Part shown: in pieces, positions 1 through 64,000 of the stretch
How positions within the stretch are numbered: the first letter of the stretch is position 1
Layout of the letters: every line of letters begins with the position of its first letter
Virus record (IMG/VR): IMGVR_UViG_3300015371_000013
Location: 1 to 64,000 of that record
Direction: 5' to 3' (one strand)
Source: a virus
Length of the DNA: 64,000 nucleotides
Notes under the pieces: generated by a model
Databases searched by the model: none
Seen by the model: only the letters and a program-made list of their open reading frames with translations
What the model was told of the DNA's origin: nothing
Position numbers and translations under genes: made by a program

Positions 1-4
1 ATGT

Positions 5-40
5 GGGAGGGGGGTCAGATTTTTTGACCCCTCCCCCCTA
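5..40. repeat. G/C-rich inverted repeat at probable right genome end (cos-adjacent)
   Basis: ggggtca-gattttt-tgacccc hairpin inside gggagggggg...cccctcccccc; follows the last minus-strand gene; resembles the sequence I recall preceding the cohesive end in this phage group. Confidence 0.5.
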
Positions 41-241
41 CCCTTTTTTCTTTCATCTTCTTTTAGTTCGTCGTTGTACTTCTCGCATCATGTGACGAAC
101 ACGTTCAGAAAAATTTTTTATTCGATCTCGTTCTCTATCGGTCATCGACCTGACATCAGTTTCTGTCCAACGAGGTCGACGGTATTGGTATTGTTTTGGT
201 TCCTCTTCTTCATCATCGTGTTCCGTCAGTAGTTACCCCAT

Positions 242-544
242 CTACCTTTGACTTTGTTTAAGTAATGAAACTTCTCCTTCTTTAACTTTACGCAAAACAC
301 CAAGAACATTCTCTTTAACAATCTCGTCTATAGCTTCTTGGATGACTTGAAGTTGATCACCTTCAGGTAGATCGTCGGAGGTACGTGCTATCCTGGCTAG
401 GAGCCCAGGGGTATGGTACCCAGCAGATTGATCCCAAGCAAACCATTCATCCCACTGCGTCCATGGGTCGTATGGATTGTCTACTGTTGTCAGCATGTAC
501 TCAGGTGGATCAGGTAAGTCATGTGTGGTGTCGGTATCTGCCAC
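242..544 (-). CDS. Conserved phage protein (MLTTVDNPYDP family), last gene before genome end
   Basis: Strong RBS GGAGGTG; motif recalled from the gene following the RNAP-like gene in related phages. Confidence 0.75.
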   Translation of the reverse strand: MADTDTTHDLPDPPEYMLTTVDNPYDPWTQWDEWFAWDQSAGYHTPGLLARIARTSDDLPEGDQLQVIQEAIDEIVKENVLGVLRKVKEGEVSLLKQSQR

Positions 545-560
545 TATCGCTCACCTCCCA

Positions 561-3440
561 TCACTCAACACCTGACTTCAAGGTGGACATGGGAATGCCT
601 AGCGAACTTGAGATCTCAGCGTATGTAAAGCCTGATGACAACATCTGCTTAGCTCTAGCTGTTACAGCATCAGTCATCACAGGCCTCTCCCTAGGTGTGG
701 CTCTCCTACGAATGGCCTCTACATCAGTATACTTAAGGATGCTCTCCATCATCTCCTTAGAGATAGCTCCAGCTTGAATAGCATCCCATTGACGATCAGT
801 TAGACCTATACGATTCTTCTTTCCTCCTGCTCCAGTACGAAGTCGAGCTTCTTTAATCGCACTGTCTCTTACCTTCTTGAGCTCATCCTTCTCCATGTTA
901 GGATTAGCACTTCTTCTCTGTGCCACCATACGTCGGGCTACAGCCTGAGCCTGGCGTTCTAGAGGAGCATTCCTCTCAGCTACTCGAACAGCTGACTTTA
1001 GTTCTTCTACCTCTTTACTGTACACCTTCTTTGCCGACTTGGACATAGGGGTAAGCTTTACCCTTACCGCCTCTCTACGTGCCTCATTAGCCATAGCCTT
1101 AAGGCGATTAGAATGATCAGCGTAGTACTGTTCCTGTATGGTACCTCTACCCTTAGAGACTAGGCTATAAGCATTAGTTGTCTCAGCCAATCTCTCAGAC
1201 TTAAACCTAGCAGGCTCATCAGTTTTAACGTACCGCTTCTTACCCGTCTTAGGATCTACCTCAGCGACACGCTTACGTTCCCCAGTATCGACGTAAACCT
1301 TTCTACCTGTCTTTACATCGATGGTCCCTACTGAAAGCCGCTTTACTCCTGGCCCTGCCGGAGCATCCTTACGTTTAACCGGGTACGTCTCAGCCCCAGC
1401 TCTGGTAATCAGTGTAGCTGCACCACCAGGTAGACCGGTCTTAGGATTAACTCCTTGATACTTTCTCTTTAGTTCCAGAATTCCGTGATGTCTCTCGGAT
1501 GCCTTGTAGTCTAGATTATGTTTCTCAGAATCAATGACCACCATCGAATGACGTACAGCACGAGACAACTCTTCTCGAGTAGCACCCCTGAGAGTCATGT
1601 CAGAGATAAGGTTTGTAACCTTACCCATCTGCAAACCCTTTTGTTGTGGGGTAATAGAAGGGGTACCATCAGGATACTTCTTAGTTTTAGGTCCCAGAGG
1701 CACCTTGTATGACTGAGGATCAAACCCCTTCAAATTCTCCAAAGGCCGAGTAGACTCGATCTTACCCCTAGGATTCGGAATGACCACCACATGGTCGCCA
1801 TCGAAATCCGCACCCGACAAACGCTCTGCCACCTTGGGATGAATGGCTACGGCATCCGGAGCTCTTCCTCCTTTTCCGATACCGAAAAGCTTCTTAGCTT
1901 CTCGCGATCGATTGTTAACCGTCAACTGTGGAATCTCAAAGGTTCCCGCATGAGGAAACCGAATCAGAGCAACTCTCTCACCATCATGAAACGTAGGGGC
2001 AAAGATCTCGTGTGGTTTTACATGGTTAGAAGGAAGAAGGACTTTTGTTGCTTGCCGATCCATACTAGCTGCCGCAAGATGTACAGCAGCCGAATCAGTT
2101 TCGTCAGAGAAGGTTTCTAGAAGCTTTCTCTTAATGAGAGGATTAGTCAACGATTTGATTTCGTCGAATTCTTCTCTTCTTCGATCATGGGTAAAATCAA
2201 GCTGAGACTTGATCAACGCAGGAGACTGCTTAGACAACATCTGACTAGAGATCCGATTCGTCCAAGTATCCCAGTCACCCTCTTCAGTGAGAAGATTCAT
2301 CACTGATTTAGGTTTACCATCCTTACCCAGAATCTGTCCACCTTCTTTGATGACAGACCCGAAGGGAAGAGTCTTATCAACTTCTCCAGTTTCCTTATCC
2401 TTCTTGAGCGGCTTCATGGCGTCGAATTTGTTGCCCGTATTCGACTTATTGGTATTGAACTGAAGATCTATACCAGCAGGCAAATCGTCCTTATAGACAG
2501 CCATACCCTTCAAGAAGTGGGTGCCACCAACTGCAATTCGAACCTGAGCATAACGCGCCTTGCCAAGACTAACATCTTCCACACCCGGACGGACATAGAT
2601 AACGCCATCTGCATCAGCGCCACCATCTTCTTTGTATTTAACTCCTACTCGTTTGGGATCAATGTGAAGCGGGGGCTTAATCCCCATGTCTTGCCAGGTC
2701 TTACCACCATCCTCAGTTTTCTCAGCGATCAATCTAATGTTATCACGATTCGTCCAGGCTTGTTTCTGAGTAACCCCCGGCTTGACCAGCACCTTGTAGG
2801 TGGTCATCTCTCCGGTAGTAACTTGAGGAGCTTTGAAGGTATGGACACCATAACCCTCTTCCTTGAGCATAGAAAGAGCGGTATTGAATTTGTCCGGGCT
2901 GATACCAATTCGTGTATCGGGATTATCGCCAATAGGAAGATCGAGATGAACTTTTGATCCAACGTCAATGATATCCTTCTCTGCAACTTGCCGCTTAAGC
3001 ATATTCGCAGTTTGTTGAAGTTCATTCAGTCGTTCAAGGCGTCCAGGCTCAAGAAGTGAACGAACCGTAGATTCATTAATCTTCTTATCAGGAGACGACA
3101 TCTGATTAGCGATTGCCGTTGGGCCCATGCCTTTGTCGCGCAGACGCTGAGCTTCACGAATCTGATTCAAGGTTACCTCGGTAGAGGCCCGAGATGTCAT
3201 TGCTCGAATGTCTGCCGAAGTCATCTGATATTTCTTGATGACATTACCATCTTTATCCACAGGAGAATACGCCTTGGCGATCTCTGCTTCGGTCATCCCA
3301 TCGACCTTTTTGTGCTGCTCAACGATGTCTAGAAATGTCTTTGAGCGCTGAAGAGGATTCTGTCCCAAACCCCAGGGGTAACGACCCGATTTTCGGAGTA
3401 TTCCGTAGTGACTCAAATAGGTTTCTTCGTCCAAACGCAC
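561..3440 (-). CDS. Single-subunit double-psi beta-barrel DNA-dependent RNA polymerase with HTH domains
   Basis: RLSGADFDGDHV catalytic DxDGD motif, upstream RFPHA motif, HTH-like segments near both termini, 959 aa. Confidence 0.75.
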   Translation of the reverse strand: MRLDEETYLSHYGILRKSGRYPWGLGQNPLQRSKTFLDIVEQHKKVDGMTEAEIAKAYSPVDKDGNVIKKYQMTSADIRAMTSRASTEVTLNQIREAQRLRDKGMGPTAIANQMSSPDKKINESTVRSLLEPGRLERLNELQQTANMLKRQVAEKDIIDVGSKVHLDLPIGDNPDTRIGISPDKFNTALSMLKEEGYGVHTFKAPQVTTGEMTTYKVLVKPGVTQKQAWTNRDNIRLIAEKTEDGGKTWQDMGIKPPLHIDPKRVGVKYKEDGGADADGVIYVRPGVEDVSLGKARYAQVRIAVGGTHFLKGMAVYKDDLPAGIDLQFNTNKSNTGNKFDAMKPLKKDKETGEVDKTLPFGSVIKEGGQILGKDGKPKSVMNLLTEEGDWDTWTNRISSQMLSKQSPALIKSQLDFTHDRRREEFDEIKSLTNPLIKRKLLETFSDETDSAAVHLAAASMDRQATKVLLPSNHVKPHEIFAPTFHDGERVALIRFPHAGTFEIPQLTVNNRSREAKKLFGIGKGGRAPDAVAIHPKVAERLSGADFDGDHVVVIPNPRGKIESTRPLENLKGFDPQSYKVPLGPKTKKYPDGTPSITPQQKGLQMGKVTNLISDMTLRGATREELSRAVRHSMVVIDSEKHNLDYKASERHHGILELKRKYQGVNPKTGLPGGAATLITRAGAETYPVKRKDAPAGPGVKRLSVGTIDVKTGRKVYVDTGERKRVAEVDPKTGKKRYVKTDEPARFKSERLAETTNAYSLVSKGRGTIQEQYYADHSNRLKAMANEARREAVRVKLTPMSKSAKKVYSKEVEELKSAVRVAERNAPLERQAQAVARRMVAQRRSANPNMEKDELKKVRDSAIKEARLRTGAGGKKNRIGLTDRQWDAIQAGAISKEMMESILKYTDVEAIRRRATPRERPVMTDAVTARAKQMLSSGFTYAEISSSLGIPMSTLKSGVE

Positions 3441-4000
3441 TACGGCACCTCCTCTCTGAGTCGATTGAGAATTCTATCGAAGTCCACAATTTTGTCCATA
3501 ATTCCTCTTATAAAATGTGGATCAGCATCATACAACAGTACTCTGCTGTCCTTGTACAAGCGAAGCTCGATGCCTCGCAGAGAAAACGGATCTATCTCGT
3601 ATTCGAGACAGAAGAGTGCAGCGTAAACTTCCAACTGATGCTCGGAAACACGTGTGACACCGGTTTTGAGATCGCTGATGCGAAGAAGTCTATACCGGTA
3701 AGCGATAGCGTCAACTGTGCCGAAAGAGTTCGGTGAGTAGAAGAGGACGACCTCGGGGGACATCTTGTACTGAATACACTGGTTGATGTACAATCCGACC
3801 GTAGTCGTTTCGTCATCTTGAACGATCCCTTCTTCGATACAGATAGCAGCGTAACGATGATGCTCCATACCCTCCAGGGCTGCTCTAAGCGCTTTGTATC
3901 GAAATCTTAGCTTCTCCTCGTCGTAGTTTATCCAGTGGTAAGAACTAGGACTGAGGAAGGCATGCTGCCCCTCGAGATGCGAATGCTTCTTGAAGCGCAG
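3440..4000 (-). CDS. PD-(D/E)XK RecB/Cas4-like exonuclease; probable CTG start
   Basis: GTVDAI...ISDLKTG...QLEVYA motifs; frame open from 3868 up to a CTG at 4000 that sits 6 nt after GAGGAGG. Confidence 0.75.
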   Translation of the reverse strand: MRFKKHSHLEGQHAFLSPSSYHWINYDEEKLRFRYKALRAALEGMEHHRYAAICIEEGIVQDDETTTVGLYINQCIQYKMSPEVVLFYSPNSFGTVDAIAYRYRLLRISDLKTGVTRVSEHQLEVYAALFCLEYEIDPFSLRGIELRLYKDSRVLLYDADPHFIRGIMDKIVDFDRILNRLREEVP

Positions 4001-4262
4001 TGATTACCTCCTCTTCATTCTCTGGATAGATAAACGCAGCGAAAGACATGTTGTTCATCTGCTGGACATAAAAAGCTTGATTAGGTCGTTCGGCCGAATT
4101 TGCCGAAGCTTTGACCTCAAGCATAGCCCAACATGGACCATAGAACAGAGTAAGATCGAGGATTCCCTGCACATAGTTCGGATCGTTTTTAAGGACTTCG
4201 CAGCCCGGGAATGTGCGCTTTAACTTACGAATGAGTTGACTTTGATACGCCGATTCAGTCAT
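3945..4262 (-). CDS. VRR-NUC-like PD-(D/E)XK nuclease / Holliday junction resolvase
   Basis: MTESAYQ...QGILDL...LEVK...RPNQ pattern. Confidence 0.7.
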   Translation of the reverse strand: MTESAYQSQLIRKLKRTFPGCEVLKNDPNYVQGILDLTLFYGPCWAMLEVKASANSAERPNQAFYVQQMNNMSFAAFIYPENEEEVITALQEAFASRGAACLPQS

Positions 4263-4402
4263 GGATCCGGATCCTCGTTTCTGAAGATCCATACCGGAAA
4301 AGTGAGATGAAGAACCAGGTACTCAATCAGTCTTTTTACCACGAATCCCCTTTCAAATAGCGAAAAAAGAGAAACCAATTTCGGATATTGTATCCCTCTT
4401 CT

Positions 4403-4426
4403 ATCATATGCTGCGATTTACACGCG
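4403..4426 (-). promoter_or_regulatory. Phage promoter element (CGCG-N14-TATGAT) upstream of nuclease/RNAP operon
   Basis: Same 14-nt spacing as the other 22 copies; hexamer variant followed by A rather than G. Confidence 0.6.
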
Positions 4427-4466
4427 TTCCAGTATCTGAAAAAAAATACGGGCATTCTGATCAATC

Positions 4467-5027
4467 TCAACGCATTTCTACCAGTTCAAAGTACTGATAA
4501 GTAGGCCATGCTGGGGTTCGATTGAGAACTGACAACACCACTTCTCGTTCCAACAGTCCGTAACGACAAGCGGCTGACAAAGAATTTGGAAACTTCTCGC
4601 CATCGCCTATCGAACGAATAGGTACCTTGAGTGGATTGTTGTAGCGATCGCCATGAAACTGACGTTTATAAAGAATAGCATACCAACGAGGACGCCACAT
4701 AAGATTGTCTACATGACAATTCTTGGGATCACCGTCCAACTGGATAGGTGTATCAAATACGTCGGAAGGCGGAGGAAGAAAAGCTCGAGCTACCAAGCGT
4801 GGTAGAGACCGAATACACTGTTGCCAATCTCGCATAAGTCCGACGTAGGGTACTCCATACTGATTGATTCTCGGAATCAACAAACGCCCGGTTGAATTTC
4901 TCGATACTTGCCCCAGCGCGTTTACGCTGTATCCGGGAAAGCCTTCTACAGGAACCCAACCATCATCGCTCTTTCTGGTGGCGAACTCGACGTCTTGCGA
5001 GGTTTCTTCAACCCACTGCTTAGTCAT
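4467..5027 (-). CDS. NUMOD4/HNH-like endonuclease (HNH site looks degenerate)
   Basis: WVPVEGFPGYSVN (NUMOD4), RLVARAF, DGDPKNCHVDNLMW. Confidence 0.7.
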   Translation of the reverse strand: MTKQWVEETSQDVEFATRKSDDGWVPVEGFPGYSVNALGQVSRNSTGRLLIPRINQYGVPYVGLMRDWQQCIRSLPRLVARAFLPPPSDVFDTPIQLDGDPKNCHVDNLMWRPRWYAILYKRQFHGDRYNNPLKVPIRSIGDGEKFPNSLSAACRYGLLEREVVLSVLNRTPAWPTYQYFELVEMR

Positions 5028-5208
5028 CGAACTTTTCTTTACTAGTCTTCCATCCCTTTCTACGCATAGTTTCCATAGCCTCTTCGAGATCTAGAACTAA
5101 AAGAGCTCCTCCATAACCATCAAGATGATTTAGATTTCCCACATCAAAAAGCTCTTTGACTAGACCTGCTACAAACTCACGATTATGTCTCAGTTCTTCT
5201 TCAGTCAT
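5020..5208 (-). CDS. Hypothetical protein
   Basis: Tightly packed minus-strand ORF. Confidence 0.55.
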   Translation of the reverse strand: MTEEELRHNREFVAGLVKELFDVGNLNHLDGYGGALLVLDLEEAMETMRRKGWKTSKEKFDD

Positions 5209-5424
5209 CTAGGCATCCGTCTTGCCCGACTCCGGGTACCTTTTCTTCAGCTCCACATCCACTCGTTCCACCGAATCGACCATACCAATGAGATGCGCAT
5301 CCGTCACAATGGCATCTGTCCAGATCGTGATTACCCACGAATATACGCCCGCCGCTGTGCGGCGCAACTCAATTGATCCACGACCAGGAACCGGATCTCG
5401 GTAAGGCTTGACCGTCTCGTTCAT
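5209..5424 (-). CDS. Hypothetical protein
   Basis: RBS GGGAG, packed ORF. Confidence 0.6.
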   Translation of the reverse strand: MNETVKPYRDPVPGRGSIELRRTAAGVYSWVITIWTDAIVTDAHLIGMVDSVERVDVELKKRYPESGKTDA

Positions 5425-5606
5425 ATCGTCTCCCTACCTTCGGGGGTCAACAAGACTGATTTCAGACCCTCGCATCGGAATTGCCAACCTTGACCAACCA
5501 CATGTAGCTCAATCGGATTACCAGTATTTATCGCAACAGTAAACCATTCTTGCAGCTCACGAGCTTCACTTTCTAAAAGTGTTGTCAATTTCATCGATTC
5601 GACTCC

Positions 5607-5834
5607 TTAATCCTCGGTCGACAACGCCTTGAGGTAGTGCCTCCCAAACTTCAAAACCACTTTGTTATGGGTCTCTACCACAATCTCCGCCAACTCTGAA
5701 GTCTCCATCGTCCCGATCATAGGGTCTTGATGATGTGGTTTTGTGATGTCATTGGACAAAAGGGCATAGATATTACGTCCCAGTTTGTAATCAGTACGCC
5801 ACAGACGCTCTCCAGGGTTATTCAGGGGGGCCAT
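5607..5834 (-). CDS. Hypothetical protein (likely start MAPLNN)
   Basis: AAGGAG RBS upstream of an internal Met of the 5607..5942 ORF. Confidence 0.55.
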   Translation of the reverse strand: MAPLNNPGERLWRTDYKLGRNIYALLSNDITKPHHQDPMIGTMETSELAEIVVETHNKVVLKFGRHYLKALSTED

Positions 5835-5899
5835 GCCTATAGATCTCCTTTGGTAAAATTTTCCTGATCCAATAAAAATGTTAGACAAGGGCTTTTTCA

Positions 5900-6370
5900 A
5901 AGTCAGACCTGCAAATCTTGGCAATCTTGGCAAAAAGGCCAAATAGATACTGGGATTTCTCGCAAATTGCGGGATTTTTTAGCGATTTTTCTTGCCAAGA
6001 TTTTCGAGGTAAAAAGTTTTTTTATAATCGCGTTTCAATATCTGAGCCAATATCTGTTTGTTTGCACATTCTATATACTTGCACGCGCCCGCGTAAAGAA
6101 AATAGGAATTAAAGGCAAGCATAAAAGACGTGTATCAGATACTGAAATCGAAAATAAAAAAAACTTTTTTGTCGAAAAATCTTGGCATGGCAATTTCATC
6201 CCTCAAACCCTTACACAGAGCCAAAAAACTTGCCAAAATCAATCTTGGCAAAATCTTGGCAATTTTGGCAAATATTCTTTAAAAACCCGCAAATTGCGGA
6301 CTTTTCCAGTATCTGAATCGATTTTGGCATCGAAAATTAACGAGTCCAATATCTGAATTTTGGCCCAATA
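5900..6370. repeat. AT-rich non-coding region with TTGGCA/TGCCAA iterons; putative replication origin
   Basis: About ten (AATC)TTGGCA copies in both orientations, two CGCAAATTGCGG, three CAGTATCT (both orientations), poly-A/T tracts, near the helicase. Confidence 0.65.
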
Positions 6371-6379
6371 TTCCATCAA

Positions 6380-6565
6380 TTAGGGCCTCCTTTCGTCCAG
6401 CGTCTTCTCCCAGCATGGTTTACACATCAAAACATCCACACTTTCAACCTTAGCCAGCCCTGAGTCCGCTGGGAAATCGCTAAATCTCAGCTTACCCACC
6501 CCTTTTCCGGTGCAGATACCCGGGGAGTTGGGATGATTGACCACACACAGGCAATAACAACTCAT
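6380..6565 (-). CDS. Small Cys-rich hypothetical protein
   Basis: CxC..C, H, CxxC; ATGA overlap with upstream gene. Confidence 0.55.
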   Translation of the reverse strand: MSCYCLCVVNHPNSPGICTGKGVGKLRFSDFPADSGLAKVESVDVLMCKPCWEKTLDERRP

Positions 6566-6789
6566 CGTTTCCGCTTAGACCCCCTGAGACGGACCAATTC
6601 CTCGCGATAGAGTCCCGTAACCAGCTCTTGGGCTCTGACCAAACGCGGAAAGTATCCTACCCGGCGTGAAAGCGAGCGTTTCTCGGAAAACAGCTTCACC
6701 GCCCCGATGAGATGCTCTTCCGCCCCCTTCAGATGCTCGGTCAGTTGCTCATCCACCGACGGCAATTTTTTTTGCGACTTAGACATCAA
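6562..6789 (-). CDS. Hypothetical protein
   Basis: RBS and ATGA coupling. Confidence 0.55.
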   Translation of the reverse strand: MMSKSQKKLPSVDEQLTEHLKGAEEHLIGAVKLFSEKRSLSRRVGYFPRLVRAQELVTGLYREELVRLRGSKRKR

Positions 6790-6888
6790 CTAGTACCTTT
6801 CCCTTAGTTTTCTCTCAATTCGCCTCTAAGGGGCCTTTACGTGGCTCTCAGAGGCCCTCTAGAGTCTGTCCAGAACCTACCAAGGCGC

Positions 6889-8145
6889 TCATCTCCCTCT
6901 CTGATATGAGAATTCCACGAATTCCTCGTCGGTCATCTCGAAATGCTTGGTCTGAAAGCTCTGTTTGCTCATCAGCGATCTCCAAATCGCCCAGTCGATC
7001 GCCGCCTGGGAGCGCAGTGTATAATAGTAAAGATGTTTGAACGGAGAATTGATGCGATCGGTACGCCCGTGAGCCTGCTCCCAGAACTTATACGAGTAGG
7101 TCAGACTCCAAAAACACGTGGCGTTGGTCTCCGTACAATTCCAACCCTCGGCTCCCGCCGCATACTGAACCACATAGATCCACTTCTCACTGTTGGGCAG
7201 CTCCTCGTGTTTGTGGCCGTTCCACTCGGCGTAGGCCCGCTCTTCCGACTCCCTCAAGGTTCTAAGAATGGCCAGCTCGTAATCAAAGTTGTAAAAGATG
7301 ATGAGCCGATCGTGCTTGTCGAGCAGCTCCCATACCGCCCTAAGGCGTGACGGATCCGTATTGGCCACCTTGCGCATCTGGTGAAAGAGATCAGAGATGT
7401 CACGGATGGGTTTATCCTCGAAGATGTTCCAGCGTCCGTGAGAGATCCGAGCCATGGTGATCTCATCAAACTCACACCACACGTTGACCGAGTGTCGGAT
7501 CTTCTCGGTAGGATAGGGCATGTGGATGAGGATCTGGTTCTTGTAGCGGACCAGACGATTTACGTTGACATATCTCTCCACCTTAAAATATTTGACAAAC
7601 GGCGCTTGAATCACATGTTCGGCTTTGAACTCGGATCGGTTCTTATAGAACCCGTTGGCGATGAACACGGGAATATAGTCCATCCACGAGTCTCCCGGAG
7701 TGGCCGAGAGCATGATCCAGCGGTTGTGTTTGGCGATCTTTAAAAACGCCTTGACCCACTTGCCCTTGCCCACCAGGCGCTGCTCGTCGAAGATGAAGAA
7801 CTGATCCGTTACGTCTTTGTATTTGTCGATCATGTTCCAGGAGTCGACGGTGATGATCCCGTCGGGGGCCCAATCAACCGGGAGCATGTGCTTATCGCGA
7901 ATTTCTTCTTCACTGGGTACGCGAGGGATTCCGAATTTAACCGCCTCGCCGATCCAATCCAGAGAATCGCGCTTCTTGGCGGTGGTGATGACGTAGAGAT
8001 CTTCATGATCTCGGGTGAGAAGATGATAGGCCAACCCCACCCGGGATTTGCCGGAGCCCACACCGCCCCAGAGAATATTCCCATCGCTTAACTTTCCCAG
8101 GGCTACTTTTTGATGATCCCTCAAGAGGGCAGATACATCTTGCAT
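6889..8145 (-). CDS. SF2 DNA helicase
   Basis: GGVGSGKS (Walker A), FDEQ (Walker B), SATP (motif III), QAHGRTDR (motif VI). Confidence 0.9.
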   Translation of the reverse strand: MQDVSALLRDHQKVALGKLSDGNILWGGVGSGKSRVGLAYHLLTRDHEDLYVITTAKKRDSLDWIGEAVKFGIPRVPSEEEIRDKHMLPVDWAPDGIITVDSWNMIDKYKDVTDQFFIFDEQRLVGKGKWVKAFLKIAKHNRWIMLSATPGDSWMDYIPVFIANGFYKNRSEFKAEHVIQAPFVKYFKVERYVNVNRLVRYKNQILIHMPYPTEKIRHSVNVWCEFDEITMARISHGRWNIFEDKPIRDISDLFHQMRKVANTDPSRLRAVWELLDKHDRLIIFYNFDYELAILRTLRESEERAYAEWNGHKHEELPNSEKWIYVVQYAAGAEGWNCTETNATCFWSLTYSYKFWEQAHGRTDRINSPFKHLYYYTLRSQAAIDWAIWRSLMSKQSFQTKHFEMTDEEFVEFSYQRGR

Positions 8146-8331
8146 ACCGTCACCTCCTTTCTAAGCTTTCCTTAGCTTGTCTACGCCTGCTTATAAAATG
8201 TTTTCTTCTATTCGTCGTGTTTTATCTCGACGCTTTGCCCATTGCAAAAGAAAAAATCCCAATACCCGTATGTAGAACGACAATAAGTATCGCCAACGAT
8301 ATTTCCATGCTTTGTCTGAATACGGTATGAT

Positions 8332-8472
8332 CTAATCCTTTCCTTTCTCTATCTGTCCCGTGCCGTTACACGCCCTGCAAGTTCGCTCCTCCATTCTATT
8401 CCCTGGATTAAGACCGAACGGACTAGGATTGACCAGAATAACGCCAGTACCCTTGCACTTAGGGCAGGTCAC
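8332..8472 (-). CDS. 46-aa DnaJ-type zinc-finger protein (not in ORF track)
   Basis: VTCPKCKGTG...TCRACNGTG, two CxxCxGxG; GTGA overlap. Confidence 0.6.
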   Translation of the reverse strand: MTCPKCKGTGVILVNPSPFGLNPGNRMEERTCRACNGTGQIEKGKD

Positions 8473-8687
8473 GTAATCACCGACACCTTTCTCGGGTCTT
8501 CGTTTAGAATCCGGCGCACCTCAGCCTCGACCTCTCGCTTACTCCCGGAAAAATCTCCCGTTAAAAACAGCATGTCCTGACCGCGAGAGCCGTAGAGCAC
8601 ACAATGCTTCGAGTTGGAGGAGACTACGATCTCCTTCGGGTTTTCCAGCAACACATCGAACATGTCCTGCAGAGTACAGTGACGCAT
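8469..8687 (-). CDS. Hypothetical protein
   Basis: RBS GAAGGTG, packed ORF. Confidence 0.55.
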   Translation of the reverse strand: MRHCTLQDMFDVLLENPKEIVVSSNSKHCVLYGSRGQDMLFLTGDFSGSKREVEAEVRRILNEDPRKVSVIT

Positions 8688-8709
8688 AGGCCACCTTCTT
8701 TCTCAAAAT

Positions 8710-8740
8710 AAAAAAGAGAAGCCGTGATGGCTCCTCTTCT
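8710..8740 (-). terminator. Intrinsic terminator of cassette type
   Basis: AGAGGAGCC-ATCAC-GGCTTCTC then T-run. Confidence 0.75.
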
Positions 8741-8743
8741 AAC

Positions 8744-8986
8744 TTATGATTCCTGCTTGGGAGGATCATTGAGCATGATCAAGTCAAACTCGTCGAACTC
8801 AACCTCCTTCTCCTTGAGCAATATGGCCAGGTACTTTATCTGGTTTTCCAGCATGTCTCTCTCAGAGCCGATGACCAGTAGGACACGGGCGATCTGATTG
8901 TACTTGCGGCGTTGCGGATAGTAGCCTAGGCCATAGGCGGCGGCGAGGGCGGTGAGGGCGGTAGCGATTTTGAATCTTTTGGGCAT
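8744..8986 (-). CDS. Single-pass membrane cassette protein (paralog of 28876..29178)
   Basis: TM segment, C-terminal VEFDEFDLIML; has its own promoter and terminator. Confidence 0.7.
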   Translation of the reverse strand: MPKRFKIATALTALAAAYGLGYYPQRRKYNQIARVLLVIGSERDMLENQIKYLAILLKEKEVEFDEFDLIMLNDPPKQES

Positions 8987-9014
8987 ACTTATGTTTCCTT
9001 TCGGTAGGATTTTC

Positions 9015-9038
9015 ATTATATGCCCTGTTTATGACGCG
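9015..9038 (-). promoter_or_regulatory. Phage promoter element CGCG-N14-TATAAT
   Basis: Consensus match directly downstream of a terminator T-run. Confidence 0.8.
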
Positions 9039-9084
9039 AAAAACGAAAGTCTCAGAATGAGACTCCCGTTTTGATACTACTTGT

Positions 9085-9333
9085 CTAAGACGGTCCAATC
9101 ATGAGCTGGACGCCGTCGGGACGAGTGATCATGGCGGGCAGGCCCGTGGTGAGGATGTCATTGACGATGTGGTCGGGAATATGCAACGTGGTGGCCGGGT
9201 TGCTGAAATTGGCTCCGAGGAGTTTCAGCGTGGCAACACAGGCTGCGGTTCCGACAACACTGCCGAACATCACCCCTTGGGCTCGCGGGTCATGAACGAA
9301 CTCGTTGAAACGGGTCTTGAGCTTGTCCTTCAT
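9085..9333 (-). CDS. Single-pass membrane cassette protein
   Basis: RBS AGGAGG, TM segment, flanked by promoter 9360-9383 and terminator 9039-9071. Confidence 0.7.
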   Translation of the reverse strand: MKDKLKTRFNEFVHDPRAQGVMFGSVVGTAACVATLKLLGANFSNPATTLHIPDHIVNDILTTGLPAMITRPDGVQLMIGPS

Positions 9334-9359
9334 GGTCCTCCTTGGGATAGTAGGTTTTC

Positions 9360-9383
9360 GTTATAGGAGGAGAAATAACCGCG
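9360..9383 (-). promoter_or_regulatory. Phage promoter element CGCG-N14-TATAAC
   Basis: Consensus spacing. Confidence 0.75.
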
Positions 9384-9389
9384 AACGAT

Positions 9390-9605
9390 TCATGGGCCTC
9401 TTTCGATAAGCTCGATTTCACGCTGTAAATACCACGCCGCTTTTCTAAGATCGGTGAGCGTATGATCTTTCTTACTCGCTCGAGAAATGTATTTGACCGT
9501 ATTTCCGAGATGGAAACCGAGTCCCCACGCTTCGATCACCTTGATAGTTTCATAAGGATCGTCGGCCCCTCCATAATGAGCGGGATGGTCTACCTGCTCG
9601 GCCAT
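9390..9605 (-). CDS. DUF3310-family protein
   Basis: VDHPAHY...GFHLGNTVKYISRA...DLRKAAWYL. Confidence 0.85.
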   Translation of the reverse strand: MAEQVDHPAHYGGADDPYETIKVIEAWGLGFHLGNTVKYISRASKKDHTLTDLRKAAWYLQREIELIERGP

Positions 9606-10895
9606 CTAATTCCTTTCTACAGGTTTACACACTCGATTACAGTTCAGACAAACGAAGAATTCTCCGGTGGTCTCGATCACCCGCATCAAGGCGGTCTGAC
9701 AACAATCGCTTGATCGAAACGCCGATCGATAATAACTGGTCCGCTCGTTACCCTGAGGAAGATGTTCTAGATGTCCACCGTGTTTTATGATCTCAGGATC
9801 GGGAAGCGAAGGCATCTAGTTACGATTACGAATATCGGCCATTATCGAAGCGATTATGAATCGATTACGATCTACTTCTGCCTGTTGACGATCCAGTTGC
9901 AGTTGAACATGCTGATTCCTCGGTGCCGCGCCTCGAGCGTGGTTAATCTGAGCCTGGACCTCGTCCAAGTTTTCTATCTCGTCGGTAAGATGAAATAACG
10001 TGGTAAGAGGATCAGTCACAATCGCCAACTCTTAAGCGCTTTGTCAACTGCGTGTTTGTGCTTGTTGGTAATAAGCACGGGACGGATCTCCGTTAGCACT
10101 CTGCGTAGAATGCGATTCTCTCTCCGCGCTAGTTCCAATTGATGATGAAGTCTATCGCGCTCCTCGATGCCCCGATTCGGGCTTCCAAATCCCTGGCTCA
10201 TCCTTGGATCTCCTTGTCAGTCCTTTCTTGGTTTAGAGTTTCATCCATCTCTTTCGCTTTATTTAGCAGAGCCTCCGGAATATCGAATCCCCCTTCCCTT
10301 ACATCCCTGACTACATCCTCATAAGTTTGGGCGTAATGAATGATCACTCGGTTCATTCTCATTCCCGGCGGAGTGATCGGCTTGAGATCGAGATTAAGAG
10401 GCATCCCCGCTTTCAAACGACGGAGGTTTTCTTCGTTGATGCCAATGATTCCAATAGGGCCTTGATTGGTCTGAAACGCGAATTGGATCATGATCCTTCA
10501 CATCCACGTCGAAAAGTCTTCAGCTCAGGATCCCACTGATACCAGCAGTAGAAATTCTCGAGGGGTTGCGACTCAAAGGTCTCGTCGAACATGGTATTTC
10601 GACCACAGTGGACGCAGAGACCTCTACGATCCAGACATGCTCGGCACAGCGCAAAAATGGCGGTAAGGGGATCCAGTCCGCAACCCGCCTGATGAGCGTT
10701 GATCTTGCCTCGTCCCGAAGGTTTACCTTTGATGATTGAAAATCCTGCTACCGCAACCCAGACAATCGGCTTTTGCTCGTCGTCGTATCTCAGCTGGATT
10801 TCGCGAGCCCCGTTACGACGGATAAGATCGATGCCCCCCATGTAACGCGGATCTTCAACTACCGATCTTAAATCGTTGGTCTCAAATATCGGCAT
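9606..10895 (-). other. Run of five small hypothetical CDSs (9606..9815, 9816..10028, 10016..10201, 10198..10491, 10488..10895)
   Basis: Abutting or overlapping starts and stops; two carry CxxC motifs. Confidence 0.6.
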
Positions 10896-11073
10896 GTTCT
10901 CCTCAAGTGAAGTGGTGTTGGCGCCAAGGGCGCCGTGTCTTGCCCGAGTGAAGTTTTATCCACGCCGAAGGCGTCCGCGAATTGAGCAAATTCAAAGAAC
11001 CCGGTTGCCAAACCCTTCCCGAGCTCCGGTTCCCCGGCCATACGAGAGTCACTCGCGTCTGGAGGGAATCATC

Positions 11074-11622
11074 TCAGCAGTTAGGCCACGCGTCGTACGT
11101 CACGCGACTGGCCACGAGATCCTGCTCAGCTTCCGAAGCCGAGCCATAGGATCCGGAACTTCCTCCGTGCGCTACCCAGGTTCGATAATCGAACTGGTAC
11201 TTACCCCAATATAGTCCGTTGGACGAGACGACCTGACTGTTACCAGACGACTCGCAATGTGGATTGACCATCGAATTCGACGATCCATTGGAGTAGGTCC
11301 GAGGATTCGACCCTCCCACCGCGCTTGCGGAGGATATCGTAGCGGTCGCACCACCGTAGACCTGCTCATACAACCCGTCAACACACCCCTGACCCGCGTC
11401 ATTGGAAAGGATGCCATCAGAACAAATCCCTCCGCCCCCACTTGAGGATCCTCCTCCGGATCCGTAAACCTGTTCGTAGAGGCCATCTGAGCAACCCTGA
11501 CCCGCGTCGTTGGAGAGAACTCCGTCGTGGCAAATCGGTGAGTCCGCCGCGGCCATCGCCGGGAGGACCATAGCCACTGCCGCCATGAATATGAGGGCAG
11601 TCATGGTCTTAGCCAAACGCAT
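11074..11622 (-). CDS. rpf: Secreted Rpf-like transglycosylase with duplicated Cys-containing N-terminal module
   Basis: Signal peptide; CESSGN...GKYQFDYRTW..GG...ASEAEQD...AWPNC; RBS GAGGA before Met at 11622. Confidence 0.85.
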   Translation of the reverse strand: MRLAKTMTALIFMAAVAMVLPAMAAADSPICHDGVLSNDAGQGCSDGLYEQVYGSGGGSSSGGGGICSDGILSNDAGQGCVDGLYEQVYGGATATISSASAVGGSNPRTYSNGSSNSMVNPHCESSGNSQVVSSNGLYWGKYQFDYRTWVAHGGSSGSYGSASEAEQDLVASRVTYDAWPNC

Positions 11623-11716
11623 AATTAATTGTCCTCGGCCATCTCTCCGATGTCTAATTGCTTTCTCAGCCCATCGGCCATGACCGGTGGACAACCTCCT
11701 TTGTTTGTGAGATTAC

Positions 11717-11760
11717 AAAAAAGGGGCGCTCTAGCCCCGGGTCGAAGTAGAACGCCCCTG
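11717..11760 (-). terminator. Intrinsic terminator upstream of rpf
   Basis: GGGGCGTTCTA...TAGAGCGCCCC-TTTTTT. Confidence 0.7.
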
Positions 11761-11863
11761 CCATCAATATATGTGAACCGTGTGGGAAAATTTTGAATTA
11801 AAGCGTAGGCCCTTTAGTGCTTCCAGCCCATGGCTACCTCCTTTCCTAAAGGGTTACAATATA

Positions 11864-12050
11864 ATGAGGTTCGGTAGAGGGAGATACAGCCCATCCTCTT
11901 TCCTTCGGGATCCTTGAGGGGACACTCAAGAATCGCGCCTACCGCATTACCGGCTATTCGACCTCATCTTTGGAGTAGGAGGGGTGAGCAGCCAGCTCGC
12001 TCATGTCCTCCCAGCGATCAACGTGGCTGGGTTTCTTCGCTTACTCCAAA
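11864..12050 (-). ncRNA. Two adjacent candidate structured RNAs
   Basis: Closing stems 11864-70/11961-67 and 11969-77/12042-50, each with internal hairpins; no credible ORF. Confidence 0.5.
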
Positions 12051-12092
12051 TTTTGCGGGTGTCTCTCCATCATCCCGCGACAGTCTACATCA

Positions 12093-12283
12093 TCAGATTG
12101 GACGTGCCATCTGAGTCCCTTCGACCTTGATCATCCTCGGATTCTCTGTCCCGTACAGATGATTAGCGGTTCGAAGTCCCATCTCGTTTGCCTTCTTCTT
12201 CACTTGCCATCGATTTATCTCACCGCGGTCATCGAGATTCTTCCGTACCCAGATCATGAGACGAGTGGATATACTTTCATGCA
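12093..12283 (-). CDS. Hypothetical protein (likely start MHES)
   Basis: AAAGGAG RBS before an internal Met. Confidence 0.55.
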
Positions 12284-12314
12284 TTATGTCTCCTTTCATC
12301 ACGCGATCCGACTA

Positions 12315-12612
12315 AGACCGGCGGGTGGGGTCCTGACCTGTTCTCCTAACCCATTTTAGGTTAGAAACATCAATCAGAAACCCCACCCTATCCCTACGCC
12401 GCACGGTTCGCAGGGAATCTTTAAGTTTGCGAGCGATTGCCTGGTCAGAGGATAACCTAAGGATGGATGTCGACACCCTTTCGATTTTACGCAAGGAATT
12501 ACAACCCCTGACCAAGTTGATAGCAACGGGTCGACGGCCGGAGTGGCTCGGCCGGGCCCTTTGGCTCTCCCCGTCGCTCCTCTATCTGCTGCGCAGACGG
12601 CCACTAACCGGA
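12315..12612 (-). ncRNA. Candidate ~300-nt multi-domain structured RNA
   Basis: Stems 12323-31/12380-88, 12442-48/12508-14, 12538-47/12600-11; overlapping ORFs look spurious. Confidence 0.5.
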
Positions 12613-12620
12613 GTTTAGAC

Positions 12621-12983
12621 CTACCGTCTCAACATCGAGACGACTTCAGTTCTTTGCCGCTGCGACAATCCCCCGATGGTTTTGAAAGGGGAAATACGGC
12701 ATTGCTGCAGGACTTTGTTGACCTTGATCCGCCCGTATTTGGGGCAAGCCATCATCGCATCAAAGAGCTTCATGGACTCGACCCACTCCGGCGGTTCGAG
12801 GAGAATATCGTGGATCGACTTACGTCGGGACTTCAGATCACGCTTCAGATTGGCTCTCAGAGAGCGGATGCGATTGGCCTCATTCAAGGCTGCCCGGCGT
12901 TGGATCAAAGATCGATCGGGTATCTTTCTTTCTACCTGTTCGGGTTTCCTTTGTTTCTGGGATTTATCCTGGGTGATCGTCAT
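12621..12983 (-). CDS. mihF: Actinobacterial integration host factor (mIHF/sIHF, H2TH fold)
   Basis: QRRAALNEANRIR..RA.LK..LK, PKYGRIKVNKVL..CRIS..KTIGGLSQRQR..V. Confidence 0.85.
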   Translation of the reverse strand: MTITQDKSQKQRKPEQVERKIPDRSLIQRRAALNEANRIRSLRANLKRDLKSRRKSIHDILLEPPEWVESMKLFDAMMACPKYGRIKVNKVLQQCRISPFKTIGGLSQRQRTEVVSMLRR

Positions 12984-12987
12984 CTAC

Positions 12988-13317
12988 TTAGGCTGCCCTT
13001 TCAGTCCTCTCGGGGTCTTCGGATGTTTCCTGGGGCTGTACCTCATCGAATGAGTCGTGGAAGGCCTTGTTGGTGTAGACCTTGTATCCCCGCTCGGTAT
13101 AGAGCAGCCAATCTCCGACAAATGCCTTCGTCTGGCGGGGGTTCTTGGGGTTGTGGACCCGGACCCGAATGAACTTCTTTGTACCCTTTCCCGGTACCTC
13201 GTCTTCTTGCACCTCGCCTTGGCACCAGTCCACCACCTCGTCGAAATTGGCGTTGGTGATTCTTACCGCATCGACGTAGAGGGGCTTCCTGATGAACTTG
13301 GTTGTGGTAACACGCAT
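12988..13317 (-). CDS. PGDYG-like (RKP...V.A / GD(W/Y)) family protein
   Basis: FIRKPLYVDAV...AFVGDWL...F..SF. Confidence 0.6.
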   Translation of the reverse strand: MRVTTTKFIRKPLYVDAVRITNANFDEVVDWCQGEVQEDEVPGKGTKKFIRVRVHNPKNPRQTKAFVGDWLLYTERGYKVYTNKAFHDSFDEVQPQETSEDPERTERAA

Positions 13318-13398
13318 AGGTACGACTCGGTGTCCTTCCATTGTATAGCGACTTTACAATGCCCGACAGTGGACTACCTTCGTTGTACTCTCCTTATC

Positions 13399-13602
13399 CT
13401 ACTGAGGATCTTGCCTGCGATACTTCTTCTTGATCTTCTCTTGTCGCTTTTCTTCAGCGCGTTCCATATACTCTTTGCGCACGCGACGAAATTTAACTTC
13501 GTCGGGGTTTGCCATAGCATGGGTATGCCCCAAGTAGTAACCATAGGCAAATATGCTGGTCATCACTGCCCCCTTACGAAGAAGTATCAGGGTTTTCCTC
13601 AC
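13399..13602 (-). CDS. Small membrane-anchored hypothetical protein
   Basis: GTGA coupling to ssb, short hydrophobic segment. Confidence 0.5.
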   Translation of the reverse strand: MRKTLILLRKGAVMTSIFAYGYYLGHTHAMANPDEVKFRRVRKEYMERAEEKRQEKIKKKYRRQDPQ

Positions 13603-14060
13603 TGCTGATCCATTTCGGCGTACTTACGTTCGAGAGCGTCCTCCTCAATGGTCACGTACATGGACTGGACGTAGGCCGTAATCCCGCTACGACCACCTTT
13701 CTCCCAAGGATAAGGCCGAACGATGAGGTCGACATTGACAATATCAGCCCAATCGAGGGTCTCCACCGTGTCCTCGGTGAGCGTGGTCTTACCCCGATCG
13801 GTGACCAAAGTGATCTTCGGAGGGCGACCTACGTCGTAGCGAACCTTGACCGGCAGCCAAGGGGTGGGGGTCTCTTCCTCATCCCGAGGGTCGAGAACCT
13901 TGACATTCCAACCGTCAGCGGCCATAGCCTCGGCAATATCCTCCGGAAGCACGACTCCGAAGTTCTTGGCTCCCTCCTGGTTGAAGGGGCCTCCTCTTCC
14001 GGTGAAATTACGGAAGATAAGACGAACACCTTCCATCACCACCGAATCATTGGCGGGCAT
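13599..14060 (-). CDS. ssb: Single-stranded DNA-binding protein
   Basis: RLIFRNFTG...KNFGVVL...LDWADIVNVDLIVRPYPW...GITAY, acidic tail; in replication module. Confidence 0.75.
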   Translation of the reverse strand: MPANDSVVMEGVRLIFRNFTGRGGPFNQEGAKNFGVVLPEDIAEAMAADGWNVKVLDPRDEEETPTPWLPVKVRYDVGRPPKITLVTDRGKTTLTEDTVETLDWADIVNVDLIVRPYPWEKGGRSGITAYVQSMYVTIEEDALERKYAEMDQQ

Positions 14061-14078
14061 TATACTCTCCTCTCACCA

Positions 14079-14288
14079 TCACTTTGCCTGTAGTTGTACA
14101 AGCATAGAATATGCCTGCACCTTGGCCAATAGCAGAGGAATCATCACCCAGTTGCCATTGGTATCCCGAAATTTTTCAGGAGTGGTGCCACTTCTCTTGG
14201 CCATCTCCTCTACTTCTTTGATCTGAACGTCGATCTGTCTCAACATCCGGATCGTGTCTCGGCGCAGAATATCGTCATTGATGATCAT
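14079..14288 (-). CDS. Hypothetical protein
   Basis: ATGA coupling. Confidence 0.55.
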   Translation of the reverse strand: MIINDDILRRDTIRMLRQIDVQIKEVEEMAKRSGTTPEKFRDTNGNWVMIPLLLAKVQAYSMLVQLQAK

Positions 14289-14653
14289 GTCTCTACCTTG
14301 GGTGGGGGATGAGCTACTGGTTCATAAGGCTCATACTGGGCTTCAAAATCGGCCGCGCTGAGCCGGTAATACCTTCCTTTCTGATCGGTGACAATATAGT
14401 CTCCAGGACAGACGATCTCTTCCCCGTTCACTCCCTCCAACAAGCCATGCTTCTGCATGATGTTGCCGCAGTCAGGACAGAATCGTCCTCCGGGGATGTT
14501 GAGCGATCGAAAATATAGAACCACCTTACCCTCGGTTAGACTCGGGGAGCCCTCAGCGCGCTTAACTGGTTGCGTGTCGTCCAGAGGGTGATCACCGTTC
14601 TTAAACCACTGGGTGGCCTCAGTGAGTACTGGCTTTTTACGATACTTAGTCAT
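14285..14653 (-). CDS. PGDYG-like protein with CxxC-H-C insert (paralog 1)
   Basis: KYRKKP..EATQWFKNGDHP, CPDCG..M.KHG, CPGDYIV. Confidence 0.7.
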   Translation of the reverse strand: MTKYRKKPVLTEATQWFKNGDHPLDDTQPVKRAEGSPSLTEGKVVLYFRSLNIPGGRFCPDCGNIMQKHGLLEGVNGEEIVCPGDYIVTDQKGRYYRLSAADFEAQYEPYEPVAHPPPKVET

Positions 14654-15090
14654 GGCTGTGCATGTTGACGATATCGGCGTATCAGACGCTTCTCGACACT
14701 CGAAAGCGGTTTCTCACCGGGACGAGGTGGAGGAGCATAGATTTCGTATTTAGATTCAAATTCTCCCCTACTGAGTCGGTAATAAAGCCCGTTTCGATCG
14801 GTGACAATATAGTCTCCGGGGCAGATGATCTCTTCCCCGTTGACCCCGTCCAAGAAGCCGTGATTTTTCATGAGATTGCCACACTCAGGACAATATCGAT
14901 TCCCCGCGGTATTGAGCGCGTCCATCGACTCCATCGCATCCAGCGAGCGGAAATGTTGCACCACCTTTCCCTCGCTTAACTTTGGGGGTCCTCCCAAATG
15001 CTCTACGAGCCTTGACTCATCTTGGGGATGATCTCCGTTTTTAAACCATTGAGTGGCCTCGGTCAACGCGGTCTTCTTGCGATACTTCAC
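14650..15090 (-). CDS. PGDYG-like protein with CxxC-H-C insert (paralog 2)
   Basis: Near-identical motifs to 14285..14653; GTG start after GAGGAG. Confidence 0.7.
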   Translation of the reverse strand: MKYRKKTALTEATQWFKNGDHPQDESRLVEHLGGPPKLSEGKVVQHFRSLDAMESMDALNTAGNRYCPECGNLMKNHGFLDGVNGEEIICPGDYIVTDRNGLYYRLSRGEFESKYEIYAPPPRPGEKPLSSVEKRLIRRYRQHAQP

Positions 15091-15688
15091 TCTCCTCCTC
15101 TCCCCAAAGCATGTCCTACGGCCAGACCTTGCAGCCAACCTGTCGAGTAGACCACGGTTTTACTGGTTTCCTGATCCAATCTCTCTCTGTGAGCGTAGGC
15201 ATTGGCAAAGGCGTAGTTCACCAGCTTCTCTGAAGGTCCCAGACCGAGTTCGTCGAGCATTCCCCACCCGATGGGGTTTTTCTGCTTCGCTGCCTCTACT
15301 CGATCAAGAGCGGCGTTGATTTCGTCCTCGCTATAGGGCATTAAACGCTTTCATCTTTCTCGCGATAGAGAATCGGCTGATATGACGGATCGATAGCCAA
15401 TCCGTGGTTTTTCGCTTCCCGGATCAGATCCTCTACCTCATACATCTTGCTGTCCGGCGTAGCCCCCAACCAGGCCACGATTTGATCGTCCTTGGGAAGC
15501 ACTAGATTATGAACCTGCAGATAGAAACTCTGAAGCGGCTGATCCCACCCGAACACCCACTTCATGGTTGCTTTCCGATTTACGACAACATGCCTCGACA
15601 CTGAGTCCTTTCTTCTCTTAACTTGGAGTACCGGATTCGACTTCGCCTCCGGATCGATGAGAATATGAATGTTGGTGATACCCATCAT
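15087..15688 (-). other. Two hypothetical CDSs (15087..15341, 15341..15688)
   Basis: Translationally coupled ORFs. Confidence 0.6.
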
Positions 15689-18600
15689 GACACGAACTTT
15701 CTAAAGGAACCAAATCCTTCGATAGCTGTGACAGCAGCATCTTTGAGCTTCTCGAAATATGACATGTCGATCTGCAAATCGTCTCCGGCTTCGATAGCCG
15801 CCTCAGATTCCATCCACAAATGACCCTTGGTTCCACTCACCGCGTAGTACTTGTCTTCAAAGCATCGATAGAGAGCTCCGCCGCCCTCTTTTACGGGTAC
15901 AAACAGCCCAGTCCTGCCCACATGCTTTAATTGTCCATCGGAGGCGCTTAGAACCCCGTTTACGGGCGTCTCAGAGCCTGTGTAGAGATACATGGTTCCC
16001 TTCTGGACGCTGCGCGCCTCGCAATAATCGTCGAAGGTTGTTCCTTCTTTTGAAAATAGGGTCTTGAACACGTAGGGATGCTGGAATTGAGCTCCCACTG
16101 CCTCCCAGTTGTACTTCGGGTATCCCTCTTCCCAGGGGACGGTCTGAATCCCGGCAATATAAACCGCATCGTTGACCAGACAGAAGCGATCGACAGTTTC
16201 CTCATGCTCGAATTCGTACCCATAAAGTGAGCCGAAGGTTTTCACCGCGCCGATGACATCAAGGTTGGCGTTCGGGATTTTCACCGAGTCGGTCTTGATA
16301 TGGATGACCTGATAGCCCTCGTCTTGGAGAAACTGCTTTAAGTCGATCATGAACAGCGCGCCACGCTTGGCTACGATGTTGTCTTTGTTGCGAACATCTC
16401 GGAATGGATTGTCGAACTTGGCAGACGTGAGACCATACACAATATTGAGAGCGATACGCAAGGCGTAGGCCAAGTCGGTGCCATGGCGTCCTGCCGTATC
16501 GTCCTCGGCGCCTTCCAAGAATTTGGCGAGTCGTCCATCGAGAAGAAACCGAGCTTTCTCGTAGTCCTCTTGCTTGATCGCCACGCGCGCTTCGGTGAGC
16601 GCAGCGTAATTCTTGGTGTAAGGGCCAAATAAGTTTAGAATTTTGATGGTCGTAGGATGCATGCTGACCACATCCAACACTGCCACGTTCTCATAGATTC
16701 CGGGTTCGGCGTAGACGTAGCCTCCCTCTCCCGGTTCCTCTCCCTTGTAATAGCTCTTGCCGAGCTCGAACTTGTAACCAGGAAACTGCTCGGAGAGATC
16801 TGTGTAGACGAACTTTTTGTGAGCCGTCTTTACATCTTTGCCAAATATGATTCGAGCGGTATGATTCTGAGTGGTGTCATTGACCGTCAATCCGGACAGC
16901 TCAGCCAGAATCTGTCGGGCCAGATAATCACCCCTACGAGCCTCGAATACGGCTTCGGTGGCCTTTACGTCATTGACACAGTACTCCACTACTCTTCCCC
17001 AGTTCGTCTCGTCTACCGGTTTATCCCAGGGAAGGTCTAACTCCATGTGAAGAATGCCGAGATCGATCTCGAATTTCTTCAAGGATTTCTTCTCGGTGGA
17101 GAAGTCCCAAATATCAGCGTAGGAGAGATTGTAAGCCTGGGCGAAGGTGGCTGCGCGGTTTCCCTCGATGATCTTGACAGTCAGACGATACAACTCTTCG
17201 TTGCTGGCACCCATAGCCGCAGCGTAGAGAATATGATTGTCAAAGCGGCGATTGTAGAACCCCACCAATTTGAACTTGAACAGTTCTGCCACATCATGCG
17301 GCTTGGGGTTGATCATTCTTGCCACGTCGGGTGATCCCTGAAACTTCCAGCACACCACGAAGAGGTTAGGATATACCTCGACATCAAAAAAGACAAGACG
17401 ATCATCAGTCACTTCCACTGATCTCTCAGCGGTGAATCTTTCTTCCTTGCTCTCTTCCGTCTCTTCCGAGGCCCACTTCATGTCCTTGACGATTCGCAAA
17501 CAGGCGGCAGCTTGATTAGACGAGTTGTTGGCAAACGCCATGATCTTGCTACGTAGATCAGTCACATCATACTTCATGCCTGATTCGTAGGCATCATCGA
17601 GAATCTTCTTGATGAAATCTATTGACGGCTTGGTGCCGGGATGAATCTCCTTGCGGAGATTTCGATTAATAAGTTCTCGCAGTCCTTGTTCGCTTTGAAT
17701 CGTCTTGGCCTTAAGCATCGTTTCCTTTCTCTCCCGCAGCGGCAAGCCTGAACTGATCTTTGCCACTGGTACCCGATTACAACGGGACAACTTCCGTCTT
17801 AGAGAGGCATCGCCCGAGTAGGTCTTAACTTCGACTCCCTCAGCGAACACAGGAGACAGTTCCGACACATCTCCGGTGTAAATATAGTGCAGGTGGATTC
17901 CCGAACCAGAACGGCTGATCTCGGCATAAGTGGCAGGCCACTGAGAGGCCGCTTCCAGATTTCGCTCTAGAGCCTTACGACCGTTTTGACCCTTGAGATC
18001 GAAATCGATCACCACGTGATTTTCCGGGATCTTTACGTAATGAATTTTACGCGTATCAATATCTGAGAGCTTGGTTTCCACATTGGCCCACCGTTTGGTA
18101 GGCATGCCCTCAGAATTGGCCAATTGCGCCGGGCAATCAGCGTAGAAATCATCAAGCAGGGACACCTTCTCTTCTAGGACCAGAGAAAATACGGTTCGAT
18201 CGTCGGTCGGGGCCTTGAACTTGTCAGCCGTAAACCCTCGGTACACACTGCGAACCAGCTCGCCATCGATTTCGACCCGGTCCTTGAACTCCTCAAAGTA
18301 ATTTCGCAGTTCTTCACGCATCTTGTACTGCGGAAGAGGCCGGTTGATCCCGCTTTCCTCACAGTAGGTCTTATACAGAAAATATGCTTGCTTTAAGGTA
18401 GTGTAATCCTGGCTCTTGAAGACGTCGTAATGGGCTTCGATGAAGTTAAAGAAGACGTCGGTCTGCAACATCATCTCCATCGGGCGATAGGTATTGTAGT
18501 AATTCTTACCCATGGACAAATAAACAGAAAGACAATGGTGAGCGATAGCGCCCAGCTCAAAGCCGATCTGGGTCATGAGCGTCTGATAACGCTTGGCCCC

Positions 18601-19509
18601 GAACTTGATACCCGTAGGATGCACATCGATCAAGCGGCGGATAATGCCCGACTTGGCGTCAGAAATTCTCACCGGCTGGTTCGAGCCCAGGAACAACATG
18701 GCATCGATCCGGGAAGAATATGCGGGCTTGTACTTCTCGTTCATCGTCATCTGCTCATGAGCGATGATCGAATTAAGCCGAGCGTTTTCCTCGATGCGGC
18801 TCAGATCGCCATCGTGCTGAATCGCCACCAGCGGATTGGACTTGAACACTTCGGTGGCAAAGGCCGAATTGGAAGACCCCAGGGCTTTACCATCAAAGCT
18901 CGTGCAATATCCCTCGAACAGCATGTTGATGATGTTCATCACCGTCGACTTCCCGGTGCCAGGAGGCCCATAGAAGACGATGAACTTCTGGATCTTCTTG
19001 GAATCACCAGCAATAATCGAACCGATCGCCCATTCGATCTTGGCTCGTTCATCTGGCGAATAAAGCGTGGACATGAGTTCATCCCACGCGGAAATATCCC
19101 CCTCGCCGATGGCATAGGGAAGCATCTTGCTGACATAATCTGATTTCTTTATCTCCGCATTGGCGAAGGTCAGATTACGATCCAGCGGTTTACTGTTATC
19201 GGAAATATGGGCCATGAACTTTCGAAATTGAGCCCAGGAGTTGGAATGGAACGATCGCATGAATTTTACGAGATAACGCTGCCCGGTCTCCCGCTGCAGT
19301 TTTTCCTTCTCCTGGGCCAGAACTTCATCGACGAGCCGTTGCACGTCGTATTCGTCTCTCGACCACAGATTCTTTTCGGGATCCCAGATGGCATAGAATC
19401 GTCCACCCTGGACCATCAGATCCTCGGAGCGCCCAACCACAAAGTCAGGATATAGCTCCAACTGCTTGTCCTTTGCTTCCCTCGCAAGGATCTGAATGAA
19501 GTCCATCAC
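15685..19509 (-). CDS. Helicase-primase-DNA polymerase fusion (SF3 helicase, prim-pol, 3'-5' exonuclease, PolB-like)
   Basis: GPPGTGKS; VIDFD and SRSGSGIHLHY; FDVEV, YNRRFD, YCVND; DVVSMHP, NIVYG, KTDS. Confidence 0.9.
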   Translation of the reverse strand: MMDFIQILAREAKDKQLELYPDFVVGRSEDLMVQGGRFYAIWDPEKNLWSRDEYDVQRLVDEVLAQEKEKLQRETGQRYLVKFMRSFHSNSWAQFRKFMAHISDNSKPLDRNLTFANAEIKKSDYVSKMLPYAIGEGDISAWDELMSTLYSPDERAKIEWAIGSIIAGDSKKIQKFIVFYGPPGTGKSTVMNIINMLFEGYCTSFDGKALGSSNSAFATEVFKSNPLVAIQHDGDLSRIEENARLNSIIAHEQMTMNEKYKPAYSSRIDAMLFLGSNQPVRISDAKSGIIRRLIDVHPTGIKFGAKRYQTLMTQIGFELGAIAHHCLSVYLSMGKNYYNTYRPMEMMLQTDVFFNFIEAHYDVFKSQDYTTLKQAYFLYKTYCEESGINRPLPQYKMREELRNYFEEFKDRVEIDGELVRSVYRGFTADKFKAPTDDRTVFSLVLEEKVSLLDDFYADCPAQLANSEGMPTKRWANVETKLSDIDTRKIHYVKIPENHVVIDFDLKGQNGRKALERNLEAASQWPATYAEISRSGSGIHLHYIYTGDVSELSPVFAEGVEVKTYSGDASLRRKLSRCNRVPVAKISSGLPLRERKETMLKAKTIQSEQGLRELINRNLRKEIHPGTKPSIDFIKKILDDAYESGMKYDVTDLRSKIMAFANNSSNQAAACLRIVKDMKWASEETEESKEERFTAERSVEVTDDRLVFFDVEVYPNLFVVCWKFQGSPDVARMINPKPHDVAELFKFKLVGFYNRRFDNHILYAAAMGASNEELYRLTVKIIEGNRAATFAQAYNLSYADIWDFSTEKKSLKKFEIDLGILHMELDLPWDKPVDETNWGRVVEYCVNDVKATEAVFEARRGDYLARQILAELSGLTVNDTTQNHTARIIFGKDVKTAHKKFVYTDLSEQFPGYKFELGKSYYKGEEPGEGGYVYAEPGIYENVAVLDVVSMHPTTIKILNLFGPYTKNYAALTEARVAIKQEDYEKARFLLDGRLAKFLEGAEDDTAGRHGTDLAYALRIALNIVYGLTSAKFDNPFRDVRNKDNIVAKRGALFMIDLKQFLQDEGYQVIHIKTDSVKIPNANLDVIGAVKTFGSLYGYEFEHEETVDRFCLVNDAVYIAGIQTVPWEEGYPKYNWEAVGAQFQHPYVFKTLFSKEGTTFDDYCEARSVQKGTMYLYTGSETPVNGVLSASDGQLKHVGRTGLFVPVKEGGGALYRCFEDKYYAVSGTKGHLWMESEAAIEAGDDLQIDMSYFEKLKDAAVTAIEGFGSFRKFVS

Positions 19510-19850
19510 TCTCCTTTCTGTTTATTACTCGTCGTCGGGTTTCAGTGGCTCATAACTGAATCCGCGGTTCTCTTCGCGATGGATTCCCCACCACGCTATG
19601 AGAAAGCAGACTACGGCAATCAATAACACAGCCACTGCCGCGTATAACAAAGTGTCTTTACTCATGGACCTCCGGTACATCGTCGCTGTAATATCTAAAT
19701 CCCACTGTGGTTTCGGCGTGAGTACTTTCGGCTAGGTTACAGTGTTTGCACAACGACCACCATTCGCCCTTGGGCTCGAACGGATGATCGGTAGTAATAG
19801 AAGGAGTTTGATCGTGTAAGACTTCCTTAGGTCTTGCTTTTCGTGAATCT

Positions 19851-20408
19851 TCAATTGCCATGTCGATGCTCCGGGTGAAGTTCTTCAATGAATGAATTCA
19901 TCTGATACCAGAGTTCGATACGAGTCTGATCGTCATCTGGCCAGGCCAAGGGGAAAAATCCACCTGTGCCGTCAGGCAAATATGTTCTCTCCATGGCAAC
20001 CTGCATGATTTCCCCGGCTTTACGCTGCTTGGGTCTGGTAAATGGGTCTGATAGTCGGTTTAGCTCCAGGTTGGTCAAGAGCTCCCATGCCCAACCCGAC
20101 GGTCGTCCTCCGGCGGCAAACCCCAATCGACGGGAAAGCCCGATCAGAACTTCCAGGAAAGACCCTGGACCCAGTTTCTCCATGTCACGATGACGAACCT
20201 GAAACTCGCGAGAAAATTCTGTCCGCAATTCCAGGCCGTCGGCAACTCGGTTGTCATCCAAGGGAACACTCCAAATAAATGGAGTATCAAACATGAAGTT
20301 GAGAAGTCCCCAATAGGTTTTTCCCTGACTTCCAGACTTATCATTGAGTTGGGGTTCCAACCAATGAAGGTATTCTTCTCTTACCTCCTCAATCGTCCTC
20401 CTGCTCAT
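19851..20408 (-). CDS. Conserved phage protein
   Basis: DDNRVADG..LR, SFLEVLIGL, GGFFPL, ELWYQM motifs recalled from this phage group. Confidence 0.75.
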   Translation of the reverse strand: MSRRTIEEVREEYLHWLEPQLNDKSGSQGKTYWGLLNFMFDTPFIWSVPLDDNRVADGLELRTEFSREFQVRHRDMEKLGPGSFLEVLIGLSRRLGFAAGGRPSGWAWELLTNLELNRLSDPFTRPKQRKAGEIMQVAMERTYLPDGTGGFFPLAWPDDDQTRIELWYQMNSFIEELHPEHRHGN

Positions 20409-21282
20409 CTCTTTCCTTCATTCGCATCCTTTCCAGATTTCGGTAAGCTGGCGAATCGTGAGTGAATCCGTGAACCTCCTCGGCGAATTTGTTCGGAGAT
20501 CTGATCACCTCATAGATGATCTCCACCTTGTCGTTACGAACATAGACGATGACAGGATCTCCTGAGCCATGACCGAAACGGAGCAGGTTGCCTTCGCCTA
20601 TCAACTCAGCACGATCGGTGTGGCCGATGACCTCATCGCGATCATTGCAGAGAACATCATCGCCTTCGTAATAGGTCACCGTGACCATGTCATAGCCTTC
20701 AGAAGCGTCGTCATACTTCTCGTCGACATGAATGACGTAGGGAATCTCCGGGGACCGGCTCTTGCGTTCCTCATGCCAGTCCCACTCAAATTCCTCTTCG
20801 ATCCCATCCTGGACGAATATGTTCTGAACTTCTGTGCTTTTGATCTCTGGCTCAACCCGAGGCGGCTGATCAGAGGGGTCATCGCTTTCGACCACTCGAG
20901 TCGGGGGCGGAACCGCCATGGGAGGCGGGGTTTCCTTCTCAGTTGGAGAATATCCCCGCTCTTTGACGATCTCCCCGACCGGACGTTTGGCTTCCTTGGC
21001 CTCAAGCGCCCGCGCCTTCTCCTGATAGTGGCGCCGCATCTCAGAAATCTCGTCGTCGGAAATCTTGGAGTACTTTGTCTCCGCTCGCGAATATGCGAAC
21101 TTGTAAGCTACGAAGGCTCCCGTAGCCGCTCCTAGAAACCATCCTCCCACTGCGTAACTGATCTTGGCCCGATTGAGCGCTCGAATCGCCTGCTCGGCTA
21201 GTTCAGCCTGATCCGAGACTTCGCCCGCCACGTCAGCGGCAACGTTGATGACAGTCTCAGCGGCTTTATCCGCAGCACTCAT
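20389..21282 (-). CDS. Conserved membrane-anchored phage protein
   Basis: N-terminal TM; PYVI..D, YYEGDDVL, VYVRN motifs. Confidence 0.75.
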   Translation of the reverse strand: MSAADKAAETVINVAADVAGEVSDQAELAEQAIRALNRAKISYAVGGWFLGAATGAFVAYKFAYSRAETKYSKISDDEISEMRRHYQEKARALEAKEAKRPVGEIVKERGYSPTEKETPPPMAVPPPTRVVESDDPSDQPPRVEPEIKSTEVQNIFVQDGIEEEFEWDWHEERKSRSPEIPYVIHVDEKYDDASEGYDMVTVTYYEGDDVLCNDRDEVIGHTDRAELIGEGNLLRFGHGSGDPVIVYVRNDKVEIIYEVIRSPNKFAEEVHGFTHDSPAYRNLERMRMKERDEQEDD

Positions 21283-22241
21283 AGATCTCCCCGCGCCTTT
21301 CGCTTGTCAATCAGATCCCAGATGGGGCCATCGACATTGAAGTCGAGAAGAATGGATCCCTCTCGACCGTTCATACCTCTGAAGAAATCGCTGCCATGTC
21401 CGTTCTCATCCCAACAACCGAAATCCACCCAGTTATCACCAGCGTGTTTCTCGTTATGTGGATCCCATACCCAGCCCACGATGGCTCCGGCTGAGGTATG
21501 TGACAATCCGATCATGGAATATACTTCATTGAGGAACAGATGGCCTCGGGAATGAAGCATGTCATTGGCCCAATTCTGCTGATCTCGCAACCACTTCCAA
21601 TTTCCGTAATCGAATGCTGGAGACTGGAAGTTAGGATTCTCCTCGTCGAACCAACGAGCATAGCCCGAGGGCTCGCCCGGCTCCACAATGACGGTATCGA
21701 CCGCCTTGCCGGTCTCCTCGTCGATGATGGTAACTTCCTCGGCCCCATATCGGAGCTCGCGATCGGTCTGTTCGCCATAGCGGTCGACCACTCGCTGTCG
21801 GTACATTCTGAAGGCATGGTCTACCGCGACATAGGCTGCCGTCAAAGCTGCGTTGCGATCCTTTAGGATTTGGTGAGACTTGGTCAAACAGACCAGTCCA
21901 ACCCCTCCGAGAATAACCGAGGGAGCATAGAGCTTGGCGATCTTGACTAGTCCCTTGGCCTTGATGATGCGGAGATCCTCTTCCATCTCTGCTTCGCTGT
22001 ACGTCGTACCTTCTCGAGCCTGGCCAGAGTCGACGTAAGCCTTGGCCTCGGCAGCCTTCTTCTTATTGGTTTCAATTTCGTCGAACACTTCTTCGAGTTG
22101 AAGGGTGGCTCGACAGGCCAGGACAGTGGAGCCCACCATGCTGACCACACCAGCGCCGAGCAAGATCGTCGGCGAATTCTTGCGAGCAACTAATACTTGC
22201 TCAGCGACCTTGCGACTGATCGCATGGGGGATGAATTTCAT
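21279..22241 (-). CDS. Conserved membrane-associated phage protein (DUF6353-like)
   Basis: KNSPTILLGAG, KLYAP, GHLFLNEVY, LDFNVDG. Confidence 0.75.
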   Translation of the reverse strand: MKFIPHAISRKVAEQVLVARKNSPTILLGAGVVSMVGSTVLACRATLQLEEVFDEIETNKKKAAEAKAYVDSGQAREGTTYSEAEMEEDLRIIKAKGLVKIAKLYAPSVILGGVGLVCLTKSHQILKDRNAALTAAYVAVDHAFRMYRQRVVDRYGEQTDRELRYGAEEVTIIDEETGKAVDTVIVEPGEPSGYARWFDEENPNFQSPAFDYGNWKWLRDQQNWANDMLHSRGHLFLNEVYSMIGLSHTSAGAIVGWVWDPHNEKHAGDNWVDFGCWDENGHGSDFFRGMNGREGSILLDFNVDGPIWDLIDKRKARGDL

Positions 22242-22593
22242 CTAAGCTCCTTATTGGGATTCTTGGTCTTCTTGGCCGATCTCTGAATTTTTCAGCAGAG
22301 AGTTACAGTTCAAGCATTGTGAGCGATACTTACCCACTCGAGAATATCCCTTGGTGCTACCACATTCGGTGCAGGGAAAGGGACGTGATTGGGGTTCTGG
22401 TTCTTGATTATCAGGCATCAGTTCTTCTCCGCCAGATGTAAGTGAAGGACACAGTAGATCGGATCAGAATATCCCTTGGGTTTGTCTTCTACGGAAACAA
22501 TGTTCGGACATCCTGGAGCATCACAGTTACGAAACTCGTGTTTGACCACTGGCTTGCGACTTGTATACACCTTCTCTCTTGGTTGTTTCATGC

Positions 22594-23250
22594 TTATAGA
22601 GATTGTGGTTCAGGAAGATCTAGCAAATATCCTTTTCCGCCTTTCATAGGTCGGACCTGAGCCCCAGGAAGAGAAGTCCATCCCCACTTGTGATCGGTGT
22701 GATCACTACGAATACCAACCATGTCGTAGAGCTCAGACACCTTTACCACGCCAAACCGAGAAAGAAATTCGAACATCTGATCGAGCACTTCAGTGGCTTC
22801 GGCTCGTGAGGAAATAACAATCTCGTCAAAGTCATGTCGAACTCTGGCCTGACGAGACAGCATACGAGTTCCTGAAGAAGTTGGCGGTCGAGTCGTACTG
22901 TAGGATTGATAATTCGTACGAGGAGGGTTGTCAGAATATACCGACTGATTGCCGTAGCGTCGTGAACGTCGTCCCTCGCCATAGATCCACCGATCGAAAC
23001 CGCCTTGGATTGCGTTGTAGACCACATCCCGAATCTCCGGAATGACAATTTCGGTCAAAGCGAAATCGACTGCGCTTCGAGGGTCTCCGGCGATGAAGAT
23101 TTCTTTAAAACGTCGTCCAACCCCTTTTCTCCGCCGATCGGCCTCGGCAGAGGTGATGCGCTCGATCCTATCCGGCCCCACATCTTGTGGAGGCCCTTCG
23201 GATCGTGCTCGTGCCTTGGCACTGTTGGCGGGAAACTCTTGCATGTACAT
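22594..23250 (-). CDS. Conserved phage protein
   Basis: SRAEA.EVL..M....FG.V.V.ELYD.VG...D.KWGW, YLLDLP. Confidence 0.75.
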   Translation of the reverse strand: MYMQEFPANSAKARARSEGPPQDVGPDRIERITSAEADRRRKGVGRRFKEIFIAGDPRSAVDFALTEIVIPEIRDVVYNAIQGGFDRWIYGEGRRSRRYGNQSVYSDNPPRTNYQSYSTTRPPTSSGTRMLSRQARVRHDFDEIVISSRAEATEVLDQMFEFLSRFGVVKVSELYDMVGIRSDHTDHKWGWTSLPGAQVRPMKGGKGYLLDLPEPQSL

Positions 23251-23305
23251 CCTTGGTTGAGGTGAAAGAAAAAAGAGAGTCCGTGATGGACCCTCTTTAG
23301 AGGTA

Positions 23306-23467
23306 CTACTTGCCAGCGTCCTTCATGGCGCGTCTAGCGACTTCCTGCTTCCAGGCCGCCGAGTTGATGAGCTTGCTTGCGGCGCCGAGCAGTGCAGCTG
23401 CGACTCCGAGAGCAAGAATGGGATTCTCTTCGGCCTGTTCCTTCAGGTTGTGGATAAACTTGTCCAT
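23306..23467 (-). CDS. 53-aa single-pass membrane cassette protein
   Basis: RBS AGGAGG; promoter 23496-23519 and terminator 23266-23298. Confidence 0.7.
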   Translation of the reverse strand: MDKFIHNLKEQAEENPILALGVAAALLGAASKLINSAAWKQEVARRAMKDAGK

Positions 23468-23495
23468 GGATTCCTCCTGGATAGGGTAGCTTTTC

Positions 23496-23519
23496 ATTAT
23501 AGGAGGGGTTTTTCCCGCG
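23496..23519 (-). promoter_or_regulatory. Phage promoter element CGCG-N14-TATAAT
   Basis: Consensus match. Confidence 0.8.
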
Positions 23520-23532
23520 ATCTCACCCGGAC

Positions 23533-23633
23533 AAAAAAGAAAGCCTGTGCGAGAATGAACTCTAAGGTTACTCACAGGTGTCTATCGCATTATTTCTCCA
23601 AAGCCTTGGATCGGCGGGCAATAGCACTCTTTC
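23533..23633 (-). ncRNA. Promoter-driven ~100-nt three-way-junction RNA
   Basis: GAAAG/CUUUC closing stem then U6; arms GUGCUAUUGC/GCGAUAGACAC and CUGUG/CACAG; no RBS-led ORF. Confidence 0.7.
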
Positions 23634-23657
23634 ATTAAAGGCTATGTTTTTCACGCG
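23634..23657 (-). promoter_or_regulatory. Phage promoter element CGCG-N14-TTTAAT
   Basis: Consensus spacing. Confidence 0.75.
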
Positions 23658-23706
23658 AATTACACAAAAAAGAGAACCTGCGTTTTAGACAGATTCTCCT
23701 TTGAGA

Positions 23707-23988
23707 TTACTTCTCCTGCTTGTCGTTCTTCTTAGCTTGGCGATTGTTCCACTTCTCGGTGAGGAAGTCGGCGGTCTTGTCGACGGCGATATCGGTGAGA
23801 CTGCCGCAGGCGTTACTTACGCCCCAGCCAACGATACCCGCTCCGATCTTGACGATCATGGCGTCCTTCTCGAAATTGGTGTTGTTGGCTGTGGTGTTGG
23901 TAACAACTTCGGCCGTCTTGATAGCGACGATCGACCTAGCGACCCACTTCGCAATGTTGCGAGCGGTGAAATCAGTAGGATCCAGCAT
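23707..23988 (-). CDS. Cassette protein with hydrophobic segment
   Basis: AGGAG RBS; promoter 24020-24043; terminator ~23666-23702. Confidence 0.7.
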   Translation of the reverse strand: MLDPTDFTARNIAKWVARSIVAIKTAEVVTNTTANNTNFEKDAMIVKIGAGIVGWGVSNACGSLTDIAVDKTADFLTEKWNNRQAKKNDKQEK

Positions 23989-24019
23989 AGAATTACTCCT
24001 AGTTTGGGGTTTGGTTCTC

Positions 24020-24043
24020 ATTATAGGCGATGAAATATACGCG
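24020..24043 (-). promoter_or_regulatory. Phage promoter element CGCG-N14-TATAAT
   Basis: Consensus match. Confidence 0.8.
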
Positions 24044-24125
24044 AGCCACGCGCTAACCCGTCCCACTGCTCGCACTCTACTGGCGCCGCCACTGGAGATA
24101 AGCCGGTCTTTCGTAGAGCTAAAAC

Positions 24126-24353
24126 TTAGAACAACTCAAGCTGGTCATCTTGATCATCTTGATCTTCTCGAATATCCCGTTCGAGTTCTTCAGGAGTCTC
24201 AGGTTTAGGCTTCTGACTATCTCTGATAAACCTGAGATAAACCGCTGTGATTCGATCTCTCGGCCAATTGGCGACCTTTTCTTGCCAGGCCAGGCCGGGA
24301 TACATCTTGGATACGTAATTTCGACGATCACGATCTTCTTTGTCTTGACTCAT
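24126..24353 (-). CDS. Conserved small phage protein
   Basis: R..V..MYPG..W..KV..W....I.AVY.R motif. Confidence 0.65.
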   Translation of the reverse strand: MSQDKEDRDRRNYVSKMYPGLAWQEKVANWPRDRITAVYLRFIRDSQKPKPETPEELERDIREDQDDQDDQLELF

Positions 24354-24356
24354 AAT

Positions 24357-24464
24357 CTATCGCCAGGACCATAGAATGGCAAAGAATATAAGGCACAGCC
24401 CCACCAGCATGATGGCCAGTACCTCACCTGGGCCCAGGCAGAGTCCAAGCCATTTGCAGAGCAT
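24357..24464 (-). CDS. 35-aa hydrophobic peptide (not in ORF track)
   Basis: AAAGGA RBS; MLCKWLG...LAIMLVGLCLIFFAILWSWR. Confidence 0.5.
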   Translation of the reverse strand: MLCKWLGLCLGPGEVLAIMLVGLCLIFFAILWSWR

Positions 24465-24579
24465 GGATTTGTCCTTTGAAATCGAGATTCTGAGCTGCCT
24501 CCATTGCCGTGCGGGATGAGCACCATGGCAATTGGCACTCCCTGCTGTTCTTCACAGCCAGGTCGCAGATCATCCCCTG

Positions 24580-24766
24580 CCCGTGGCGCCTACGTCTGGA
24601 GGGCGTACGGGTGGAGGAATGACCCCACTCAGAGTCTTTCTGAGTGGTCTTTTCCTAGAGGATATGGGGTACAAGGACGCAACTGCTTCTATCGCTGTTG
24701 TCTTTTATAGGCTAGCACTCTATGGGCTGCCGTCCTTGCCTTGCGCTTACCCCATCTCCCTAGGAG
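24580..24766 (-). ncRNA. Candidate structured RNA(s)
   Basis: 9-bp hairpin 24625-47; nested stems 24653-58/24760-65, 24664-71/24748-55, 24672-79/24731-38. Confidence 0.55.
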
Positions 24767-24770
24767 AGCT

Positions 24771-24986
24771 TTAACCCACCACGCTGATCTGGCGGATCAC
24801 GAACGCGTTCGAGGCACTTCCATGCGCGGAGAGTTCCAACCTATCTCCCCGAGGCGTGATCCTCAATCGGGCTTGTGGGTTACTTCTGCTCTCCACGAAC
24901 ACTTCTCCGCTGGGATTCGTGTATACCACCACGTCCCGGCTTTCGAAGTGAATCGGAAACTGCTCGGTTCCGATGTGAGAGGCCAT
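24771..24986 (-). CDS. Hypothetical protein
   Basis: AGGAGG RBS. Confidence 0.6.
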   Translation of the reverse strand: MASHIGTEQFPIHFESRDVVVYTNPSGEVFVESRSNPQARLRITPRGDRLELSAHGSASNAFVIRQISVVG

Positions 24987-25064
24987 GCATCCTCCTACTG
25001 TGGTTTAAGCCACCACATGGGCTTGACTACCTTTTGAAGCCATAGTTTTAAATATGCAAGCCAC

Positions 25065-25300
25065 GGGTCCGAACTATCCTACCCTGCCTGCTCTCTACCG
25101 GCGCCTGACTATTGAACGAACGAAGCCAAGAATTCAATAGTCGGTATTTTGTAGAGCGTCTTACCTCTAGTTTGGGTTTTGGTTATGCGTCAAATATGAC
25201 CGTGAGACCGTATAGTTTGCTGGCTCCCGGTGTTCGACGACGAATATGAGGTCAATCAAATCCGGTTACTTAGCCTATTATTTGGTCGTTGCACGGACCC
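25065..25300 (-). ncRNA. Candidate ~235-nt structured RNA
   Basis: Terminal stem 25065-71/25294-300, 10-bp stem 25107-16/25133-42, stem 25093-98/25151-56. Confidence 0.5.
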
Positions 25301-25325
25301 CTTAACAGGTACCAGCTTTAAAGAT

Positions 25326-25961
25326 TTAGGCCAGCTTGAAACGACCGGCAGCTAGACCGGTCTGAAGATCGGATGAATCCATCTCTACGACTTCGGCCTG
25401 GGTGAGAGTGACCGGATTATTAGAAGTGGCTGAGGCAATCTTTTTATCTCGATCAGCCTTCGTCTCGGCTATAGATCTCTGAGCAACCGCCGGTCGGGGA
25501 CCCATAGGTGTCTGAGCTCCATCAGCTTGAGCCTTCTCTGCCTGGGCTCGAATATCACCGGCAATCTTCTCAAGGTTGCTGGGAACCACACCGTTCATGA
25601 ATTCGGCGGCAGCTCCGGCGTCCGTACACAGCTCGAAGAGCAGCTGGGAAAAGGCTTCGGTAGAGGCAAATTCTTCCCAGATGACCGATGACTTGCGGAA
25701 GCTGTCTCCGTCTTTTCTGCCATAGGCTCGACGAATAATATCCTTGATCTCGGTCATGATGGCTTTGCCATCTTCAGAATCGACGATACGCTGAAGCTTG
25801 GCCTGCATACCCGTAAGCGTCTCGCCATCTTTGACGTATTTCACGCCGTGTTCTTCCATCTCCATCTCGACCAGATCAGCCTTGGAAATATGAAAGTAGT
25901 GTTCCTCCGTCACCTCCTCTTCGGTGAACGGGTTCTCGTAGGTGATGGTCTTCTTGAGCAA
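25326..25961 (-). CDS. Conserved phage protein (MLKKTITY family; possibly tail assembly chaperone-like)
   Basis: TTG start after AAGGAG; YFHISKADLVEME, AYGRK.G..FRKS, F..TEAFSQL. Confidence 0.7.
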   Translation of the reverse strand: MLKKTITYENPFTEEEVTEEHYFHISKADLVEMEMEEHGVKYVKDGETLTGMQAKLQRIVDSEDGKAIMTEIKDIIRRAYGRKDGDSFRKSSVIWEEFASTEAFSQLLFELCTDAGAAAEFMNGVVPSNLEKIAGDIRAQAEKAQADGAQTPMGPRPAVAQRSIAETKADRDKKIASATSNNPVTLTQAEVVEMDSSDLQTGLAAGRFKLA

Positions 25962-26022
25962 CGCGCTCCTTTCAACAAGGGAGCCTCCGTGCTCTGGATA
26001 ATTGCGTCCTTTCGAAATATAA

Positions 26023-26093
26023 GGCCATAGCCGGTCGCTGGGATTGCGCCAACTTGTTACATAGCGGTAGCGAACCGTACCGGCATTATGGCC
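26023..26093 (-). ncRNA. Candidate ~70-nt structured RNA
   Basis: GGCCAUA/UAUGGCC plus GCCGGU/ACCGGC, followed by UUAUAUUU. Confidence 0.5.
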
Positions 26094-26328
26094 CAGGGGT
26101 TACTTGTTCAGCAGCTTCGGCTTGCGCTCAAACCACCATGCGAGTCCGAAGGCACCGAGGGTGGTAGCGAGGATGATGAAAAACGGCTTCATGGCATCGA
26201 CGGGGACGGCTCAGGGGTTGATGGCGATGACGAAGGCGGTGACGGCTTCTCAGGCGCGCTCTTGCCCAGAAAATCGTCGATGATGTCACTGAGCATGTAG
26301 CCAACGGCTACTCCGAGCAGGAACTTGG

Positions 26329-26909
26329 TCATCGATTTCCCCCATTGGGATCGACCGTTTGGGCGGCCTTGGCCGCTGCCGTCGCTGCCTCGGCCCGCAG
26401 GGTCTTGCTGCCAAAGCGGTTGAGCGTGAACAGGAGGCCTACTCCGACCACCAAGCCTCCCAGCGCGCTCTGCTTGAAGACCTTCTTGCCGTGCTCGGTG
26501 ATGATGAGACGCGCGATCTCGTCCTCTCCCAGCGGTGTGGTGAAACCCTCACCAGTCTTAAGGGTCTTGAAACCCAACAATGTACTCTCCTTTGTTTTAT
26601 ATGACGATGTTCAGACGGTCAGGACTTGACGCAACCGGCTCTGAAACGGAGCACGCCGACGACGAACATGCTCGCGCCCAGCCCCATGAAGGTGGTCCCC
26701 CACGCCAGGTTTTCTTTGGCGAGCATCTCGGGCGTCTTGTTGATGGTGGTTCGGTTGATCACCGGGGGCTTGACGGCCGCCTTCTCGAGCAGCTCGTTGT
26801 ACCTCTCGACTGCGATCTTGACGGTACCGTCGCTTGCCGTCTTGATGGTCTGGACGTTCTCACTGGATTCGGCCATTGTACTCTCCTTGTTGTTATGAAT
26901 ATAAATCAA
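26329..26909 (-). other. Two membrane-protein CDSs (26329..26580, 26619..~26876)
   Basis: Both preceded by the same AACAA(A)GGAGAGTACA leader; C-terminal TM segments. Confidence 0.65.
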
Positions 26910-27122
26910 CGGAGCCCCCGATCCAGTACCGGGCCCTTAGGCAGACCGGCTACTGAACCGAGGGCTGTGATCCGTCGAGGCCGGTTCCCATCCGACCATC
27001 CCTCCTGAGGGATACTTGAAATATGTGGTCCGCGCTGAGGGAGAGGCATCAAAGTCCTTATGCCGACCACTCTCGATAGCCTCTTGCCTATTACCGTTGA
27101 TTAGATAATAGGTCTATCGAGT
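26909..27122 (-). ncRNA. Cluster of long intergenic hairpins, candidate RNA(s)
   Basis: Nested stems acgga/tccgt, gccc/gggc, cagta/tactg, ccgg/ccgg; ctcgatag/ctatcgag with cctatta/taatagg. Confidence 0.45.
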
Positions 27123-27134
27123 ACTACTTCAGAA

Positions 27135-27230
27135 CTACTTCTGCTTGGCCCACTTCTCCATCATCTGGAGCAAGGCGTCGGCCAGACGTTGCTTTCGATT
27201 CCTCTTACGACGAAGAAATGGGATGCGCAT
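27135..27230 (-). CDS. 31-aa basic peptide (not in ORF track)
   Basis: AAGGAG RBS; MRIPFLRRKRNRKQRLADALLQMMEKWAKQK. Confidence 0.5.
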   Translation of the reverse strand: MRIPFLRRKRNRKQRLADALLQMMEKWAKQK

Positions 27231-27541
27231 CTTGGGGTCTCCTTATTCTGGATCAAGAAAATATGACTGACTTAACGAGAGGGATGGATCGCCGTATTCA
27301 TTAGTGATCACAAACTGCGCTTCGTCGAATTTCTTTAAGATCCGATTTCGTTTCTGACTATTCCGCATTCGACGTCTATACAACGACGATCGTTTAGGAT
27401 AGTCCTGTGTTACTTGATGATTCTCTGCTATTTCCATCGGCCGAGAAACTTCAGACCGACCCCTCCGATGATGCCACTGGCGATGAGCATAAATATGCTG
27501 ATACCAGGGCATCAACCGGAGCTCGGGTGCTTCAAGTCGAT

Positions 27542-28351
27542 CTAGTAGTGCTTTGGGATGTAGTCCGGCTTGGGGAGTACCTGGAAGTCGATTGACAGAC
27601 AAGGTCTTCCGTCTGGAGATGTAACCGTATCGTACTTGAGCTCCAGAAGCTCATCGGTGTTCCACCCCATATCGTCGGTCCATGAGGTGGCGGGCATTCC
27701 GAGACGCTCGTAGAAGGCGGTAGCATTGACCCAACCTCGATCGTTGAGGATCTCGGCGTTGGTGTCGTTGACTGCCTTCTTGATCTTCTCCATGGTGCTA
27801 TGGAAATATCGTCCGGTCGGCTCATCAAAACAGAGAACCTCTCCCTCGACCACGACGATTTTCTGATAGCCGTCGGTTCGATTCACCCGATCCTGAGAAA
27901 TCTCCGCCTCGATGGATTGCTTCTTCGGACCGGTGAGCTTCTCGGAGACCTTCTCCTTGTACTCCGAGAGATTGCGTTCAGCCAGACCATAGGCCGCCGC
28001 CAAAGCTGCCGCTTTCTGAGCCGACATGCGATGGGAGAATATGATGGCACTGATCGTGAGACCTCCGGTGACGACAGGAGGCACGAACTGCGGCCAGACC
28101 AGCTTGATCTTCTGAGACGGGCTGAGTCCCATGGTGGCATTGCTTTCACCATCGATGACGTCGGTCACGCCTTCGGGATGAATATGCTCGAGCTCCTTCT
28201 CGCGGATGATCTCCGCGGCTTTAAAGCCAGCTCGGCCGGTGAGGACTGCGGTGGCAACTGTGCCAACAACACCTCCCGCGGTGAGCAGAACGGTCGCGTT
28301 CTCAGAAACGAACTGGGCGCCCTTCTGCTTTACTGCATCAAGAAACTGCAC
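27542..28351 (-). CDS. Conserved membrane-associated phage protein (DUF6353-like, second copy)
   Basis: ENATVLLTAGGVVG, ALAAAY, LCFDEPTGRYF, GW, DGRPC; ORF-track start lies inside the upstream promoter. Confidence 0.75.
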   Translation of the reverse strand: MQFLDAVKQKGAQFVSENATVLLTAGGVVGTVATAVLTGRAGFKAAEIIREKELEHIHPEGVTDVIDGESNATMGLSPSQKIKLVWPQFVPPVVTGGLTISAIIFSHRMSAQKAAALAAAYGLAERNLSEYKEKVSEKLTGPKKQSIEAEISQDRVNRTDGYQKIVVVEGEVLCFDEPTGRYFHSTMEKIKKAVNDTNAEILNDRGWVNATAFYERLGMPATSWTDDMGWNTDELLELKYDTVTSPDGRPCLSIDFQVLPKPDYIPKHY

Positions 28352-28383
28352 TCTCCTAGGCCTTTCTCGAACTTGGGTGGACG

Positions 28384-28421
28384 AAAAGAAAAAGAGATTC
28401 CGAATCAACGGATCTCTCTTC
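28384..28421 (-). ncRNA. Minimal cassette: promoter followed directly by hairpin and U-run
   Basis: GAAGAGAGAUCCG-UUGAUU-CGGAAUCUCUUUUUCUUUU. Confidence 0.55.
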
Positions 28422-28445
28422 ATTATAGGGGATGTTTTTCCCGCG
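28422..28445 (-). promoter_or_regulatory. Phage promoter element CGCG-N14-TATAAT
   Basis: Consensus match. Confidence 0.8.
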
Positions 28446-28450
28446 AATTT

Positions 28451-29613
28451 TCAGCGGTCGTTCTTCCGATGGATTTCGAGCCTCTCGCCAGGCTTGAATC
28501 GGCATCGCCCTAATTTTCCCTCCAAGGTGGTAAGGCCTATCTCACTGGGGGTAACCCATCTCACAGACACCACGTCGGTGACTGCGAAAACGACCTCCTC
28601 GGTTTCCTCATCGACAAATATGAGTTCGAAGGTCATCGAGACTTTCCGCGAAGAATGGCGGCGAGAGCCAGTAGTTTCTGAGCTTGGTCCTCGCATGACT
28701 GAGCAATCTGATCAGCGGTCATCGTCGCATCTCCCGGCAGAATATCCAGATGAGCCAGAGCCCCCCTGTGACAACTGTCAACATGACGTCGAACACAAAG
28801 GAAAAGAAGCCATAGCGCTTTCGCGGCTCTCCGAAGTAGACATGGCGAGAATATGTCTGATTGTCACGAAAGAACTCACGCATTGTCGTCACGCTCATTG
28901 TACTTGTTCTGGATCTCAATCAGCTTGGCCGACATGCTGTCGAGAATAACTTGATCGAACTCGCTGAGCTCGATACGATTATCATCCACGATTTGCAAAA
29001 GCCGATTGCGCTGTCTGATCGTCTCTTCGAGAGCGGTAGCCAGATCCTCTCGATGTTCAATTACGATATCAATGCTTTTGAGCAGTCGCTTGACCTGAAC
29101 TATCGATACAATGTTGGTGGCGAAGAGACCAGCAATGATGGCGTAAAAGTAAATATCACTATTGAGAAATTTACGCATCCCGCTTTATCCCCTTGGCTGT
29201 GGGGTGAAACTTTAAAGCGCGCCTCTCGGCGAGTTCTCGGGTGACGGCCCGGACTTTGACGGTTCGAGTCATCCCGTTCTCATACTCCACGGTGACGTGA
29301 TACAAGCGCTTCGACTTCTTGGTCTGCACGGCAGGCTCTTTCTGTTGAGGGTAAATATGACTTACGGAAGAAGATCTCTCAGAGCAGCGTAAGCTTCTCG
29401 TTGATTTGGAGTGAGCGAGAACTCAGCATACTCATTTGCGAGTTCTTTGATTTCCTGACGTTCTTCGGGGGTGAACTGTTCACGCAAAGTGCTCGCCATG
29501 CGACGAGCATCGTTGTGAATCGTCATGATCACTGTGTAATGGATGAGAGCTTTGTCTCGTGACTTCATCAGATTCCTTTCTGAGAAAAAAGAGAGAGAAG
29601 GGAATCTATCCAA
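28451..29613 (-). other. Run of small CDSs (28451..~28636, 28719..~28883 membrane, 28876..29178 membrane, ~29171..29329, 29362..~29568)
   Basis: Coupled small ORFs; the one ending at 28719 has LTVVTGGLWLIWIFCRE. Confidence 0.6.
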
Positions 29614-29664
29614 TTCAATGGCGTATTCCTTTGCAAGCCAACAGTCAGTTGGCTCTTCTCTCTC
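29585..29664 (-). ncRNA. Promoter-driven ~80-nt three-way-junction RNA
   Basis: Perfect 10-bp GAGAGAGAAG/CUUCUCUCUC then U6; hairpins AGCCAAC/GUUGGCU and GGAAU/AUUCC. Confidence 0.75.
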
Positions 29665-29688
29665 ACTATACGGCGTGTTTTCCCCGCG
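29665..29688 (-). promoter_or_regulatory. Phage promoter element CGCG-N14-TATAGT
   Basis: Consensus match. Confidence 0.8.
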
Positions 29689-29691
29689 TGA

Positions 29692-30072
29692 CTATGCGGT
29701 CACTACATCCGGCTTCCTGGCCACCCAGGTCGAGCTGATGAGATAGAGCCCAGCCAGGGTCGACAAGAACAGACCCCAACCCGGCTGAACCAGATCGTTG
29801 ACTCCCGCCTCACTGAGATGGAACCAGACATAGGCCACTTGAGACAGGACTACGAGACCGACGAAGATCGAGACGATCCTCATGTAGAGACCGGAGACGG
29901 CGGACGCGATGACGAGTCCGATGCCTGTGAATATGGCGACCGCCACCTCGGTGAAGTTCATCGGCCCGGCGCTGATGACTCCGAGAAAGCTGATCCAGGG
30001 GCCAAGGGCACCAAAGATAAGCGCGATAGCGCCAATGGTGAGCGCGGTGGGACGGTTGAGCTTGGTAGTCAT
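29692..30072 (-). CDS. Four-TM membrane protein
   Basis: Four hydrophobic helices, GPW and PGWGL motifs; AAGGAG RBS before MTTK. Confidence 0.7.
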   Translation of the reverse strand: MTTKLNRPTALTIGAIALIFGALGPWISFLGVISAGPMNFTEVAVAIFTGIGLVIASAVSGLYMRIVSIFVGLVVLSQVAYVWFHLSEAGVNDLVQPGWGLFLSTLAGLYLISSTWVARKPDVVTA

Positions 30073-30097
30073 GATGACTCCTTTATGGATTGTGGAT

Positions 30098-30185
30098 AAA
30101 AAAGAGAGACCCATCTCCTCCTGCTGTCGTAGCATGGCTTCGTTGGCAGGTCGCGTAGCATAGCTTCGCTGTGGAGATAGGTCTC
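30098..30185 (-). ncRNA. ~85-nt RNA with two copies of hairpin CGAAGC(U/C)AUGCUACG
   Basis: Stem GAGACCUAUCUCC/GGAGAUGGGUCUC then U-run; repeats at 30128-42 and 30154-68. Confidence 0.7.
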
Positions 30186-30195
30186 AAAATATAAA

Positions 30196-30314
30196 GAAAC
30201 CCCAGCACATTGCTCTACCTGGGCGCAATGCACTAGATAGAGTTAGGTGGGCACTCGAGGTACTTTTTACACCGTAGCCTGAGCGCAATGCATCAGACTA
30301 ACTGCTGGGGTTTC
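30196..30314 (-). ncRNA. Promoter-driven ~120-nt RNA with duplicated UGCAUUGCGC(U/C)CAGG
   Basis: Perfect 12-bp terminal stem 30196-207/30303-314; repeats 30218-32 and 30278-92. Confidence 0.75.
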
Positions 30315-30338
30315 ATTATACCACGGGTTTTCTACGCG
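30315..30338 (-). promoter_or_regulatory. Phage promoter element CGCG-N14-TATAAT
   Basis: Consensus match; overlaps stop codon of upstream gene. Confidence 0.8.
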
Positions 30339-30739
30339 AATACGGAATTCGGCAAAGCCGCAAACCGTTCTTGTAACCCGTGAATATCCTGAGCAATCTC
30401 ACGAGCGTTTTTGCCAACAACGGCTGCAGCTCGATTGATGCTCGGATAAGGTTCGCCAGTCAGCTTGTCCAAAACAGGAATTGGCTCACGACAAGCTCTT
30501 TTTACGAGGGCTATCTGGGTGATCTTGGGCTTCCAGATAATCAACGCCGTATTCTTTGCTTTCTGCTGTATCTCAAGCGGCAAACCGTTGAGACGAAGTA
30601 GAATGGTGGTCGCAGTGACAGAAGAGCCCACCGCGAGACATCCTGCGCCGACGAGATACACCTTCTTGTTCTCCTGCAGATGCTGCTTAACCCGCTCGAT
30701 CTTGGTACGATCGTCCTGCTTTTCTCCTTCCTGACTCAT
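30332..30739 (-). CDS. Membrane-anchored protein with C-terminal NUMOD1-like HTH (paralog of 34325..34705)
   Basis: KQHL..NKKVYLVGAGCL; PVLDKLTGEPYPSINRAA. Confidence 0.65.
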   Translation of the reverse strand: MSQEGEKQDDRTKIERVKQHLQENKKVYLVGAGCLAVGSSVTATTILLRLNGLPLEIQQKAKNTALIIWKPKITQIALVKRACREPIPVLDKLTGEPYPSINRAAAVVGKNAREIAQDIHGLQERFAALPNSVFA

Positions 30740-30922
30740 AGTCCCTTCCTTGGGTTGAACACTGATTTACAAATATGAGCGATGGTGACAGCGGTGATGA
30801 TCTTTATCACTGCGTCCGTCGTCTTGTCAATCACTCGTTCCACGTCTTCGGTGGGGATGTTGATGTTGATGTTTACATCATCTTCGATCTTGTGCTTCAC
30901 GACTCTCCTTGTCGCCCGAGGG

Positions 30923-30984
30923 AAAAAATGAAAGAGATCACAATTTCGAATATGCGATTACAGGAGCCTTTCTCCTTCTCTTTC
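30923..30984 (-). ncRNA. Promoter-driven ~60-nt three-way-junction RNA
   Basis: GAAAGAG/CUCUUUC stem then A-U6; hairpins AGGAG/CUCCU and AUCGCA/UGUGAU. Confidence 0.65.
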
Positions 30985-31008
30985 ATTATAGGGGCGGTTT
31001 TTCACGCG
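30985..31008 (-). promoter_or_regulatory. Phage promoter element CGCG-N14-TATAAT
   Basis: Consensus match. Confidence 0.8.
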
Positions 31009-31010
31009 AA

Positions 31011-31373
31011 TTATTCACCCTCAATATCTGCTTTGATATCCGGCAATTCCTTCGGGCGTTCTCGTCTTTCTGAGGTGACGATCACGGTTATGGTGGGCAA
31101 TTCCCACCGGCGTTCGGCCAGAGGATCGATCTGCATCTGGCGAAGATCCTCAGGCGTTAAAGAGAACTCGTATACTTCAGGCGTGATGACCTTGTCTCTG
31201 TCGGCCAGCACCGAGTTGAACTTCATCGCCTTGTAGGTAACCGCCGATCCAACCATGGCTCCAAATATCCCGGTGGCGGCGTAAGGATGATCGGTAGCGA
31301 ATCTGATCGAACGAGACAGCAGAAGCAACCAGTTTATCTGGTTCATCTGCTCTTTCATCTGATCTTGCTCCAT
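31011..31373 (-). CDS. Single-pass membrane protein (paralog of 36936..37184)
   Basis: TM followed by LTPEDL....DP....W motif. Confidence 0.65.
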   Translation of the reverse strand: MEQDQMKEQMNQINWLLLLSRSIRFATDHPYAATGIFGAMVGSAVTYKAMKFNSVLADRDKVITPEVYEFSLTPEDLRQMQIDPLAERRWELPTITVIVTSERRERPKELPDIKADIEGE

Positions 31374-31994
31374 CTAGCCAACCTCCTTGCTGGCCTGTAT
31401 CGAAGCGCTTACACCAATGATTCTGCAGAGAAGATTGATCGAATCGTGAGAATGCAGCGGCTCGTAATGCGGATTGAGCTTGTCTTGCTTTACCAGATCA
31501 ACGATGCCCTGAATATCCGTACGCCATTGAGAAGACGTATAGTAATCGGCCAGCCCGCGATCCGTACGCTTAAGCGTGTCAAGGAACTTATCCTCGGCAA
31601 TCTCCTTAATACGATTTGCCCATTCCGAGGTAATTTCCATAGTCGCCCCTGTGCCCTTCTGAACGAAGGGCGAATTGTCGACGTACTGCATAGCGTCGTT
31701 GTAGATTCGAGCAACCACGATCTCCTTGAGGGCATCCTGACCATAGATCAGGACAGCATAACCCAAGGGCAGATTCCAGATCTTCTCCGGACGACCATGA
31801 TGAACGCCCTGAGTGAGGCAGTTGTAGCCCCACTCGATTTCCTTCTGAGACTTCTGAGGACCCTTTACCTTGATGAACTTCACCATATTCTCAGCCTCGT
31901 ATTCCGAGACATCAAGTTCTTTGGCGATTTCACTGATAGAACGGTCTTCGCCTATCATCTGACGAGTTCGAGCTAGTTTCTCTTGGGTGTTCAT
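31374..31994 (-). CDS. N-terminal HTH protein
   Basis: RSISEIAKELDVS; AGAGGAG RBS. Confidence 0.6.
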   Translation of the reverse strand: MNTQEKLARTRQMIGEDRSISEIAKELDVSEYEAENMVKFIKVKGPQKSQKEIEWGYNCLTQGVHHGRPEKIWNLPLGYAVLIYGQDALKEIVVARIYNDAMQYVDNSPFVQKGTGATMEITSEWANRIKEIAEDKFLDTLKRTDRGLADYYTSSQWRTDIQGIVDLVKQDKLNPHYEPLHSHDSINLLCRIIGVSASIQASKEVG

Positions 31995-32099
31995 TACTCT
32001 CCTCTATACGCTTGATCTTTTGCTCCCAGAATGTCCAGTCCCGCCACCGCTGTTCTAGCAAATATAGCCGTTCTGGAGTCAACCACGGAGCAATCAACT

Positions 32100-32569
32100 T
32101 CATTGATCTCCAAGTCCGGTATCGCGCAGAATTTTTCGCGAGATTTCCTTCGGATCAGTCAACCCTTGCCATTCTGTTCCTTCGCGGATGGCAAACAGGA
32201 CGTCAATCACGGCCAGATTGTATCCGACAAACTTAGCCTGATCCTCCGGAGAAATCTCTAGGTCGCCAGGCACAGGCTCAGCAATCTGCATGAAAGTATC
32301 TTGAAGCTCTTTGAGTCGAGCTTTTTCGGTTTCGGTGATCATTGCTCTCCTAAATATAGTGATTAATCGTCGATAACCAGAGGGTCAAACCATCGACCAT
32401 CTAGATCATGACGAAACCCTGCCTCAAGCATACGTTGTTCGATAATCTCCGGATGCTCGGCCTCCATGTGCCGCACCTCTTCGTGCGTATTGTTGGCAAC
32501 TGCTCCACAATATGGGCAATGCCTCACACAATAAGGTCCGGAGCTCATGGGGTAATCCTCGTCATACAC
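32100..32569 (-). other. Two small CDSs (32100..32342; 32363..~32548 with CxxC/HxxxxH zinc finger)
   Basis: RBS; CPYC...HM..EH. Confidence 0.55.
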
Positions 32570-33021
32570 AGACTGATTCCACTCTGGGTACTCATGTAGC
32601 GCGCATCAGGCCAGATTCCCTTGCGATGAAGATCCAGCCGGTCGGCGTCCCAACAGGTGGCGATAGTGGGATTGATCGCTCTTTGACCAGAGCTATGCTC
32701 CACACAGGCCTCGAACAGTAGTTCTATTTGCTCATCGAAAATATAGCGATGGAGATGCTCTTGCGTCTTGTAGAAGCGTTCCCACAATCGATACCCTCGA
32801 TTTCCATGATCAGGATCTTTACCATCGTTTACCCGCATGGAGTCGTGAAATAAAGCGTACAACGCCACAACTTCCATGTCGGCGCCGGTTTCATACCCGT
32901 TTAGCATCTGAGCGTTCTGCCAGACCCTAAACCAATGGTCAAGACCATGGAGTCGACTCTGGAGAACGTTCAGGGTTATAGACTCGCCCAAGACAAAGGG
33001 AACGCAATGACTGGCGAGCAT
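32545..33021 (-). CDS. HD-domain phosphohydrolase
   Basis: HG..HW.RV, ALFHD, H, CWDADRLD. Confidence 0.85.
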   Translation of the reverse strand: MLASHCVPFVLGESITLNVLQSRLHGLDHWFRVWQNAQMLNGYETGADMEVVALYALFHDSMRVNDGKDPDHGNRGYRLWERFYKTQEHLHRYIFDEQIELLFEACVEHSSGQRAINPTIATCWDADRLDLHRKGIWPDARYMSTQSGISLCMTRITP

Positions 33022-33047
33022 GGTTACTCCTGCGGGTTGGCCGTTGA

Positions 33048-33320
33048 TTATAAACTTTCCTTTGCTTTCTTGCGCTTTCGTCTCTTGTAGGCACGATCCA
33101 CGGTTCGTCTAGCGCAGATATCGCTACAGTACTGTGCATCGTTTCGAGGCTTTCTTGTTTTCGAGAGAGGCTCTTGGAATAGAAATTCCTTTTGACAGGT
33201 TTCGTCAGCACATCGCTTGATCTCGACATCAAGTAAAGTCAAGATCGCATCTGTGAGAGTGCTGGTTTGAGTATAGGAAAGGGCAGTCTGAACTACTACG
33301 TCGGGTACATCTTGGTTCAT
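33048..33320 (-). CDS. CGNR-like zinc-finger protein
   Basis: CADETC..EF...AQYCSDIC.RR, basic tail. Confidence 0.6.
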   Translation of the reverse strand: MNQDVPDVVVQTALSYTQTSTLTDAILTLLDVEIKRCADETCQKEFLFQEPLSKTRKPRNDAQYCSDICARRTVDRAYKRRKRKKAKESL

Positions 33321-33872
33321 CACGACTGCAAATATGCGATGTCGCGAGCCTGCTTGAGATCGCGAGCCTGCTCGATGGTCAGACCAAGAAGCTCGGTCTT
33401 GGTGAAGCTCAGCTCGTCGCTGAACCACGGGAAGACAAACTTCTCAGAGCCGTCTTCCATAGTGGCGATGGCCTCCTTGTCACCGTAGCGGTGATTGGAG
33501 TCTTGAAAGATTACTGACTTGATGCGCATAACTCTCCTAGTTTGGGTTGCCGAACAGTTCTTCCAGACGTGTAGCCAGATACTCCTGTCGAACTTCGTGA
33601 TGAACGTCTTTCAACTCTTCAAGAATATCGTGAGCAATCTGCTGATACTCCTGGCTGCTCGTAGTCTCGACGGGGAACCAGCGGTTAAGCTTCGGGTAAG
33701 GCCCTTCGCTTCTAAGGGCGTTTTCCCGCTTGAGTCGTCCGAGCATGGTGGTGATCTGGAGTGGCGGGCCCTCGAAAGAAATCCCAGCAATGATCTCAGA
33801 TCGAGCGGCTCCAGGATTGGCACGGACATATTCTATGATTTGATGTGTAAGAGTGTTGTTGGTTTGTGACAC
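33320..33872 (-). other. Hypothetical CDS (33320..33529) and winged-HTH CDS (33537..33872)
   Basis: RBS; QIIEYVRANPG..RSEI...LGRLKR pattern. Confidence 0.55.
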
Positions 33873-33937
33873 AAAGTCTCTCAGGTTGTGGGGTCTCAGA
33901 AAAAATGAGAACCCACGAATGGATTCTCATTGAAATA

Positions 33938-34144
33938 CTACGACTTGTTGAGCTTGGCGGTCTCGAGGTTGAGCTTGGCGGTCTCGAGCTGCATCTGGTT
34001 CACCTTGAGGCCTGCGTACACGGACGCGCCGGTCAGAGCCACGGGAATGACGATCCACGCGGTCATGATGGCGGCATCCTTGATGCGCTGCTTCTTGGTG
34101 GGCTTGGGCGGCTCGACGACCTTGGGGGTCTCGGGCTCGGACAT
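33938..34144 (-). CDS. Single-pass membrane cassette protein
   Basis: AAGGAG RBS, TM, LETAKLN repeat; ORF-track extension runs through the upstream RNA. Confidence 0.7.
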   Translation of the reverse strand: MSEPETPKVVEPPKPTKKQRIKDAAIMTAWIVIPVALTGASVYAGLKVNQMQLETAKLNLETAKLNKS

Positions 34145-34193
34145 GCAACACTCCTTTTGTAGTGGTTTCATTATGAACTGTGAAATATCCGCG

Positions 34194-34298
34194 AAAGAAA
34201 AGAGAGAGCCACCTACCAACGACTTATAGAAGTTGGGATCCGACCCCCTTAAAGGGGATCTCGTCAAGGCGACTTAGAGAAGCCTAGATGACTCTCTC
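34194..34298 (-). ncRNA. Promoter-driven ~100-nt four-way-junction RNA with duplicated CUUCU(C/A)UAAGUCG
   Basis: 14-bp terminal stem with two G-U pairs; three hairpins, the outer two sharing the motif. Confidence 0.78.
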
Positions 34299-34324
34299 AC
34301 TATAAAGCGTGAATATGGCGCGAA

Positions 34325-34705
34325 TTATATGGTGATACGTTCGAAGTGCAACCCATTCGCATGCGGGTATTTACCGTTCAGATGCTGTGAAAGGTTAGTT
34401 TCCGAGATGCCCTTCGCCAAAGCGGCCTCTGCTTGGCTGCTCCACTTCTCCAGAGTTTCGAGACATCGTACTGGATTAGCCGGGTAATTGCGCTGGTTCA
34501 AATACTTGATGACCACGTCGACATTCTTTGACTTATTGACTATCAGACCAATGTTGTCAGTACCATTGAACGTCTGAATTACATTGGGGCTTGACACCCC
34601 GCGCAGCAAATATCCCGCGGTAAGACATCCTGCACCAACCAAGTAAACCTTCTTGTTGTCCTTCAAATGCTGCTTGATCTTCTGATAACGCGTAGACTCT
34701 TCCAT
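34325..34705 (-). CDS. Membrane-anchored protein with C-terminal NUMOD1-like HTH
   Basis: KIKQHLKDNKKVYLVGAGCL; PVRCLETLEKWSSQAEAA...SQHLNGK...GLHF. Confidence 0.7.
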   Translation of the reverse strand: MEESTRYQKIKQHLKDNKKVYLVGAGCLTAGYLLRGVSSPNVIQTFNGTDNIGLIVNKSKNVDVVIKYLNQRNYPANPVRCLETLEKWSSQAEAALAKGISETNLSQHLNGKYPHANGLHFERITI

Positions 34706-34760
34706 GATTTCCTTTAGTTCGTTTGAATAAAAAAGGAAAGCCCCTTTTCGGGGCTCGCCT

Positions 34761-34922
34761 TTAGGCGTAGATCTGAACGACGCCGGGGACGAGGGTGGTC
34801 TCAGCCAGCTTGGCCTGGGACTTGGTGATCATTCGCTCGTACTTGTACACCGCACGGATAGTGCGGAGAACGTTGACGTTTGCGTTGATCTCGGTCTTAA
34901 CGGCCTTGATGGGATGGAACAT
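34761..34922 (-). CDS. 53-aa cassette protein (not in ORF track)
   Basis: AAGGAG RBS; MFHPIKAVKTE...QIYA between promoter and terminator. Confidence 0.7.
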   Translation of the reverse strand: MFHPIKAVKTEINANVNVLRTIRAVYKYERMITKSQAKLAETTLVPGVVQIYA

Positions 34923-35009
34923 AATGGTCTCCTTTGGTGGTTTAGGTCTTCATTATGTACCATGTTTTTCACGCGAAAAAGGAAAGCCCGTGCGGACTCT
35001 CCTTAGAAA

Positions 35010-35207
35010 TTACTTCACCTGGTTGGAAGCTGCCTTGAGGGTTTCGAGGACGATCCTCTTGTCGAGCATCTTGTACGAGATGAATGAGTTGGCGACTGCG
35101 GTAGCACAGTAGATGGAAAAGCATCCGAGTACTAGCTTTTGGCTGCCAGTCATCATCATGATACGAGACCTCCTAAGAGGCTCACGGGTTTCGTTTGACT
35201 CGGGCAT
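35010..35207 (-). CDS. Cassette membrane protein
   Basis: Between promoter 35235 and terminator; an alternative start near 35159 has AGGAGG. Confidence 0.65.
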   Translation of the reverse strand: MPESNETREPLRRSRIMMMTGSQKLVLGCFSIYCATAVANSFISYKMLDKRIVLETLKAASNQVK

Positions 35208-35295
35208 AACTCTCCTAGAGTTGATAGTGGTTTCATTATAGCCTGTGAAAAGTATGCGAAAAACTGAAAGCCCGGGTTAGGGGCTCTCAGTTTGA

Positions 35296-35433
35296 TTAGC
35301 TGCTCTTCTTCGAAAGCAGATGATCGGCGATGACGATTGAACTCGTTGCCAGCGTAAGCCACGCACTGGCCCGAGTGGCCCGATGGGCGTGGGGGGCGGT
35401 GACGTGGATGACGGCGGCGAGCTTGTTCTTCAT
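35296..35433 (-). CDS. 45-aa cassette protein (not in ORF track)
   Basis: AAGGAG RBS; MKNKLAAV...SKKSS. Confidence 0.7.
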   Translation of the reverse strand: MKNKLAAVIHVTAPHAHRATRASAWLTLATSSIVIADHLLSKKSS

Positions 35434-35531
35434 GGCAAATCTCCTTCTGATAAGAGGGTTTACTTTTCATTAGAAGCTATGAAATATCCGCGAAAAACCT
35501 AGAGACCGGGTTAGGGTCTCAGGGTTTTGAA

Positions 35532-35723
35532 CTAGAACTTACGGGCGATGATGACTTGGGAGTTCGGCTCGAGTGCGGCCAGAGCATCGACATGTTCCTG
35601 GATGCGGCGCTGACGCTCCTGCTCTTCCCCAGCTGCAGCGAATGCAGTGAGGGTGAACAGAGCGGCGCCACCCAGGGCCTTGCCGGTGTTGCGGGCGTAC
35701 TTCTTGGCGGTTTCCTTGGTCAT
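35532..35723 (-). CDS. Cassette membrane/secreted protein
   Basis: RBS, hydrophobic segment. Confidence 0.7.
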   Translation of the reverse strand: MTKETAKKYARNTGKALGGAALFTLTAFAAAGEEQERQRRIQEHVDALAALEPNSQVIIARKF

Positions 35724-35823
35724 GGTTTTTCTCCTTTTGAGTTTGATTTAGTTCTCATTATAAGACATGAAAATTACGCGAAAAAAGAAAGAAAGAGAAT
35801 CCGATGCGGACTCCCTTCTTGAT

Positions 35824-35955
35824 TTAGACCTGCGAGGTGTACTGGTGACCAACGTCTTGTAGACTGGCGTACACGTCCATTGCAAATATGCTTCCCATCG
35901 CGAGGATGGTGAGCAGGATTACAACGAACATGAGGCGTCCGAGGGACAGGGTCAT
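35824..35955 (-). CDS. 43-aa membrane cassette protein (not in ORF track)
   Basis: AAGGAG RBS; MTLSLGRLMFVVILLTILAMG... Confidence 0.7.
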   Translation of the reverse strand: MTLSLGRLMFVVILLTILAMGSIFAMDVYASLQDVGHQYTSQV

Positions 35956-36043
35956 GAGGTATCTCCTTGTTTAGGTTTGGTTTCATTATACTCCATGAAA
36001 TATGCGCGAAAAAGGAAAGCCCGTGCGGACTCTCCTGTTGAGG

Positions 36044-36262
36044 TTACTTCTTGGGGTTAATGTTCTCGACAGCGCGCCTGGCGGAAGTGAGAGCGATCTG
36101 CTCCTCGAGGTACATGATGCGGGCATTGACCTTGTTGGTGTGGCTCTCGCTAGCGGCAGGGCTAGCGGAAAGCTGCCAACGAGTCATTTCGGCATTCAGG
36201 TACTCGAGGATGGCATCAAGCTTCTCAACTTCTGTAATAGGCTTACGGGTCTTGAAAAACAT
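36044..36262 (-). CDS. Cassette protein
   Basis: RBS, own promoter and terminator. Confidence 0.7.
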   Translation of the reverse strand: MFFKTRKPITEVEKLDAILEYLNAEMTRWQLSASPAASESHTNKVNARIMYLEEQIALTSARRAVENINPKK

Positions 36263-36343
36263 GTTGACTCCTTGATAGTGGTTTCACTATAATCCATGAA
36301 ATATGCGCGAAAAAGGAAAGCCTGGGTAGGCTCTCCTGTGAAA

Positions 36344-36520
36344 CTAATTGTTCTGCTGGGAAACGTCGGCTTCGAACTTGCGCTTATTTCGGCGGTCCAG
36401 ATAGTTGACGAATCCGATACCCACGACGATCAGAGTAGCGTTGAGGGCAACGTACTGAACGGGGTGACTACGAATCCAGTCGTACTGGACCTCCTGAGAC
36501 TTGCGGTAAAGCTTGAACAT
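36344..36520 (-). CDS. Cassette membrane protein
   Basis: GGAG RBS, WIRSHPVQY followed by TM. Confidence 0.7.
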   Translation of the reverse strand: MFKLYRKSQEVQYDWIRSHPVQYVALNATLIVVGIGFVNYLDRRNKRKFEADVSQQNN

Positions 36521-36614
36521 TGGAGTTCTCCAGTGTAGAGGTTTGGTTTCATTATAACCCATGAAATATGCGCGTAAAAAAAGAGAAGCCGGGTTAGGAC
36601 TCCTCTCTAACGAT

Positions 36615-36848
36615 CTAATCGATGGGAATCAGGTCGTAGTGAAATCGCGGAAAGCCGATACGTCTCATCTGGAAACGATAACGACCGGGCGGCACGGTGC
36701 GGAAATCTCCGTCCTGACACATGTTCATGAAAGTTCCGTGAAGAATCTTTTCTTTTTGTGTCGGGTCAGAGGTGACATAGGCAACGTGGGCCACATCGTC
36801 GTCGTTTATAGTGACGAGAATATAGGGTTTTGACGATTTTCGAAACAT
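36615..36848 (-). CDS. Cassette protein
   Basis: GAAAGGA RBS, own promoter and terminator. Confidence 0.7.
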   Translation of the reverse strand: MFRKSSKPYILVTINDDDVAHVAYVTSDPTQKEKILHGTFMNMCQDGDFRTVPPGRYRFQMRRIGFPRFHYDLIPID

Positions 36849-36935
36849 GATGTTCCTTTCGGGTAGGTGTCATTATAAGCTGTGAAATGTTCGCGAAAAA
36901 AGAAAGTCCCGGATTGAGACTCTCTTTTTGACTAC

Positions 36936-37184
36936 TTACACGACAGGACTCGCTTCGTTGAGGACGAAGATGTTGAGGCGATCAGAAGTCCACTTGAGAG
37001 CATCTCCTGGATTGTCCAGCAGCTTCTGGAGATTCTCAGGGCTGACCGAGAGGAACAGATCGCTGGTGTTGTTGGACATCAGGCGATGTGCTCCTACGGC
37101 TCCTGCAATAACTCCAGCACCGTAGACGATGACAGTGTGATGCTTCCGATAGAACTTCTTAGCACGTTGGTACTTGTCGTTCAC
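36936..37184 (-). CDS. Cassette membrane protein
   Basis: GTG start after AAGGAG; TM followed by VSPENL...LDNP. Confidence 0.7.
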   Translation of the reverse strand: MNDKYQRAKKFYRKHHTVIVYGAGVIAGAVGAHRLMSNNTSDLFLSVSPENLQKLLDNPGDALKWTSDRLNIFVLNEASPVV

Positions 37185-37278
37185 GAAATACTCCTTTGAG
37201 TAGTAGGTTGTCACTATACCCCATGAAATATGTGCGAAGACAAAAAGAGAAGCCGCGTTAGGGCTCCTCTCTTTGAGA

Positions 37279-37500
37279 CTACTTCACCATGTAGATGGCG
37301 TAGCCGTGTCCAACGACTTTGACACTCATCTCGAACAGGTCATCGTGGTCAATGATCCTGTGGTTTGTGGTATCGGTGGGGCCATCGATCTCGAAGACGA
37401 ACCAGGTATGTTCTTCTTCAATCTCGGGACGGACGCCACCGTTCAGAACCTGGATCAAATCCAGAGTGTTCTGTTCGATGGGAATGGCGTATGTGGACAC
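37279..37500 (-). CDS. Cassette protein
   Basis: GTG start after AGGAGG. Confidence 0.7.
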   Translation of the reverse strand: MSTYAIPIEQNTLDLIQVLNGGVRPEIEEEHTWFVFEIDGPTDTTNHRIIDHDDLFEMSVKVVGHGYAIYMVK

Positions 37501-37695
37501 GAAAATCCTCCTTTGGTTAGGTGTGGTTTCACTATAAACCATGAAATATACGCGCCAGTATTTACAGTAAATGCGAGTCAGTATCTGGACTTTTCACCAA
37601 AATTACCCCCCGGGAATTTTTTGATAGTGAAAAAAAGAGAGGCTGTGTTTTTCACACGAACCTCTCTCTTCGATAACTTATTTCAGGATTTGGCG

Positions 37696-38046
37696 TTACG
37701 ATCGAGGCTTCATCACGAAGCCAAGCGCGGATCTGCTTCTGATCACATGTTCGCGCTCGTAGCGGGCCAACCAGAGGATCCCGAAGATATTGGCGGCGAC
37801 GACAAGCACGGTGTCCGGGCTGATCTGCTTGCTGAATCCGAATCGTCGTTCATCCGCCAGTTCCTGCTCTTGTTTTTTCAGTTTGGCGGTCTGTTCGACT
37901 TCTTCGATCTTCAGTTTGTGCAGCTCGGAAATATGCTTGACAATCGATGCGTATTCCTCGGAGGTCTTCGCATGGTTTGGCAGCTCTTTGAGGGCGGCTT
38001 GGATCTCAGCATCGAGCTTGGTCTCGATTTGAGTCTTGATAAACAA
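37696..38046 (-). CDS. Conserved membrane protein heading the early region
   Basis: SEEY, ISPDT..VVAANIFGIL..ARYE...VI.S.ALGFV motif. Confidence 0.75.
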   Translation of the reverse strand: MFIKTQIETKLDAEIQAALKELPNHAKTSEEYASIVKHISELHKLKIEEVEQTAKLKKQEQELADERRFGFSKQISPDTVLVVAANIFGILWLARYEREHVIRSRSALGFVMKPRS

Positions 38047-38181
38047 TTACTCTCCTTTGATAGGGTTGTCATTATAGGCTGTGTATCAGCCGCGAAACCC
38101 TATAACCCAGGTAGCCAGGCAATGAGGAAGATGGTCACCACCGCAAATATGCCGATGATGCAGATGACCAAGATCCCTAAC

Positions 38182-38499
38182 CTATTCACGTACCACCTTG
38201 AACGTCACTTCGTCTTTCTTCTCAAGCAATTCTGGATCGTCGTTGAGTTCTAAAGAGAATATCTTCTTATCCCCTACCTCTTTTACAACAAGGTCTCCTC
38301 CTGTAGCATCCTTTTGGTATTTGCTGGAGGACAACTGCAAAAGCACTCCGATAAAGGTATCCACCGCTACAATGGTTCCCACGACTTGTTCCGCCGCCGG
38401 TAGGCCCCAAATCCCTGCCAAGGTGAAATATAACGTTCCCACCGCTGGGAGGGCAATCTGAGCCAGAAACTTGAGTCGATCATAAAGAGTATTGCTCAT
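38182..38499 (-). CDS. Holin (Dp-1-like)
   Basis: [45 protein letters not shown]. Confidence 0.85.
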
Positions 38500-38858
38500 T
38501 CCTTGAAACATACGTAGAGGGTCTCCTGGCCTCCTGGGTGATTGATGATGAGACGACCAAATACAAATCCGGCCGGACAAGTAGTACCCCCAGGTTCACC
38601 CTTAGGCCCCGCTGGACCCGGCTCGCCTTTCTCGCCTTTCTCGCCTTTCTCTCCTTTCTCTCCTTGTTCGCCTTTGGGACCCGGTGGCCCGGCTGGGCCT
38701 GGTGGTCCTGGCTCCCCATTTTTGATAGTGATGGTCCTTGTCGGCCCTTCATCGGTTTGGGATACAGCTTGGCTGGCGAAAAATCCTGCGGCCCCTGTGA
38801 GTGCCAGTCCGCTGGCGAGCATTAACGCTGTGATTCGGCTACTCATCAGCCTCTCCAT
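38496..38858 (-). CDS. Membrane-anchored collagen-repeat protein
   Basis: N-terminal TM, Gly-X-Y run, C-terminal CP.GF...C. Confidence 0.75.
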
Positions 38859-39069
38859 ACTTTAGTCGTAGTTCTCGGAGCTCCTTTGAGAGTTTCTCGG
38901 TAGTACGTTCTTCTTCCAGTAGTCGTTCGTGGCACTTACGACTGGCTTCTTCAGCTGCGTTCTTACGGGTTGAAATATGACTTAGGACGGCCATGGCAAT
39001 CCCCATAAGGGAGCAACCCGCCGCAATGATCCCGAATATTGTGGGTTCTGCGATTGCCAACACCATCAT
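38839..39069 (-). CDS. TM plus coiled-coil protein in lysis cassette
   Basis: Hydrophobic N-terminus, charged helical C-terminus. Confidence 0.65.
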
Positions 39070-40281
39070 TCACGTTCCCGCCTCCGGGTTAATAACCGCG
39101 ATCGTTGGGTATTCCCGTTCTCCGCTCTTGTCTTGTGATCGAATATACTCAGTAACTCTAGACTTGGTAATCAGTCCAGTGATGCCCTTGAGCTCAATTA
39201 CGTCTCCCAGCCCGTAGTTCACTCCGTACTTGTAGTCGTTGTTAGGCGACGTCTGACCGTCGATGGCTCGAATATAATTGTGATTGGCCAGAGCGTCCTT
39301 GGCGTTTTGGTCAATAAAGGCTAGGATCTCGTCGGGACCGACAACATACTCTGTCCATCTTTGAAGAACCCCTCCATATATTGTAACTTTTCGACCCACC
39401 GGCTCACCCTCAGCATCGGTTACCATCACCCGTCTCGCAAACCCCTCGGGCTTGGGAAGCGTAGGTTCAGCGTATCGAGTATATAGCTTTCCCTTGTACC
39501 ACACATAGATGACGTTCTTGTAGTCCGCATTGGATCGAATCTCTTTGAGATCCGACAGTGAATCCATGTCAGGCACCAAGCGAACCAGAGGATATGCGCT
39601 GCCCGTGGTGTGATCCACGCCTTTATAAGTCTTGAACTTTAGGACATAGCCCTCATCGATGGTAGCCGAGTCCAAATATAACGAGAGCCCAACTCCCTCC
39701 TGCTGAGCCAGATGGACTATGCCGTCATACAACGGCCCGGTGGGAATCGTGAGTCGTTTGGCGGTTCCCGAAGTATCGGTATCACCCAGTTCAAGATGCT
39801 CGATCGTTTCATAAGGCCAGTCAAGGTTGACCACGTTCTGAAAATCAGTGTACCCGGTACCAGTCATGGGCACCGGATGAATAACCATCTTGTCGACTAC
39901 ATAAGATATGAATTCGCCCGGCTTCTTGGCGTTTGGTTGATCAAGCGTAAAGTCTACAATCTTTGGAGAATTTTCGTCACTGGGATTGTAGTCAGGATTC
40001 TTAAACCATACAAGCCGATTATTGAGAAATTCTATCAGCGACGAGCCTAGAATCGTCATCAGCCGTTCCTCAATCGACTGAGTATGCAAATACATGACCT
40101 CTTTGGTCCCCCGCAAGGCCAGAAACGTACCTGGAGTCAACTTTTCGATGTTACTTGGCGTAGCAGGCACCACCAGTTGTACATCTCCTGCTGAATAATA
40201 TCGTTCTGTCCAGATGGCGGAGACAAATTCGTCAATAACGTCCTTGGGGAGAAAGGTGTCGGTGAGAGTATAGAGATCCAC
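39070..40281 (-). CDS. Minor tail / baseplate hub protein (Pepy6 Gp37-like)
   Basis: SAIWTERY..AGD.QL, YGVNYGLGD.I, RVTEYIRS.D..G...YPT. Confidence 0.8.
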   Translation of the reverse strand: MDLYTLTDTFLPKDVIDEFVSAIWTERYYSAGDVQLVVPATPSNIEKLTPGTFLALRGTKEVMYLHTQSIEERLMTILGSSLIEFLNNRLVWFKNPDYNPSDENSPKIVDFTLDQPNAKKPGEFISYVVDKMVIHPVPMTGTGYTDFQNVVNLDWPYETIEHLELGDTDTSGTAKRLTIPTGPLYDGIVHLAQQEGVGLSLYLDSATIDEGYVLKFKTYKGVDHTTGSAYPLVRLVPDMDSLSDLKEIRSNADYKNVIYVWYKGKLYTRYAEPTLPKPEGFARRVMVTDAEGEPVGRKVTIYGGVLQRWTEYVVGPDEILAFIDQNAKDALANHNYIRAIDGQTSPNNDYKYGVNYGLGDVIELKGITGLITKSRVTEYIRSQDKSGEREYPTIAVINPEAGT

Positions 40282-41129
40282 TACAACCCACCGAACCGGT
40301 TGTAATAGGCCATGACCCAATTTTGCCCCGTCTCAGCTGCTGCTACCGACAGCAGATTAGTCCCCGGACGAATCTCGGGCCACACCGAATCCGCCGTCAT
40401 CTTCGACAATACGTTCGTGACCGCGCCATCCTCTCGAGATACTACCTGGGCCCGCTTTTCGTTTCTCACGGAGCTGAGCTTGAAATATCTCGTCGCATCG
40501 ACCAATACGCCTTCCACCTCAAAGTGTTGAGGATCTTCGGGAGCCTTGGTCTGGATAGTAATATCCCCGGTATAGGTCGGCTTGGCCACTGATCCATCGA
40601 CTCGAAGCTCAAATCCGGTGGATACAGTTCCGACATACTCAAACTCCAACTCAGAGGTGCCATCGTCGACCACGCCTTCATAGAGAGTAGCATCGATGTC
40701 GATGAAATCCGGACGATGACACAGGATGGAGATTTGGATCTCCGGGTCCTCTGAGAATATGTTCGGCTCGAAACTCTCGACCACGCCTTCGATGTCGACC
40801 GTAGGCAAGTCTTCACTGAAGAACCGAAGTTTGGTCCACGCCTCGGGAAGAAAATATGCATACAACTGATGACGAAGATTGGTCATGGTCTGATCGACCC
40901 AGTTCGGGTTTAACCCAAGATTTAAGACGATGTTTCGTTTACCGATAGAGCTGCCTTGAAACAGTTCTCCACGTCCCGAGGCGAAGGCGGTAGAGGCCAG
41001 TTCGGCCTTGACCGGTCCCAATCCGTCGATCGTACGAAGTTGCACTGGGTCATCGTTCGGCATGAAACCGCCCAGCGGGAGCTCTGGCGCGGACGGATTC
41101 GAGCTAAACACTTCCAACCTTCTTAGCAC
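40281..41129 (-). CDS. Distal tail protein (Dit)
   Basis: IDGLGPVKA, RNIVL, G.VES.EPNIFS, W..I.PG.N; follows the TMP. Confidence 0.8.
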   Translation of the reverse strand: MLRRLEVFSSNPSAPELPLGGFMPNDDPVQLRTIDGLGPVKAELASTAFASGRGELFQGSSIGKRNIVLNLGLNPNWVDQTMTNLRHQLYAYFLPEAWTKLRFFSEDLPTVDIEGVVESFEPNIFSEDPEIQISILCHRPDFIDIDATLYEGVVDDGTSELEFEYVGTVSTGFELRVDGSVAKPTYTGDITIQTKAPEDPQHFEVEGVLVDATRYFKLSSVRNEKRAQVVSREDGAVTNVLSKMTADSVWPEIRPGTNLLSVAAAETGQNWVMAYYNRFGGL

Positions 41130-41157
41130 GCTCAGACCTCCTTTCGGAATATGAGTA

Positions 41158-41356
41158 CCTCAGCCAGGCCCCGCAAGGCGATTTCCCACACATTCCTCGA
41201 GGGAGTATGTAGTCCTCACGAGACCTGGCCAAGCTTCCTCAGCCGGGCCCTGGATGACGCGAAGGCAGAGTCGCGGGCGGGCGCAACCCTACCTTTTCCA
41301 GGACCCGGCCAAGTTGATGGCGCGGAGCCCAGAGCTTTGACACCCTGGGCCCCGCG
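41158..41356 (-). ncRNA. Tandem structured RNA units between TMP and Dit
   Basis: Two ~76-nt units with shared CUUGGCC.GG...CC.GGCUGAGG ends, plus a long hairpin. Confidence 0.55.
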
Positions 41357-41362
41357 TACGGG

Positions 41363-44300
41363 CTAGGACACAAGCCCCAGCGCCGACTTGACTTGCGCCA
41401 GTTGATTCTTGGTTTGACGGTAGATCTCCACATCCGACAACTTCTCCGGAGAGTAGTTGTTCTGCGTGTATTCGAAGGTGGGACCCGCTTGGCCACCTTG
41501 GGTGGTTGCAGTCGTTTCCACCCTCGCCTTCTCGGCAGATATAGTGGCTGCTTGCCCAAATGAAGCAGCTGCGGTTATCGGAGTAACGTTGGTGAGACCG
41601 TCTAGATTCTTTGCTTCTCTTTGAACCTTGGAGAGATCGAGCACCGGAGTGATGACCGGATCAACCTCGATGTCATCGGTGATAGCGCTGGATATGGCTG
41701 ACAGGGTGTCTTTGCCGAGCTGTGCGGCCGCAACAGCCGCATCCGAGGAATCCAGCCCTCGAGCCAGACCCTGAGATATGAACTTGCCGATCTCGGCAAA
41801 CACCTCGGACGGCGACTTGATCTTCAGTTGCCGCTTGATGGAACGCACCATCATGTCGGCAAGATTGTCCATCTCCTTCTGAAGATCGGCTCGCTTCGCC
41901 TTCAGACCGTCGACCAGACCCTGAGCTGCTTGAATACCTGCCGCGTAAAGTTCCTTCACGGCTTGGTTTGAGATATTTGTGGCCTGAGCCAACATCTCAG
42001 AATTCAGCTTGTTGATCTCGTCGACCCCACTCTTACCCGAGGCGAGAAGTTGCTCGGCAAATTCTTGCCCAGATGTGCCCTTCTCCAAGAGCTTCTTGTA
42101 GGTTGTATCGTCCAACCCAAGATCTCGTAGCCTTTGCAGAGTCTCATTGTACTTTATAGTGGCGTTAATCTGTTCTTGCAGGGCCTTCTTGTACAAGGCA
42201 ACCTGGTCGATCCTCCGCCGAGCCTCTGCCTTCTTTCGAATTTCGTCGAGCTTCTCTTGACGCGCTGTTTCAGTAAGCTCGGCTTCAGCTACTGCGTCGT
42301 CTACAAGACGATCAATATCCGGCGTACCTGAATACTGATCAAACCTGGACTTACCGTAAGACTCGGCTTCCCCCTTCAGCCTGTCTAGCTCCTGCTGAGC
42401 TGCTTCCAGCTTCTTGGTGACCTTCTCGTAGTCCTTAGAGAGTCCTATGAGTTCCTGCTTCTCTTCTTTGAGCCCTCGATTGAGAACTCGACGAGCCTCG
42501 GACAATTTGTTAAGATTTGCTGTATTCTGACGAATCGAGGCCTGAAGCTCTGCGATCAGTTTCGGATCGCGCTCTTCACCTCGCTTTTTCAGTTCTTCCT
42601 CGAGCTGCTCCTTGTCGGACTTGACTTGGTCTCGAGTCGTCTTGATATCCTGGTTAAGCCGATCTCTCAAACTGGCGAAGGCACTACGAATATCGGACGC
42701 AGATCCGTGAATTCCTTGAGCAAACCCTCTTCCCACTTCTTTGCCGATCTCACGCATGACCTCGGAGGGCGAGTGAACTCCGAGAATATCCTTGATCTGC
42801 TTGATCATTCCCACGGCCGACTGCTCGCCTGACTTTTGAACCATCTTAGCGTTGTCATCGACGCCCTTGGCAAAGCCCTGCATGGTGAACTTGCCGATCT
42901 CCATGAACACCGAGGAGGGTGAATGAATGCCAAGAATCTTCTTGGCCCAGCCCGGAAGCTTTCCGAACACGGCATCGAGAACTCTCTTCAAAAGTCCGCT
43001 GAGCTTTCCGAACTGATCGACAAGCCCGTCAATGATGGCGTCAGCCACTCCGGCCCCTGCCGAGAACAAATCGTCGAAATTATCCCGAATAGATTTCTCA
43101 AGACCGTTGAGGAACCTGATGATGGCCCTGAACCCGACATTGGCCAGCCCTGAGAGACCATCGGCAATGCCGTTCAGGAACTTGCGTGCGACTTCAAGTC
43201 CCTTCTGAACCAGTCTCGGAATTGCATCCCCGATACCATCCATGAACTTGAGAATAAGATTGGTACCAGCGGCGATAATCCTGGGGACCTGAGTCGCAAT
43301 CGAATTGATGAACTTGATGACCAGATTGGCCCCGGAGGCAACAATCTTCGGAATATGCGACGCCACCGAATTGATATAGAGGGTGATCATCTTGGCCACA
43401 AGGGCAATGATCCGTGGAATCTGAACCGCGACCCCGGCCAGGAACTTGAACAGCAGATTGCCGCCCGCTTGCGTGATCTTGGGCATCTGCATGGCCAAAG
43501 CGTTGAGGAACTTGGTAACGATCTCCCCTACCTTGGTCACCACTTGACCAATATTCTGAGATATACCGTTGAGCAGGCCCAACAACAATTTCATACCTGC
43601 TGCTTGGATCTTTGGCACATTCTCTATCAGCACCTGGAGAATGGAATTCACCAGGACCCCGATACCGATGGCCAGCTTGGGCGCGTTCTCAGTGACAAAT
43701 TTGATAATGAAATCAAGCATCTTCCCCAAGGCTTCAAGCACCTTGGGTGACAGCTTGGTCAACTCTTCGACAATGCTCAGCAAACCCTTGACAAAGGTGA
43801 TGACCAGTGTCGGTATTGCCGCGACGAAGGCAGTCAAAGCCGTGACCATGACGGCTATGCCTTTTCCACCTTCTCCGGCCAACAGAGAAAGCGCCTTGGC
43901 GAATATGAACACCGCCGTGGCGGTTAGGAGAAATACCCCAGCCAACGGCAATAGGGCTACGCCCAGAGACACCAACCCAGGTCCGGCCAGCAGACCCGCT
44001 ACCGCTAGCGTACCCAGAGCCAAAGCCACCGCGGCCAATCCCTTAAATATGGTTCCCCAATCCAAGGTCCCCAAGAAAGCCAGAGTAGGAGCCAGCAGAG
44101 CTAGTGCCACCGAAGCCGCCAGCAAGGCTACTGAACCGGCGAGAGTACCTGTCATGGCCGTGAGACCCACGGCAAGAATAACCAGCGCCCCGGCCATGGC
44201 GACCAATCCCTTGACCAAGGTGTCTACGCCCAGATTACCGAGAATTCCGATCGCCTTGGCGAGAACCACCATGGCTCCTGAAACGATGAGCACCCCAGCC

Positions 44301-47278
44301 GCGGTTAGGGCAATGTTGGGAGGAACCAGCCACATGGCGACGCCAATACCGGCAATGGCTGCCGTCATAGCGCCCAAGCCTTGGACCAGCTTGAGAATAT
44401 CCATCTCCCCGAAGGCTCTGACCGCCGCGGCAATCGCTGACAGGCCAACCCCCAAAATAACCAGACCGGCTGCCGTGATAGGCAAAGTCGGAGGTATGAG
44501 GACCATGGCATTACCGATCAGAGCGATAGCACTGGCCATGCCGAGAAGACCCTTGACCAAGTCTTCCCAAGACATACTGGCAAATACTTTGACCGCTGCG
44601 GCAATCAGATTGATTCCGATAGCCAGCGGAATAAGCGCCAGGGCCACGGCCATGATCCGAGGTCCACCTACGAGATTCATGGATACGCCAATAGCGGCGA
44701 TGGAACCGGCGACACCTACCATACCCTTGGCAATGTCTTCCCAGCTCATGGTGGCAAATATCTTCATCGCTCCGGCCAAGATGGTGACCGCGATGGCCAG
44801 ACCAATCATGGATCCGGCGATAACCGGAAGCTGGAGAAGACCCAGCTTACCCATTCCGCCCATCATCAACTTCATAGCGCCCATCAATTCGCCCAGACCC
44901 ACGGCTACAGCGGTCATAGCCTTGGCCAACTTATCGCCATCGATGGTCGAGAGAATATAGACACCCGCTGACAAAGCCAGAATGGCGGCAGCGATGGTCA
45001 AGATGGTTTGGGCTTGGACCTTCTTCTGCATAGCTTCGAGATTTCCAGTAAGGCCTTTGAATACCCCACTGATAGAGTCGAGAGTTCCGGTGAGAGAGCC
45101 GATAACCCCCTTATCCCCCAACGCCTTTCTCAAAGTCAAGAGAAGGCCCGCCAGAAGTCCGGTTTGAAGAGCGTCCAACGCCTTTTCGAAGTCAAGATTC
45201 TGAAATACTTCGGCCAAAATATCGCCGAAGCCTTTGAGCTTGTCAACAAAGCTCGAGAAGAACGGTTCAAGAGCTTGCTTGGTCCTCTCAAATGCCCCCA
45301 CCAATTTGGCCCAAGCATCTTTGACTCTGATAACCAGCCGCTCCATCGGAGTGAGCACCTTGCCGAAGAGAAGCAATTCGTGATTGCGCTCACTCAACTT
45401 TGTCGTGTCTTCGCCACCGCCGAACAAGCCACCAATAGCCTGAGCCAGCTTGCCAATGAGCTCCAGCGGTACCTTGAGAACTGACTTTAACCCCTCGAAA
45501 AATCCCTTGAGCAAACCGCCCTTGGTAAGAGCAGTATCCACCGACACCAGAAAATCGCCGATACTGGCGATGAAGCCCAGGAATCCCCCGGAGCCCTTTC
45601 CAACTACCCCAAGAAGATCAAATATGACTCCGACAAATTCCTTGACAATGGTCCAACCGATGTGGACAATGGCGAAGAATCCGGCAAACGCGCGCTTAAT
45701 TTTGTCCGCTGTGTCTTTGCCAATAATCAGATTTCCCATCAACTCCCGGAAGGTCTTGGTTATCTCAGCCAAGTCCTTACCGGTTTGAGCCGGAAATATC
45801 TCTCGAAAGGCATCCTTGATTGGTTTCAGAACGGCGAGGATCGCCGCGAACATGTTCTTCAAGCCCATGAGGAGATCGGTACGACCTCCCAGTTCTTTCC
45901 AATCGCCAAGAACCTTGTTTCGGGCATCTGAAACCCTGCTTATGAACCCATTAACGACATTGCTGACCGTCGTGAACAGAGCTTTGGCTTCGTTGAAATC
46001 GCCGAATATGAGTTGAAACGTTTTCGACCAACCAGAGCCAATCGACTCCCGAGCCACATCAAAGACTTGAGGCAAAGTCTTGACTTCGGTAGCCGCCTTC
46101 TGAGCCGTAGTAGCCGTAGCCTGGATGGCCTTGATCTGCTCAGCGGAGAATCCTTGCGCGGCCAGTTGAGCATCGGTCATATCGCCTGTGAACTGACCCA
46201 GCGTCTTGGTAAGCACGTCTGAAGTCAACCAGGATTGCTCACCTGGCTTGGCCATGATCGAGTCTCGGAAAGACTTCCCGTTGACCGTAGCCTTACCCGT
46301 GGCCTTGTCGATCTTGACCGCGCCTTTCTCAAGCGCGCCCATATTCTCGGCCGTACGCATGAGCGACTGCTGGAATTTAGCGCCACCCATACCCGCGTTG
46401 ACCACCGAGTTCCAGTCCTGCAAACCCACTCGTCCCGAGGCAATGGCCTGAGACAGCTGATACATGGCGGTGGACGCCTGTTGCGAGCTAGCGCCCGACA
46501 ACGCAGCCAAGTTGGCGATACCCTTGATCGACTCGACCGATTTGGGAAGATCGACACCGGCAGCTGTGAAGGTGCCGATGTTCTTGGCCATCTGGCCAAA
46601 GTTGTAAATCGTCTTGTCCGAATATTGATTCAGCGCGCCCAGAGCTTTGTTGGTGGCGCCCAGACCCGAAACCTGTTGGCCCTCAGTATTGGCCATAATG
46701 GTCTGGATCGACTGAAGATTAGTCTGGTACTCCTCAAAGCCCTGTTTGGCCGGACCAAAGGCAAACGACTTGGCGAACGAAGCGCCCTTCGAAACCGCCT
46801 GAGAAGCGATGTTACCCAAAGCTACCGAAGCTGCGCCCTGAAGCACGCTGAACTTCTGGGTAACGTTGTCCAAAGCACTGGTCAGACCCTGAAGTGAGAT
46901 TCGACTCGACGCCTTCTCAATATCCGTGAAAGTCTGCCCAGCATTGAGCTGACCCATCTTGCCCTGCAGTTTGTCCACCGCTCGGGAGGGCCCTTCCAGA
47001 GTGACCTTGTTACCCGCCCGATCAATCTCGCCCAGACCTTGGGCCGCGCCTTCCCCCGAGTGGCCAAGCTTGGCTCGAAGCTTATCCAGCGCCGACATGG
47101 GACCTTGCAGGGTGACCTTGTTGGCCGATTTTTCGATGTTCTCCAGCCCACTGGTCCCACCGACGTTCTTGACCGCCGTATCCAGCTTGGTCAGCGTGGT
47201 CATGGTCTGAGCCACACGCTGCTCGAACACCTGGTTCTCAAACGCGATAGAGACAACGCGCTCATCAATACTTGGCAT
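41363..47278 (-). CDS. Tape measure protein
   Basis: ~1970 aa; LNQYSDKTIYNF, LQDWNSVVNAGMG, LGIHSPS repeats. Confidence 0.95.
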   Translation of the reverse strand: MPSIDERVVSIAFENQVFEQRVAQTMTTLTKLDTAVKNVGGTSGLENIEKSANKVTLQGPMSALDKLRAKLGHSGEGAAQGLGEIDRAGNKVTLEGPSRAVDKLQGKMGQLNAGQTFTDIEKASSRISLQGLTSALDNVTQKFSVLQGAASVALGNIASQAVSKGASFAKSFAFGPAKQGFEEYQTNLQSIQTIMANTEGQQVSGLGATNKALGALNQYSDKTIYNFGQMAKNIGTFTAAGVDLPKSVESIKGIANLAALSGASSQQASTAMYQLSQAIASGRVGLQDWNSVVNAGMGGAKFQQSLMRTAENMGALEKGAVKIDKATGKATVNGKSFRDSIMAKPGEQSWLTSDVLTKTLGQFTGDMTDAQLAAQGFSAEQIKAIQATATTAQKAATEVKTLPQVFDVARESIGSGWSKTFQLIFGDFNEAKALFTTVSNVVNGFISRVSDARNKVLGDWKELGGRTDLLMGLKNMFAAILAVLKPIKDAFREIFPAQTGKDLAEITKTFRELMGNLIIGKDTADKIKRAFAGFFAIVHIGWTIVKEFVGVIFDLLGVVGKGSGGFLGFIASIGDFLVSVDTALTKGGLLKGFFEGLKSVLKVPLELIGKLAQAIGGLFGGGEDTTKLSERNHELLLFGKVLTPMERLVIRVKDAWAKLVGAFERTKQALEPFFSSFVDKLKGFGDILAEVFQNLDFEKALDALQTGLLAGLLLTLRKALGDKGVIGSLTGTLDSISGVFKGLTGNLEAMQKKVQAQTILTIAAAILALSAGVYILSTIDGDKLAKAMTAVAVGLGELMGAMKLMMGGMGKLGLLQLPVIAGSMIGLAIAVTILAGAMKIFATMSWEDIAKGMVGVAGSIAAIGVSMNLVGGPRIMAVALALIPLAIGINLIAAAVKVFASMSWEDLVKGLLGMASAIALIGNAMVLIPPTLPITAAGLVILGVGLSAIAAAVRAFGEMDILKLVQGLGAMTAAIAGIGVAMWLVPPNIALTAAGVLIVSGAMVVLAKAIGILGNLGVDTLVKGLVAMAGALVILAVGLTAMTGTLAGSVALLAASVALALLAPTLAFLGTLDWGTIFKGLAAVALALGTLAVAGLLAGPGLVSLGVALLPLAGVFLLTATAVFIFAKALSLLAGEGGKGIAVMVTALTAFVAAIPTLVITFVKGLLSIVEELTKLSPKVLEALGKMLDFIIKFVTENAPKLAIGIGVLVNSILQVLIENVPKIQAAGMKLLLGLLNGISQNIGQVVTKVGEIVTKFLNALAMQMPKITQAGGNLLFKFLAGVAVQIPRIIALVAKMITLYINSVASHIPKIVASGANLVIKFINSIATQVPRIIAAGTNLILKFMDGIGDAIPRLVQKGLEVARKFLNGIADGLSGLANVGFRAIIRFLNGLEKSIRDNFDDLFSAGAGVADAIIDGLVDQFGKLSGLLKRVLDAVFGKLPGWAKKILGIHSPSSVFMEIGKFTMQGFAKGVDDNAKMVQKSGEQSAVGMIKQIKDILGVHSPSEVMREIGKEVGRGFAQGIHGSASDIRSAFASLRDRLNQDIKTTRDQVKSDKEQLEEELKKRGEERDPKLIAELQASIRQNTANLNKLSEARRVLNRGLKEEKQELIGLSKDYEKVTKKLEAAQQELDRLKGEAESYGKSRFDQYSGTPDIDRLVDDAVAEAELTETARQEKLDEIRKKAEARRRIDQVALYKKALQEQINATIKYNETLQRLRDLGLDDTTYKKLLEKGTSGQEFAEQLLASGKSGVDEINKLNSEMLAQATNISNQAVKELYAAGIQAAQGLVDGLKAKRADLQKEMDNLADMMVRSIKRQLKIKSPSEVFAEIGKFISQGLARGLDSSDAAVAAAQLGKDTLSAISSAITDDIEVDPVITPVLDLSKVQREAKNLDGLTNVTPITAAASFGQAATISAEKARVETTATTQGGQAGPTFEYTQNNYSPEKLSDVEIYRQTKNQLAQVKSALGLVS

Positions 47279-47658
47279 TACTTGGTCACCTCCCTCCACA
47301 TGTCGGCTATGATCTGGTCAAATATAGGCCGCATGGCCGGATTGATGTAATCTATGCCTGTGACGTATCCACCGGTACGGGTAGCATGGCCATACTGGAT
47401 GATCGCAGCAATAGAAATCCTTCCCGGGTCTTCCACGTGGGAGTTGTACCAGTGGATGGCGAAATATCCCTGACGATTGACGGTTTCGTAATACCATGCC
47501 GCTGCGGTTCCCCCACTTTCTACGGGGGTAGCCGCACTCAAAGCCGCTACGCCTATGGGTCCATACTTCTCCAAGACTTTGAACTGTTCCCGATTGACCA
47601 TACGCTGCAAAAATGCTTGCGACTTGGCAAAGGAGCCGCGGCTCGTCACCTTGATCAC
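47278..47658 (-). CDS. HK97 gp10-like tail completion protein
   Basis: GV.AL..ATP..SG.TA, IA.IIQYGH.T..GGYV.G.DYINPA. Confidence 0.7.
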   Translation of the reverse strand: MIKVTSRGSFAKSQAFLQRMVNREQFKVLEKYGPIGVAALSAATPVESGGTAAAWYYETVNRQGYFAIHWYNSHVEDPGRISIAAIIQYGHATRTGGYVTGIDYINPAMRPIFDQIIADMWREVTK

Positions 47659-47671
47659 GGCTCCTCCTCTC

Positions 47672-49054
47672 TCAGATAGGCTTGGTAAGACGCATCACCA
47701 CATGGCCGTTTGGATTATAACCTGCGGCCCTAGACCCATAGGGGTACTTTCTAAGCGCTCTTACTCCGCCGCCGCCTCCGGCTACATACTTCGACGTAGT
47801 TACGCTTGTAGATTCGCTTTGAAGTTCGCCTGTATTAATATTGTAGGTACGCTTTATACGAACCCAGTAGGACCAAATCTCTCCTCTTCCGTATACTGAA
47901 GTGTCAGCATAAGACATGGTTCCTCGTCCACCGCTGGTGGCATCTCGCGTCGGATCTACTCCCGTGGCAACAGCTCCGCCTCGGCCACCTCCGCCGCCTT
48001 TACCGATCCCATTGATCCAGGTGCCCTCTTTACCAGGATTGTAGTCGGTACTTCCTGCCGCTCCTCCTCCGGCTGGAAGTCGACCCCCAACGCCCCCATC
48101 TCCTCCAGAGCCATCGATCTTCTTTACTCCTCCCTCCCAAATAAAGGCAGGTTTTCCACCCCTACCTCCTGAAGCTAGACAAATATTCCCAGCAAACGAC
48201 GTAGAACCTCCGTCTTCTCCTGGCTGCGGCGGCATAAATTGAGGTAGCGGTTCCACGAAGCTATATTGCCATTTGGATACGATATGAGACACCTCTACCA
48301 ATCTTCTTGCGTAGCCGCTTCCGTAAAGCGTGTCCAAATCTCCAACTTTATCTTCCTTCGGCGGCATCCATAAACCGTTAGCCCGTTGCTGTCCAGGCGC
48401 CGCATCCTTCCCGGCCTTTCCTATAACGATGGGAGAAAAATCCGGAAGAATAGAAAGCTCTCCACTCACCACATGGGTTCCGCCGCCTCCGCCTCCGCCT
48501 CCGAGACCAAACCGCAAAGGTATGTAAGGAGATGCGGTATCAAGTTCTTCTTCAAGAATCGGATCTACTTTGTAGGTTATCGATTGGATGGGATTGCGAT
48601 TTGGATACAAACGGTCTGCCCAATGCACCCAATAATCAGTAGCCCCATAGGGAAACAGATCAGGCCTTCCCGGATACCAACCTGGAGTATCGATCATACG
48701 TCCGTTTTCATGCCACCAGATTCCGTTGTAGCTCTCAAACTGGGACCCAGACTCCCATATAAGAACATCTTGTTCTTTGTAGGCATCCCAAACATTGACA
48801 GGCATAGTAGGATTGGTCTGAGAATCCATCTCGATCCATTGTGGTCGTCCGGGGGACCCTCCACGACCCCCAGCCGCTCCCACACACCAGACTTCGAAAT
48901 GAGTAAACCCCAGATTGGTCCACCATTCCTTGTCAAATATGTCTCCATCCTCGAACTCGATAACCGTGGAAGGCAATTCTCCTAACAGGCTGGGATCGGG
49001 AAGCGCCAGAATAGGAATCGGATCGCCTTTTCCTCCTAACTCAATCCGGGTCAT
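47672..49054 (-). CDS. Glycine-rich minor tail protein
   Basis: VWCVGAAGG, several poly-G motifs, G.VV.R at the end. Confidence 0.7.
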   Translation of the reverse strand: MTRIELGGKGDPIPILALPDPSLLGELPSTVIEFEDGDIFDKEWWTNLGFTHFEVWCVGAAGGRGGSPGRPQWIEMDSQTNPTMPVNVWDAYKEQDVLIWESGSQFESYNGIWWHENGRMIDTPGWYPGRPDLFPYGATDYWVHWADRLYPNRNPIQSITYKVDPILEEELDTASPYIPLRFGLGGGGGGGGTHVVSGELSILPDFSPIVIGKAGKDAAPGQQRANGLWMPPKEDKVGDLDTLYGSGYARRLVEVSHIVSKWQYSFVEPLPQFMPPQPGEDGGSTSFAGNICLASGGRGGKPAFIWEGGVKKIDGSGGDGGVGGRLPAGGGAAGSTDYNPGKEGTWINGIGKGGGGGRGGAVATGVDPTRDATSGGRGTMSYADTSVYGRGEIWSYWVRIKRTYNINTGELQSESTSVTTSKYVAGGGGGVRALRKYPYGSRAAGYNPNGHVVMRLTKPI

Positions 49055-49689
49055 ACGTCCACCATGTTCAAGAGATCAACCAGAGAGGGAAGAGAGGGGT
49101 TCGTCGTAGAAGAACCATAGAGAAGCTTTTCAAGCGTATTAAGCATAGTGGAATCAATTCGGCGTGAATCCAGAGAAATATGGCTGGTAGGACGAATGCC
49201 GAACATTTGCGCAGGAGTTCCGGAGATCGTCCACTCAAAGGTCTGAGGATCTATCGATTCGGCATTGGTGCTGTAAGTGACGTCGCCTGGAATAGCCAAC
49301 AAGTTGTAGAGAATATGAACCTTGTAGGCGTGATCCAGACCTTCCAAATCGTTACCAACCAAAGTCCGGTAAGAAAGATTGAACAGCTTTGGAGAGCGTT
49401 GATCGTGAACGAAGACCCCCGGAACAAATTCCTGAGTCCCGCCCAGCTCATCCATCTCGTCCGGGTAGGTGAAGGCCGAGAGTTTTGCCGAATACGATCC
49501 CGGAACATGATGATCGAGAAACTTGACACCATCGATAAAATATGACTTGACCTCACGGCTGACTGTCTCGTTGACCGAGATCAATCCGTTCCAAGGTACG
49601 GCAATCCCATTGGGCGGATACAGGACGCCGCGATCGACGCCTGTCTCGTAGCGACGTTCACCCGCTTGGTCCCAGACCAGTGCAGTCAT
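49051..49689 (-). CDS. Major-tail-like paralog
   Basis: WDQ.GER.YETGVDRGVLY...WNGL...AFTYPDE shared with 50393..51274. Confidence 0.8.
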   Translation of the reverse strand: MTALVWDQAGERRYETGVDRGVLYPPNGIAVPWNGLISVNETVSREVKSYFIDGVKFLDHHVPGSYSAKLSAFTYPDEMDELGGTQEFVPGVFVHDQRSPKLFNLSYRTLVGNDLEGLDHAYKVHILYNLLAIPGDVTYSTNAESIDPQTFEWTISGTPAQMFGIRPTSHISLDSRRIDSTMLNTLEKLLYGSSTTNPSLPSLVDLLNMVDV

Positions 49690-49701
49690 ACGGCCTCCTT
49701 T

Positions 49702-50244
49702 CTATCCTCTTGTCCCCAACTGCGCTTTACGCTGGGCGTTGAGTTCTCGGTTACGAGCTGCAACCTCAGCCCGACTCATCTTCTTGGGCTTAGCCTGTTT
49801 GACATTGCAGATTCGGATGAGGGTGAATAAACGATTGAGATGCCAGGTTTCACATTCGAAGGGAATCTGAAACACGGTCATCCAGTAGTAAACCAACTCT
49901 GAGGTAATGACCTCACGTGATCGAGGCGCTCCCGGTTGATCTGAAAACCAAGTAGCCGTCATCTTACGCTCAATGTAGGCGTTAATAGTTTCCAGATTCT
50001 CTTTAGAAAGCCTCTGGAGAAAATCCCCCGGAGGATCTTGACCTAACACCATACAGCGAATGTAGGCCAGCGTCTCTTCCAGAGTTTTAGTGTCTTTGCC
50101 CAAAAACGGCTTTTCGAATTCCGACTCCCATTTTGAAAGAGAGACCAGAGAATGCTCCAGATCCAAGGTGATGTCGCCAATAGAAACGAATTGTTCTAGC
50201 TTTTCGTCGTAGGATTCAACCCCTGAAACTGTGATAGTGAGCAT
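49702..50244 (-). CDS. Conserved tail-region protein (tail assembly chaperone-like)
   Basis: LEHSLVSLSKWES..KPFL, ITSEL.YYWM, WHLNRL. Confidence 0.7.
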   Translation of the reverse strand: MLTITVSGVESYDEKLEQFVSIGDITLDLEHSLVSLSKWESEFEKPFLGKDTKTLEETLAYIRCMVLGQDPPGDFLQRLSKENLETINAYIERKMTATWFSDQPGAPRSREVITSELVYYWMTVFQIPFECETWHLNRLFTLIRICNVKQAKPKKMSRAEVAARNRELNAQRKAQLGTRG

Positions 50245-50267
50245 TCTCCGGTCCTCTCTTTAACTTT

Positions 50268-50390
50268 TTGGCGCGCGCGGTGGCCCGGTTACGAAATCTC
50301 CCACCGAATTACGAGCGATCCCGGAGAGTAAGAGGATCATAGTGCTCAACGGCGCCCCGCGACCCTTACCTGGGAGTCACGACCGCGCAC
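50268..50390 (-). ncRNA. Candidate structured RNA downstream of the major tail gene
   Basis: 9-bp terminal stem followed by GCCA; internal hairpins with loop-loop complementarity. Confidence 0.5.
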
Positions 50391-50392
50391 TC

Positions 50393-51274
50393 CTAGTAGT
50401 CGAACGTCCAGGTGTCGTCGCCTTCGAGGTTGTAACCTGACTGGGCCACGGCCTGAACCTCGGCAGTCTGCCCAGCAGTAAGGGGAGGCTGGGCACCCGA
50501 AGGCTTGTTGACCCCATTGACCTTCCACTGGACCCCGGTGACGGCCGGGAGGGTCACGACATGGGTACCGGCGCTGTAGGTCGGCTGATTGGCTGCGGTA
50601 CCCAGATCGACGTCGACCACCCCGGCCCCGAAGATGGAAACGACCTCGTCAGGGCCGGGCAGCCGGGCATCGTCACCCACCGTTCCGAACAAAATGTCCT
50701 CGAGCGTCTGGAGATCAGTGGCATCCGACTTGGTGGAATCGACGGTGATGACTGACGTCGGCCTTCCGGTTCCGTAGGTGACAGGGGTAGTCGTAAACTC
50801 CCACGAAAATGCGATGGCCTCGGGCGAATCGTTGACTGTGGCGTAGGCCTTCTCTGACGGCGAGGCCTGCGCTCCGTAGATGAGATGCAGCTTGTAGCCG
50901 TACTCTTGGCCTTCGGAATCGTTGCCCACGAGGGTGCGATAGACCAAACCGAAGGGACGACGTCCCTGCTGACCGAAAGACACACCCGGAGCAGGCGCAT
51001 TCGTACCGTCGTTTTGTCCGAACTCGTCCGGATAGGTAAAGGCCTCGATCGTACCGCCGAACTCCTCGGCCGAGATGAGGTTCACGTAGATGATGTTGTC
51101 TGCGTACTGCTTGTTCGATTCGGCGCCCGACGGCGACTCGGTGACGGTTGTGAGACCGTTCCACGGGACGCCATCGACGTACTCACCGTTCGCGTCGAGT
51201 TGGTAAAGGACTCCGCGATCGACGCCCGTCTCGTAGAAACGCTCGCCGACCTGGTCCCACTGCAGGACTGTCAT
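50393..51274 (-). CDS. Major tail protein
   Basis: YADNI.Y, IEAFTYPDEF, GYKLHLIYGA.ASPSEK.Y.TVNDSPEA. Confidence 0.9.
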   Translation of the reverse strand: MTVLQWDQVGERFYETGVDRGVLYQLDANGEYVDGVPWNGLTTVTESPSGAESNKQYADNIIYVNLISAEEFGGTIEAFTYPDEFGQNDGTNAPAPGVSFGQQGRRPFGLVYRTLVGNDSEGQEYGYKLHLIYGAQASPSEKAYATVNDSPEAIAFSWEFTTTPVTYGTGRPTSVITVDSTKSDATDLQTLEDILFGTVGDDARLPGPDEVVSIFGAGVVDVDLGTAANQPTYSAGTHVVTLPAVTGVQWKVNGVNKPSGAQPPLTAGQTAEVQAVAQSGYNLEGDDTWTFDY

Positions 51275-51292
51275 TACTGAAGGGCTCCTTTT

Positions 51293-51592
51293 CTAAAAGA
51301 AGATGTTGAAGACGTAGTGGTTGAGATCGTCGGCTGCGAAAGCTCGTTCGAAACTTGAATATTGCAGCGCCTCGATCTGATCTGCGAGCTCGGTGTCGGG
51401 GTCTCGATCAACCACCGTAACCTGATACCGCTTGGCGTGTCGATACAGTCTGTTGTTCGCATGATCCGTCGAAGTTCCATCCCGTACATAGATGATGCAC
51501 GGATACTCCATATGGATACTCGCCGGAGGCTGAAAATATACGTTCTCGGTCACCTCTTGAAGAAGTGACTGAAGCTCAAGCCGTGGGGCCAT
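51293..51592 (-). CDS. Tail terminator
   Basis: NVYFQPP...YPCI.Y, Y.VTV.D.DPD, DDLNH.VF. Confidence 0.75.
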   Translation of the reverse strand: MAPRLELQSLLQEVTENVYFQPPASIHMEYPCIIYVRDGTSTDHANNRLYRHAKRYQVTVVDRDPDTELADQIEALQYSSFERAFAADDLNHYVFNIFF

Positions 51593-51899
51593 TGTACACC
51601 TCCCCCAACTGGAGGATAAGACGGGGGAGTTGGACTTCGACATCATTTACAGTCCAAAGCTCCCCCGCCCATTCCACGTATCGAATGGCGAAGAAATTGC
51701 CACGCGCATAAGCGTTGGCCACGATACTGATCGAAATGCCGACAGAGACATCTTTGTTCAGATTCTCTTCTTGTCGGAGAATCCTCCTATTTTGAACAAT
51801 GTCGCCATAGTAGGTATACTCCACAATGTTATCGGCAAACACACCCGGCGATCCTTCAACAGATTCACCGAACCCGATCCGACCGTGAAACTTCGCCAT
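51576..51899 (-). CDS. Head-tail connector (stopper)
   Basis: MAKFHG.IGF, YYGD, ISIVA, IRYVEW.G..W.V..VEV..PRLIL. Confidence 0.75.
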   Translation of the reverse strand: MAKFHGRIGFGESVEGSPGVFADNIVEYTYYGDIVQNRRILRQEENLNKDVSVGISISIVANAYARGNFFAIRYVEWAGELWTVNDVEVQLPRLILQLGEVYNGPTA

Positions 51900-51914
51900 G
51901 GTCAGATCAGCGAA

Positions 51915-53978
51915 CTAGGAGCCTGCCGTGCCGCGGAAGGTCCACTCGTCTTCGACATTGTTCTCGAAGAAGTATCCTGCGTTGGAGACAGCGTAGATCG
52001 TGAGGTCCACGCCTTCGTCGACGGTGTACGGCGAGCCCGATGCCGTCACAGCCGCGTTGGTATCGCCGCGACGGTAGGTGACACCGGTGGTGTCGACGAT
52101 CGAGAACGTCGAGTTGTCGGGGTCGAAGGTCGGCTCCTTGGGAGTGACCTTGGTGGCGCCCGCCGCAGCCTGCTTGATCACCAGGGCCGATCGGATCTTG
52201 GTGAGGGCTCCGGACGACCGGGCCTCGATCAGGTACTTGTACTGGTTGTAGTCGATGTCGAAGTCGTCGAAGAACGACACCTCGCCACCGCGATCGGCAC
52301 CGACCGTATAGTCCTGGAGGTTGACGATGATCCCGACCAGCTCGGGCTCGTCCTCCATGACCTCCACGGGCACGACCGAGGACACCCCCAGCTCGGAGGC
52401 CAGCTCGGACCCCGTCCGGTAGTAGCGACGTCCCTGGGAGTCACGGGCCAGGAGCATCTGGGTCATCACGGGCAGCGTGGTGTAGAACGTCGGCAGCCCG
52501 GAGCCCTTGTAGAAGCGCATGGACTCGAGAATCTTGTCCACGAGGTCCGTCTTGCGCAGGTCGCCATCGACGTCGACCATGATGGTGGCCGCATAGAGAT
52601 CGTCGTCGTTGAGGATCGAGCGAATGCCCGCCCCGTCCGTGGCCCCCTTGGGATCGCGGATCTTGTCCTCGTCGTCGACATCGCGACCGTCACCGATGAG
52701 AATGGCTCGCGCCAGCTCCTCGTCGAGCATGAGACGCATCTCGGCCTTCAGCCACAGCACGACGTCGAAGTCGGTGATGTCGATGATGTCGTCACGGTCG
52801 AGTCGTTGCTTCTTGTAGATCGTGCTCGGCGTGGTGACCCGCTTCATCAGGCCGAAGAACTCCTCCTTCTTCAGCGTGCCCTTGATGTATCCTCGGGCCC
52901 GGGCCTCGGCGTGGGTGATGTCCGCCGTGAGCGACTTGATCCGAGAGAACGGGCTCTTGCGCACGCCCGAGAGAACCGCTGCGACCCACTCGTTGCGACG
53001 CCTGTCGAACTCGGGGGTGTCGGTAATGGTTCGCGCATCCGGGAACAGGGTGTCGATGTTCTCGATGCCATGCTTGAAGGCGTAGTCCTCCACCGCCTCC
53101 TTCAGCGAGCCACGCTTGACGGCGTCCGCGGCGATGCCACGCATGGCGTCGTGGGAAAGCACGGTCCGGGGACCGCCATTGCCGTTGGAGGCGGCTTCGC
53201 TCGCCTTTTCGAAGACGTTGCGTCCGCTCATCTCGTTCTCGTCCTTGTCCTCGTGGGTGACGCCCTCCTCTTCGGAGGCGCTGGTTTCGGTGCTGGTTTC
53301 AGAAGTTGCGACACTCTCCAGAGCCGCGCCCACCATGTAGTGGACGACTTGCTGCTGATCTTCGGTCATCGACTCGTAGACATCCTGAACGGTCACATCG
53401 TCGTCATCCGACGAAGTCTCCGTCTCGGTCGTCTCGGTCGTCTCGGAGTTGTCGGCATGCTCGAGTTCGAGACCGGTGTAGATGATCGCTTCGTCAGAAA
53501 CGATGTCGACCTCTCCGTCAGCATGCGCGATCTCGATGTTGTCGATCAGAGCTCCGGGATTGGCTCCGGCCAGGACGAGTGAGAGCTCGCGAATGATCCC
53601 GTGAGAAACCTGCTTGGCCTTCTCGACGAGCGAATTAGCGAAGATCGACAGCGCGTTGATATCCTCGTGCTGCACCAACGTCTTCGCGTTCTTGCCCTGG
53701 GTTGTTTCGTTGAAGAACCCGTAGCAATATGTACCCTCGTTCTTGTGCTCGAGAACCGCGTGGCCCAGAACGTTTTCGGGTGAGTTGTGACCGTGCTGCC
53801 AAACCAGCGGAACCCGCTCGCCATCTTGGTGCTGAAAAGCGCCGCTGAGGATGGTTCGTCCGTCCGAGCACCTCAGGCCATACTTCGTAGCCCAGCCACT
53901 GAAATCAGGGACCGAGTGCATCAAGCTGTTCTCCGGCGAAGAGTCACCGAAGACCAGTCGGCGGGACTTTGCTCCCAT
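51915..53978 (-). CDS. Prohead protease-scaffold-major capsid fusion
   Basis: DFSGWATK...CSDGRTI, VPLVWQH, ELSLVLAGANPGA; acidic linker; SPFSRIK, LDEELARAILIGDGR, FDDFDIDYNQ. Confidence 0.9.
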   Translation of the reverse strand: MGAKSRRLVFGDSSPENSLMHSVPDFSGWATKYGLRCSDGRTILSGAFQHQDGERVPLVWQHGHNSPENVLGHAVLEHKNEGTYCYGFFNETTQGKNAKTLVQHEDINALSIFANSLVEKAKQVSHGIIRELSLVLAGANPGALIDNIEIAHADGEVDIVSDEAIIYTGLELEHADNSETTETTETETSSDDDDVTVQDVYESMTEDQQQVVHYMVGAALESVATSETSTETSASEEEGVTHEDKDENEMSGRNVFEKASEAASNGNGGPRTVLSHDAMRGIAADAVKRGSLKEAVEDYAFKHGIENIDTLFPDARTITDTPEFDRRRNEWVAAVLSGVRKSPFSRIKSLTADITHAEARARGYIKGTLKKEEFFGLMKRVTTPSTIYKKQRLDRDDIIDITDFDVVLWLKAEMRLMLDEELARAILIGDGRDVDDEDKIRDPKGATDGAGIRSILNDDDLYAATIMVDVDGDLRKTDLVDKILESMRFYKGSGLPTFYTTLPVMTQMLLARDSQGRRYYRTGSELASELGVSSVVPVEVMEDEPELVGIIVNLQDYTVGADRGGEVSFFDDFDIDYNQYKYLIEARSSGALTKIRSALVIKQAAAGATKVTPKEPTFDPDNSTFSIVDTTGVTYRRGDTNAAVTASGSPYTVDEGVDLTIYAVSNAGYFFENNVEDEWTFRGTAGS

Positions 53979-54015
53979 TTTGACTGTTCCTTTCGTCATT
54001 TGGATCTTCGGCGCT

Positions 54016-54636
54016 CTAGAGCGCAGCTAGCTTTTGTTTGGCGACTGCGATTTGTCCTTTCATTTTGGTAGCCAAAGTCTTGAGTGAAGAGATCTTATGG
54101 GCTCTCTTCTTAGACTCTGCCTTATCCCCCTTGGACTTGTCGCCGTCCTTCTTATCTTTGGACTTCTCTGTCTGCTGTTTCTTGGCTCGATCTTTCTTGG
54201 CCTCACGGGCCTTTTCAGCCTTTTCGGCAGCGGTATCTGGTTTTTCTCGCTCTTTGGCTGCACGCTCCTTTTTGGCCGCCGACTTTCGGTCTTCACGAGC
54301 CTCTTCATGCTGCAATTCTCGAATCCGGGCTTCAATCTTTTGAAGTTTCCCCTCGAGAGATCGGATTTGAGTGGACAGTTCCTTGCGTTGCTTGGCTATG
54401 GCTTCCTTATGGATCTGGTCCATAGTCTTGCCGGTACGAGGATCGATCCTACCGACTTTAGCCCGGGCTCTACGCTGCTGGGCTCGATTCTCTGCCCGGG
54501 TATCGACATCGAAATCCTCGGCTCTGCCCTTACGACGACCTTTCAACTCTCGGGTTCTCAGATAATATTGATGAGCTTTGATCGGATCGTAAAGGGGACC
54601 GTGACGAAGCTCGAATTCAGTGGGAGTTCGCATCAT
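54016..54636 (-). CDS. Basic coiled-coil head-associated protein
   Basis: LRHG..YDP.KAH.YY.RT..LKGR. Confidence 0.7.
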   Translation of the reverse strand: MMRTPTEFELRHGPLYDPIKAHQYYLRTRELKGRRKGRAEDFDVDTRAENRAQQRRARAKVGRIDPRTGKTMDQIHKEAIAKQRKELSTQIRSLEGKLQKIEARIRELQHEEAREDRKSAAKKERAAKEREKPDTAAEKAEKAREAKKDRAKKQQTEKSKDKKDGDKSKGDKAESKKRAHKISSLKTLATKMKGQIAVAKQKLAAL

Positions 54637-55961
54637 TCACCCGCCAATGCTGCGTCGGCTTCGGCTCCCGTTGCCGCAAGCTCCTCGATCATGGCTTGGG
54701 CTGCTGGATCACCTTCATCAGTGATGTCTTCCGCCGTGGAATCAACGACCTCAACCCCCGTATCCCCCTGAGGCATGTTGGCATTGATCAACTTATCGGC
54801 CTTAGGCTCCTGAGACGGCTTCATCCCGATGGCCTGTCGGATCTCGTTGGACGAGGTGATCTCGTTTCGGGTGAACTTGTCGGCGATGTCAGCGATGCCA
54901 CCTTCGCCACCAATGGGCACGAACTTGAATGGATCTCGGAAGTACATGATCGACTGACCCTGAGTACGTGCCGTCTTGGTGAGAAAGACTCGGATCATCG
55001 ATTCCACGATTGAATCCAACAGAGGCTCGATGGTACGAGCGTAGTAGTTCAGCATGACCTTCTCATCAGCCGTGCCGTTCATAACCTCCGGAGTCAATCC
55101 CAGCTCACCGTACAGCTGGGTTTTAAGTTCTTGAATTTGCGGTAGGAGGTTGTTGTCTACGGCACGATTAAGTTGAACGATCTTCTCAGTACCATCAGTA
55201 TAGGCGATGCCATACTGACTTCCCTTGAGCTGAAACTCAATATCCTTTCGCCTTTGTTCGGCCTGCTGACGACGAGCTTCCGACTTGATGACATAAGGAA
55301 GCTGAATGATGAGGTCGAGCTTGCCCGAAGCCGACTGTTCATCCACGGTATCGAGAAGATTGAGCTTACGAATCAATCGTTGCAAGGTCGAATTCGGCTC
55401 ATTCATCACCGAATATAGAGGATTCTCGACGATGGCCACCGTCTTCTTGGGAAGTGTGATCTCTTCTCGAGTTCCCCGATTTTCATCGTACAGAGAAACT
55501 CGAACATGGTGAGGAAACCATGTCATGATGCGACCCACACGCATGGTCTTGATGTCGTAGCCCCCTGATTCCTCTGGAGACAAGGTGGTGTCTACGGGGA
55601 CAATGGCAGCCACACCTTCATCCAGGATGGTCATGGCGATGTCTTGACGAAATGCTCGACCCGCCTGATCGACATTGGCCTCCAAAGTCAAACAGTTGTC
55701 GAGACCACTTTCGATGTCTTCCAAATATCGGCGTTGCTCATCAGTACGGACATGCCTCATAGGCACCGAAGCCACATCGATACCAATCCGGGTATAAATC
55801 GAGGAGATGATCGATCGCTCATTCGAAAACCGAGGACGAATTCGATCGGGCCGTCCACCAAAATATGATCCGGACACGATCTCCATCGGGCGATCTCTCA
55901 CGCTGTCACTATCTGTGAACGCGTTCCAAGCGTGTCTCAGCCGGTCTCCGAGCTTTGCCAT
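54633..55961 (-). CDS. Portal protein
   Basis: HAWNAF, ENPLYSVMNEPNSTLQRL, GKLDLIIQLPY, GIAYTDGTE. Confidence 0.9.
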   Translation of the reverse strand: MAKLGDRLRHAWNAFTDSDSVRDRPMEIVSGSYFGGRPDRIRPRFSNERSIISSIYTRIGIDVASVPMRHVRTDEQRRYLEDIESGLDNCLTLEANVDQAGRAFRQDIAMTILDEGVAAIVPVDTTLSPEESGGYDIKTMRVGRIMTWFPHHVRVSLYDENRGTREEITLPKKTVAIVENPLYSVMNEPNSTLQRLIRKLNLLDTVDEQSASGKLDLIIQLPYVIKSEARRQQAEQRRKDIEFQLKGSQYGIAYTDGTEKIVQLNRAVDNNLLPQIQELKTQLYGELGLTPEVMNGTADEKVMLNYYARTIEPLLDSIVESMIRVFLTKTARTQGQSIMYFRDPFKFVPIGGEGGIADIADKFTRNEITSSNEIRQAIGMKPSQEPKADKLINANMPQGDTGVEVVDSTAEDITDEGDPAAQAMIEELAATGAEADAALAGE

Positions 55962-55976
55962 ACATCACCTCCTCTC

Positions 55977-56207
55977 TCATCGTGGCCAGATTTGACCGAC
56001 GTTGGGCTCCAGGTACTTCCCTTCTACACTAACCGCGCCTTGCACCACATAGGGGGATTGCAGTTTATAAGCTGGAAAGGGCACCGCATTTTCGCCCTCG
56101 GTCAAGAACGCATAAGCTGTGGGTGGCACTGTAAATATAATCGATCTCGGAATAACCTGACCCGAAGTTATACCCAAAGGAGAAGTTACATTGGCTATGA
56201 TTGCCAT
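55977..56207 (-). CDS. Small accessory structural protein (paralog of 57203..57508)
   Basis: Ends LEPNVGQIWPR; TGATG coupling. Confidence 0.65.
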   Translation of the reverse strand: MAIIANVTSPLGITSGQVIPRSIIFTVPPTAYAFLTEGENAVPFPAYKLQSPYVVQGAVSVEGKYLEPNVGQIWPR

Positions 56208-57187
56208 CAGGCTGATACTCCGGTATCCCACATACGACCATCGGCAGCATTATAAGGAACCCACAACCGGCTTTGAAGCACGTAGCCATCACCGAAAGAA
56301 AATCCTACCGGAGGCACTGTGGTGTTGACTCGCATGCGCTTCACTTTTCCTACTGCCCAACCCATCGTAGGATACCCTCGCGAATCAGATGCTCCAAACG
56401 CTTGATAAAGAGTAATTCCTTGTTCTGCGACTAGACGTTGACCACCTTGAAGAGCATCATTTAGTTTGAGATCACCCTCGAAACCCAAAACTGGACCATT
56501 AACCGAAGTCAAACTAAGCATGTTCATCAAAGCACAGCCAAAATGACTGATTCCAGCCACGGCAGGATTACGAAGCATATGTCCTTGAGCAGAGCTCGGT
56601 GCTGCAGACCCATAACAATGAACCGGCATGGCGATGGGAAGAGTCATGATCGGAGTATAGGTGCCACAATGGAAAAACCCGTTGGAAGCCCCACTAAACG
56701 CCACGGCAAACCCATCATCAGCTACGATGATCCAATACTTGGTTGAGCTTCCACTAGGTGCCCATGAGTTAAAATACGGAGTACCCTGAGCAGATCCGTT
56801 AGGGACTGTGGTACTCAGAATATAAGTAGTAGCATCAGGAATACGACCTAGTGAATCGTATACTATCGCTCCAGTAGTAGCAGAAGCCGAACAGAACTTC
56901 GCCACCGTATGCGTCGCTAAGGTATAACTCTCACAAATAAAGAAACGAAGCGATCCGTCACCCAAGGTGCGCCCGATGACCACGAAATAATCAGAGGGTA
57001 ACCCCGACTGAGAAGCCAAGCACTTAAATACATACCAACGCACGAGACCGCTAGCCGGAGTAAACTCCTCGACTAGATCCCAGGCAGCGTGAACAATGAG
57101 ATCGTCACGAAGCTGCTCAACCATAGCCAATCCAACCGACCCCGCATCGGGCTGATTGATGGTACCGGTGGTAAACGCGAGTGCCAC
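56207..57187 (-). CDS. Accessory structural protein (paralog of 57508..58479)
   Basis: TGTINQPDAGSVGLAMVE...WDTGV. Confidence 0.75.
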   Translation of the reverse strand: MALAFTTGTINQPDAGSVGLAMVEQLRDDLIVHAAWDLVEEFTPASGLVRWYVFKCLASQSGLPSDYFVVIGRTLGDGSLRFFICESYTLATHTVAKFCSASATTGAIVYDSLGRIPDATTYILSTTVPNGSAQGTPYFNSWAPSGSSTKYWIIVADDGFAVAFSGASNGFFHCGTYTPIMTLPIAMPVHCYGSAAPSSAQGHMLRNPAVAGISHFGCALMNMLSLTSVNGPVLGFEGDLKLNDALQGGQRLVAEQGITLYQAFGASDSRGYPTMGWAVGKVKRMRVNTTVPPVGFSFGDGYVLQSRLWVPYNAADGRMWDTGVSA

Positions 57188-57202
57188 TCTTTACCTCCTC
57201 TC

Positions 57203-57508
57203 TCAGCGGGGCCAGATTTGTCCGACGTTGGGTTCCAGAACGTCAAGCGTAGGACTAAGAATGCTATTAATAGATCGAGTAATTCCTGGACCAGGAAGAA
57301 CCCATCCTGGATCAGCTTCTAGAGTAGTGTCTATAAGAAATCCTCCTGCCATAGGAGCAGTCGGAAATCGATTCGTGATAGGGCCTGAAAGAAGATCGAT
57401 CGAAGTCAGAGTGGTCCGATCAATCAAATCCCCCGTAGGAATTGGAGGGAGGAATTCAAGCGTGGTTATAAGAGGAGTTACTTCAACTAGGTTGCCCTGA
57501 ACCGCCAT
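57203..57508 (-). CDS. Small accessory structural protein
   Basis: Ends LEPNVGQIWPR. Confidence 0.65.
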   Translation of the reverse strand: MAVQGNLVEVTPLITTLEFLPPIPTGDLIDRTTLTSIDLLSGPITNRFPTAPMAGGFLIDTTLEADPGWVLPGPGITRSINSILSPTLDVLEPNVGQIWPR

Positions 57509-58479
57509 CAGGAAGCCGCCACTCCGGTGTCCCAGACCCGATAATCAGTAGGATGAAAAGGAACCCACAGCCGGTTCTGAAGCACGTAAGCATCTCCAAA
57601 AGCAAATCCAGGAGGAGTCTGGCCTCCACCCACCCTAAGACGCTTATGCTTCCCCAGAACATAGCCAAATCCTGGAATCCCAATCTGCGGTTGATACTGG
57701 AGAGTAACCATTCCAATCTCGGCGACCGCTCGTTGATTACCTTGCAGTTTGTCATTGTAATTCATATACGAGGCAAATCCGAGAATATTCTGAGTCGGCT
57801 GACTTGAACCTTGCCCTCCGGTGAACCCCAAAGCACCCCCAAACATATTGCTAACATTGGCTACCGCCGGATTACGACAGAAAATCCCAATACCGTCATA
57901 ACCCATAATCATGATAGGCAAGGTCATGGACAACTGGGTAAGGGGAATAAACGCCCCACCATGGACATATCCGTTGGACGCGCCATTGAAGGCTACTGAA
58001 AATCCGTCATTATCGACAATCAGCCACCACTTTGTTGACGTACCACTGGGAGTCCAGGTAGTGAAATTGGGGAAAGGACCTCCTCCAGTGTTAAACGGCC
58101 CAGTAGCCAACACAAAAGTATTTGGTACAGCCAATCGTCCTAGAGAATCATAATTGTAACTAGAAGTATAGTTTTGCCCGATGGAAAAATATGTCATGAT
58201 ATGGGCAGCCGCGGTATACTCTTCACAGATAGAAAAGCGAAGCGATCCGTCACCGAGGGTACGAGAAATAACCAAAAACCAATCAGCCGACATACCGGAT
58301 TGCGAAGCCAGACACTTGAACACATACCAACGCACGGTACCGCTAGCTGCGGTAAATTCCTCGACCAAATCCCAGGCTACGTGGGCAACGAGCTCATCTC
58401 GGATCTTCTCAACCATGGCCAATCCAACTGATCCCGCATCCGGTTGGTTGATGGTTCCGGTATTAAAGCTAATTGCCAT
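57508..58479 (-). CDS. Accessory structural protein
   Basis: TGTINQPDAGSVGLAMVE...WDTGV. Confidence 0.75.
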   Translation of the reverse strand: MAISFNTGTINQPDAGSVGLAMVEKIRDELVAHVAWDLVEEFTAASGTVRWYVFKCLASQSGMSADWFLVISRTLGDGSLRFSICEEYTAAAHIMTYFSIGQNYTSSYNYDSLGRLAVPNTFVLATGPFNTGGGPFPNFTTWTPSGTSTKWWLIVDNDGFSVAFNGASNGYVHGGAFIPLTQLSMTLPIMIMGYDGIGIFCRNPAVANVSNMFGGALGFTGGQGSSQPTQNILGFASYMNYNDKLQGNQRAVAEIGMVTLQYQPQIGIPGFGYVLGKHKRLRVGGGQTPPGFAFGDAYVLQNRLWVPFHPTDYRVWDTGVAAS

Positions 58480-58480
58480 A

Positions 58481-59184
58481 TTACTCCGTCCTGAAGTAGT
58501 GGTAGGTGACGGAAATCGAATTTGCCGTGAGACCAAGATTTGTTACAGTGGAGTAAAAATTCGAATCGAACGCATCCTGAGAAGTCATGTCCACGGCAGG
58601 ACTAAGAATCAGCTCGAGCAGCCCTACGTAAGTCACTACCTCAAGCAGACGACCGTGATTACCCTGAGGCTTGATTCCGATGGATCGTGTAATATCGGCG
58701 TCACGTGTAGCACTGGTGGGATAGAGCCGTACCCGAGCTGGACGATTGGTGGCAATCTTGTACAACCTCACTGACGGATATAACTCAAGGGTGTCAGTTT
58801 CCGTCGAACCCGCGTTCAATACTGCAGTATTCTCGGTCTTAATCACCCGAGTAGAAAACCCACCACCAATCATGAGTGGTTCGCCCAACTCATTAAAAAG
58901 TTGTAGCTTCTCCGGCAAGAGATTGGGATCTTGGGGATCGCCCGACGTGAGGAGCATCTGACGAGTTCGCTGCTGGGTAACTCTGGCCATCAGACCTCCT
59001 TCTTTAGTTTCGATATCGGCTGATCTCCAATGAGCTTTAAAACGTCTTCTGGTGATGCCCCTTCAATGAGAATGGGTGTAGTCGAGAATGGAAGCGTAGA
59101 ATATACCCAGTCACCCGCTTCTTCGTTCTTTCTCGCTGCGGCTTCCAACCTCTCGACCGCCTTCTTATCAGCCGGAGCGCTCAT
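58481..59184 (-). other. Two CDSs (58481..58990 fibre-like; 58990..59184 hypothetical)
   Basis: Coupled ORFs; the first has the PARVRLY motif seen in fibre C-termini. Confidence 0.6.
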
Positions 59185-60629
59185 CTAACCCCTCCCATTT
59201 CATCAAATAGAGCTTTGGCCGCAGTTAGCTGTTTCGTCGTAAGTTTACTACGCATCTCAGGAGTAAAGTAATGTCCGGACAATTCCGCCAATGCCTCAGC
59301 CGGTTCTGTGGCTCCGTATGGACTCAATTTGCTCAACTCTTTAAAGCTCAAACCATGCTTTTTGAGAATGGCTTTGTGAGCGTTGTGTTTGCTCTTAGAC
59401 CATTTGAGCTGAGATCTGACCTGAGCTGTAATACTACTACCACTTCCTGAACCTGACATCATATCCCAGGCATCCGGAATCTCACCATGTGCCACAGCCA
59501 GCATATGACCCATTTCGTGATAGCCCAGAAACTTCTTTGTGAAGATTCCCGGTTGAAGTCGCTTCACATACTCGGCTTCACTAGGAGAATATCCATCAAA
59601 CAGATCGTTGTACATCAAACGAGCTTCACCCTTCTTGATTCCCATTACCGCAGCCGGTGACTTTCCAGCCAAAAGTCCTTCCATTCCCGGAACCTGCGAC
59701 ATGGGTACAACTTCGACTGCCAGATCCCTTACTGACGGATATCGCTTTCGCATGTCTTCGAACGTATCGATAAGTTCGGCATGATGCCGAGCTACCATCT
59801 CGTTGGCAAACCCAGTCTTTGGGCGAATATCAGCATAGCCTTTGCTAAGATCTACTACCAGATCTCCAGGCCGCTTGAGCTGAAAGGCTGGATTGTCTCG
59901 CCCTAAGCCTTTCAGCAGAACCTCAGGATTAGCTGGTTTCCGAGGGCCCAGACTGCTGATGTTAAATCCGGCTCCCCCACTTGAATACGCCTTGTACGCT
60001 ACGAATCCGACTACCGAAGCCGCTCCGATACCGAGAGCAATCTTTTGATTTCGAGTAAGACCCTTCCTCTTTCCACCCTGTTCTTGAGGTGGTAAAGTCG
60101 GATCTATTTTTTCCGAAGTCTGCGATGACGATTTAGTCGCAAGCTTGAGATTCGGCTTACCTACTGCCAATTCTGCAGCTCGTTGTCGTTTCTCGGATTC
60201 GTTTCGAGCCACGGCCTCCCGAGACGAAGTCTCCTCCTTCTTTTGGATTCCCCAGCGCATGCCTTTGACGCCGTGATGAGCCAAAGACTCCGGGGGCTCC
60301 TCATCCAGCTGTGAGTAATATCGTCTCAGCGCGTTGGCGGCTTTTTTCTTCTCTTCATCAGAGACCCCCTTGAGCCCGCCTCGAGCGCCTGCCAAAGCCG
60401 CAGCGGCAGCATGCACGCCGTTTCGATTCAGAGAGCCGTCTGGCGTCTTGACCGGTAACTTGCACTGACTCTTGGAGGTCGGTTCTCCATCGTGAATATG
60501 AACTAGACATGCCGCATGCCACTGCTCAAGCGTGTAGTCCGCTTTGGTCCAATTGCTCCACGGCGTCTCGGAAATATGGGCGAGTGCCTCTTCTGGGGAG
60601 GCAAACACTTGATTACCTCCCTGGTACAT
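59181..60629 (-). CDS. Head-associated protein with HHGVKGMRWG motif and C-terminal zincin metalloprotease
   Basis: LAHHGVKGMRWG; central TM; YHEMGH...LSPYG...EALAE. Confidence 0.75.
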   Translation of the reverse strand: MYQGGNQVFASPEEALAHISETPWSNWTKADYTLEQWHAACLVHIHDGEPTSKSQCKLPVKTPDGSLNRNGVHAAAAALAGARGGLKGVSDEEKKKAANALRRYYSQLDEEPPESLAHHGVKGMRWGIQKKEETSSREAVARNESEKRQRAAELAVGKPNLKLATKSSSQTSEKIDPTLPPQEQGGKRKGLTRNQKIALGIGAASVVGFVAYKAYSSGGAGFNISSLGPRKPANPEVLLKGLGRDNPAFQLKRPGDLVVDLSKGYADIRPKTGFANEMVARHHAELIDTFEDMRKRYPSVRDLAVEVVPMSQVPGMEGLLAGKSPAAVMGIKKGEARLMYNDLFDGYSPSEAEYVKRLQPGIFTKKFLGYHEMGHMLAVAHGEIPDAWDMMSGSGSGSSITAQVRSQLKWSKSKHNAHKAILKKHGLSFKELSKLSPYGATEPAEALAELSGHYFTPEMRSKLTTKQLTAAKALFDEMGGVR

Positions 60630-60642
60630 TCAAGGCCTCCTT

Positions 60643-61620
60643 TTAGAGAGCGGAAAGATCGATCGGGTTCCCATCGTGATCAAACAACTTCAGTCGAACT
60701 TCCTCACGATCACCACGTTGACGGTGACCAAATATGTGAGCATAGCTGCCCGGAAGATCGATCAGATTTCCATCGGAATCAAACAACTTCAATCGAACTT
60801 TCTCACGATCTCCACGATGGCTACGACCAAATATGTGCGCATCGCTACCTGAAAGATCGATTCGATTTCCCTCACGATCAAATACCTTCAGTCGAACTTC
60901 TTCACGATCACCACAACGACGTCGACCAAATATGTGAGCATCGAATACGTAGCTTGGCTCGCCTCCTGGTGAAGAAACCTCAGGCACGCTGTTGAAAATG
61001 ACGTTTCCGTCAACTTCCAGATAATCCCATTTCACAACTGCTGAGCGAGGAGTTCCCTCTTCCCAGTCTCCCCAGTCATCAGGACTTTCCGAGTTGGCAT
61101 AGACATCAACTTCGATTTCGCCCTCAGTAATCAGAGTTCCGTTCCACGGAATACTACCTAATTCCGTAAAGACATCACCATCTTCAGAAACTTCCCAATA
61201 AAGAGTTCCCGACTCTACCCGAGCTCGCCACCACGGAGTAATCGCCGGATCAATGGCCGGATTCGGAGAAATCCCTACGTTTGTTTCACCAGCGACCATA
61301 CGCGCATCACAGATTGCTGTGCCCAGATACGAATACCAATCAAACTGTATCCAACGCCAATTGCTATTAATTTCACGATTACGTAGGAAAGCCACAACAT
61401 CCAGATCGTAGGCTCCATCTCCAGTAGGAGCGGGTAGTCTCACCGTGAACTGAAAATCTCCTGTAATCGGACACATCGGACTGATAGTACCCGCATACCA
61501 CTGATCAGGTGGATTATGAGTATCAACCGTCAACAGAATCCCCTCTGTAGGAGAGAACTCGACGATGGTGTCATCGCTTCCTTTCACCCAACCAGTTGGA
61601 TCAACAGGAATCTGTGGCAT
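60643..61620 (-). CDS. Beta-rich (lectin-like) protein with three C-terminal 33-aa repeats
   Basis: AHIFG....DREEVRLK.FD..GN.IDL x3 (99-nt period). Confidence 0.7.
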   Translation of the reverse strand: MPQIPVDPTGWVKGSDDTIVEFSPTEGILLTVDTHNPPDQWYAGTISPMCPITGDFQFTVRLPAPTGDGAYDLDVVAFLRNREINSNWRWIQFDWYSYLGTAICDARMVAGETNVGISPNPAIDPAITPWWRARVESGTLYWEVSEDGDVFTELGSIPWNGTLITEGEIEVDVYANSESPDDWGDWEEGTPRSAVVKWDYLEVDGNVIFNSVPEVSSPGGEPSYVFDAHIFGRRRCGDREEVRLKVFDREGNRIDLSGSDAHIFGRSHRGDREKVRLKLFDSDGNLIDLPGSYAHIFGHRQRGDREEVRLKLFDHDGNPIDLSAL

Positions 61621-61637
61621 CTACTCGAAGACCTCCT

Positions 61638-63263
61638 TTATACGATGGCTCGATAACGAAGTACAGAACCCGTGTAAACCAGAGTAGGACTACCTGCTGT
61701 CTTGGTATTCTGTGCCCACCGGAATTTGAACAGACCGCCGTTGCCAACGTGATGAGCCAGACCTCGACATACTCGCTTTGCCGCCGCGGTTCCAAAGGTA
61801 GCACTTACACCACCCACGTCAGTAGTGGTAAGCGTTTGTGCCGCATCTGCAGTACTCAGACCAACCCACATGGTTGAGCCACGTGCAGTAGCATCCTCGG
61901 ACAGCTCACACTTAATATCAGGAGTCCCACTACCAGCAGGCGAAGCATAAAGCAAAAGCAGCTCGATTTCGTATGCCGTACCCGCCACCGTCTGAAACTG
62001 CAATTCGTTATCGTCTTGAAGGACGTTGTCGTTGTACGACTCGTCAACCGCTTTACGCACTACCGTCCAGCCAGCCGTATTAACGATCCACTGACTATCG
62101 TAGTCAGTATCCGATTTCTTGGAAAGAACTTGTCCAACCGTTCCCCCGGCGGCTACGCCAGGACCAGTAGCTCCCTGAGCACCGGTATCACCCTTAGGCC
62201 CTTGAGCACCGGTATCACCCTTCGCCCCCTGAGCACCGGTGTCACCCTTAGGGCCTTGAGGACCCTGCGGACCAGGGGATCCATCAACTCCTGGAGGTCC
62301 TTGGATAGCGCCTCCGTTGACCCACTGGTCGCCATCCCAAATCCACAGCGAATCGTCGGCCTCGACCAGGTAAGCGTCGCCGTTTTTCAGATTGCTAAAG
62401 GTCTGGGAACTAGGCAAGTCGGCCTCAGTCGGAACCGATCCCTTAAACGTTATGCCTGTGCCCGTCGCGCCCTGCAGACCTTGCGGTCCAGTCGGACCAG
62501 GATCACCCTTATCGCCCTTCGGCCCCGCCGGACCCGGTACCGTAGAATCAGCACCAGACGGACCAGGATCGCCTTGAGGCCCCTGAGGACCTTCCGGACC
62601 GGGCATCGTAGAGTCTTCTCCGGGAGGACCAGTTGGCCCCGGATCGCCCTTCAATCCCTGCGGCCCTTCCGGGCCCTGAGGACCAGGTACAGTCGAATCA
62701 GCACCAGGAGGACCTTCGGGACCAGTATCACCTTGAGCACCCGTAGGACCAGGAACGGTTGAGTCAGCCCCAGCAGGGCCAGGATCGCCTTGAGGCCCCG
62801 CAACTCCAGTGTCTCCCTTTGGCCCTGCCGGTCCTTGAATTCCGGCGGGACCGGCCAAGCCCGTATCACCAGTATCTCCCTTTGGACCTTGTTGACCCGG
62901 TTCCCCCATAGGTCCCTGAGGACCTTCGGGACCGGGCTCGCCTTGAAGTCCTTGCGGTCCTTGAGGACCTTCGACTCCTTGTTGACCTGGCTCGCCTGTG
63001 GGCCCCGGAGACCCGGTATCTCCCGTATCTCCCTTTGGACCTGGAGGGCCAGGCTCGCCCTTTGGGCCCTGAGGTCCTTCCGGACCTTCTGGACCCATCG
63101 GGCCTTGAATACCTTCGCCAATCGACTCGGAAGTCAGATCAACAAAGTTGTTCAAGTCGATGGGAGTCATATCTGGCTTGTACAGCGCCACTCGAATGTA
63201 TTCCTGGCCCTCACGTGGCTTTGCGTTAGGAATAACAATGGCTTGCATGGGTCCTGCTGGCAT
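61638..63263 (-). CDS. Collagen-like fibre protein
   Basis: Long Gly-X-Y tracts, GDAYLV..D.LW.WDG..W.N.G.IQGP, GGT.GQVL.K.S.TDYD..W. Confidence 0.85.
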
Positions 63264-63282
63264 TACTCGAAGGCCTCCTGAT

Positions 63283-63864
63283 CTATAGAATTCCACTAGC
63301 AGGTATGAAAAATGCACTGGCAGAAGAAACCAGTACTTCGCCTTCGGTTCCAACTAAGAGTTCCGAAGATTGATCAGTGACCAGTCGCCAACTAAGCTTA
63401 GCTGTAATTGGAGAAACCGGGATACACGTATCGTATCCATCGATATAAATTTCTCCAGAACTTGATTCAGACGTTTGAGTAGTTTCGAGATTACCTGTCT
63501 CTTGTACAAATGGAGGATCCGGAGCATCTTCGATAATCATACTCAGTTGAAACAACGGAACAATTTCATCAGGACTTACCGGATTGGGTTCGGGACCAAA
63601 CATAAAAAACGCAATCTCACACGGACGAGCAGGAATTGTCAAACTCCCCCATTCTACCCAAGGAGTGACATGAAAATAAGGAGGTGATTGTTCTTCCCCA
63701 AACACTCCTTTACAACTTCCCGAAAGCGTAGCTTCAGAGCTCTGTACTGATAGACCCCCTCTACCATCTACGCCTAACGGATTACCCTCTTTGTCGAACA
63801 ACTTCATTCGAATTTCTTCTCGATCTCCAAATCTTCGGCGACCGAAAATATGAGCATTGAACAT
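63283..63864 (-). CDS. Accessory structural protein with N-terminal AHIFG module
   Basis: [30 protein letters not shown]; TAATG coupling to terminase. Confidence 0.7.
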
Positions 63865-64000
63865 TACTCGAAGGCCTCCTGGTTGGCTTTGAACGCGATG
63901 TAGGCATCCATCATAGCTGCTACATTGTCAATCTTCTCTTCTTGACGTTTCTTGAGCAGCTTGCGATTACCGTTGGTATCCTCCAGAGTAATAGCATTGC
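63864..64000 (-). CDS. terL: Terminase large subunit, C-terminal fragment (truncated by window)
   Basis: NAITLEDTNGNRKLLKKRQEEKIDNVAAMMDAYIAFKANQEAFE*. Confidence 0.85.
   Translation of the reverse strand, partial: NAITLEDTNGNRKLLKKRQEEKIDNVAAMMDAYIAFKANQEAFE

Follow-up and report, generated by a model that had tools for sequence, protein, structure and literature searches.

The window analysed here is a 64,000-nucleotide stretch of DNA (positions 1 to 64,000 of IMG/VR record IMGVR_UViG_3300015371_000013) from the 80.5-kb genome of an uncultured soil (rhizosphere) phage. One open frame at the genome end (561..3440, minus strand) encodes the 959-residue protein P0001, a predicted single-chain two-barrel RNA polymerase-like member of PHROG 4291. 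Its GTG start codon at 3440 overlaps the TAG stop codon of the upstream gene (TAGTG) and has a GGAGG ribosome-binding site ahead of it. This start is backed by alignment, with 4 cultured-phage homologues beginning 1-3 residues from that of the 959-residue protein. Upstream in the same operon and on the same strand are an exonuclease gene (3440-3868; PHROG 3953, a Cas4 family exonuclease in Gordonia phage Conley) and an endonuclease gene (3945-4292; PHROG 93, VRR-Nuc in relatives). Downstream lies a conserved 100-residue gene (242..544, minus strand; PHROG 4303, E 2.5e-35, syntenic with cultured relatives), for whose product a Pfam scan gave no match. A weak promoter-like sequence read directly from the DNA, AACGCG-N14-TATGAT (4403..4428, minus strand), precedes this endonuclease, exonuclease, polymerase and small gene operon. 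The polymerase gene of cultured relatives is likewise located at the genome end, with VRR-Nuc and Cas4-like genes before it and a small conserved gene after. Near-identical DNA was sought in cultured phages and none was found.

The PHROG 4291 profile, labelled "RNA-dependent RNA polymerase", matches the protein with E = 0 and 1112 bits, residues 4-957 aligning with positions 7-904 of the 909-position profile. The relatives comprise 1,931 cluster representatives at E<=1e-3 (clusters, more than 1,900 in all, being defined at 50% identity), and the family more than 7,700 proteins; these numbers suggest that the polymerase-like gene is under strong selection. Hundreds of cultured Arthrobacter, Gordonia, Streptomyces and Lactococcus phages carry a member of the family; the 959-residue protein is 35-49% identical to 250 of their proteins, 49% being the maximum for any cultured-phage homologue. 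The 250 corresponding phage records mostly name the homologue as a helix-turn-helix (HTH) DNA-binding or hypothetical protein and in a minority of cases as an RNA-dependent RNA polymerase, as the initial annotation had anticipated in stating that such homologues usually appear as HTH proteins. This constitutes an annotation problem, most records of a polymerase-like family carrying the HTH name, while the RNA-dependent label has made authors liken the PHROG 4291 protein to RNA-virus replicases (PMC13587820). That the family is a polymerase with terminal HTH domains had been predicted by Koert et al. 2021 (bioRxiv 10.1101/842583) from an HHpred RdRP match of 95.7% probability, HTH domains at both ends and a DxDGD loop, in a paper that contains neither a structure nor a promoter analysis. 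A literature search for experimental characterisation of PHROG 4291 found none. No RNA run was found to cover window positions 30000-38100.

An NCBIfam search with the 959-residue protein matched no family, and the single sequence retrieved nothing relevant from solved structures. The family profile matched only HTH domains among solved structures, together with a marginal match to the P23-45 tape-measure polymerase (E 0.5). Pfam RdRP (PF05183) aligns with residues 536-638 only, scoring 14.2 bits (E 0.018) against a gathering cut-off of 23.8; among 51 family representatives, 23 reach E<=0.01 with this family (best E 7.6e-5).

An AlphaFold model of the 959-residue protein reaches pLDDT 88.5 and pTM 0.82. 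Its top Foldseek matches are all two-barrel polymerases: QDE-1 (E 2e-10), P74-26 gp62, P23-45 gp64, RDR2, gp96, Pol IV/II and beta'. Alignment by VIA-align gives Z 15.5 for QDE-1, with 358 residues aligned between model residues 257-792 and QDE-1 region 681-1186, Z 15.0 for RDR2 and Z 12.4 for the Thermus phage gp64. Matches in BFVD are phage "RdRP" proteins, gp64, crAss-like pieces and giant-virus polymerase subunits. The model thus bears out the two-barrel polymerase fold proposed from the sequence, with a pair of DPBB (double-psi beta-barrel) domains in one chain placing the protein in the two-barrel superfamily. Residues ~256-790 are predicted to form the two barrels, whose interface would bear D545, D547 and D549, the R494-x-P496 motif, D278, R301 and K311. 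Between the N-terminal HTH units and this core the model secondary structure places a small alpha/beta domain (residues 160-250; 2691..2963, minus strand). Behind the core lies a long helical region (residues 795-915; 696..1058, minus strand; model helices 768-914), which carries a conserved (I/L)TxxEWxAIQAGAIS motif in which W885, A887, I888 and A892 are conserved.

The second, beta'-like barrel (residues 462-556; 1773..2057, minus strand) is modelled with six strands and two short helices and contains the catalytic loop; Rpb1 and beta' chains align to model residues 455-673 with Z ~10.8. The Mg-binding DxDGD loop, SGADFDGD (residues 542-549; 1794..1817, minus strand), and the R-x-P motif, RFPH (residues 494-497; 1950..1961, minus strand), were both located in the translated frame. 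R494 and D545 are 51 residues apart, compared with ~45-50 between these motifs in the two-barrel superfamily, and RFPH matches QDE-1 R962/P964 by pattern (PMC2919709). The initial annotation had described RFPH about 50 residues before SGADFDGD and HTH-like segments at both ends, and the translation, the AlphaFold model and the family profiles agree with that description. Conservation was scored over 133 cluster representatives that are 41-63% identical to the query: R494, P496, S542, G543, D545, D547, G548 and D549 are invariant. The D.DGD pattern occurs 4 times in a six-frame translation of the 80.5-kb genome, so the motif alone is not rare; the DFDGD copy, at 1808, can be taken as beyond chance because the motif residues are invariant in the 133 representatives. 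A second polymerase was considered and rejected, as no other DxDGD lies in a plausible protein of the genome and the DVDGD copy belongs to the protease-capsid gene.

The first, beta-subunit-like barrel (residues 257-390; 2271..2672, minus strand) is placed by the QDE-1 alignment and by D278, R301, K311 and G312. R301, K311 and G312 are invariant among the 133 representatives, while D278 is conserved in at least 90% of them and invariant in alignment A6. The reference pattern for this barrel is one Asp and two basic residues (D709, R738 and K743 in QDE-1; D837, K979 and K987 in Rpb2). D278, R301 and K311 are located inside the first barrel, whose weak stand-alone alignment covers QDE-1 681-786, an equivalence at the level of the barrel. 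Folded alone, the barrel reaches pLDDT 84.5 and retrieves only DPBB folds, albeit weakly (Z 3.2-4.4, Foldseek E>=0.05), namely QDE-1 681-786, RDR2, gp64, p97-N, FwdD and designed DPBB proteins. The support that this gives to a DPBB fold comes solely from the uniform kind of these matches. A variable insertion occupies about residues 330-376 of this barrel.

Taken on the AlphaFold model, the 959-residue "helix-turn-helix protein" is very likely a single-chain, cellular-type two-barrel RNA polymerase with DNA-binding modules at both ends. A catalytically dead polymerase fold, retained only as a large DNA-binding regulator, would fit the fact that HTH domains are all that most databases see. It is nevertheless scarcely credible, as invariant aspartates, R-x-P and first-barrel basic residues, with D278 nearly so, are unexpected in a dead site.

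The initial annotation had compared the protein to YonO, which is encoded by the Bacillus prophage SPbeta and transcribes DNA processively (PMC5467207). The comparison holds as an analogy: hhalign aligns RFPH with the YonO RSPH and DFDGD with DNDGD, and another comparison aligns the first-barrel KG motif. It fails as a statement of family membership. YonO belongs to PHROG 8308 rather than 4291, BLASTP similarity is not significant, and with the family HMM YonO does not outscore 200 shuffles; when the two family alignments are compared by hhalign, only the catalytic stretch is aligned, with E 0.032 and 1.6% probability. YonO moreover ends in a four-cysteine cluster (invariant C799, C802, C816 and C819) and not in an HTH.

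The closest solved structures, the eukaryotic QDE-1 and RDR2 (Pfam PF05183), align over both barrels for ~350-370 residues at 10-16% identity and share with the 959-residue protein the R-x-P...DxDGD spacing and, apparently, the Asp/basic/basic pattern of the first barrel. Both function in silencing, on RNA or ssDNA, and lack HTH modules. That the nearest solved structures are RNA-dependent rather than DNA-dependent is a counter-point to a DNA-dependent assignment, and together with their Z scores (15.0-15.5) could indicate a true RNA-dependent RNA polymerase that copies or amplifies RNAs of the phage or the host, such as the small structured ones from the ORF-less cassettes. The phage does encode promoter-driven small RNAs, and Pfam RdRP is the sole catalytic family matched. 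Against this, the name rests on remote homology alone, the core is fused to three dsDNA-type HTH modules, the tested phage members of the two-barrel class are DNA-dependent, and the alignment to gp64 is almost as good as that to the RdRPs. We therefore consider an RNA-dependent enzyme improbable.

Among phage proteins, P23-45 gp64 and P74-26 gp62 (PDB 8f72, 8f5m) are single-chain two-barrel enzymes that align over ~350 residues with Z 12.3-12.4. They are minimal non-virion enzymes of ~600 residues, have no HTH domains and use GC-rich promoters. Separate promoter motifs are described for gp64 and gp96, and initiation by gp64 at its conserved motif has been proposed to be independent of sigma (PMC10770324). 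In P23-45 the first transcripts are made by a second, tape-measure-fused virion polymerase, whereas no second DxDGD protein is evident in the phage studied here. The crAss-like phi14:2 gp66 virion polymerase is of the same fold class, but is a very large virion-packaged protein of far weaker similarity (a BFVD "structural protein" piece is weakly matched, E 0.037). The T7-type single-subunit polymerases have an unrelated right-hand fold, and neither Pfam RNA_pol nor a fold search links them to the 959-residue protein. The likeness to these enzymes is functional only, consisting of a single polypeptide and a long, rigid, repeated promoter with an AT-rich stretch beside a G start. To our knowledge, YonO, the P23-45 enzymes and one crAss-like virion enzyme are the only single-chain two-barrel phage enzymes to have been studied. 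Single-chain two-barrel polymerases offer a rare view of a cellular-type RNA polymerase in minimal form, and PHROG 4291 is far larger than the set of those studied, with many members in easily handled cultured phages.

Three HTH units are present in the model, at residues ~36-57, 104-130 and 924-958. The first N-terminal HTH (residues 36-57; 3270..3335, minus strand) consists of model helices 36-45 and 51-57, and the second, HTH2 (residues 104-130; 3051..3131, minus strand), of helices 107-114 and 123-129. The recognition helix of HTH2 reads INESTVRSLL, with E123 and R127 conserved in at least 90% of the 133 representatives. Over positions 37-125 the family profile matches sigma/HTH chains. 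By Pfam and profile comparison, the C-terminal HTH (residues 924-958; 567..671, minus strand) is similar to a resolvase HTH or to region 4 of sigma-70, the family profile matching solved HTH domains with E 1.9e-12 to 1e-2. Of the sigma-70 region 4 Pfam families compared (PF08281 / PF04545), Sigma70_r4_2 (PF08281) matches residues 937-956 of the 959-residue protein with E 0.0036 and 17.4 bits, below its cut-off of 25.7, and HTH_23 is also sub-threshold. Across the 51 representatives, HTH_23 matches 49 and Sigma70_r4_2 matches 47 at E<=0.01 (best 1e-12), many further HTH families matching about as well as PF08281.

A free-standing form of the N-terminal HTH module was sought and discounted, with only 68 short proteins, mostly singletons or at contig ends, found against thousands of full-length ones; fusion of HTH and core can thus be regarded as the rule. 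Two fused relatives contain the core without either HTH, so the HTH units are not universally needed. Viral contigs scanned for the context of portal-fused forms returned only unfused relatives. Ahead of the first HTH lies a conserved peptide, HYGxxRxSGRYPWGxG (residues 9-31; 3348..3416, minus strand), which is predicted to be disordered (pLDDT ~45) and in which G13, S18, G19 and R20 are invariant in the 133 representatives. A tblastn search with this peptide alone returned the same 250 phage records, with one site each and always at the start of the polymerase-like gene. The peptide is therefore confined to the polymerase-like family, which rules out a shared targeting signal.

The "CGCG box" of the initial annotation corresponds to an array of ~20 copies of TTCGCG-N14-TATAATGAAAC (9015..38096, minus strand) detected by a PWM scan, with 22 forward and 0 reverse matches, all on the gene strand. 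The copies stand ahead of small early/middle genes and ORF-less units, and none is ahead of structural genes. As an element of ~30 bp, TCGC(G/A)-N14-TATAATGA, the motif is repeated exclusively on the gene strand, in this phage as well as in phages of Gordonia and Arthrobacter. Lactococcus phage P092 repeats the core of the element too, and every one of these phages carries the polymerase-like enzyme. The core WWHCM-N5-TAYARTGA gives forward/reverse counts of 17/0 in this phage, 11/0 in Conley, 9/0 in Arthrobacter phage Niktson and 8/0 in P092, compared with 0.08-0.32 in shuffled sequences; in 45 other polymerase-bearing viral loci it occurs 14 times forward and once in reverse. The elements lie 23-33 nt upstream of ribosome-binding sites or start codons and behind terminators. 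This layout is that of a promoter rather than an origin and, with a 1,274-residue primase-polymerase (PHROG 4210) already encoded in the genome, makes it very improbable that the protein is instead a replication protein, a sequence-specific RNA synthase priming or activating DNA replication at HTH-bound sites.

It has to be asked which polymerase would use these sites. The hexamer TATAAT matches the classical -10 box of sigma-70, and a cluster DJ genome announcement took the Gordonia phage motif as such (PMC9671010). The strong copies front small, early-looking genes, which need transcription before a non-virion polymerase exists, while the polymerase gene itself is in the replication operon; in SPbeta, YonO transcribes the late genes (PMC5467207). 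An active two-barrel enzyme that does not read TCGC-N14-TATAAT but, being made later, transcribes late (structural) genes from other sites, the TCGC-N14-TATAAT sites being used early by host sigma-A RNA polymerase, would account for these points. However, the sites examined have neither a TTGACA at 17 bp nor a TG-extended -10, while conservation extends over about 30 bp at a rigid spacing. The core is shared by enzyme-bearing phages of Actinomycetota and Bacillota, and a stable RNA (z -4.5) of one ORF-less unit has a closing stem that begins at the G directly after TATAAT. Furthermore, the intergenic gaps ahead of late genes showed no other repeated motif. On balance, we regard early use by the host enzyme as unlikely, though the most probable of the alternatives considered.

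The explanation we favour overall, with a probability of roughly 0.7, is a single-polypeptide two-barrel RNA polymerase (cellular/QDE-1/YonO-like) that is DNA-dependent and guided by its HTH modules to its own promoters. We infer that the enzyme is the transcriptase of the phage, acting on DNA like every tested phage enzyme of the two-barrel class. The fused HTH modules would serve as a built-in specificity factor that places the core on the ~30-bp TCGC(G/A)-N14-TATAAT-GA promoters, and the AT-rich hexamer would then immediately precede the start site instead of serving as a sigma-70 -10 box. About one helical turn separates the TCGC box from TT(A/T)CA, such that two HTH units could read the same DNA face. 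The hypothesis put forward in the initial annotation, that HTH domains read the CGCG box without a sigma factor, is consistent with the comparative sequence evidence, and the candidate for reading the TCGC(G/A) box is HTH2. Its recognition helix is kept in 10 box-bearing genomes and has diverged in the box-less P092. This co-variation of HTH2 and box amounts to essentially one independent contrast.

A further-reaching proposal, which we hold tentatively and at a little under even odds, is that of a self-sufficient, promoter-specific two-barrel transcriptase in which the HTH units replace sigma on a rigid ~31-bp element, enzyme and element being kept together in phages of at least two bacterial phyla. 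In this sigma-replacing arrangement, TCGC would lie at ~-24, TT(A/T)CA at ~-14 and TATAAT at -6 to -1, with transcription starting at the following G. If true, the family would provide a cellular-type polymerase that is compact and comes with a portable cognate promoter, as well as a natural series for how a two-barrel core acquired promoter specificity. The presence of DNA-reading modules along with a candidate promoter makes promoter recognition directly testable in PHROG 4291. The weak element copy at the polymerase operon could furthermore provide positive feedback once some enzyme exists, and equivalent weak copies are found ahead of the VRR-Nuc, Cas4 and polymerase genes in Gordonia phage Conley and Arthrobacter phage Niktson.

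The polymerase-like gene (561-3440, minus strand) is one uninterrupted frame of 959 codons. As the initial annotation had read from the sequence, its product, P0001, carries RFPH (residues 494-497) ahead of SGADFDGD (residues 542-549). The pentapeptide D.DGD alone proves little, since it occurs four times in a six-frame translation of the 80.5-kb genome. On the evidence of the alignment, it is conservation and not the pentapeptide that makes the P0001 copy meaningful: R494, P496, S542, G543, D545, D547, G548 and D549 are invariant among 133 cluster representatives sharing 41-63% identity with P0001. The second barrel has R494-F-P496-H and D545-F-D547-G-D549 invariant. The first barrel has invariant Q299-V-R301 and K311-G312, together with D278-G279, which is conserved in ≥90% of sequences and invariant in a 51-sequence set of representatives. 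These residues fit the pattern of eight said to be common to all two-barrel polymerases (PMC2919709), for which the first barrel of QDE-1 has D709, R738 and K743 and its second barrel R962, P964 and D1007/1009/1011 (Ruprich-Robert and Thuriaux, PMC2919709). D278, R301 and K311 would be equivalent to QDE-1 residues, going by barrel position rather than superposition. Such conservation of the catalytic site argues against a dead enzyme.

An AlphaFold2 model of P0001 built on 77 sequences has a mean pLDDT of 88.5 and a pTM of 0.82, and is poor only at residues 1-32 and in the loop 699-704. All 27 Foldseek matches in the PDB at E ≤ 1e-3 are two-barrel RNA polymerases, in line with the identity first proposed. 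Matches include QDE-1 (2.4e-10), P74-26 gp62, P23-45 gp64, maize and Arabidopsis RDR2, the tape-measure-fused gp96 of P23-45 and Pol IV, with weaker matches to Pol II Rpb1 and bacterial beta'. Viral models in BFVD matching P0001 comprise phage 'RdRP' proteins, gp64, crAss-like pieces and giant-virus polymerase subunits. VIA-align places model residues 257-792 on QDE-1 681-1186, a range spanning both barrels (Z 15.5, 358 residues, rmsd 4.2 Å); the corresponding Z scores are 15.0 for RDR2, 12.4 for gp64 and ~10.8 for residues 455-673 against Rpb1-type subunits. Residues 245-400, folded separately from an alignment of 35 loci (pLDDT 84.5), score weakly on their own (Foldseek E ≥ 0.05, Z ≤ 4.4). 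Nearly all of their matches are double-psi beta-barrels (DPBBs): QDE-1 681-786, RDR2, gp64 and gp96, as well as p97/Cdc48/Pex N-domains, formylmethanofuran dehydrogenase subunit D, the barrels of molybdopterin enzymes and designed DPBB proteins. The two-barrel superposition and the DPBB matches of the first barrel therefore indicate that the model does not lack the two DPBB domains expected of such an enzyme. At the level of prediction, the two-barrel fold and conserved site of P0001 are established.

The likeness to YonO proposed initially holds for the fold class and for an alignable RxPH...DxDGD stretch, but not for family membership. Using the YonO sequence from the SPbeta record, BLASTP with P0001 gave no significant match, one low-scoring alignment pairing RFPH...DFDGD with RSPH...DNDGD, and the P0001 family HMM scored YonO no better than 200 shuffled copies. 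YonO belongs to PHROG 8308, whereas P0001 belongs to PHROG 4291. Profile comparison by hhalign of the P0001 family with 30 YonO homologues placed residues 470-557 on YonO 469-547 (E 0.032, 1.6% probability), and alignment of the first barrel was limited to FLKGMA against WVKGLL. Membership of the YonO family was rejected on these grounds. Pfam RdRP scores P0001 at 14.2 bits, below the cut-off of 23.8, and reaches E ≤ 0.01 in 23 of the 51 representatives. Because the YonO sequence and profile tests are not significant and the RdRP score falls below its cut-off, the P0001 family is a distinct lineage in the QDE-1/YonO-like branch of two-barrel enzymes, outside the YonO family.

PHROG 4291 ('RNA-dependent RNA polymerase') matches P0001 end to end (E = 0). 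By tblastn, 250 cultured-phage records hold one copy each at 35-49% identity, from phages of Arthrobacter, Gordonia, Streptomyces, Lactococcus, Curtobacterium, Microbacterium, Rhodococcus and Faecalibacterium. As the initial annotation had it, homologues in these records are mostly annotated as HTH DNA-binding or hypothetical proteins, some as RNA-dependent RNA polymerase. More than 7,700 relatives occur in metagenomic databases, and at E ≤ 1e-3 there are 1,931 clusters at 50% identity.

The model contains helix-turn-helix units at ~36-57, 104-130 (HTH2) and 924-958, in agreement with the HTH-like segments noted at both ends, and the family profile matches solved HTH domains at both termini. 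Between them lie an alpha/beta domain (160-250) and long helices (768-914). HTH_23 is found in 49 of the 51 representatives, Sigma70_r4_2 in 47/51, HTH_7 in 44/51 and Sigma70_r4 in 37/51. Alignment and model also define a glycine-rich peptide, HYGxxRxSGRYPWGxG (residues 9-31; 3348-3416, minus strand), which is invariant yet predicted by AlphaFold to be disordered and is the most conserved stretch besides the active site. As sole query it recovers the same 250 phage records, at one place each and only at the start of family proteins (250/250); it is possibly a partner-binding, priming or packaging signal. Free-standing N-terminal modules are rare (68 short proteins, mostly singleton or truncated). 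Two relatives from outside the window, P0163 (1,789 aa) and P0208 (1,809 aa), have cores 80% identical to each other that align to P0001 residues 141-918; both proteins lack the two terminal HTH regions and carry a long N-terminal extension ahead of the core. The P0163 extension has a portal domain at its start (Pfam Phage_portal, E 3e-29). Each is known from one Logan assembly contig; they could be portal-tethered, virion-carried polymerases, hinting at such a form in one lineage, or could reflect an assembly or gene-calling artefact.

The virus record, from rhizosphere and soil metagenomes, is 80.5 kb in all and rated complete, the window being its first 64 kb. The minus strand carries nearly all window genes. 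Read from high to low coordinates, these are the portal gene, a protease-capsid fusion, the probable tape measure (an ORF of 1,978 aa) and the tail genes, then a region with many small genes and a replication module comprising a primase-polymerase, helicase, HNH endonuclease, endonuclease and exonuclease. The fused primase-polymerase (1,274 aa; 15685-19509, minus strand) matches PHROG 4210 over its full length. The polymerase-like gene follows, its GTG start overlapping the preceding TAG stop (TAGTG) behind a GGAGG site, and then one last small conserved gene (242-544, minus strand), which encodes a 100-aa acidic, tryptophan-rich protein of PHROG 4303. Endonuclease, Cas4-type exonuclease, polymerase-like gene and PHROG 4303 gene end the genomes of Gordonia phage Conley and Arthrobacter phage Niktson in the same order, and in Lactococcus phage P092 a small ORF occupies the last position, next to the polymerase-like gene. 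The PHROG 4303 protein, which gives no match in a Pfam scan and which Koert et al. (bioRxiv 10.1101/842583) place among the conserved hypothetical proteins, is a candidate accessory factor. With the primase-polymerase and polymerase-like genes together, the phage would encode its own machinery for replication and probably also for transcription.

About 20 copies of TTCGCG-N14-TATAATGAAAC (the 'CGCG box' element) occur on the gene strand, only at 9.0-38.1 kb, with a hairpin and T-run upstream and a ribosome-binding site and start codon 23-33 nt downstream. No copy precedes the structural genes of the window, and the sites have neither TTGACA at 17 bp nor a TG extension. One site drives an ORF-less unit (30150-30321, minus strand) whose RNA adopts a fold with several arms (-63 kcal/mol, z -4.5); the stem that closes this fold begins at the G directly after TATAAT and ends in a U-run. 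A weak copy, AACGCG-N14-TATGAT (4403-4428, minus strand), lies upstream of the polymerase-gene operon. A PWM built from the window sites locates 12 sites in Conley, all of them forward, and 9-10 forward sites in Niktson; both phages have a weak copy upstream of the VRR-Nuc/Cas4/polymerase genes (near 56036 and 54375, respectively). The weak-copy hexamers in the three phages are TATGAT, TATAAC or TATGAT. Such a copy would let the polymerase operon run from its own promoter class. The core WWHCM-N5-TAYARTGA occurs forward/reverse 17/0 in the window phage, 11/0 in Conley, 9/0 in Niktson and 8/0 in P092, against 0.08-0.32 in shuffled sequence. Across 45 further viral loci that carry the polymerase, the core occurs 14 times forward and once reverse, several of them having a TCGC(A/G) box at the same spacing. 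The closest complete relative has five exact copies of TTCGCG-N13-15-TATAAT. P092 keeps TTTTACATACCCTATAATGA with the TCGC box absent, and its HTH2 recognition helix reads SPGSVTNYAQ, as opposed to (N/G)ES(S/T/Y)VRxLL in ten genomes with the box; all of these genomes, P092 included, conserve the helix of the C-terminal HTH. This one independent contrast is suggestive of covariation between the HTH2 helix and the box. The Gordonia motif was already seen in the cluster DJ genome announcement, with TATAAT read as a sigma-70 -10 (PMC9671010); promoters are undiscussed in Koert et al. (bioRxiv 10.1101/842583).

We infer polymerase activity, template type and promoter assignment: on the best reading, P0001 would be an active DNA-dependent, promoter-specific transcriptase, the specificity of its core being supplied by its HTH modules. 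The main weak point of the promoter-specific reading is timing, with strong sites ahead of early-type genes and the enzyme gene in the replication operon. The enzyme might be packaged, the host polymerase might make the first round on TATAAT, or the weak promoter of the polymerase operon might provide positive feedback.

Polymerase identity is already published as a prediction: Koert et al. 2021 (bioRxiv 10.1101/842583) describe the 'HTH domain-containing protein' as a supercluster signature gene, with an HHpred match to RdRP (95.7%), HTH domains at both ends and a DxDGD loop. The polymerase name is also on PHROGs and some RefSeq records. A literature search found no experimental work on the PHROG 4291 family. 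New here are the test of the prediction by structure, the negative result on YonO membership, the family size, conservation of the promoter core among phages whose hosts span two phyla, the weak promoter kept upstream of the polymerase operon, the lead on HTH2 and the box, and the fused forms P0163 and P0208.

Conley and Niktson have ~50% G+C, close to the uncultured phage. The G+C of supercluster phages is far below that of their hosts (Koert et al., bioRxiv 10.1101/842583); this mismatch might be tolerated in part because the phages encode a transcription system. Public records carry at least five names for the family (HTH DNA-binding protein, hypothetical, RNA-dependent RNA polymerase, putative RNA polymerase and transcription factor D5), and the 'RNA-dependent' label was taken literally in a 2026 paper treating a Streptomyces phage 'RdRP' as an RNA-virus oddity (PMC13587820).

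Follow-up and report, generated by a model that had tools for sequence, protein, structure and literature searches.

The minus strand of this phage genome carries one promoter-like motif many times over, which raises the question of which RNA polymerase reads it and what is transcribed from it. The phage is a siphophage of the ReqiPepy6 / Gordonia cluster DJ / Lactococcus 1706 supercluster, and the stretch considered here is its hypervariable early-type module; the phage has been described as soil-type and tailed. We favor, with a probability of roughly 0.6, a private promoter that is read by the phage's own polymerase and delivers both protein and RNA cargo.

On the minus strand of the window (the whole analyzed stretch of 64,000 nt), 23 copies of T-CGCR-N3-WWWW-CA-N5-TATART-GArA were found, all with a 14-nt spacer, when approximately two would be expected by chance. 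The pattern CGCR-N14-YHTART gave 21 matches on the minus strand and one on the plus strand, compared with 1.9 ± 1.3 in shuffled sequences (n = 100, largest 5). A weight-matrix scan added a copy at 9360-9383 (TATAAC) and a weak one at 4403-4426 (TATGAT, then A), and its search of the window's plus strand returned no match above 8 bits. Both searches together reproduced the 23 copies counted in the earlier note, 22 of them followed by G. The fixed spacer claimed there was borne out by the whole record, in which the coding strand held 22 matches at a spacing of 14 and 0-4 at the other spacings tested (10-19); the same exclusivity was seen in seven relatives. Numbered from the G behind the box as +1, the conserved parts of this promoter of about 30 bp are T-CGCR (-25 to -21), an A/T tract with CA (-17 to -12), the box TATART (-6 to -1), and GArA (+1 to +4), and the motif amounts to about 30 bits of information.

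Every relative tested encodes a homologue of the 959-aa protein described below and shows the identical geometry on its coding strand, with polymerase identities of only 35-70% among the motif-bearing genomes. The coding-strand copies numbered 10, 3, 8, 16, and 6 in the IMG/VR relatives G001-G005 (controls, 1-2), 15 in Rhodococcus phage ReqiPepy6, 12 in Streptomyces phage Rima, and 10 in Arthrobacter phage Gordon. Lactococcus phage P118 retains ACA-N5-TATAAT-GA with an A/T upstream block, and Faecalibacterium phage FP_oengus retains CGCG-N7-CA-N5 in front of a CTTTAT box in place of TATAAT (11 forward, 0 reverse). The motif is kept across host genera and phyla, and the proposal that it is private to this phage lineage gained support from the fixed geometry, the missing -35 element, the spread over host phyla, and the one relative with a different box. 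In sites picked out with only the upstream half of the motif (116 forward and 12 reverse), position 2 of the box, which corresponds to sigma's A-11, was the least conserved (69%), with T at position 3 in 87%, T at position 6 in 92%, and G as the next base in 84%; TNTAAT variants were common.

The candidate reader is encoded at 561-3440 on the minus strand. This 959-aa ORF matches PHROG 4291 over its full length and carries SGADFDGD at residues 542-549, a motif that is invariant in 15 relatives. A Foldseek search with the protein returned QDE-1 as the best match (E = 1.5e-5), followed by RDR2, P74 gp62, and the largest subunits of Pol II/IV. Judged by its modeled fold, the protein is a single-chain RNA polymerase of the two-barrel, QDE-1/YonO-like type, in agreement with the ADFDGD polymerase recognized previously. 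Weak matches place putative helix-turn-helix (HTH) modules at its N terminus (residues ~34-114) and C terminus (~925-957). The polymerase gene comes last among the large genes of the genome and has a motif variant in front of it: the unit at 4363-4426 (minus strand) consists of a promoter variant scoring 8.4 bits (TATGAT, where the start would be A), a leader hairpin, and a U-run, and lies upstream of endonuclease-like, exonuclease, and polymerase genes. The leader folds weakly (z = -0.57; all fold z-scores given here are from dinucleotide shuffles), and its A-start AGAAGRRG leader sequence recurs in the corresponding position of ReqiPepy6, G002, G003, and G004. The polymerase is present in every relative with replication genes (253 vs. 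250 records), so that co-occurrence cannot separate it from other lineage-wide factors.

In the proposed mechanism, this enzyme would read the 23 promoters, its fused HTH modules would recognize the three promoter blocks, which are spaced by about one helical turn, and transcription would begin with the G behind the box or a neighboring base. Each promoter would drive a short unit closed by a hairpin and a U-run. Given the end position of the polymerase gene and the motif variant in front of it, the model requires an enzyme carried in the virion. Such carriage is inferred, the single pointer to it being the depositors' label "structural protein" on a 35% identical homologue, orf75 of Lactococcus phage 1706.

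That the motif is the phage polymerase's own promoter appears probable to us. The alternative, which we consider unlikely, is that the host sigma-A RNA polymerase reads the sites as strong early promoters with TATAAT as an ordinary -10 element. Transcription would then start 6-8 nt downstream, the CGCR and CA blocks would be sites of a phage regulator (a repressor that shuts off early genes, or an activator), and the phage polymerase would act elsewhere, e.g., on late genes as YonO does. The box indeed reads TATAAT or TATAGT at 17 of the 21 window sites and equals the sigma-A/sigma-70 -10 consensus in most lineages. Because a -10 element is all that many actinobacterial promoters need, these sites could be readable by the host enzyme, with the upstream blocks as regulator sites. 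The motif also precedes early-type genes, which are the usual territory of the host polymerase, and two genome announcements took it for a sigma-70 -10 box (PMC9671010, PMC10868162). However, a -35-like partner was found at only 2 of the 21 sites, conservation within the box is lowest at the counterpart of sigma's A-11, and FP_oengus has CTTTAT under identical upstream geometry; for these reasons, we take the phage polymerase to be the probable reader. Sigma-70-type matches in the region were also fewer than in its shuffles (8 vs. 11.5). The common TNTAAT variants and the conservation that runs on through +1 to +4 also speak against a host promoter, and the strict 14-nt spacer and the high information content of the motif are unlike those of host promoters. 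Within the wider enzyme family, YonO alone has been tested and does transcribe late genes (PMC5467207), but a role of this type would need the motif in front of structural genes, and no copy was found there.

Comparable systems have been described. Thermus phage P23-45 has two two-barrel RNA polymerases, gp96 in the virion and the non-virion gp64, with promoters of their own, and motif and enzyme were linked by comparing relatives (PMC10770324). Common to both phages are a single-chain two-barrel polymerase and phage-specific promoter motifs before early genes, and a virion-borne enzyme, inferred in our case, solves the problem of the first transcript; unlike P23-45, the present phage has one enzyme, with putative HTH modules on both sides and no fusion to the tape measure, and a TATAAT-like box, and it is known from sequence. 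YonO of the Bacillus prophage SPbeta transcribes one late operon from a promoter whose sequence was left undetermined in 2017 (PMC5467207). By description, it is likewise a phage-encoded single-chain relative of multisubunit polymerases with a DxDGD loop, whereas the motif here precedes early-type genes and RNAs. The 959-aa protein belongs to the same family as the PHROG 4291 signature protein of an actinophage-Firmicutes supercluster ("HTH domain / RNA-dependent RNA polymerase"), for which a preprint predicted a polymerase nature on the strength of its DxDGD loop and of an HHpred hit to RdRP (10.1101/842583); it names no promoter, RNA cargo, or virion role. For Vardy and Conley, two Gordonia phages of cluster DJ, MEME had revealed a 43-50-bp intergenic motif in the central small-gene region, reported as five copies that include a sigma-70 -10 box (PMC9671010, PMC10868162). 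It is the same motif, and the reports link it to neither the polymerase, other clusters, nor non-coding RNAs.

Most of the promoters lead to small genes on the minus strand, as the earlier note had stated: besides the six ORF-less copies, sixteen strong copies have an RBS and a start codon 21-35 nt past the G, a distance that holds in all genomes compared. Two promoters (9015-9038 and 9360-9383) each precede an 80-82-aa gene, and those at 23496-23519 and 24020-24043 precede a gene of 53 aa whose product has a TM-like segment and a gene of 93 aa, respectively. Thirteen more form a head-to-tail array at 34170-38094, with CGCG starting at 38094, 37554, 37236, 36895, 36574, 36309, 36008, 35780, 35492, 35258, 34975, 34322, and 34193. 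Twelve of these 13 lead to genes of 43-116 aa, most of which end in a hairpin and T-run abutting the next promoter. Among ten relatives, 16 of the 23 array genes have no homologue, and all replication genes have one; this supports, at the sequence level, the suggestion of an interchangeable cargo with fast turnover. The protein cargo is fast-changing and 43-135 aa in length, with a membrane-type segment in about half.

Six units (hexamers ending at 23634, 28422, 29665, 30315, 30985, and 34299) contain no RBS-led ORF before the U-run, and all fold with a closing stem, as had been claimed; in this stem, the partner of the first G is one of the final one or two bases preceding the U-run. The box contributes A/U bases that are able to pair with the U-rich tail and so lengthen the predicted helix in the upstream direction in about half of the units, which weakens the case for a stem starting precisely at this G. 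All lie on the minus strand. The unit at 23533-23657 (promoter 23634-23657, RNA 23539-23633, U-run 23533-23538) has the weakest fold (z = -0.67) and another promoter directly behind it. A 34-nt hairpin (28388-28421, z = -2.83) makes up the unit at 28384-28445 together with its promoter (28422-28445) and U-run, and the promoter-less DUF6353 gene at 27545-28351 lies behind. The unit at 29585-29688 (promoter 29665-29688) specifies a two-arm RNA (29591-29664, z = -5.91) and a U-run in front of a promoter-less 68-aa gene. At 30186-30338, the promoter (30315-30338) is followed by a three-arm RNA (30196-30314, z = -4.79) with the tail UUUAUAUUUU; directly behind it, a second stem-closed RNA follows without a full promoter (30098-30185, RNA 30106-30185, z = -6.65), and a promoter-less 126-aa gene is next. 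The unit at 30923-31008 (promoter 30985-31008) gives a 56-nt RNA (30929-30984, z = -3.16) and a U-run, with promoter-less genes behind, a PHROG 27818 gene among them. The last, at 34195-34322 (promoter 34299-34322), specifies a 97-nt three-arm RNA (34202-34298, z = -4.05) with a U-rich tail, and the next promoter follows directly.

The RNA at 30196-30314, together with homologues in L082, L083 (two), and L084, forms a family of five sequences (family A). Compensatory changes affect 13 of its 34 pairs, in contrast to 1-4 when the structure is shifted by 1-3 columns, and 92.3% of cells are paired vs. 80.5% in shuffles, a level reached in 0 of 500. The junction sequences do not vary, and the RNA is retained in contigs whose flanking protein is only 40-58% identical. 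The covariation anticipated for these RNAs was thus obtained for family A, the only family with homologues; five of the seven window RNAs have no known relative. Internal repeats are a further feature: a 15-nt motif occurs twice in the family A RNA of the window, the RNA at 30098-30185 (resembled by a unit at L082:888-977) has two CGAAGCYAUGCUACG hairpins, and the RNA at 34202-34298 has CUUCUMUAAGUCG twice, the latter two repeats each reached in 0 of 200 shuffles. Across lineages, 11 of 21 such RNAs show the same small hairpin twice (13-23-nt repeat; 0 of 200 shuffles each). The ORF-less RNAs are, as far as sequence can tell, real and selected structures. They match no Rfam family, in keeping with the earlier statement that no described family was recognizable; the families are new here, and at least one is conserved and uncatalogued.

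We give distinctly less than even odds to the view that the ORF-less units are cis-acting leaders, i.e., promoter-proximal terminators or attenuators holding back genes, or mRNA-stabilizing 5' stem-loops. Downstream genes would then wait for antitermination or read-through, as in lambda pR'-6S RNA-tR', where a terminator stands right behind the promoter, a short RNA results, and the genes behind need read-through. The layout and this reliance are shared; unlike lambda, the present phage has several units with elaborate, conserved RNA bodies, and neither a Q-like factor nor a binding site was recognized. RBS-led promoter-less genes stand behind four of the six RNA cassettes (those at 31008, 30338, 29688, and 28445) and the variant at 4426, so these four may be promoter-proximal terminators or leaders in addition to, or in place of, free small RNAs. 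In relatives, the PHROG 27818 gene also lies behind a promoter, a stem from the first transcribed base, and a U-run, with leaders of unrelated sequence (24, 56, and 70 nt), and gp38 of Arthrobacter phage Gordon sits behind such a unit. However, read-through is unnecessary at 34322 and 23657, where another promoter follows directly, and a terminator needs no conserved three-arm architecture, invariant junctions, or duplicated hairpins. Promoter and closing stem also drive and frame tRNA-like genes in relatives, which speaks against a leader role alone. The leader role and that of a free small RNA do not exclude each other: four of the six RNAs may act also as attenuators, and because their terminators sit between a promoter and genes without one, they probably limit or gate expression of these genes.

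It is very unlikely, in our estimate, that the terminator-promoter junctions serve mainly as recombination substrates that shuffle accessory genes, with the ORF-less units as empty or decayed cassettes. Cargo turnover is high, junctions are near-identical (approximately 32 nt are common to those at 34975 and 36008), and metagenome contigs join at promoter repeats (e.g., 36574 to 35258), but low-depth assemblies can jump at repeats, which makes such joints weak evidence. The ORF-less units are moreover more structured than shuffles, and one RNA is conserved with compensatory changes beside a poorly conserved protein. In the PeSL cassettes of T4-type phages, the small, fast-changing ORFs of a hyperplastic region reportedly lie between composites of terminator and early promoter, and the promoters are said to be host sigma-70 early promoters. 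The promoter here differs in being lineage-specific and without a -35 element, and some units carry RNAs in place of ORFs.

Under the favored reading of a phage-polymerase promoter with mixed cargo, the RNA cargo would be non-coding, comprise six units, and have a 5' end paired with the bases just before the U-run; the products would be expected to act as stable RNAs binding a protein, or as decoys. The 135-aa PHROG 27818 protein (30335-30739, minus strand) has an N-terminal hydrophobic segment and, by weak fold matches, a C-terminal HTH-like module, and its 126-aa paralogue (34328-34705, minus strand) is encoded directly upstream of the RNA unit at 34322. A promoter and a stem-closed RNA are consistently found behind PHROG 27818 homologues, and this order of gene, promoter, and RNA recurs in ReqiPepy6 and in the Gordonia phages Conley, Avazak, and Tanis.

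A pattern scan of the window for the motif CGCR-N14-YHTART gave 21 matches on the minus strand and a single one on the plus strand, against 1.9 ± 1.3 occurrences (maximum 5) in shuffled sequence. A weight matrix built from the 21 strong sites added two minus-strand copies, one at 9360-9383 with the hexamer TATAAC and a weak one at 4403-4426 with TATGAT followed by A, and gave no match above 8 bits on the plus strand of the window. The 23 copies counted in the earlier note, 22 of them followed by G, were therefore right (21 by pattern and two by weight matrix). CGC, a C eleven bases on, positions 3, 4 and 6 of the TATART hexamer (the box) and the GA after the box are invariant in the 21 matrix sites, and the four positions preceding the conserved C are A or T only. 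The fixed spacer also held, being exactly 14 nt in this genome and in seven relatives, with 0-4 matches for each of the other spacings from 10 to 19. If the G directly after the box is taken as +1, the conserved blocks centre near -23, -13 and -4, approximately one helical turn apart, which would suit a single protein contacting one face of the DNA. In the array from 34170 to 38094, most promoters abut the T-run of the upstream terminator hairpin.

The box reads TATAAT or TATAGT at 17 of the 21 sites, and in the Gordonia phages Vardy and Conley the motif has been reported as five copies of 43-50 bp with a sigma-70 -10 element (PMC9671010, PMC10868162). In a lenient TTGACA test, a -35-like partner 16-18 bp upstream of the box was present at just 2 of the 21 sites, and sigma-70-type matches across the region were fewer than expected (8 versus 11.5 in shuffles). 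A sigma factor needs A-11 of the -10 box. When sites were located by the upstream half alone in eleven genomes (116 on the coding strand and 12 on the other), the A-11 equivalent, box position 2, was the least conserved with 69%; position 3 was T in 87%, position 6 (the T-7 equivalent) T in 92% and the next base G in 84%. Boxes such as TTTAAT, TCTAAT and TGTAAT are common among the relatives.

Across different hosts, the motif tracks the phage lineage. Five IMG/VR relatives, with polymerase identities of 43-70%, carry 3-16 copies on the coding strand, and ReqiPepy6 (Rhodococcus), Rima (Streptomyces) and Gordon (Arthrobacter) carry 15, 12 and 10, respectively. The Faecalibacterium phage FP_oengus has 11-13 copies, on the coding strand only, which retain CGCG, the A-tract, CA and the 14-nt spacing with CTTTAT as the box, then GG; the Lactococcus phage P118 retains ACA-N5-TATAAT-GA behind an A/T-rich upstream block. 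The first 18 transcribed bases, including the ribosome binding site (RBS), are conserved in ReqiPepy6, Rima and the IMG/VR relatives G003 and G005. The scarcity of -35 partners, the unusual conservation pattern and the adherence to phage lineage argue against an ordinary host promoter, and the motif is long, of fixed geometry, on one strand and bound to the phage lineage, as is typical of promoters specific to phage RNA polymerases such as those of T7, N4 or P23-45. That the motif is a lineage-specific promoter is almost certain. Neither an exact-motif search of viral contigs with the promoter consensus taken from the window nor a comparison of 28000-38200 with the phage collection by Megablast yielded a match.

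Motif and polymerase are both present in all ten relatives examined. A relative without the polymerase was not found in the phage collection; the records with the replication gene set (253) and those with the polymerase (250) coincide, so that a natural control is not available. The polymerase itself, the 959-aa ORF at 561-3440 on the minus strand, matches PHROG 4291 over its full length (1112 bits, residues 4-957) and has 250 relatives among deposited phages, whose sources are Arthrobacter, Gordonia, Streptomyces, Rhodococcus, Curtobacterium, Microbacterium, Lactococcus and Faecalibacterium hosts and gut viromes. Its SGADFDGD (residues 542-549), the DxDGD metal-binding loop, is invariant in 15 relatives. 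An AlphaFold model from the alignment of these relatives (pLDDT 71.6) had QDE-1 as its best PDB match (E 1.5e-5, probability 1.0), followed by plant RDR2, P74 gp62 and the largest subunits of Pol IV and Pol II, with low TM-scores, meaning that the core alone was matched. The predicted two-barrel fold, the invariant loop and the PHROG 4291 membership agree with the earlier recognition of an ADFDGD RNA polymerase. Sequence profiles detect only HTH-like segments, one N-terminal (residues 34-114) and one resembling sigma region 4 (937-956).

For the PHROG 4291 family, polymerase activity had been predicted and the HTH ends noted, with no promoter named (10.1101/842583), and the characterisation of YonO did not assign a promoter (PMC5467207). 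Two-barrel phage polymerases with their own promoters are described for the Thermus phage P23-45 (PMC10770324), which is the closest worked example of such a pairing. No experimental work on the PHROG 4291 polymerases was found in the literature searched. We estimate the probability that the phage polymerase reads the motif at roughly 65%. The homologue in Lactococcus phage 1706, orf75, is called a 'structural protein' in the depositors' annotation, a label repeated in the note of the ReqiPepy6 record, and most of its neighbours are called 'unknown'. As a lead, the polymerase would be injected if this label reflects virion proteomics, and injection would explain how promoters ahead of early-type genes could depend on the polymerase.

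We know of no account of how single-chain relatives of cellular RNA polymerases find their promoters. The PHROG 4291 family unites an HTH-fused catalytic core, a sharp promoter of approximately 30 bp whose natural variants track the divergence of the enzyme, and more than 250 sequenced relatives in the phage collection, among them many named isolates on Gordonia, Arthrobacter, Streptomyces, Rhodococcus and Lactococcus; this combination makes promoter recognition directly testable. Should promoter and polymerase work without the host enzyme, high-GC Gram-positive hosts would also gain a compact orthogonal expression tool.

Six promoters lead, as had been described from the sequence, to no RBS-led ORF ahead of a U-run. 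All of the following units lie on the minus strand. They are 34202-34298 (97 nt, fold z -4.05), 30929-30984 (56 nt, z -3.16), 30196-30314 (119 nt, z -4.79), 29591-29664 (74 nt, z -5.91), 28388-28421 (34 nt, z -2.83) and 23539-23633 (95 nt, z -0.67), and a seventh RNA was found at 30106-30185 (z -6.65). In the minimum-energy folds of the six units, the first G is paired with the last one or two bases before the U-run. That the RNAs match no described family was confirmed, with Rfam 15 giving no gathering-score match in the window and none on the RNA units (23400-34400) at E up to 1; a search of the window with ARAGORN revealed no tRNA. The seven stem-closed RNAs and the 4402 leader gave chance-level matches only (E 0.045 and above) in a blastn-short comparison with ten relatives.

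A metagenome scan with the 135-aa protein encoded at 30335-30739 (minus strand) yielded four short contigs, each with a promoter followed by stem-closed RNAs, and four of the RNAs on these contigs are homologues of 30196-30314, together forming RNA family A. Its alignment has a 12-bp closing helix from the first base, three arms and invariant junction sequences. Covariation in homologues, on which the earlier note had made its reading depend, was found for family A, in which 13 of 34 pairs are compensatory among five sequences, a supportive but not conclusive result. In the alignment, 92.3% of the cells are paired versus 80.5% in column shuffles, a value reached in 0 of 500 shuffles, and sliding the structure by 1-3 columns left 1-4 compensatory pairs. 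The arm tips are exchanged between members with the scaffold unchanged. A covariance model (R1) retrieved no further members from 854 kb of related DNA, and a scan for the twin-loop pattern of the 34298 RNA gave no match. Four loci found with two conserved family A blocks were rejected, all being an unrelated coding region. Quite probably, structured RNAs under selection are made from the ORF-less units, or at least from the larger ones.

With the ORF-less units come uncatalogued RNA families of a recurring design, in which a stem beginning at the first base of the transcript closes the molecule and a small hairpin is doubled. No description of them was found in the sources searched, and they are candidate RNA effectors of phages in Actinobacteria. 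Separately, the RNAs behind the PHROG 27818 gene in ReqiPepy6 (48455-48556) and in Gordonia phage Tanis (approximately 1600-1715 of the fetched sequence L092), phages of different host genera, have a common internal hairpin with a compensatory change, CCCC/GGGG versus CUCC/GGAG. This shared hairpin suggests a second conserved RNA family.

The ORF-less elements may also act as promoter-proximal terminators which limit or gate the genes downstream, in the manner of lambda pR'-tR', where a promoter-proximal terminator gates downstream expression. RBS-bearing genes without a promoter of their own do follow four of the units, those at 31008, 30338 (together with its second RNA), 29688 and 28445, and also the 4426 variant; in the relatives, the PHROG 27818 gene is preceded by unrelated stems that set in with the first base of the transcript and have a U-run each. 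However, the units at 34322 and 23657 run directly into another promoter, and gating therefore cannot be the whole story. The proposal that the stems begin at the G held in part: the G-C-rich part of each closing helix starts there, but A-U pairs between box and tail extend many of the helices upstream, so that the exact stem start is a weak hint only. Three features nevertheless point to a start at or beside the G: the G-C-rich helices set in at this base, tandem RNAs lacking a full promoter begin with the same GAGACC, and conservation of the motif extends to +4.

The arrangement of gene, promoter and RNA recurs. PHROG 27818 includes the 135-aa protein and the paralogue encoded at 34328-34705, and both genes have a promoter and then an RNA behind them. 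The same order was found in three of the four metagenome contigs, at ReqiPepy6 gp065 and in the Gordonia phages Conley (gp54), Avazak (gp45) and Tanis (gp55); in the fourth contig, the gene start alone lies at the contig end, with a promoter-RNA unit ahead of the gene. In the Conley, Avazak and Tanis records, the RNA regions appear as gaps of 130-288 nt that carry no annotation. Within 11 of 21 such RNAs lies a direct repeat of 13-23 nt, mismatched at one position at most; these lengths were reached in 0 of 200 shuffles (shuffle mean approximately 8 nt). In the RNAs whose fold was inspected, the repeat is a small hairpin that occurs twice, on different stems. C-AUUGC-G pentaloops were seen in the window phage, the contig L084 and Conley, and GC-YAU-GC triloops in the window phage and the contigs L082 and L085; the AUUGC pentaloop was discarded as a general signature, being found in a subset of the RNAs only. 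A doubled, selected loop on a stable scaffold suggests that the RNAs may bind a dimeric protein or serve as decoys.

The 135-aa protein has a hydrophobic N-terminal segment and a conserved C-terminal module. The model of the PHROG 27818 protein was poor (pLDDT 61.7) and gave weak matches to small DNA-binding domains, including the C-terminal domain of I-HmuI (E 0.8), so that a likeness of the module to the small DNA-binding domains of homing endonucleases is weakly indicated by the model. The proteins adjoining the RNAs match neither PADLOC models nor Pfam families. A type III toxin-antitoxin system (ToxIN-like) was considered, as some units consist of a two-repeat RNA, a U-run and a gene, but was rejected as the neighbours match no PADLOC model or Pfam toxin family. 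In the most far-reaching reading, a virion-delivered, HTH-fused two-barrel polymerase might read, free of sigma, a self-contained promoter of approximately 30 bp and start right after its TATAAT-like box; its main products would include modular scaffold RNAs with a doubled, exchangeable hairpin, and these RNAs and the membrane-anchored, HTH-like PHROG 27818 protein encoded beside them would form an undescribed RNA-protein module for host takeover or counter-defence, conserved across phages of Actinobacteria. As a whole, this joint reading is speculative and rather unlikely.

The family promoter is immediately followed by tRNA-like genes in sequences of FP_oengus (L058, 2935-3006), the IMG/VR relative G004 (L070, 3583-3655) and ReqiPepy6 (L050, 1206-1280). 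Two of them have an abnormal anticodon loop and no anticodon assignable by ARAGORN, and these promoter-driven genes may be decoys or nuclease-resistant tRNA variants.

In the mRNA-type units, the start codon lies 21-35 nt past the G in all genomes. The products in the window phage have 43-135 aa, and 9 of 20 contain a membrane-type hydrophobic segment. The cargo proved interchangeable, as the earlier note had supposed: a homologue in ten relatives (E up to 1e-4) was found for only 7 of the 23 genes from 38046 to 28876, whereas every gene of the replication module has one, so that the promoter is conserved and the genes driven by it are replaced. PeSL cassettes of T4-type phages, reportedly terminator-promoter units flanking variable small ORFs, are likewise composite units of this kind, the likeness being one of architecture only, with no relationship in sequence or host. 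In metagenome contigs of the runs X1 and X2 (28300-38100), co-occurring variants are joined through promoter repeats, such as 36574 with 35258 and 33995 with 34729. Such joints fit gain and loss of cassettes through recombination at the repeats, but in these low-depth contigs of two DNA runs they may be assembly jumps; no variants inside the RNAs were listed in the same contigs.

Two flavours of spacer occur among the window promoters at spacer positions 5-13, ATATTTCA and GAAAAAC, with A-tracts of opposite sense. The GAAAAC type is present in 5 of 6 RNA units versus 3 of 16 mRNA units (hypergeometric p of approximately 0.011 by our own arithmetic), and an AGAAA(A/C/U)C spacer in 5 of 6 RNA units of the four metagenome contigs. 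A distinct promoter subclass whose transcript would start with A (AGAAGRRG) was found at 4363-4426, at ReqiPepy6 72597 and at equivalent sites in G002, G003 and G004, and is conserved in this place, shortly ahead of the exonuclease and polymerase genes. In three relatives, AGAAGRRG is followed by a UAGAAUA-like word, and in the window phage a weak hairpin and a U-run lie downstream. This subclass could be a control point for the polymerase and late genes.

The IMG/VR record comprises 80.5 kb, of which the window is the first 64 kb, and is complete by CheckV; the G+C content is 51.7%. All larger ORFs with protein-family matches lie on the minus strand. Along the direction of transcription, structural genes (a collagen-repeat protein, a protease-capsid fusion, a 1978-aa tape measure and a ReqiPepy6 Gp37-like tail protein) are followed by the small-gene block at 38.1-23.3 kb, the replication genes (a 1274-aa primase/polymerase and a helicase) and finally an HNH endonuclease, the exonuclease and the 959-aa ORF. 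The fusion is one 694-aa ORF at 51915-53999 with a prohead protease domain (S78-like, residues 33-124) and a major capsid domain (404-602), both Pfam matches being slightly under the cut-off. A DUF6353 / PHROG 2152 paralogue pair (27545-28351 and 21279-22241) is kept throughout the supercluster, and one of the two genes directly follows the 34-nt hairpin with which transcripts from the 28445 promoter would begin.

A stretch of 437 nt without genes at 5943-6379 is A/T-rich and dense in short direct and inverted repeats (CAGATATTGG, TTGCCAAGATTTT, CCGCAATTTGCG); it resembles a replication origin of the iteron type or a landing pad for a regulator. A related word, CAGATACTGG, stands just upstream of the 4426 promoter and of its counterpart in G002, and a near-copy, CCAGATACTGA, approximately 30 nt upstream of the 37554 promoter. 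Four more gene-free gaps of 232-398 nt are located at 24987-25325, 24539-24770, 11695-12092 and 8146-8538. The promoter motif is absent from all four, the gap at 11695-12092 has a strong terminator at its end, and other RNAs or control regions may lie inside them.

What the first reader, a model, noticed from the sequence alone, without database searches (positions are those of the whole stretch)
30098..30185. Bivalent RNA with two near-identical A.A-mismatch hairpins
Seen: a 13-bp closing stem (one G-U) presents CGAAGCUAUGCUACG and CGAAGCCAUGCUACG, each folding as CG-A-AGC-(Y)AU-GCU-A-CG. It lies directly 3' of the 30196-30314 RNA, separated by UUUAUAUUUU. Known: repeated hairpin motifs typify protein-sequestering RNAs (CsrB/RsmZ) and type III antitoxins. 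Inference: a decoy for a dimeric host RNA-binding or defence protein.
Basis: partly seen in the sequence, partly recalled or inferred. Interest (0 to 1): 0.76.

Follow-up and report, generated by a model that had tools for sequence, protein, structure and literature searches.

The report
Twin-hairpin clamped small RNA of phage
The stretch is a real, tightly folded non-coding RNA module of a soil phage that shows two copies of one small hairpin, and it belongs to a widespread RNA family, found in no RNA catalogue or paper searched, that also occurs in cultured Gordonia and Rhodococcus phages; its job is still unknown.

Summary
On the minus strand, 30098-30185 folds (MFE -40.3 kcal/mol, z -6.6) into a 13-bp clamp with one G.U. 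The clamp encloses two hairpins with the near-identical head CG-A-AGC-YAU-GCU-A-CG and is followed by a U-tract. There is no Rfam 15 match.

The design is conserved. Relatives of this phage carry promoter-proximal, 5'/3'-clamped RNAs with 2-3 near-identical hairpins right after a membrane-anchored NUMOD1-like HTH gene. These relatives are IMG/VR contigs, Rhodococcus phage ReqiPepy6 and cluster DJ Gordonia phages.

Heads are identical within a module but differ between phages, while their lower stems co-vary. Nearly every head has a 1x1 mismatch with A on the 3' side: 19 of 34 hairpins, against 1.2 +/- 1.0 in shuffles.

A sediment variant keeps the fold through three substitutions. Its RNA-region contig is 97% identical, against 87% for a separate contig on the adjacent gene.

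The best reading is a stable Y-shaped small RNA that shows two identical heads to a sequence-specific, probably dimeric partner. Its clamp plus U-tract would also act as an intrinsic terminator before a conserved membrane-protein gene. The partner is unknown, and a host or defence decoy is neither supported nor excluded.

Earlier notes of this scan (e1-3447981/2/3) describe the same family on other phage DNA.

The parts
30315..30339 (-). Phage promoter (TTCGCG-N13-TATAAT) overlapping the stop codon of the upstream gene. It is the only promoter-like site upstream of the two RNA modules.
   Evidence: It is one of about 20 minus-strand copies of the motif between 23.5 and 38 kb. The core TATAATGAGA occurs 5-12 times per relative genome, on the coding strand only.
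30196..30314 (-). RNA module 1: a 12-bp clamp and three arms, two of them with the head GC-AUUGC-GC.
   Evidence: MFE -51.3 for 30186-30314, z -4.7. CAUUGCG-type heads also follow the same gene in Conley, Artorias and L093, and a near variant (UCAUUGAGA) in L097.
30186..30195 (-). U/A-rich tail of module 1, which is also the spacer to module 2 (UUUAUAUUUU).
   Evidence: No promoter stands here, unlike relative L060, where a promoter precedes the homologous module.
30173..30185 (-). Module 2 (the finding): 5' arm of the clamp P1 (GAGACCUAUCUCC).
   Evidence: It is the same GAGACC start as the initial transcribed sequence of the promoter family.
30153..30169 (-). Hairpin 1: GCG-[A]-AGC-UAU-GCU-[A]-CGC.
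30120..30150 (-). Hairpin 2 on the extended stem CCUGC/GCAGG. The head CG-[A]-AGC-CAU-GCU-[A]-CG lies at 30142-30128.
   Evidence: The natural variant changes C>U in the loop and turns one G-C pair into G.U.
30106..30118 (-). 3' arm of the clamp P1 (GGAGAUGGGUCUC).
   Evidence: The U.G pair becomes C-G in the variant.
30098..30105 (-). U-tract (UCUUUUUU). With P1 it forms an intrinsic-terminator-like signal.
   Evidence: U-rich tails follow most of the homologous clamps.
29692..30072 (-). Downstream gene for a conserved 126-aa membrane protein with an AAGGAG ribosome-binding site. It has no promoter of its own, so it is reached only by read-through.
   Evidence: 13 metagenome homologues at 55-100% identity. 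No Pfam, PHROG or PADLOC match.
30332..30739 (-). Upstream gene for a 135-aa membrane-anchored protein with a C-terminal NUMOD1-like HTH. It is the conserved left neighbour of these RNA cassettes.
   Evidence: phrog_27818. Homologues in ReqiPepy6 and DJ phages and 35 metagenome proteins. In the model the C-terminal domain has pLDDT above 90, and its best fold matches are DNA-binding modules (8b6e, I-HmuI, I-TevI), though weak at E 0.06-0.7.

Best explanation
The stretch is the second of two tandem non-coding RNA modules transcribed from the phage promoter at 30339-30315. It belongs to a family of Y-shaped or cloverleaf-shaped phage small RNAs that was found in no catalogue or paper searched. 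In these RNAs the transcript's first bases pair with the bases just before a U-rich tail, forming a 5'/3' clamp, and 2-3 copies of a module-specific hairpin head are shown. Each head is a short upper stem plus a 3-6-nt loop, set off from its lower stem by a 1x1 N.A mismatch. Shown here: the fold, its conservation as a design, the identity of heads within a module, the co-varying lower stems, and the mismatch. Inferred: the clamp and terminator hairpin shield both RNA ends, so the RNA accumulates. Inferred: the two identical heads are bound by two subunits of one sequence-specific partner, more likely a phage-encoded protein than a host one. Inferred: the 13-bp clamp plus U6 also terminates most transcripts, so only read-through reaches the downstream membrane-protein gene.
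For: Fold and statistics. No single-stranded stretch longer than 3 nt exists in the module, so an antisense seed is unlikely. Homologous modules share the architecture but have different heads. L060 RNA-B has the clamp GAGACCCAU/AUGGGUCUC, twin heads C-GCGGC-UUU-GCCGU-A at the same 26-nt spacing, and its second head on an extended stem (z -7.0). The others are ReqiPepy6 E2 and E3, eight DJ Gordonia phages and IMG/VR loci L093, L094, L097 and L098. In the 15-module set, 21 of 34 hairpins have a 1x1 mismatch as the first interruption (5.7 +/- 2.1 in shuffles, maximum 12 of 200). Of these, 19 have a 3' A (1.2 +/- 1.0, maximum 5). In the 20-module set, 33 such hairpins split into A.A 17, C.A 11, G.A 2, C.C 2 and A.G 1; 30 have the 3' A, and the 5' partner is never U. 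Within modules, upper stems and loops are mostly identical, while lower stems differ by both-sided changes in L060_A, L060_B, L094_1, Conley_2 and Pepy6_E2. Upper-stem compensations occur in L060_A, L098 (GCGC/GCGC against GUGC/GCAC) and Pepy6_E2. G.U pairs in the stems fit the sense strand. A natural variant contig (run X6) differs at 4 of 148 positions over 30091-30238. Its three listed changes in the module are one in a loop, one G-C to G.U and one U.G to C-G, and the MFE structure is unchanged (-40.2). A separate contig on the neighbouring gene differs at 20 of 151 positions. The promoter family sits directly upstream and is strand-specific. In ReqiPepy6, Conley, OhMyWard and Untouchable a fresh promoter follows the RNA, so there it is a stand-alone unit and not a leader.
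Against: No expression data exist: transcript ends and abundance are inferred, and the run search listed only DNA or unclassified runs, held as contigs. No partner has been identified. In this phage the module has no promoter of its own and lies behind the terminator-like end of module 1, so its level depends on read-through. The variant's substitutions do not tell the strands apart (the plus-strand fold also improves), and its two contigs are not shown to come from one genome. Twin copies are not independent data points in the mismatch count. If the host RNA polymerase starts about 7 nt after TATAAT, promoter-adjacent clamps in the relatives would be shorter than drawn. A close relative by the downstream protein (L058, 90% identity) has a different interior, so this particular head is dispensable for that gene.
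Confidence: 0.5

Rival explanations
1. It is only a compound intrinsic terminator or attenuator. The clamp plus U-tract stops transcription before the membrane-protein gene, and the inner hairpins merely help the long-range stem to close or stabilise the 3' end. There would be no function in trans.
For: A GC-rich 13-bp stem is followed directly by UCUUUUUU. U-rich tails follow most homologous clamps. The downstream gene has no promoter of its own here or in Avazak, Artorias, Petito and Pherobrine.
Against: The phage's ordinary terminators are simple hairpins. A terminator does not need identical heads on co-varying lower stems or a nearly invariant N.A mismatch. In L060 the homologous clamp has no U-tract directly behind it, and a separate hairpin plus U7 does that job. 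In ReqiPepy6 three modules stand in tandem before a new promoter.
Confidence: 0.2
2. This is the first reader's idea: a decoy RNA that soaks up a dimeric host RNA-binding or defence protein, such as an RNA-targeting toxin or nuclease.
For: It lies in an early-type accessory region of tiny promoter-to-terminator cassettes, where anti-defence genes tend to sit. The display is multivalent. Each genome carries several RNA cassettes with different heads. Head diversity could mirror diverse host targets.
Against: Phages isolated on the same strain (G. rubripertincta NRRL B-16540: Avazak, Artorias, Pherobrine, Petito, OhMyWard, Untouchable) carry different heads at the same position. The twin motif has no counterpart in 185,579 prokaryote genomes beyond unrelated tandem or REP-like repeats. 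No neighbouring protein matches PADLOC.
Confidence: 0.15
3. It acts at the DNA level. The quasi-palindromic 15-mers would be binding sites for a DNA-binding protein, such as the membrane-anchored NUMOD1-like HTH protein encoded just upstream, perhaps as operators or as a membrane tether for phage DNA.
For: The cassettes nearly always follow that gene. The best fold matches of its C-terminal domain are DNA-binding modules. The two sites are 26 bp apart both here and in L060.
Against: The stems hold many G.U pairs, which are mismatches on the other strand and mean nothing in duplex DNA. Compensatory changes occur between heads of one module. The consistent N.A asymmetry is not what a symmetric dimer site predicts. 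The clamp joins the promoter-proximal bases to the terminator tail, which is the logic of an RNA. The head next to the HTH gene is that of module 1, not this module.
Confidence: 0.07
4. It is a type III toxin-antitoxin-like pair: a repeat RNA antitoxin, then a terminator, then a toxic protein, here the membrane protein.
For: The layout is promoter, repeated RNA, terminator, gene.
Against: There are only two 15-nt heads, not tandem 34-36-nt units. The downstream protein has no match to any Pfam, PHROG or PADLOC family, ToxN or Abi families included. The RNA interior is swapped in L058 while the protein stays 90% identical. The homologous RNA in L060 precedes an ORF that showed no match to the membrane-protein profile. 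In other phages a new promoter separates RNA and gene.
Confidence: 0.03

Closest known systems
PeSL (promoter-early stem-loop) regulatory cassettes of T4-type phages (Arbiol et al. 2010, PMC2839356)
   Same: Repeated small units made of a strong promoter and a terminator stem-loop punctuate a region of small accessory genes, and they appear to allow modular exchange. Here the interior is swapped in L058 and promoters are present or absent between relatives.
   Different: PeSLs are regulatory junctions that flank ORFs. Here the cargo between promoter and terminator tail is itself a folded RNA with repeated heads, and the terminator stem is formed with the transcript's own 5' end.
Type III antitoxin RNAs (ToxI, CptI, TenpI)
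   Same: Phage- or plasmid-borne repeated RNA units stand in front of a terminator and a protein gene and bind a protein partner multivalently.
   Different: There are no tandem 34-36-nt units and no ToxN, Abi or endoribonuclease partner. The neighbouring gene varies, and the RNA is a closed Y-shape rather than a processed array.
CsrB/RsmZ-type protein-sponge RNAs
   Same: They are multi-hairpin RNAs thought to present repeated sites to a dimeric protein.
   Different: The defining GGA loop motifs are absent. The heads are module-specific rather than one shared motif. The host partner, CsrA, is as far as I know absent from Actinobacteria.
Lambdoid N-boxB recognition
   Same: Two nearly identical small hairpins occur per phage (the lambda nutL and nutR boxB differ by one loop base, from my own knowledge). 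They are specific to the phage and differ between relatives, which implies a co-evolving phage protein.
   Different: The boxB hairpins lie in two separate transcripts, have a GNRA-like pentaloop and no mismatch, and act in antitermination. Here both heads lie in one clamped RNA, and no arginine-rich partner is known.
phi29 packaging RNA (pRNA)
   Same: It is a phage small RNA with a 5'/3' paired helix and a three-way junction carrying two hairpins. Its sequence diverges while the shape is kept.
   Different: pRNA is a single gene per genome with loop-loop complementarity for ring formation. Here there are several cassettes per genome, triloops that cannot kiss, and identical rather than complementary heads.

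Membership tests
Any Rfam 15 family | Score at or above the family's gathering threshold | tested here: not met
   No match in the whole window. With permissive filters on 29900-30500 there were only two chance-level hits, neither on the element.
Rho-independent (intrinsic) terminator | A GC-rich stem immediately followed by a U-tract on the transcribed strand | tested here: met
   A 13-bp stem is followed by UCUUUUUU. The simple scanner misses it because the 'loop' is 54 nt. Actual termination was not tested.
Type III toxin-antitoxin (ToxIN-like) | Tandem direct repeats of about 34-36 nt forming the antitoxin | tested here: not met
   There are two 15-nt heads 26 nt apart inside a closed stem.
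Type III toxin-antitoxin (ToxIN-like) | An adjacent ToxN/AbiEii-type endoribonuclease gene that travels with the RNA | tested here: not met
   The downstream 126-aa membrane protein has no Pfam, PHROG or PADLOC match. RNA and protein are uncoupled in L058, and the L060 locus showed no match to this protein.
CsrB/RsmZ sponge RNAs | Multiple GGA motifs in hairpin loops | tested here: not met
   The loops are UAU and CAU, with no GGA in a loop.
ANTAR dual-hairpin antiterminator target | Two hairpins with hexaloops (conserved A1 and G4), the second competing with a terminator | tested here: not met
   The loops are triloops, and both hairpins lie inside the terminator stem rather than competing with it. 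The feature list is from my own knowledge.
Guanidine-II (mini-ykkC) twin hairpins | Two hairpins with ACGR tetraloops | tested here: not met
   The loops are UAU and CAU, and no Rfam hit was found.
Twin-head clamped phage RNA cassettes (found in no catalogue searched; ReqiPepy6, cluster DJ, IMG/VR relatives) | A clamp between the promoter-type GAGA/GAAA start and the bases before a U-rich tail | tested here: met
   The clamp is GAGACCUAUCUCC/GGAGAUGGGUCUC plus a U-tract. The same holds in L060, ReqiPepy6, the DJ phages and L093-L098. In this phage the promoter stands one module upstream.
Twin-head clamped phage RNA cassettes (found in no catalogue searched) | 2-3 near-identical hairpin heads carrying a 1x1 N.A mismatch | tested here: met
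   Two A.A heads differ by one loop base.
Twin-head clamped phage RNA cassettes (found in no catalogue searched) | Position behind the membrane-anchored NUMOD1-like HTH gene, whose stop codon lies in the promoter | tested here: met
   The gene at 30332-30739 ends ..SVFA* = TTCGCGTAG. The same synteny is seen.
tRNA or tmRNA | A cloverleaf recognised by ARAGORN | tested here: not met
   No gene was found in the window or in nine related loci.

The most novel reading that the evidence does not exclude
The clamped twin-head RNAs are dedicated ligands, regulators or templates of the signature polymerase of this phage supercluster. That polymerase is the single-chain YonO/crAss-like homologue of RNA-dependent RNA polymerases, encoded at 561-3440 and conserved at 50-52% identity in ReqiPepy6 and DJ phages. 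This would mean RNA-directed control of, or RNA-templated synthesis by, a two-barrel phage polymerase. A less radical version is that each cassette is one RNA 'gene' of an arsenal whose heads each capture a different protein.
Probability: 0.05. Interest if true: 0.92.

Novelty: new variant of a known kind. Interest (0 to 1): 0.6.

Why it matters
Phage-encoded structured RNAs with a known role are few: pRNA, ToxI mimics, RNA anti-CRISPRs and put RNAs. Here is a family with a clear, conserved grammar: a clamp, 2-3 identical heads and an N.A mismatch. It comes in several cassettes per genome and occurs in easily grown, genetically tractable phages of non-pathogenic Gordonia hosts. It is absent from Rfam 15, and I found no paper on it. 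Because the heads are specific to a module yet duplicated, they point to specific RNA-protein pairs that can be fished out directly. The family also co-occurs with an unusual single-chain RNA polymerase and a 25-bp promoter family, so mapping these RNAs would help define that polymerase's promoters and terminators.

Tried and rejected
The DNA around most metagenome homologues of the two flanking proteins could therefore not be fetched.
- The protein-guided scan of metagenome contigs gave only two loci. L058 stops 55 nt upstream of the gene and L059 is cut. The scans of viral and genome contigs with the membrane protein found nothing.
- Exact-motif scans of IMG/VR gave single chance-level hits only and no second bivalent copy. 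The L060-type head occurs twice only in its own contig.
- The twin-motif scan of prokaryote genomes gave nine hits, all unrelated tandem or REP-like repeats without clamp or synteny.
- The sequencing-run search listed no RNA holder. All runs were contigs, so nothing can be said on expression or RNA ends.
- MAFFT could not align the modules structurally. I therefore built no covariance model and did not use the count of structure pairs. Hairpins were compared in scripts, anchored on the mismatch.
- The ReqiPepy6 genome paper (Summer et al. 2011) is not held. Full-text searches found no description of these RNAs or promoters.
- The 959-aa polymerase has no sequence match in the PDB.
- A coding reading was rejected. 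Only GTG-started ORFs of 41-54 aa without a ribosome-binding site overlap the element, and the homologous modules differ throughout their interior sequence.
- Complex prediction was not used, since no protein partner could be nominated with reason.

Full report
**1. What is there**

The window is the first 64 kb of an 80.5-kb IMG/VR virus record rated complete. Its GC content is about 50% and nearly all genes lie on the minus strand. The finding sits in a 259-nt gene-free gap. On one side is a 135-aa gene (30332-30739) and on the other a 126-aa membrane-protein gene (29692-30072) with an AAGGAG ribosome-binding site.

- a 13-bp clamp with one U.G pair;
- hairpin 1, GCG-[A]-AGC-UAU-GCU-[A]-CGC;
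- hairpin 2, CG-[A]-AGC-CAU-GCU-[A]-CG, on an extra CCUGC/GCAGG stem;
- then UCUUUUUU.

The MFE is -40.3 kcal/mol and holds 81% of the ensemble, with z -6.6. The opposite strand folds less well. The degenerate 15-mer occurs nowhere else in the window or the genome. Rfam 15 has no match and ARAGORN finds no tRNA.

**2. Context in this phage**

About 20 copies of one promoter-like motif (TTCGCG-N13-TATAAT, followed by GAAA or GAGA) lie on the minus strand between 23.5 and 38 kb. Most stand about 25 nt in front of a ribosome-binding site and right behind a simple terminator. One copy, at 30339-30315, overlaps the stop codon of the 135-aa gene. Its TTCGCGTAG encodes the conserved C-terminal Phe-Ala-stop.

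This promoter is followed at once by RNA module 1 (30314-30196), which has a 12-bp clamp, three arms and the tail UUUAUAUUUU. Next comes the finding, module 2. There is no promoter-like site between module 2 and the membrane-protein gene, so that gene is reached only by read-through of two terminator-like clamps.

Other ORF-less promoter-to-terminator units, listed in earlier notes of this scan, fold as clamped RNAs too. They lie near 29585-29664, 30923-30984 and 34194-34298, with a minimal one at 28384-28421.

**3. Relatives**

The flanking proteins led to related phages:
- **L060** is an IMG/VR contig found through a DUF6353 neighbour. It has the same order: a homologue of the 135-aa gene, a promoter over its stop codon, a clamped RNA with three arms, a second promoter, and then a 73-nt RNA. 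That RNA has the clamp GAGACCCAU/AUGGGUCUC and twin heads [C]-GCGGC-UUU-GCCGU-[A] at the same 26-nt spacing, with the second head on an extended stem. Its MFE is -46.5 and z -7.0. The architecture equals that of the finding, but the head sequence is entirely different.
- **ReqiPepy6**, a cultured Rhodococcus phage, has gp065 followed by a promoter over the stop codon and three tandem modules. One carries three C.A-mismatch heads. Another has a 13-bp clamp and twin heads C-[A]-CCU-UUAUG-AGG-[A]-G. A fresh promoter for gp066 follows.
- **Eight cluster DJ Gordonia phages** and **IMG/VR loci L093, L094, L097 and L098** show the same design.

The promoter core TATAATGAGA occurs 5-12 times per relative genome, on the coding strand only and never in the control. 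In Conley, OhMyWard, Untouchable and ReqiPepy6 a new promoter follows the RNA, so there the RNA is a stand-alone transcription unit. In Avazak, Artorias, Petito, Pherobrine and the present phage it is also the leader of the next gene.

**4. What is conserved**

*The mismatch.*
- In 15 modules, 21 of 34 predicted hairpins have a 1x1 mismatch as the first interruption below the loop. Shuffles give 5.7 +/- 2.1, with a maximum of 12 in 200.
- Of these, 19 have A on the 3' side. Shuffles give 1.2 +/- 1.0, with a maximum of 5.
- Over 20 modules there are 33 such hairpins: A.A 17, C.A 11, G.A 2, C.C 2 and A.G 1. Thirty have the 3' A, and the 5' partner is never U.

*The heads.*
- Within a module, the mismatch, upper stem and loop are mostly identical between copies. 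The lower stems differ by both-sided, pair-preserving changes in L060_A, L060_B, L094_1, Conley_2 and Pepy6_E2.
- Compensations also occur in the upper stems of L060_A, L098 (GCGC/GCGC against GUGC/GCAC) and Pepy6_E2 (CUGCC/GGCGG against CUACC/GGUGG).
- The same head on different stems argues for selection on the displayed head, not just a recent duplication.
- G.U pairs in the stems fit an RNA of the sense strand.
- Twin copies are not independent, but at least a dozen distinct head types show the mismatch.

**5. Close variants of this very element**

Contigs from a 2025 freshwater-sediment run were laid on the window. One 151-nt contig covers 30091-30238 with 4 differences (97% identity). 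Another, on the adjacent coding region, has 20 differences in 151 (87%). It is not shown that the two contigs come from one genome.

The three listed differences inside the module are a loop C>U (making both loops UAU), a G-C to G.U change in head 2, and a U.G to C-G change in the clamp. The MFE structure is unchanged at -40.2. These changes preserve the structure but do not discriminate between the strands.

In contrast, L058 encodes a membrane protein 90% identical to ours. It keeps the ribosome-binding site, the U-tract and the outer 3' clamp bases, but has a different interior whose last bases resemble the L060-type module. The contig ends there. Heads thus seem to be exchangeable units.

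**6. Function**

Nothing here shows function directly.
- **Base-pairing sRNA.** The module has no single-stranded stretch longer than 3 nt, which argues against this reading.
- **Plain terminator.** Identical heads, co-varying lower stems and the nearly invariant mismatch are not needed for termination. The phage's normal terminators are simple hairpins.
- **Host decoy.** This is not supported. Phages isolated on one host strain carry different heads. Prokaryote genomes hold the twin motif only in unrelated repeats. No neighbour matches PADLOC.
- **The upstream protein as partner.** It is membrane-anchored, and the best fold matches of its confidently modelled C-terminal domain are DNA-binding modules: 8b6e, I-HmuI and I-TevI. 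The E-values are weak, 0.06-0.7. It is a candidate partner by position only, and the head next to it is that of module 1 (CAUUGCG type, shared with Conley, Artorias and L093).

I therefore commit, at about 0.5, to a stable Y-shaped RNA that offers two identical heads to a sequence-specific, probably dimeric and probably phage-encoded partner, and whose clamp plus U-tract doubles as a terminator that throttles the downstream gene.

**7. Wider context and prior notes**

The phage encodes a 959-aa protein (561-3440) of phrog_4291. It is 50-52% identical to proteins at the right end of ReqiPepy6, Avazak, Pherobrine and an IMG/VR relative. Avazak gp92 is annotated 'RNA-dependent RNA polymerase'.

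A preprint calls this YonO/crAss-like polymerase the signature gene of a supercluster of actinophages (clusters AM, AU, AW, BI, CC, DJ, EL) and the Lactococcus 1706 and Faecalibacterium phages (10.1101/842583). [quoted passage not shown] Whether the promoter family here serves the host enzyme or this polymerase is open. The clamps begin at the G right after TATAAT, which would suit a start there.

The closest described cassette logic is the PeSL of T4-type phages (PMC2839356). Earlier notes of this scan (e1-3447981, -82, -83) describe the same kind of twin-hairpin cassettes behind membrane-anchored DNA-binding protein genes in another phage genome. My results agree with them and were obtained independently on this window.

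**8. Verdict**

This is a new variant of a known kind: a phage structured small RNA with multivalent hairpin display, found in no RNA catalogue or paper searched. Interest is 0.6.

Noticed in passing
window 23500-38100, minus strand (for example 38095-38071, 36310-36286, 31009-30985, 30339-30315, 28446-28422): There are about 20 copies of a 25-bp promoter-like motif, TTCGCG-N13-TATAAT followed by GA(A/G)A. They fall into two spacer subclasses: ..ATATTTCATGG.. before small protein genes and ..GAAAAAC.. mostly before ORF-less RNA cassettes. The core TATAATGAGA is strand-specific and occurs 5-12 times in each of five relatives.
   Followed up: partly
window 561-3440, minus strand: A 959-aa protein of phrog_4291 ('RNA-dependent RNA polymerase', YonO/crAss-like two-barrel type). 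It is conserved at 50-52% identity at the genome end of ReqiPepy6, Avazak, Pherobrine and an IMG/VR relative. It has no PDB sequence match. It could be the enzyme that uses the promoter family.
   Followed up: partly
window 30196-30314, minus strand: Module 1 shows the head GC-AUUGC-GC twice. CAUUGCG-type heads also follow the same membrane-HTH gene in Conley, Artorias and L093, and a near variant (UCAUUGAGA) in L097. Unlike the head of module 2, this head is conserved in sequence across distant phages.
   Followed up: partly
window 29585-29664, 30923-30984, 34194-34298, 28384-28421, about 23533-23640, minus strand: These are further ORF-less promoter-to-U-tract units that fold as clamped RNAs. 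The one at 34194-34298 shows CU-(C/A)UA-AG heads with 2x2 internal loops twice and follows a paralogue of the membrane-HTH gene (34325-34705).
   Followed up: partly
window 30332-30340, and alignment A2: The conserved C-terminus ..SVFA-stop of the membrane-HTH protein family is encoded by the promoter's TTCGCGTAG. Protein end and promoter therefore constrain each other.
   Followed up: partly
L064-L070 (DJ phages), downstream of the RNA cassettes: The promoter between the RNA and the next gene is present in Conley, OhMyWard and Untouchable. In Avazak, Artorias and Petito it looks precisely deleted (CUCG|ACCCC junction), and it is also missing in Pherobrine. This shows cassette-level gain and loss.
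   Followed up: no
L058 1-60: A relative whose membrane protein is 90% identical keeps the terminator tail but has a different RNA interior, whose end resembles the L060-type module. This suggests that heads are swapped as units.
   Followed up: partly
window 41150-41400, minus strand: This is the strongest local folding signal of the genome in a 100-nt sliding scan (about -60 kcal/mol, GC 0.68). It lies at the start of the 1978-aa ORF and was not examined.
   Followed up: no
window 61638-63353 and 51915-53999, minus strand: The first is a collagen-repeat protein of 571 aa. The second is a 694-aa ORF with weak, sub-threshold Pfam hits to a prohead protease and a capsid domain, possibly a protease-capsid fusion. 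Both are structural genes typical of the ReqiPepy6-like group.
   Followed up: no
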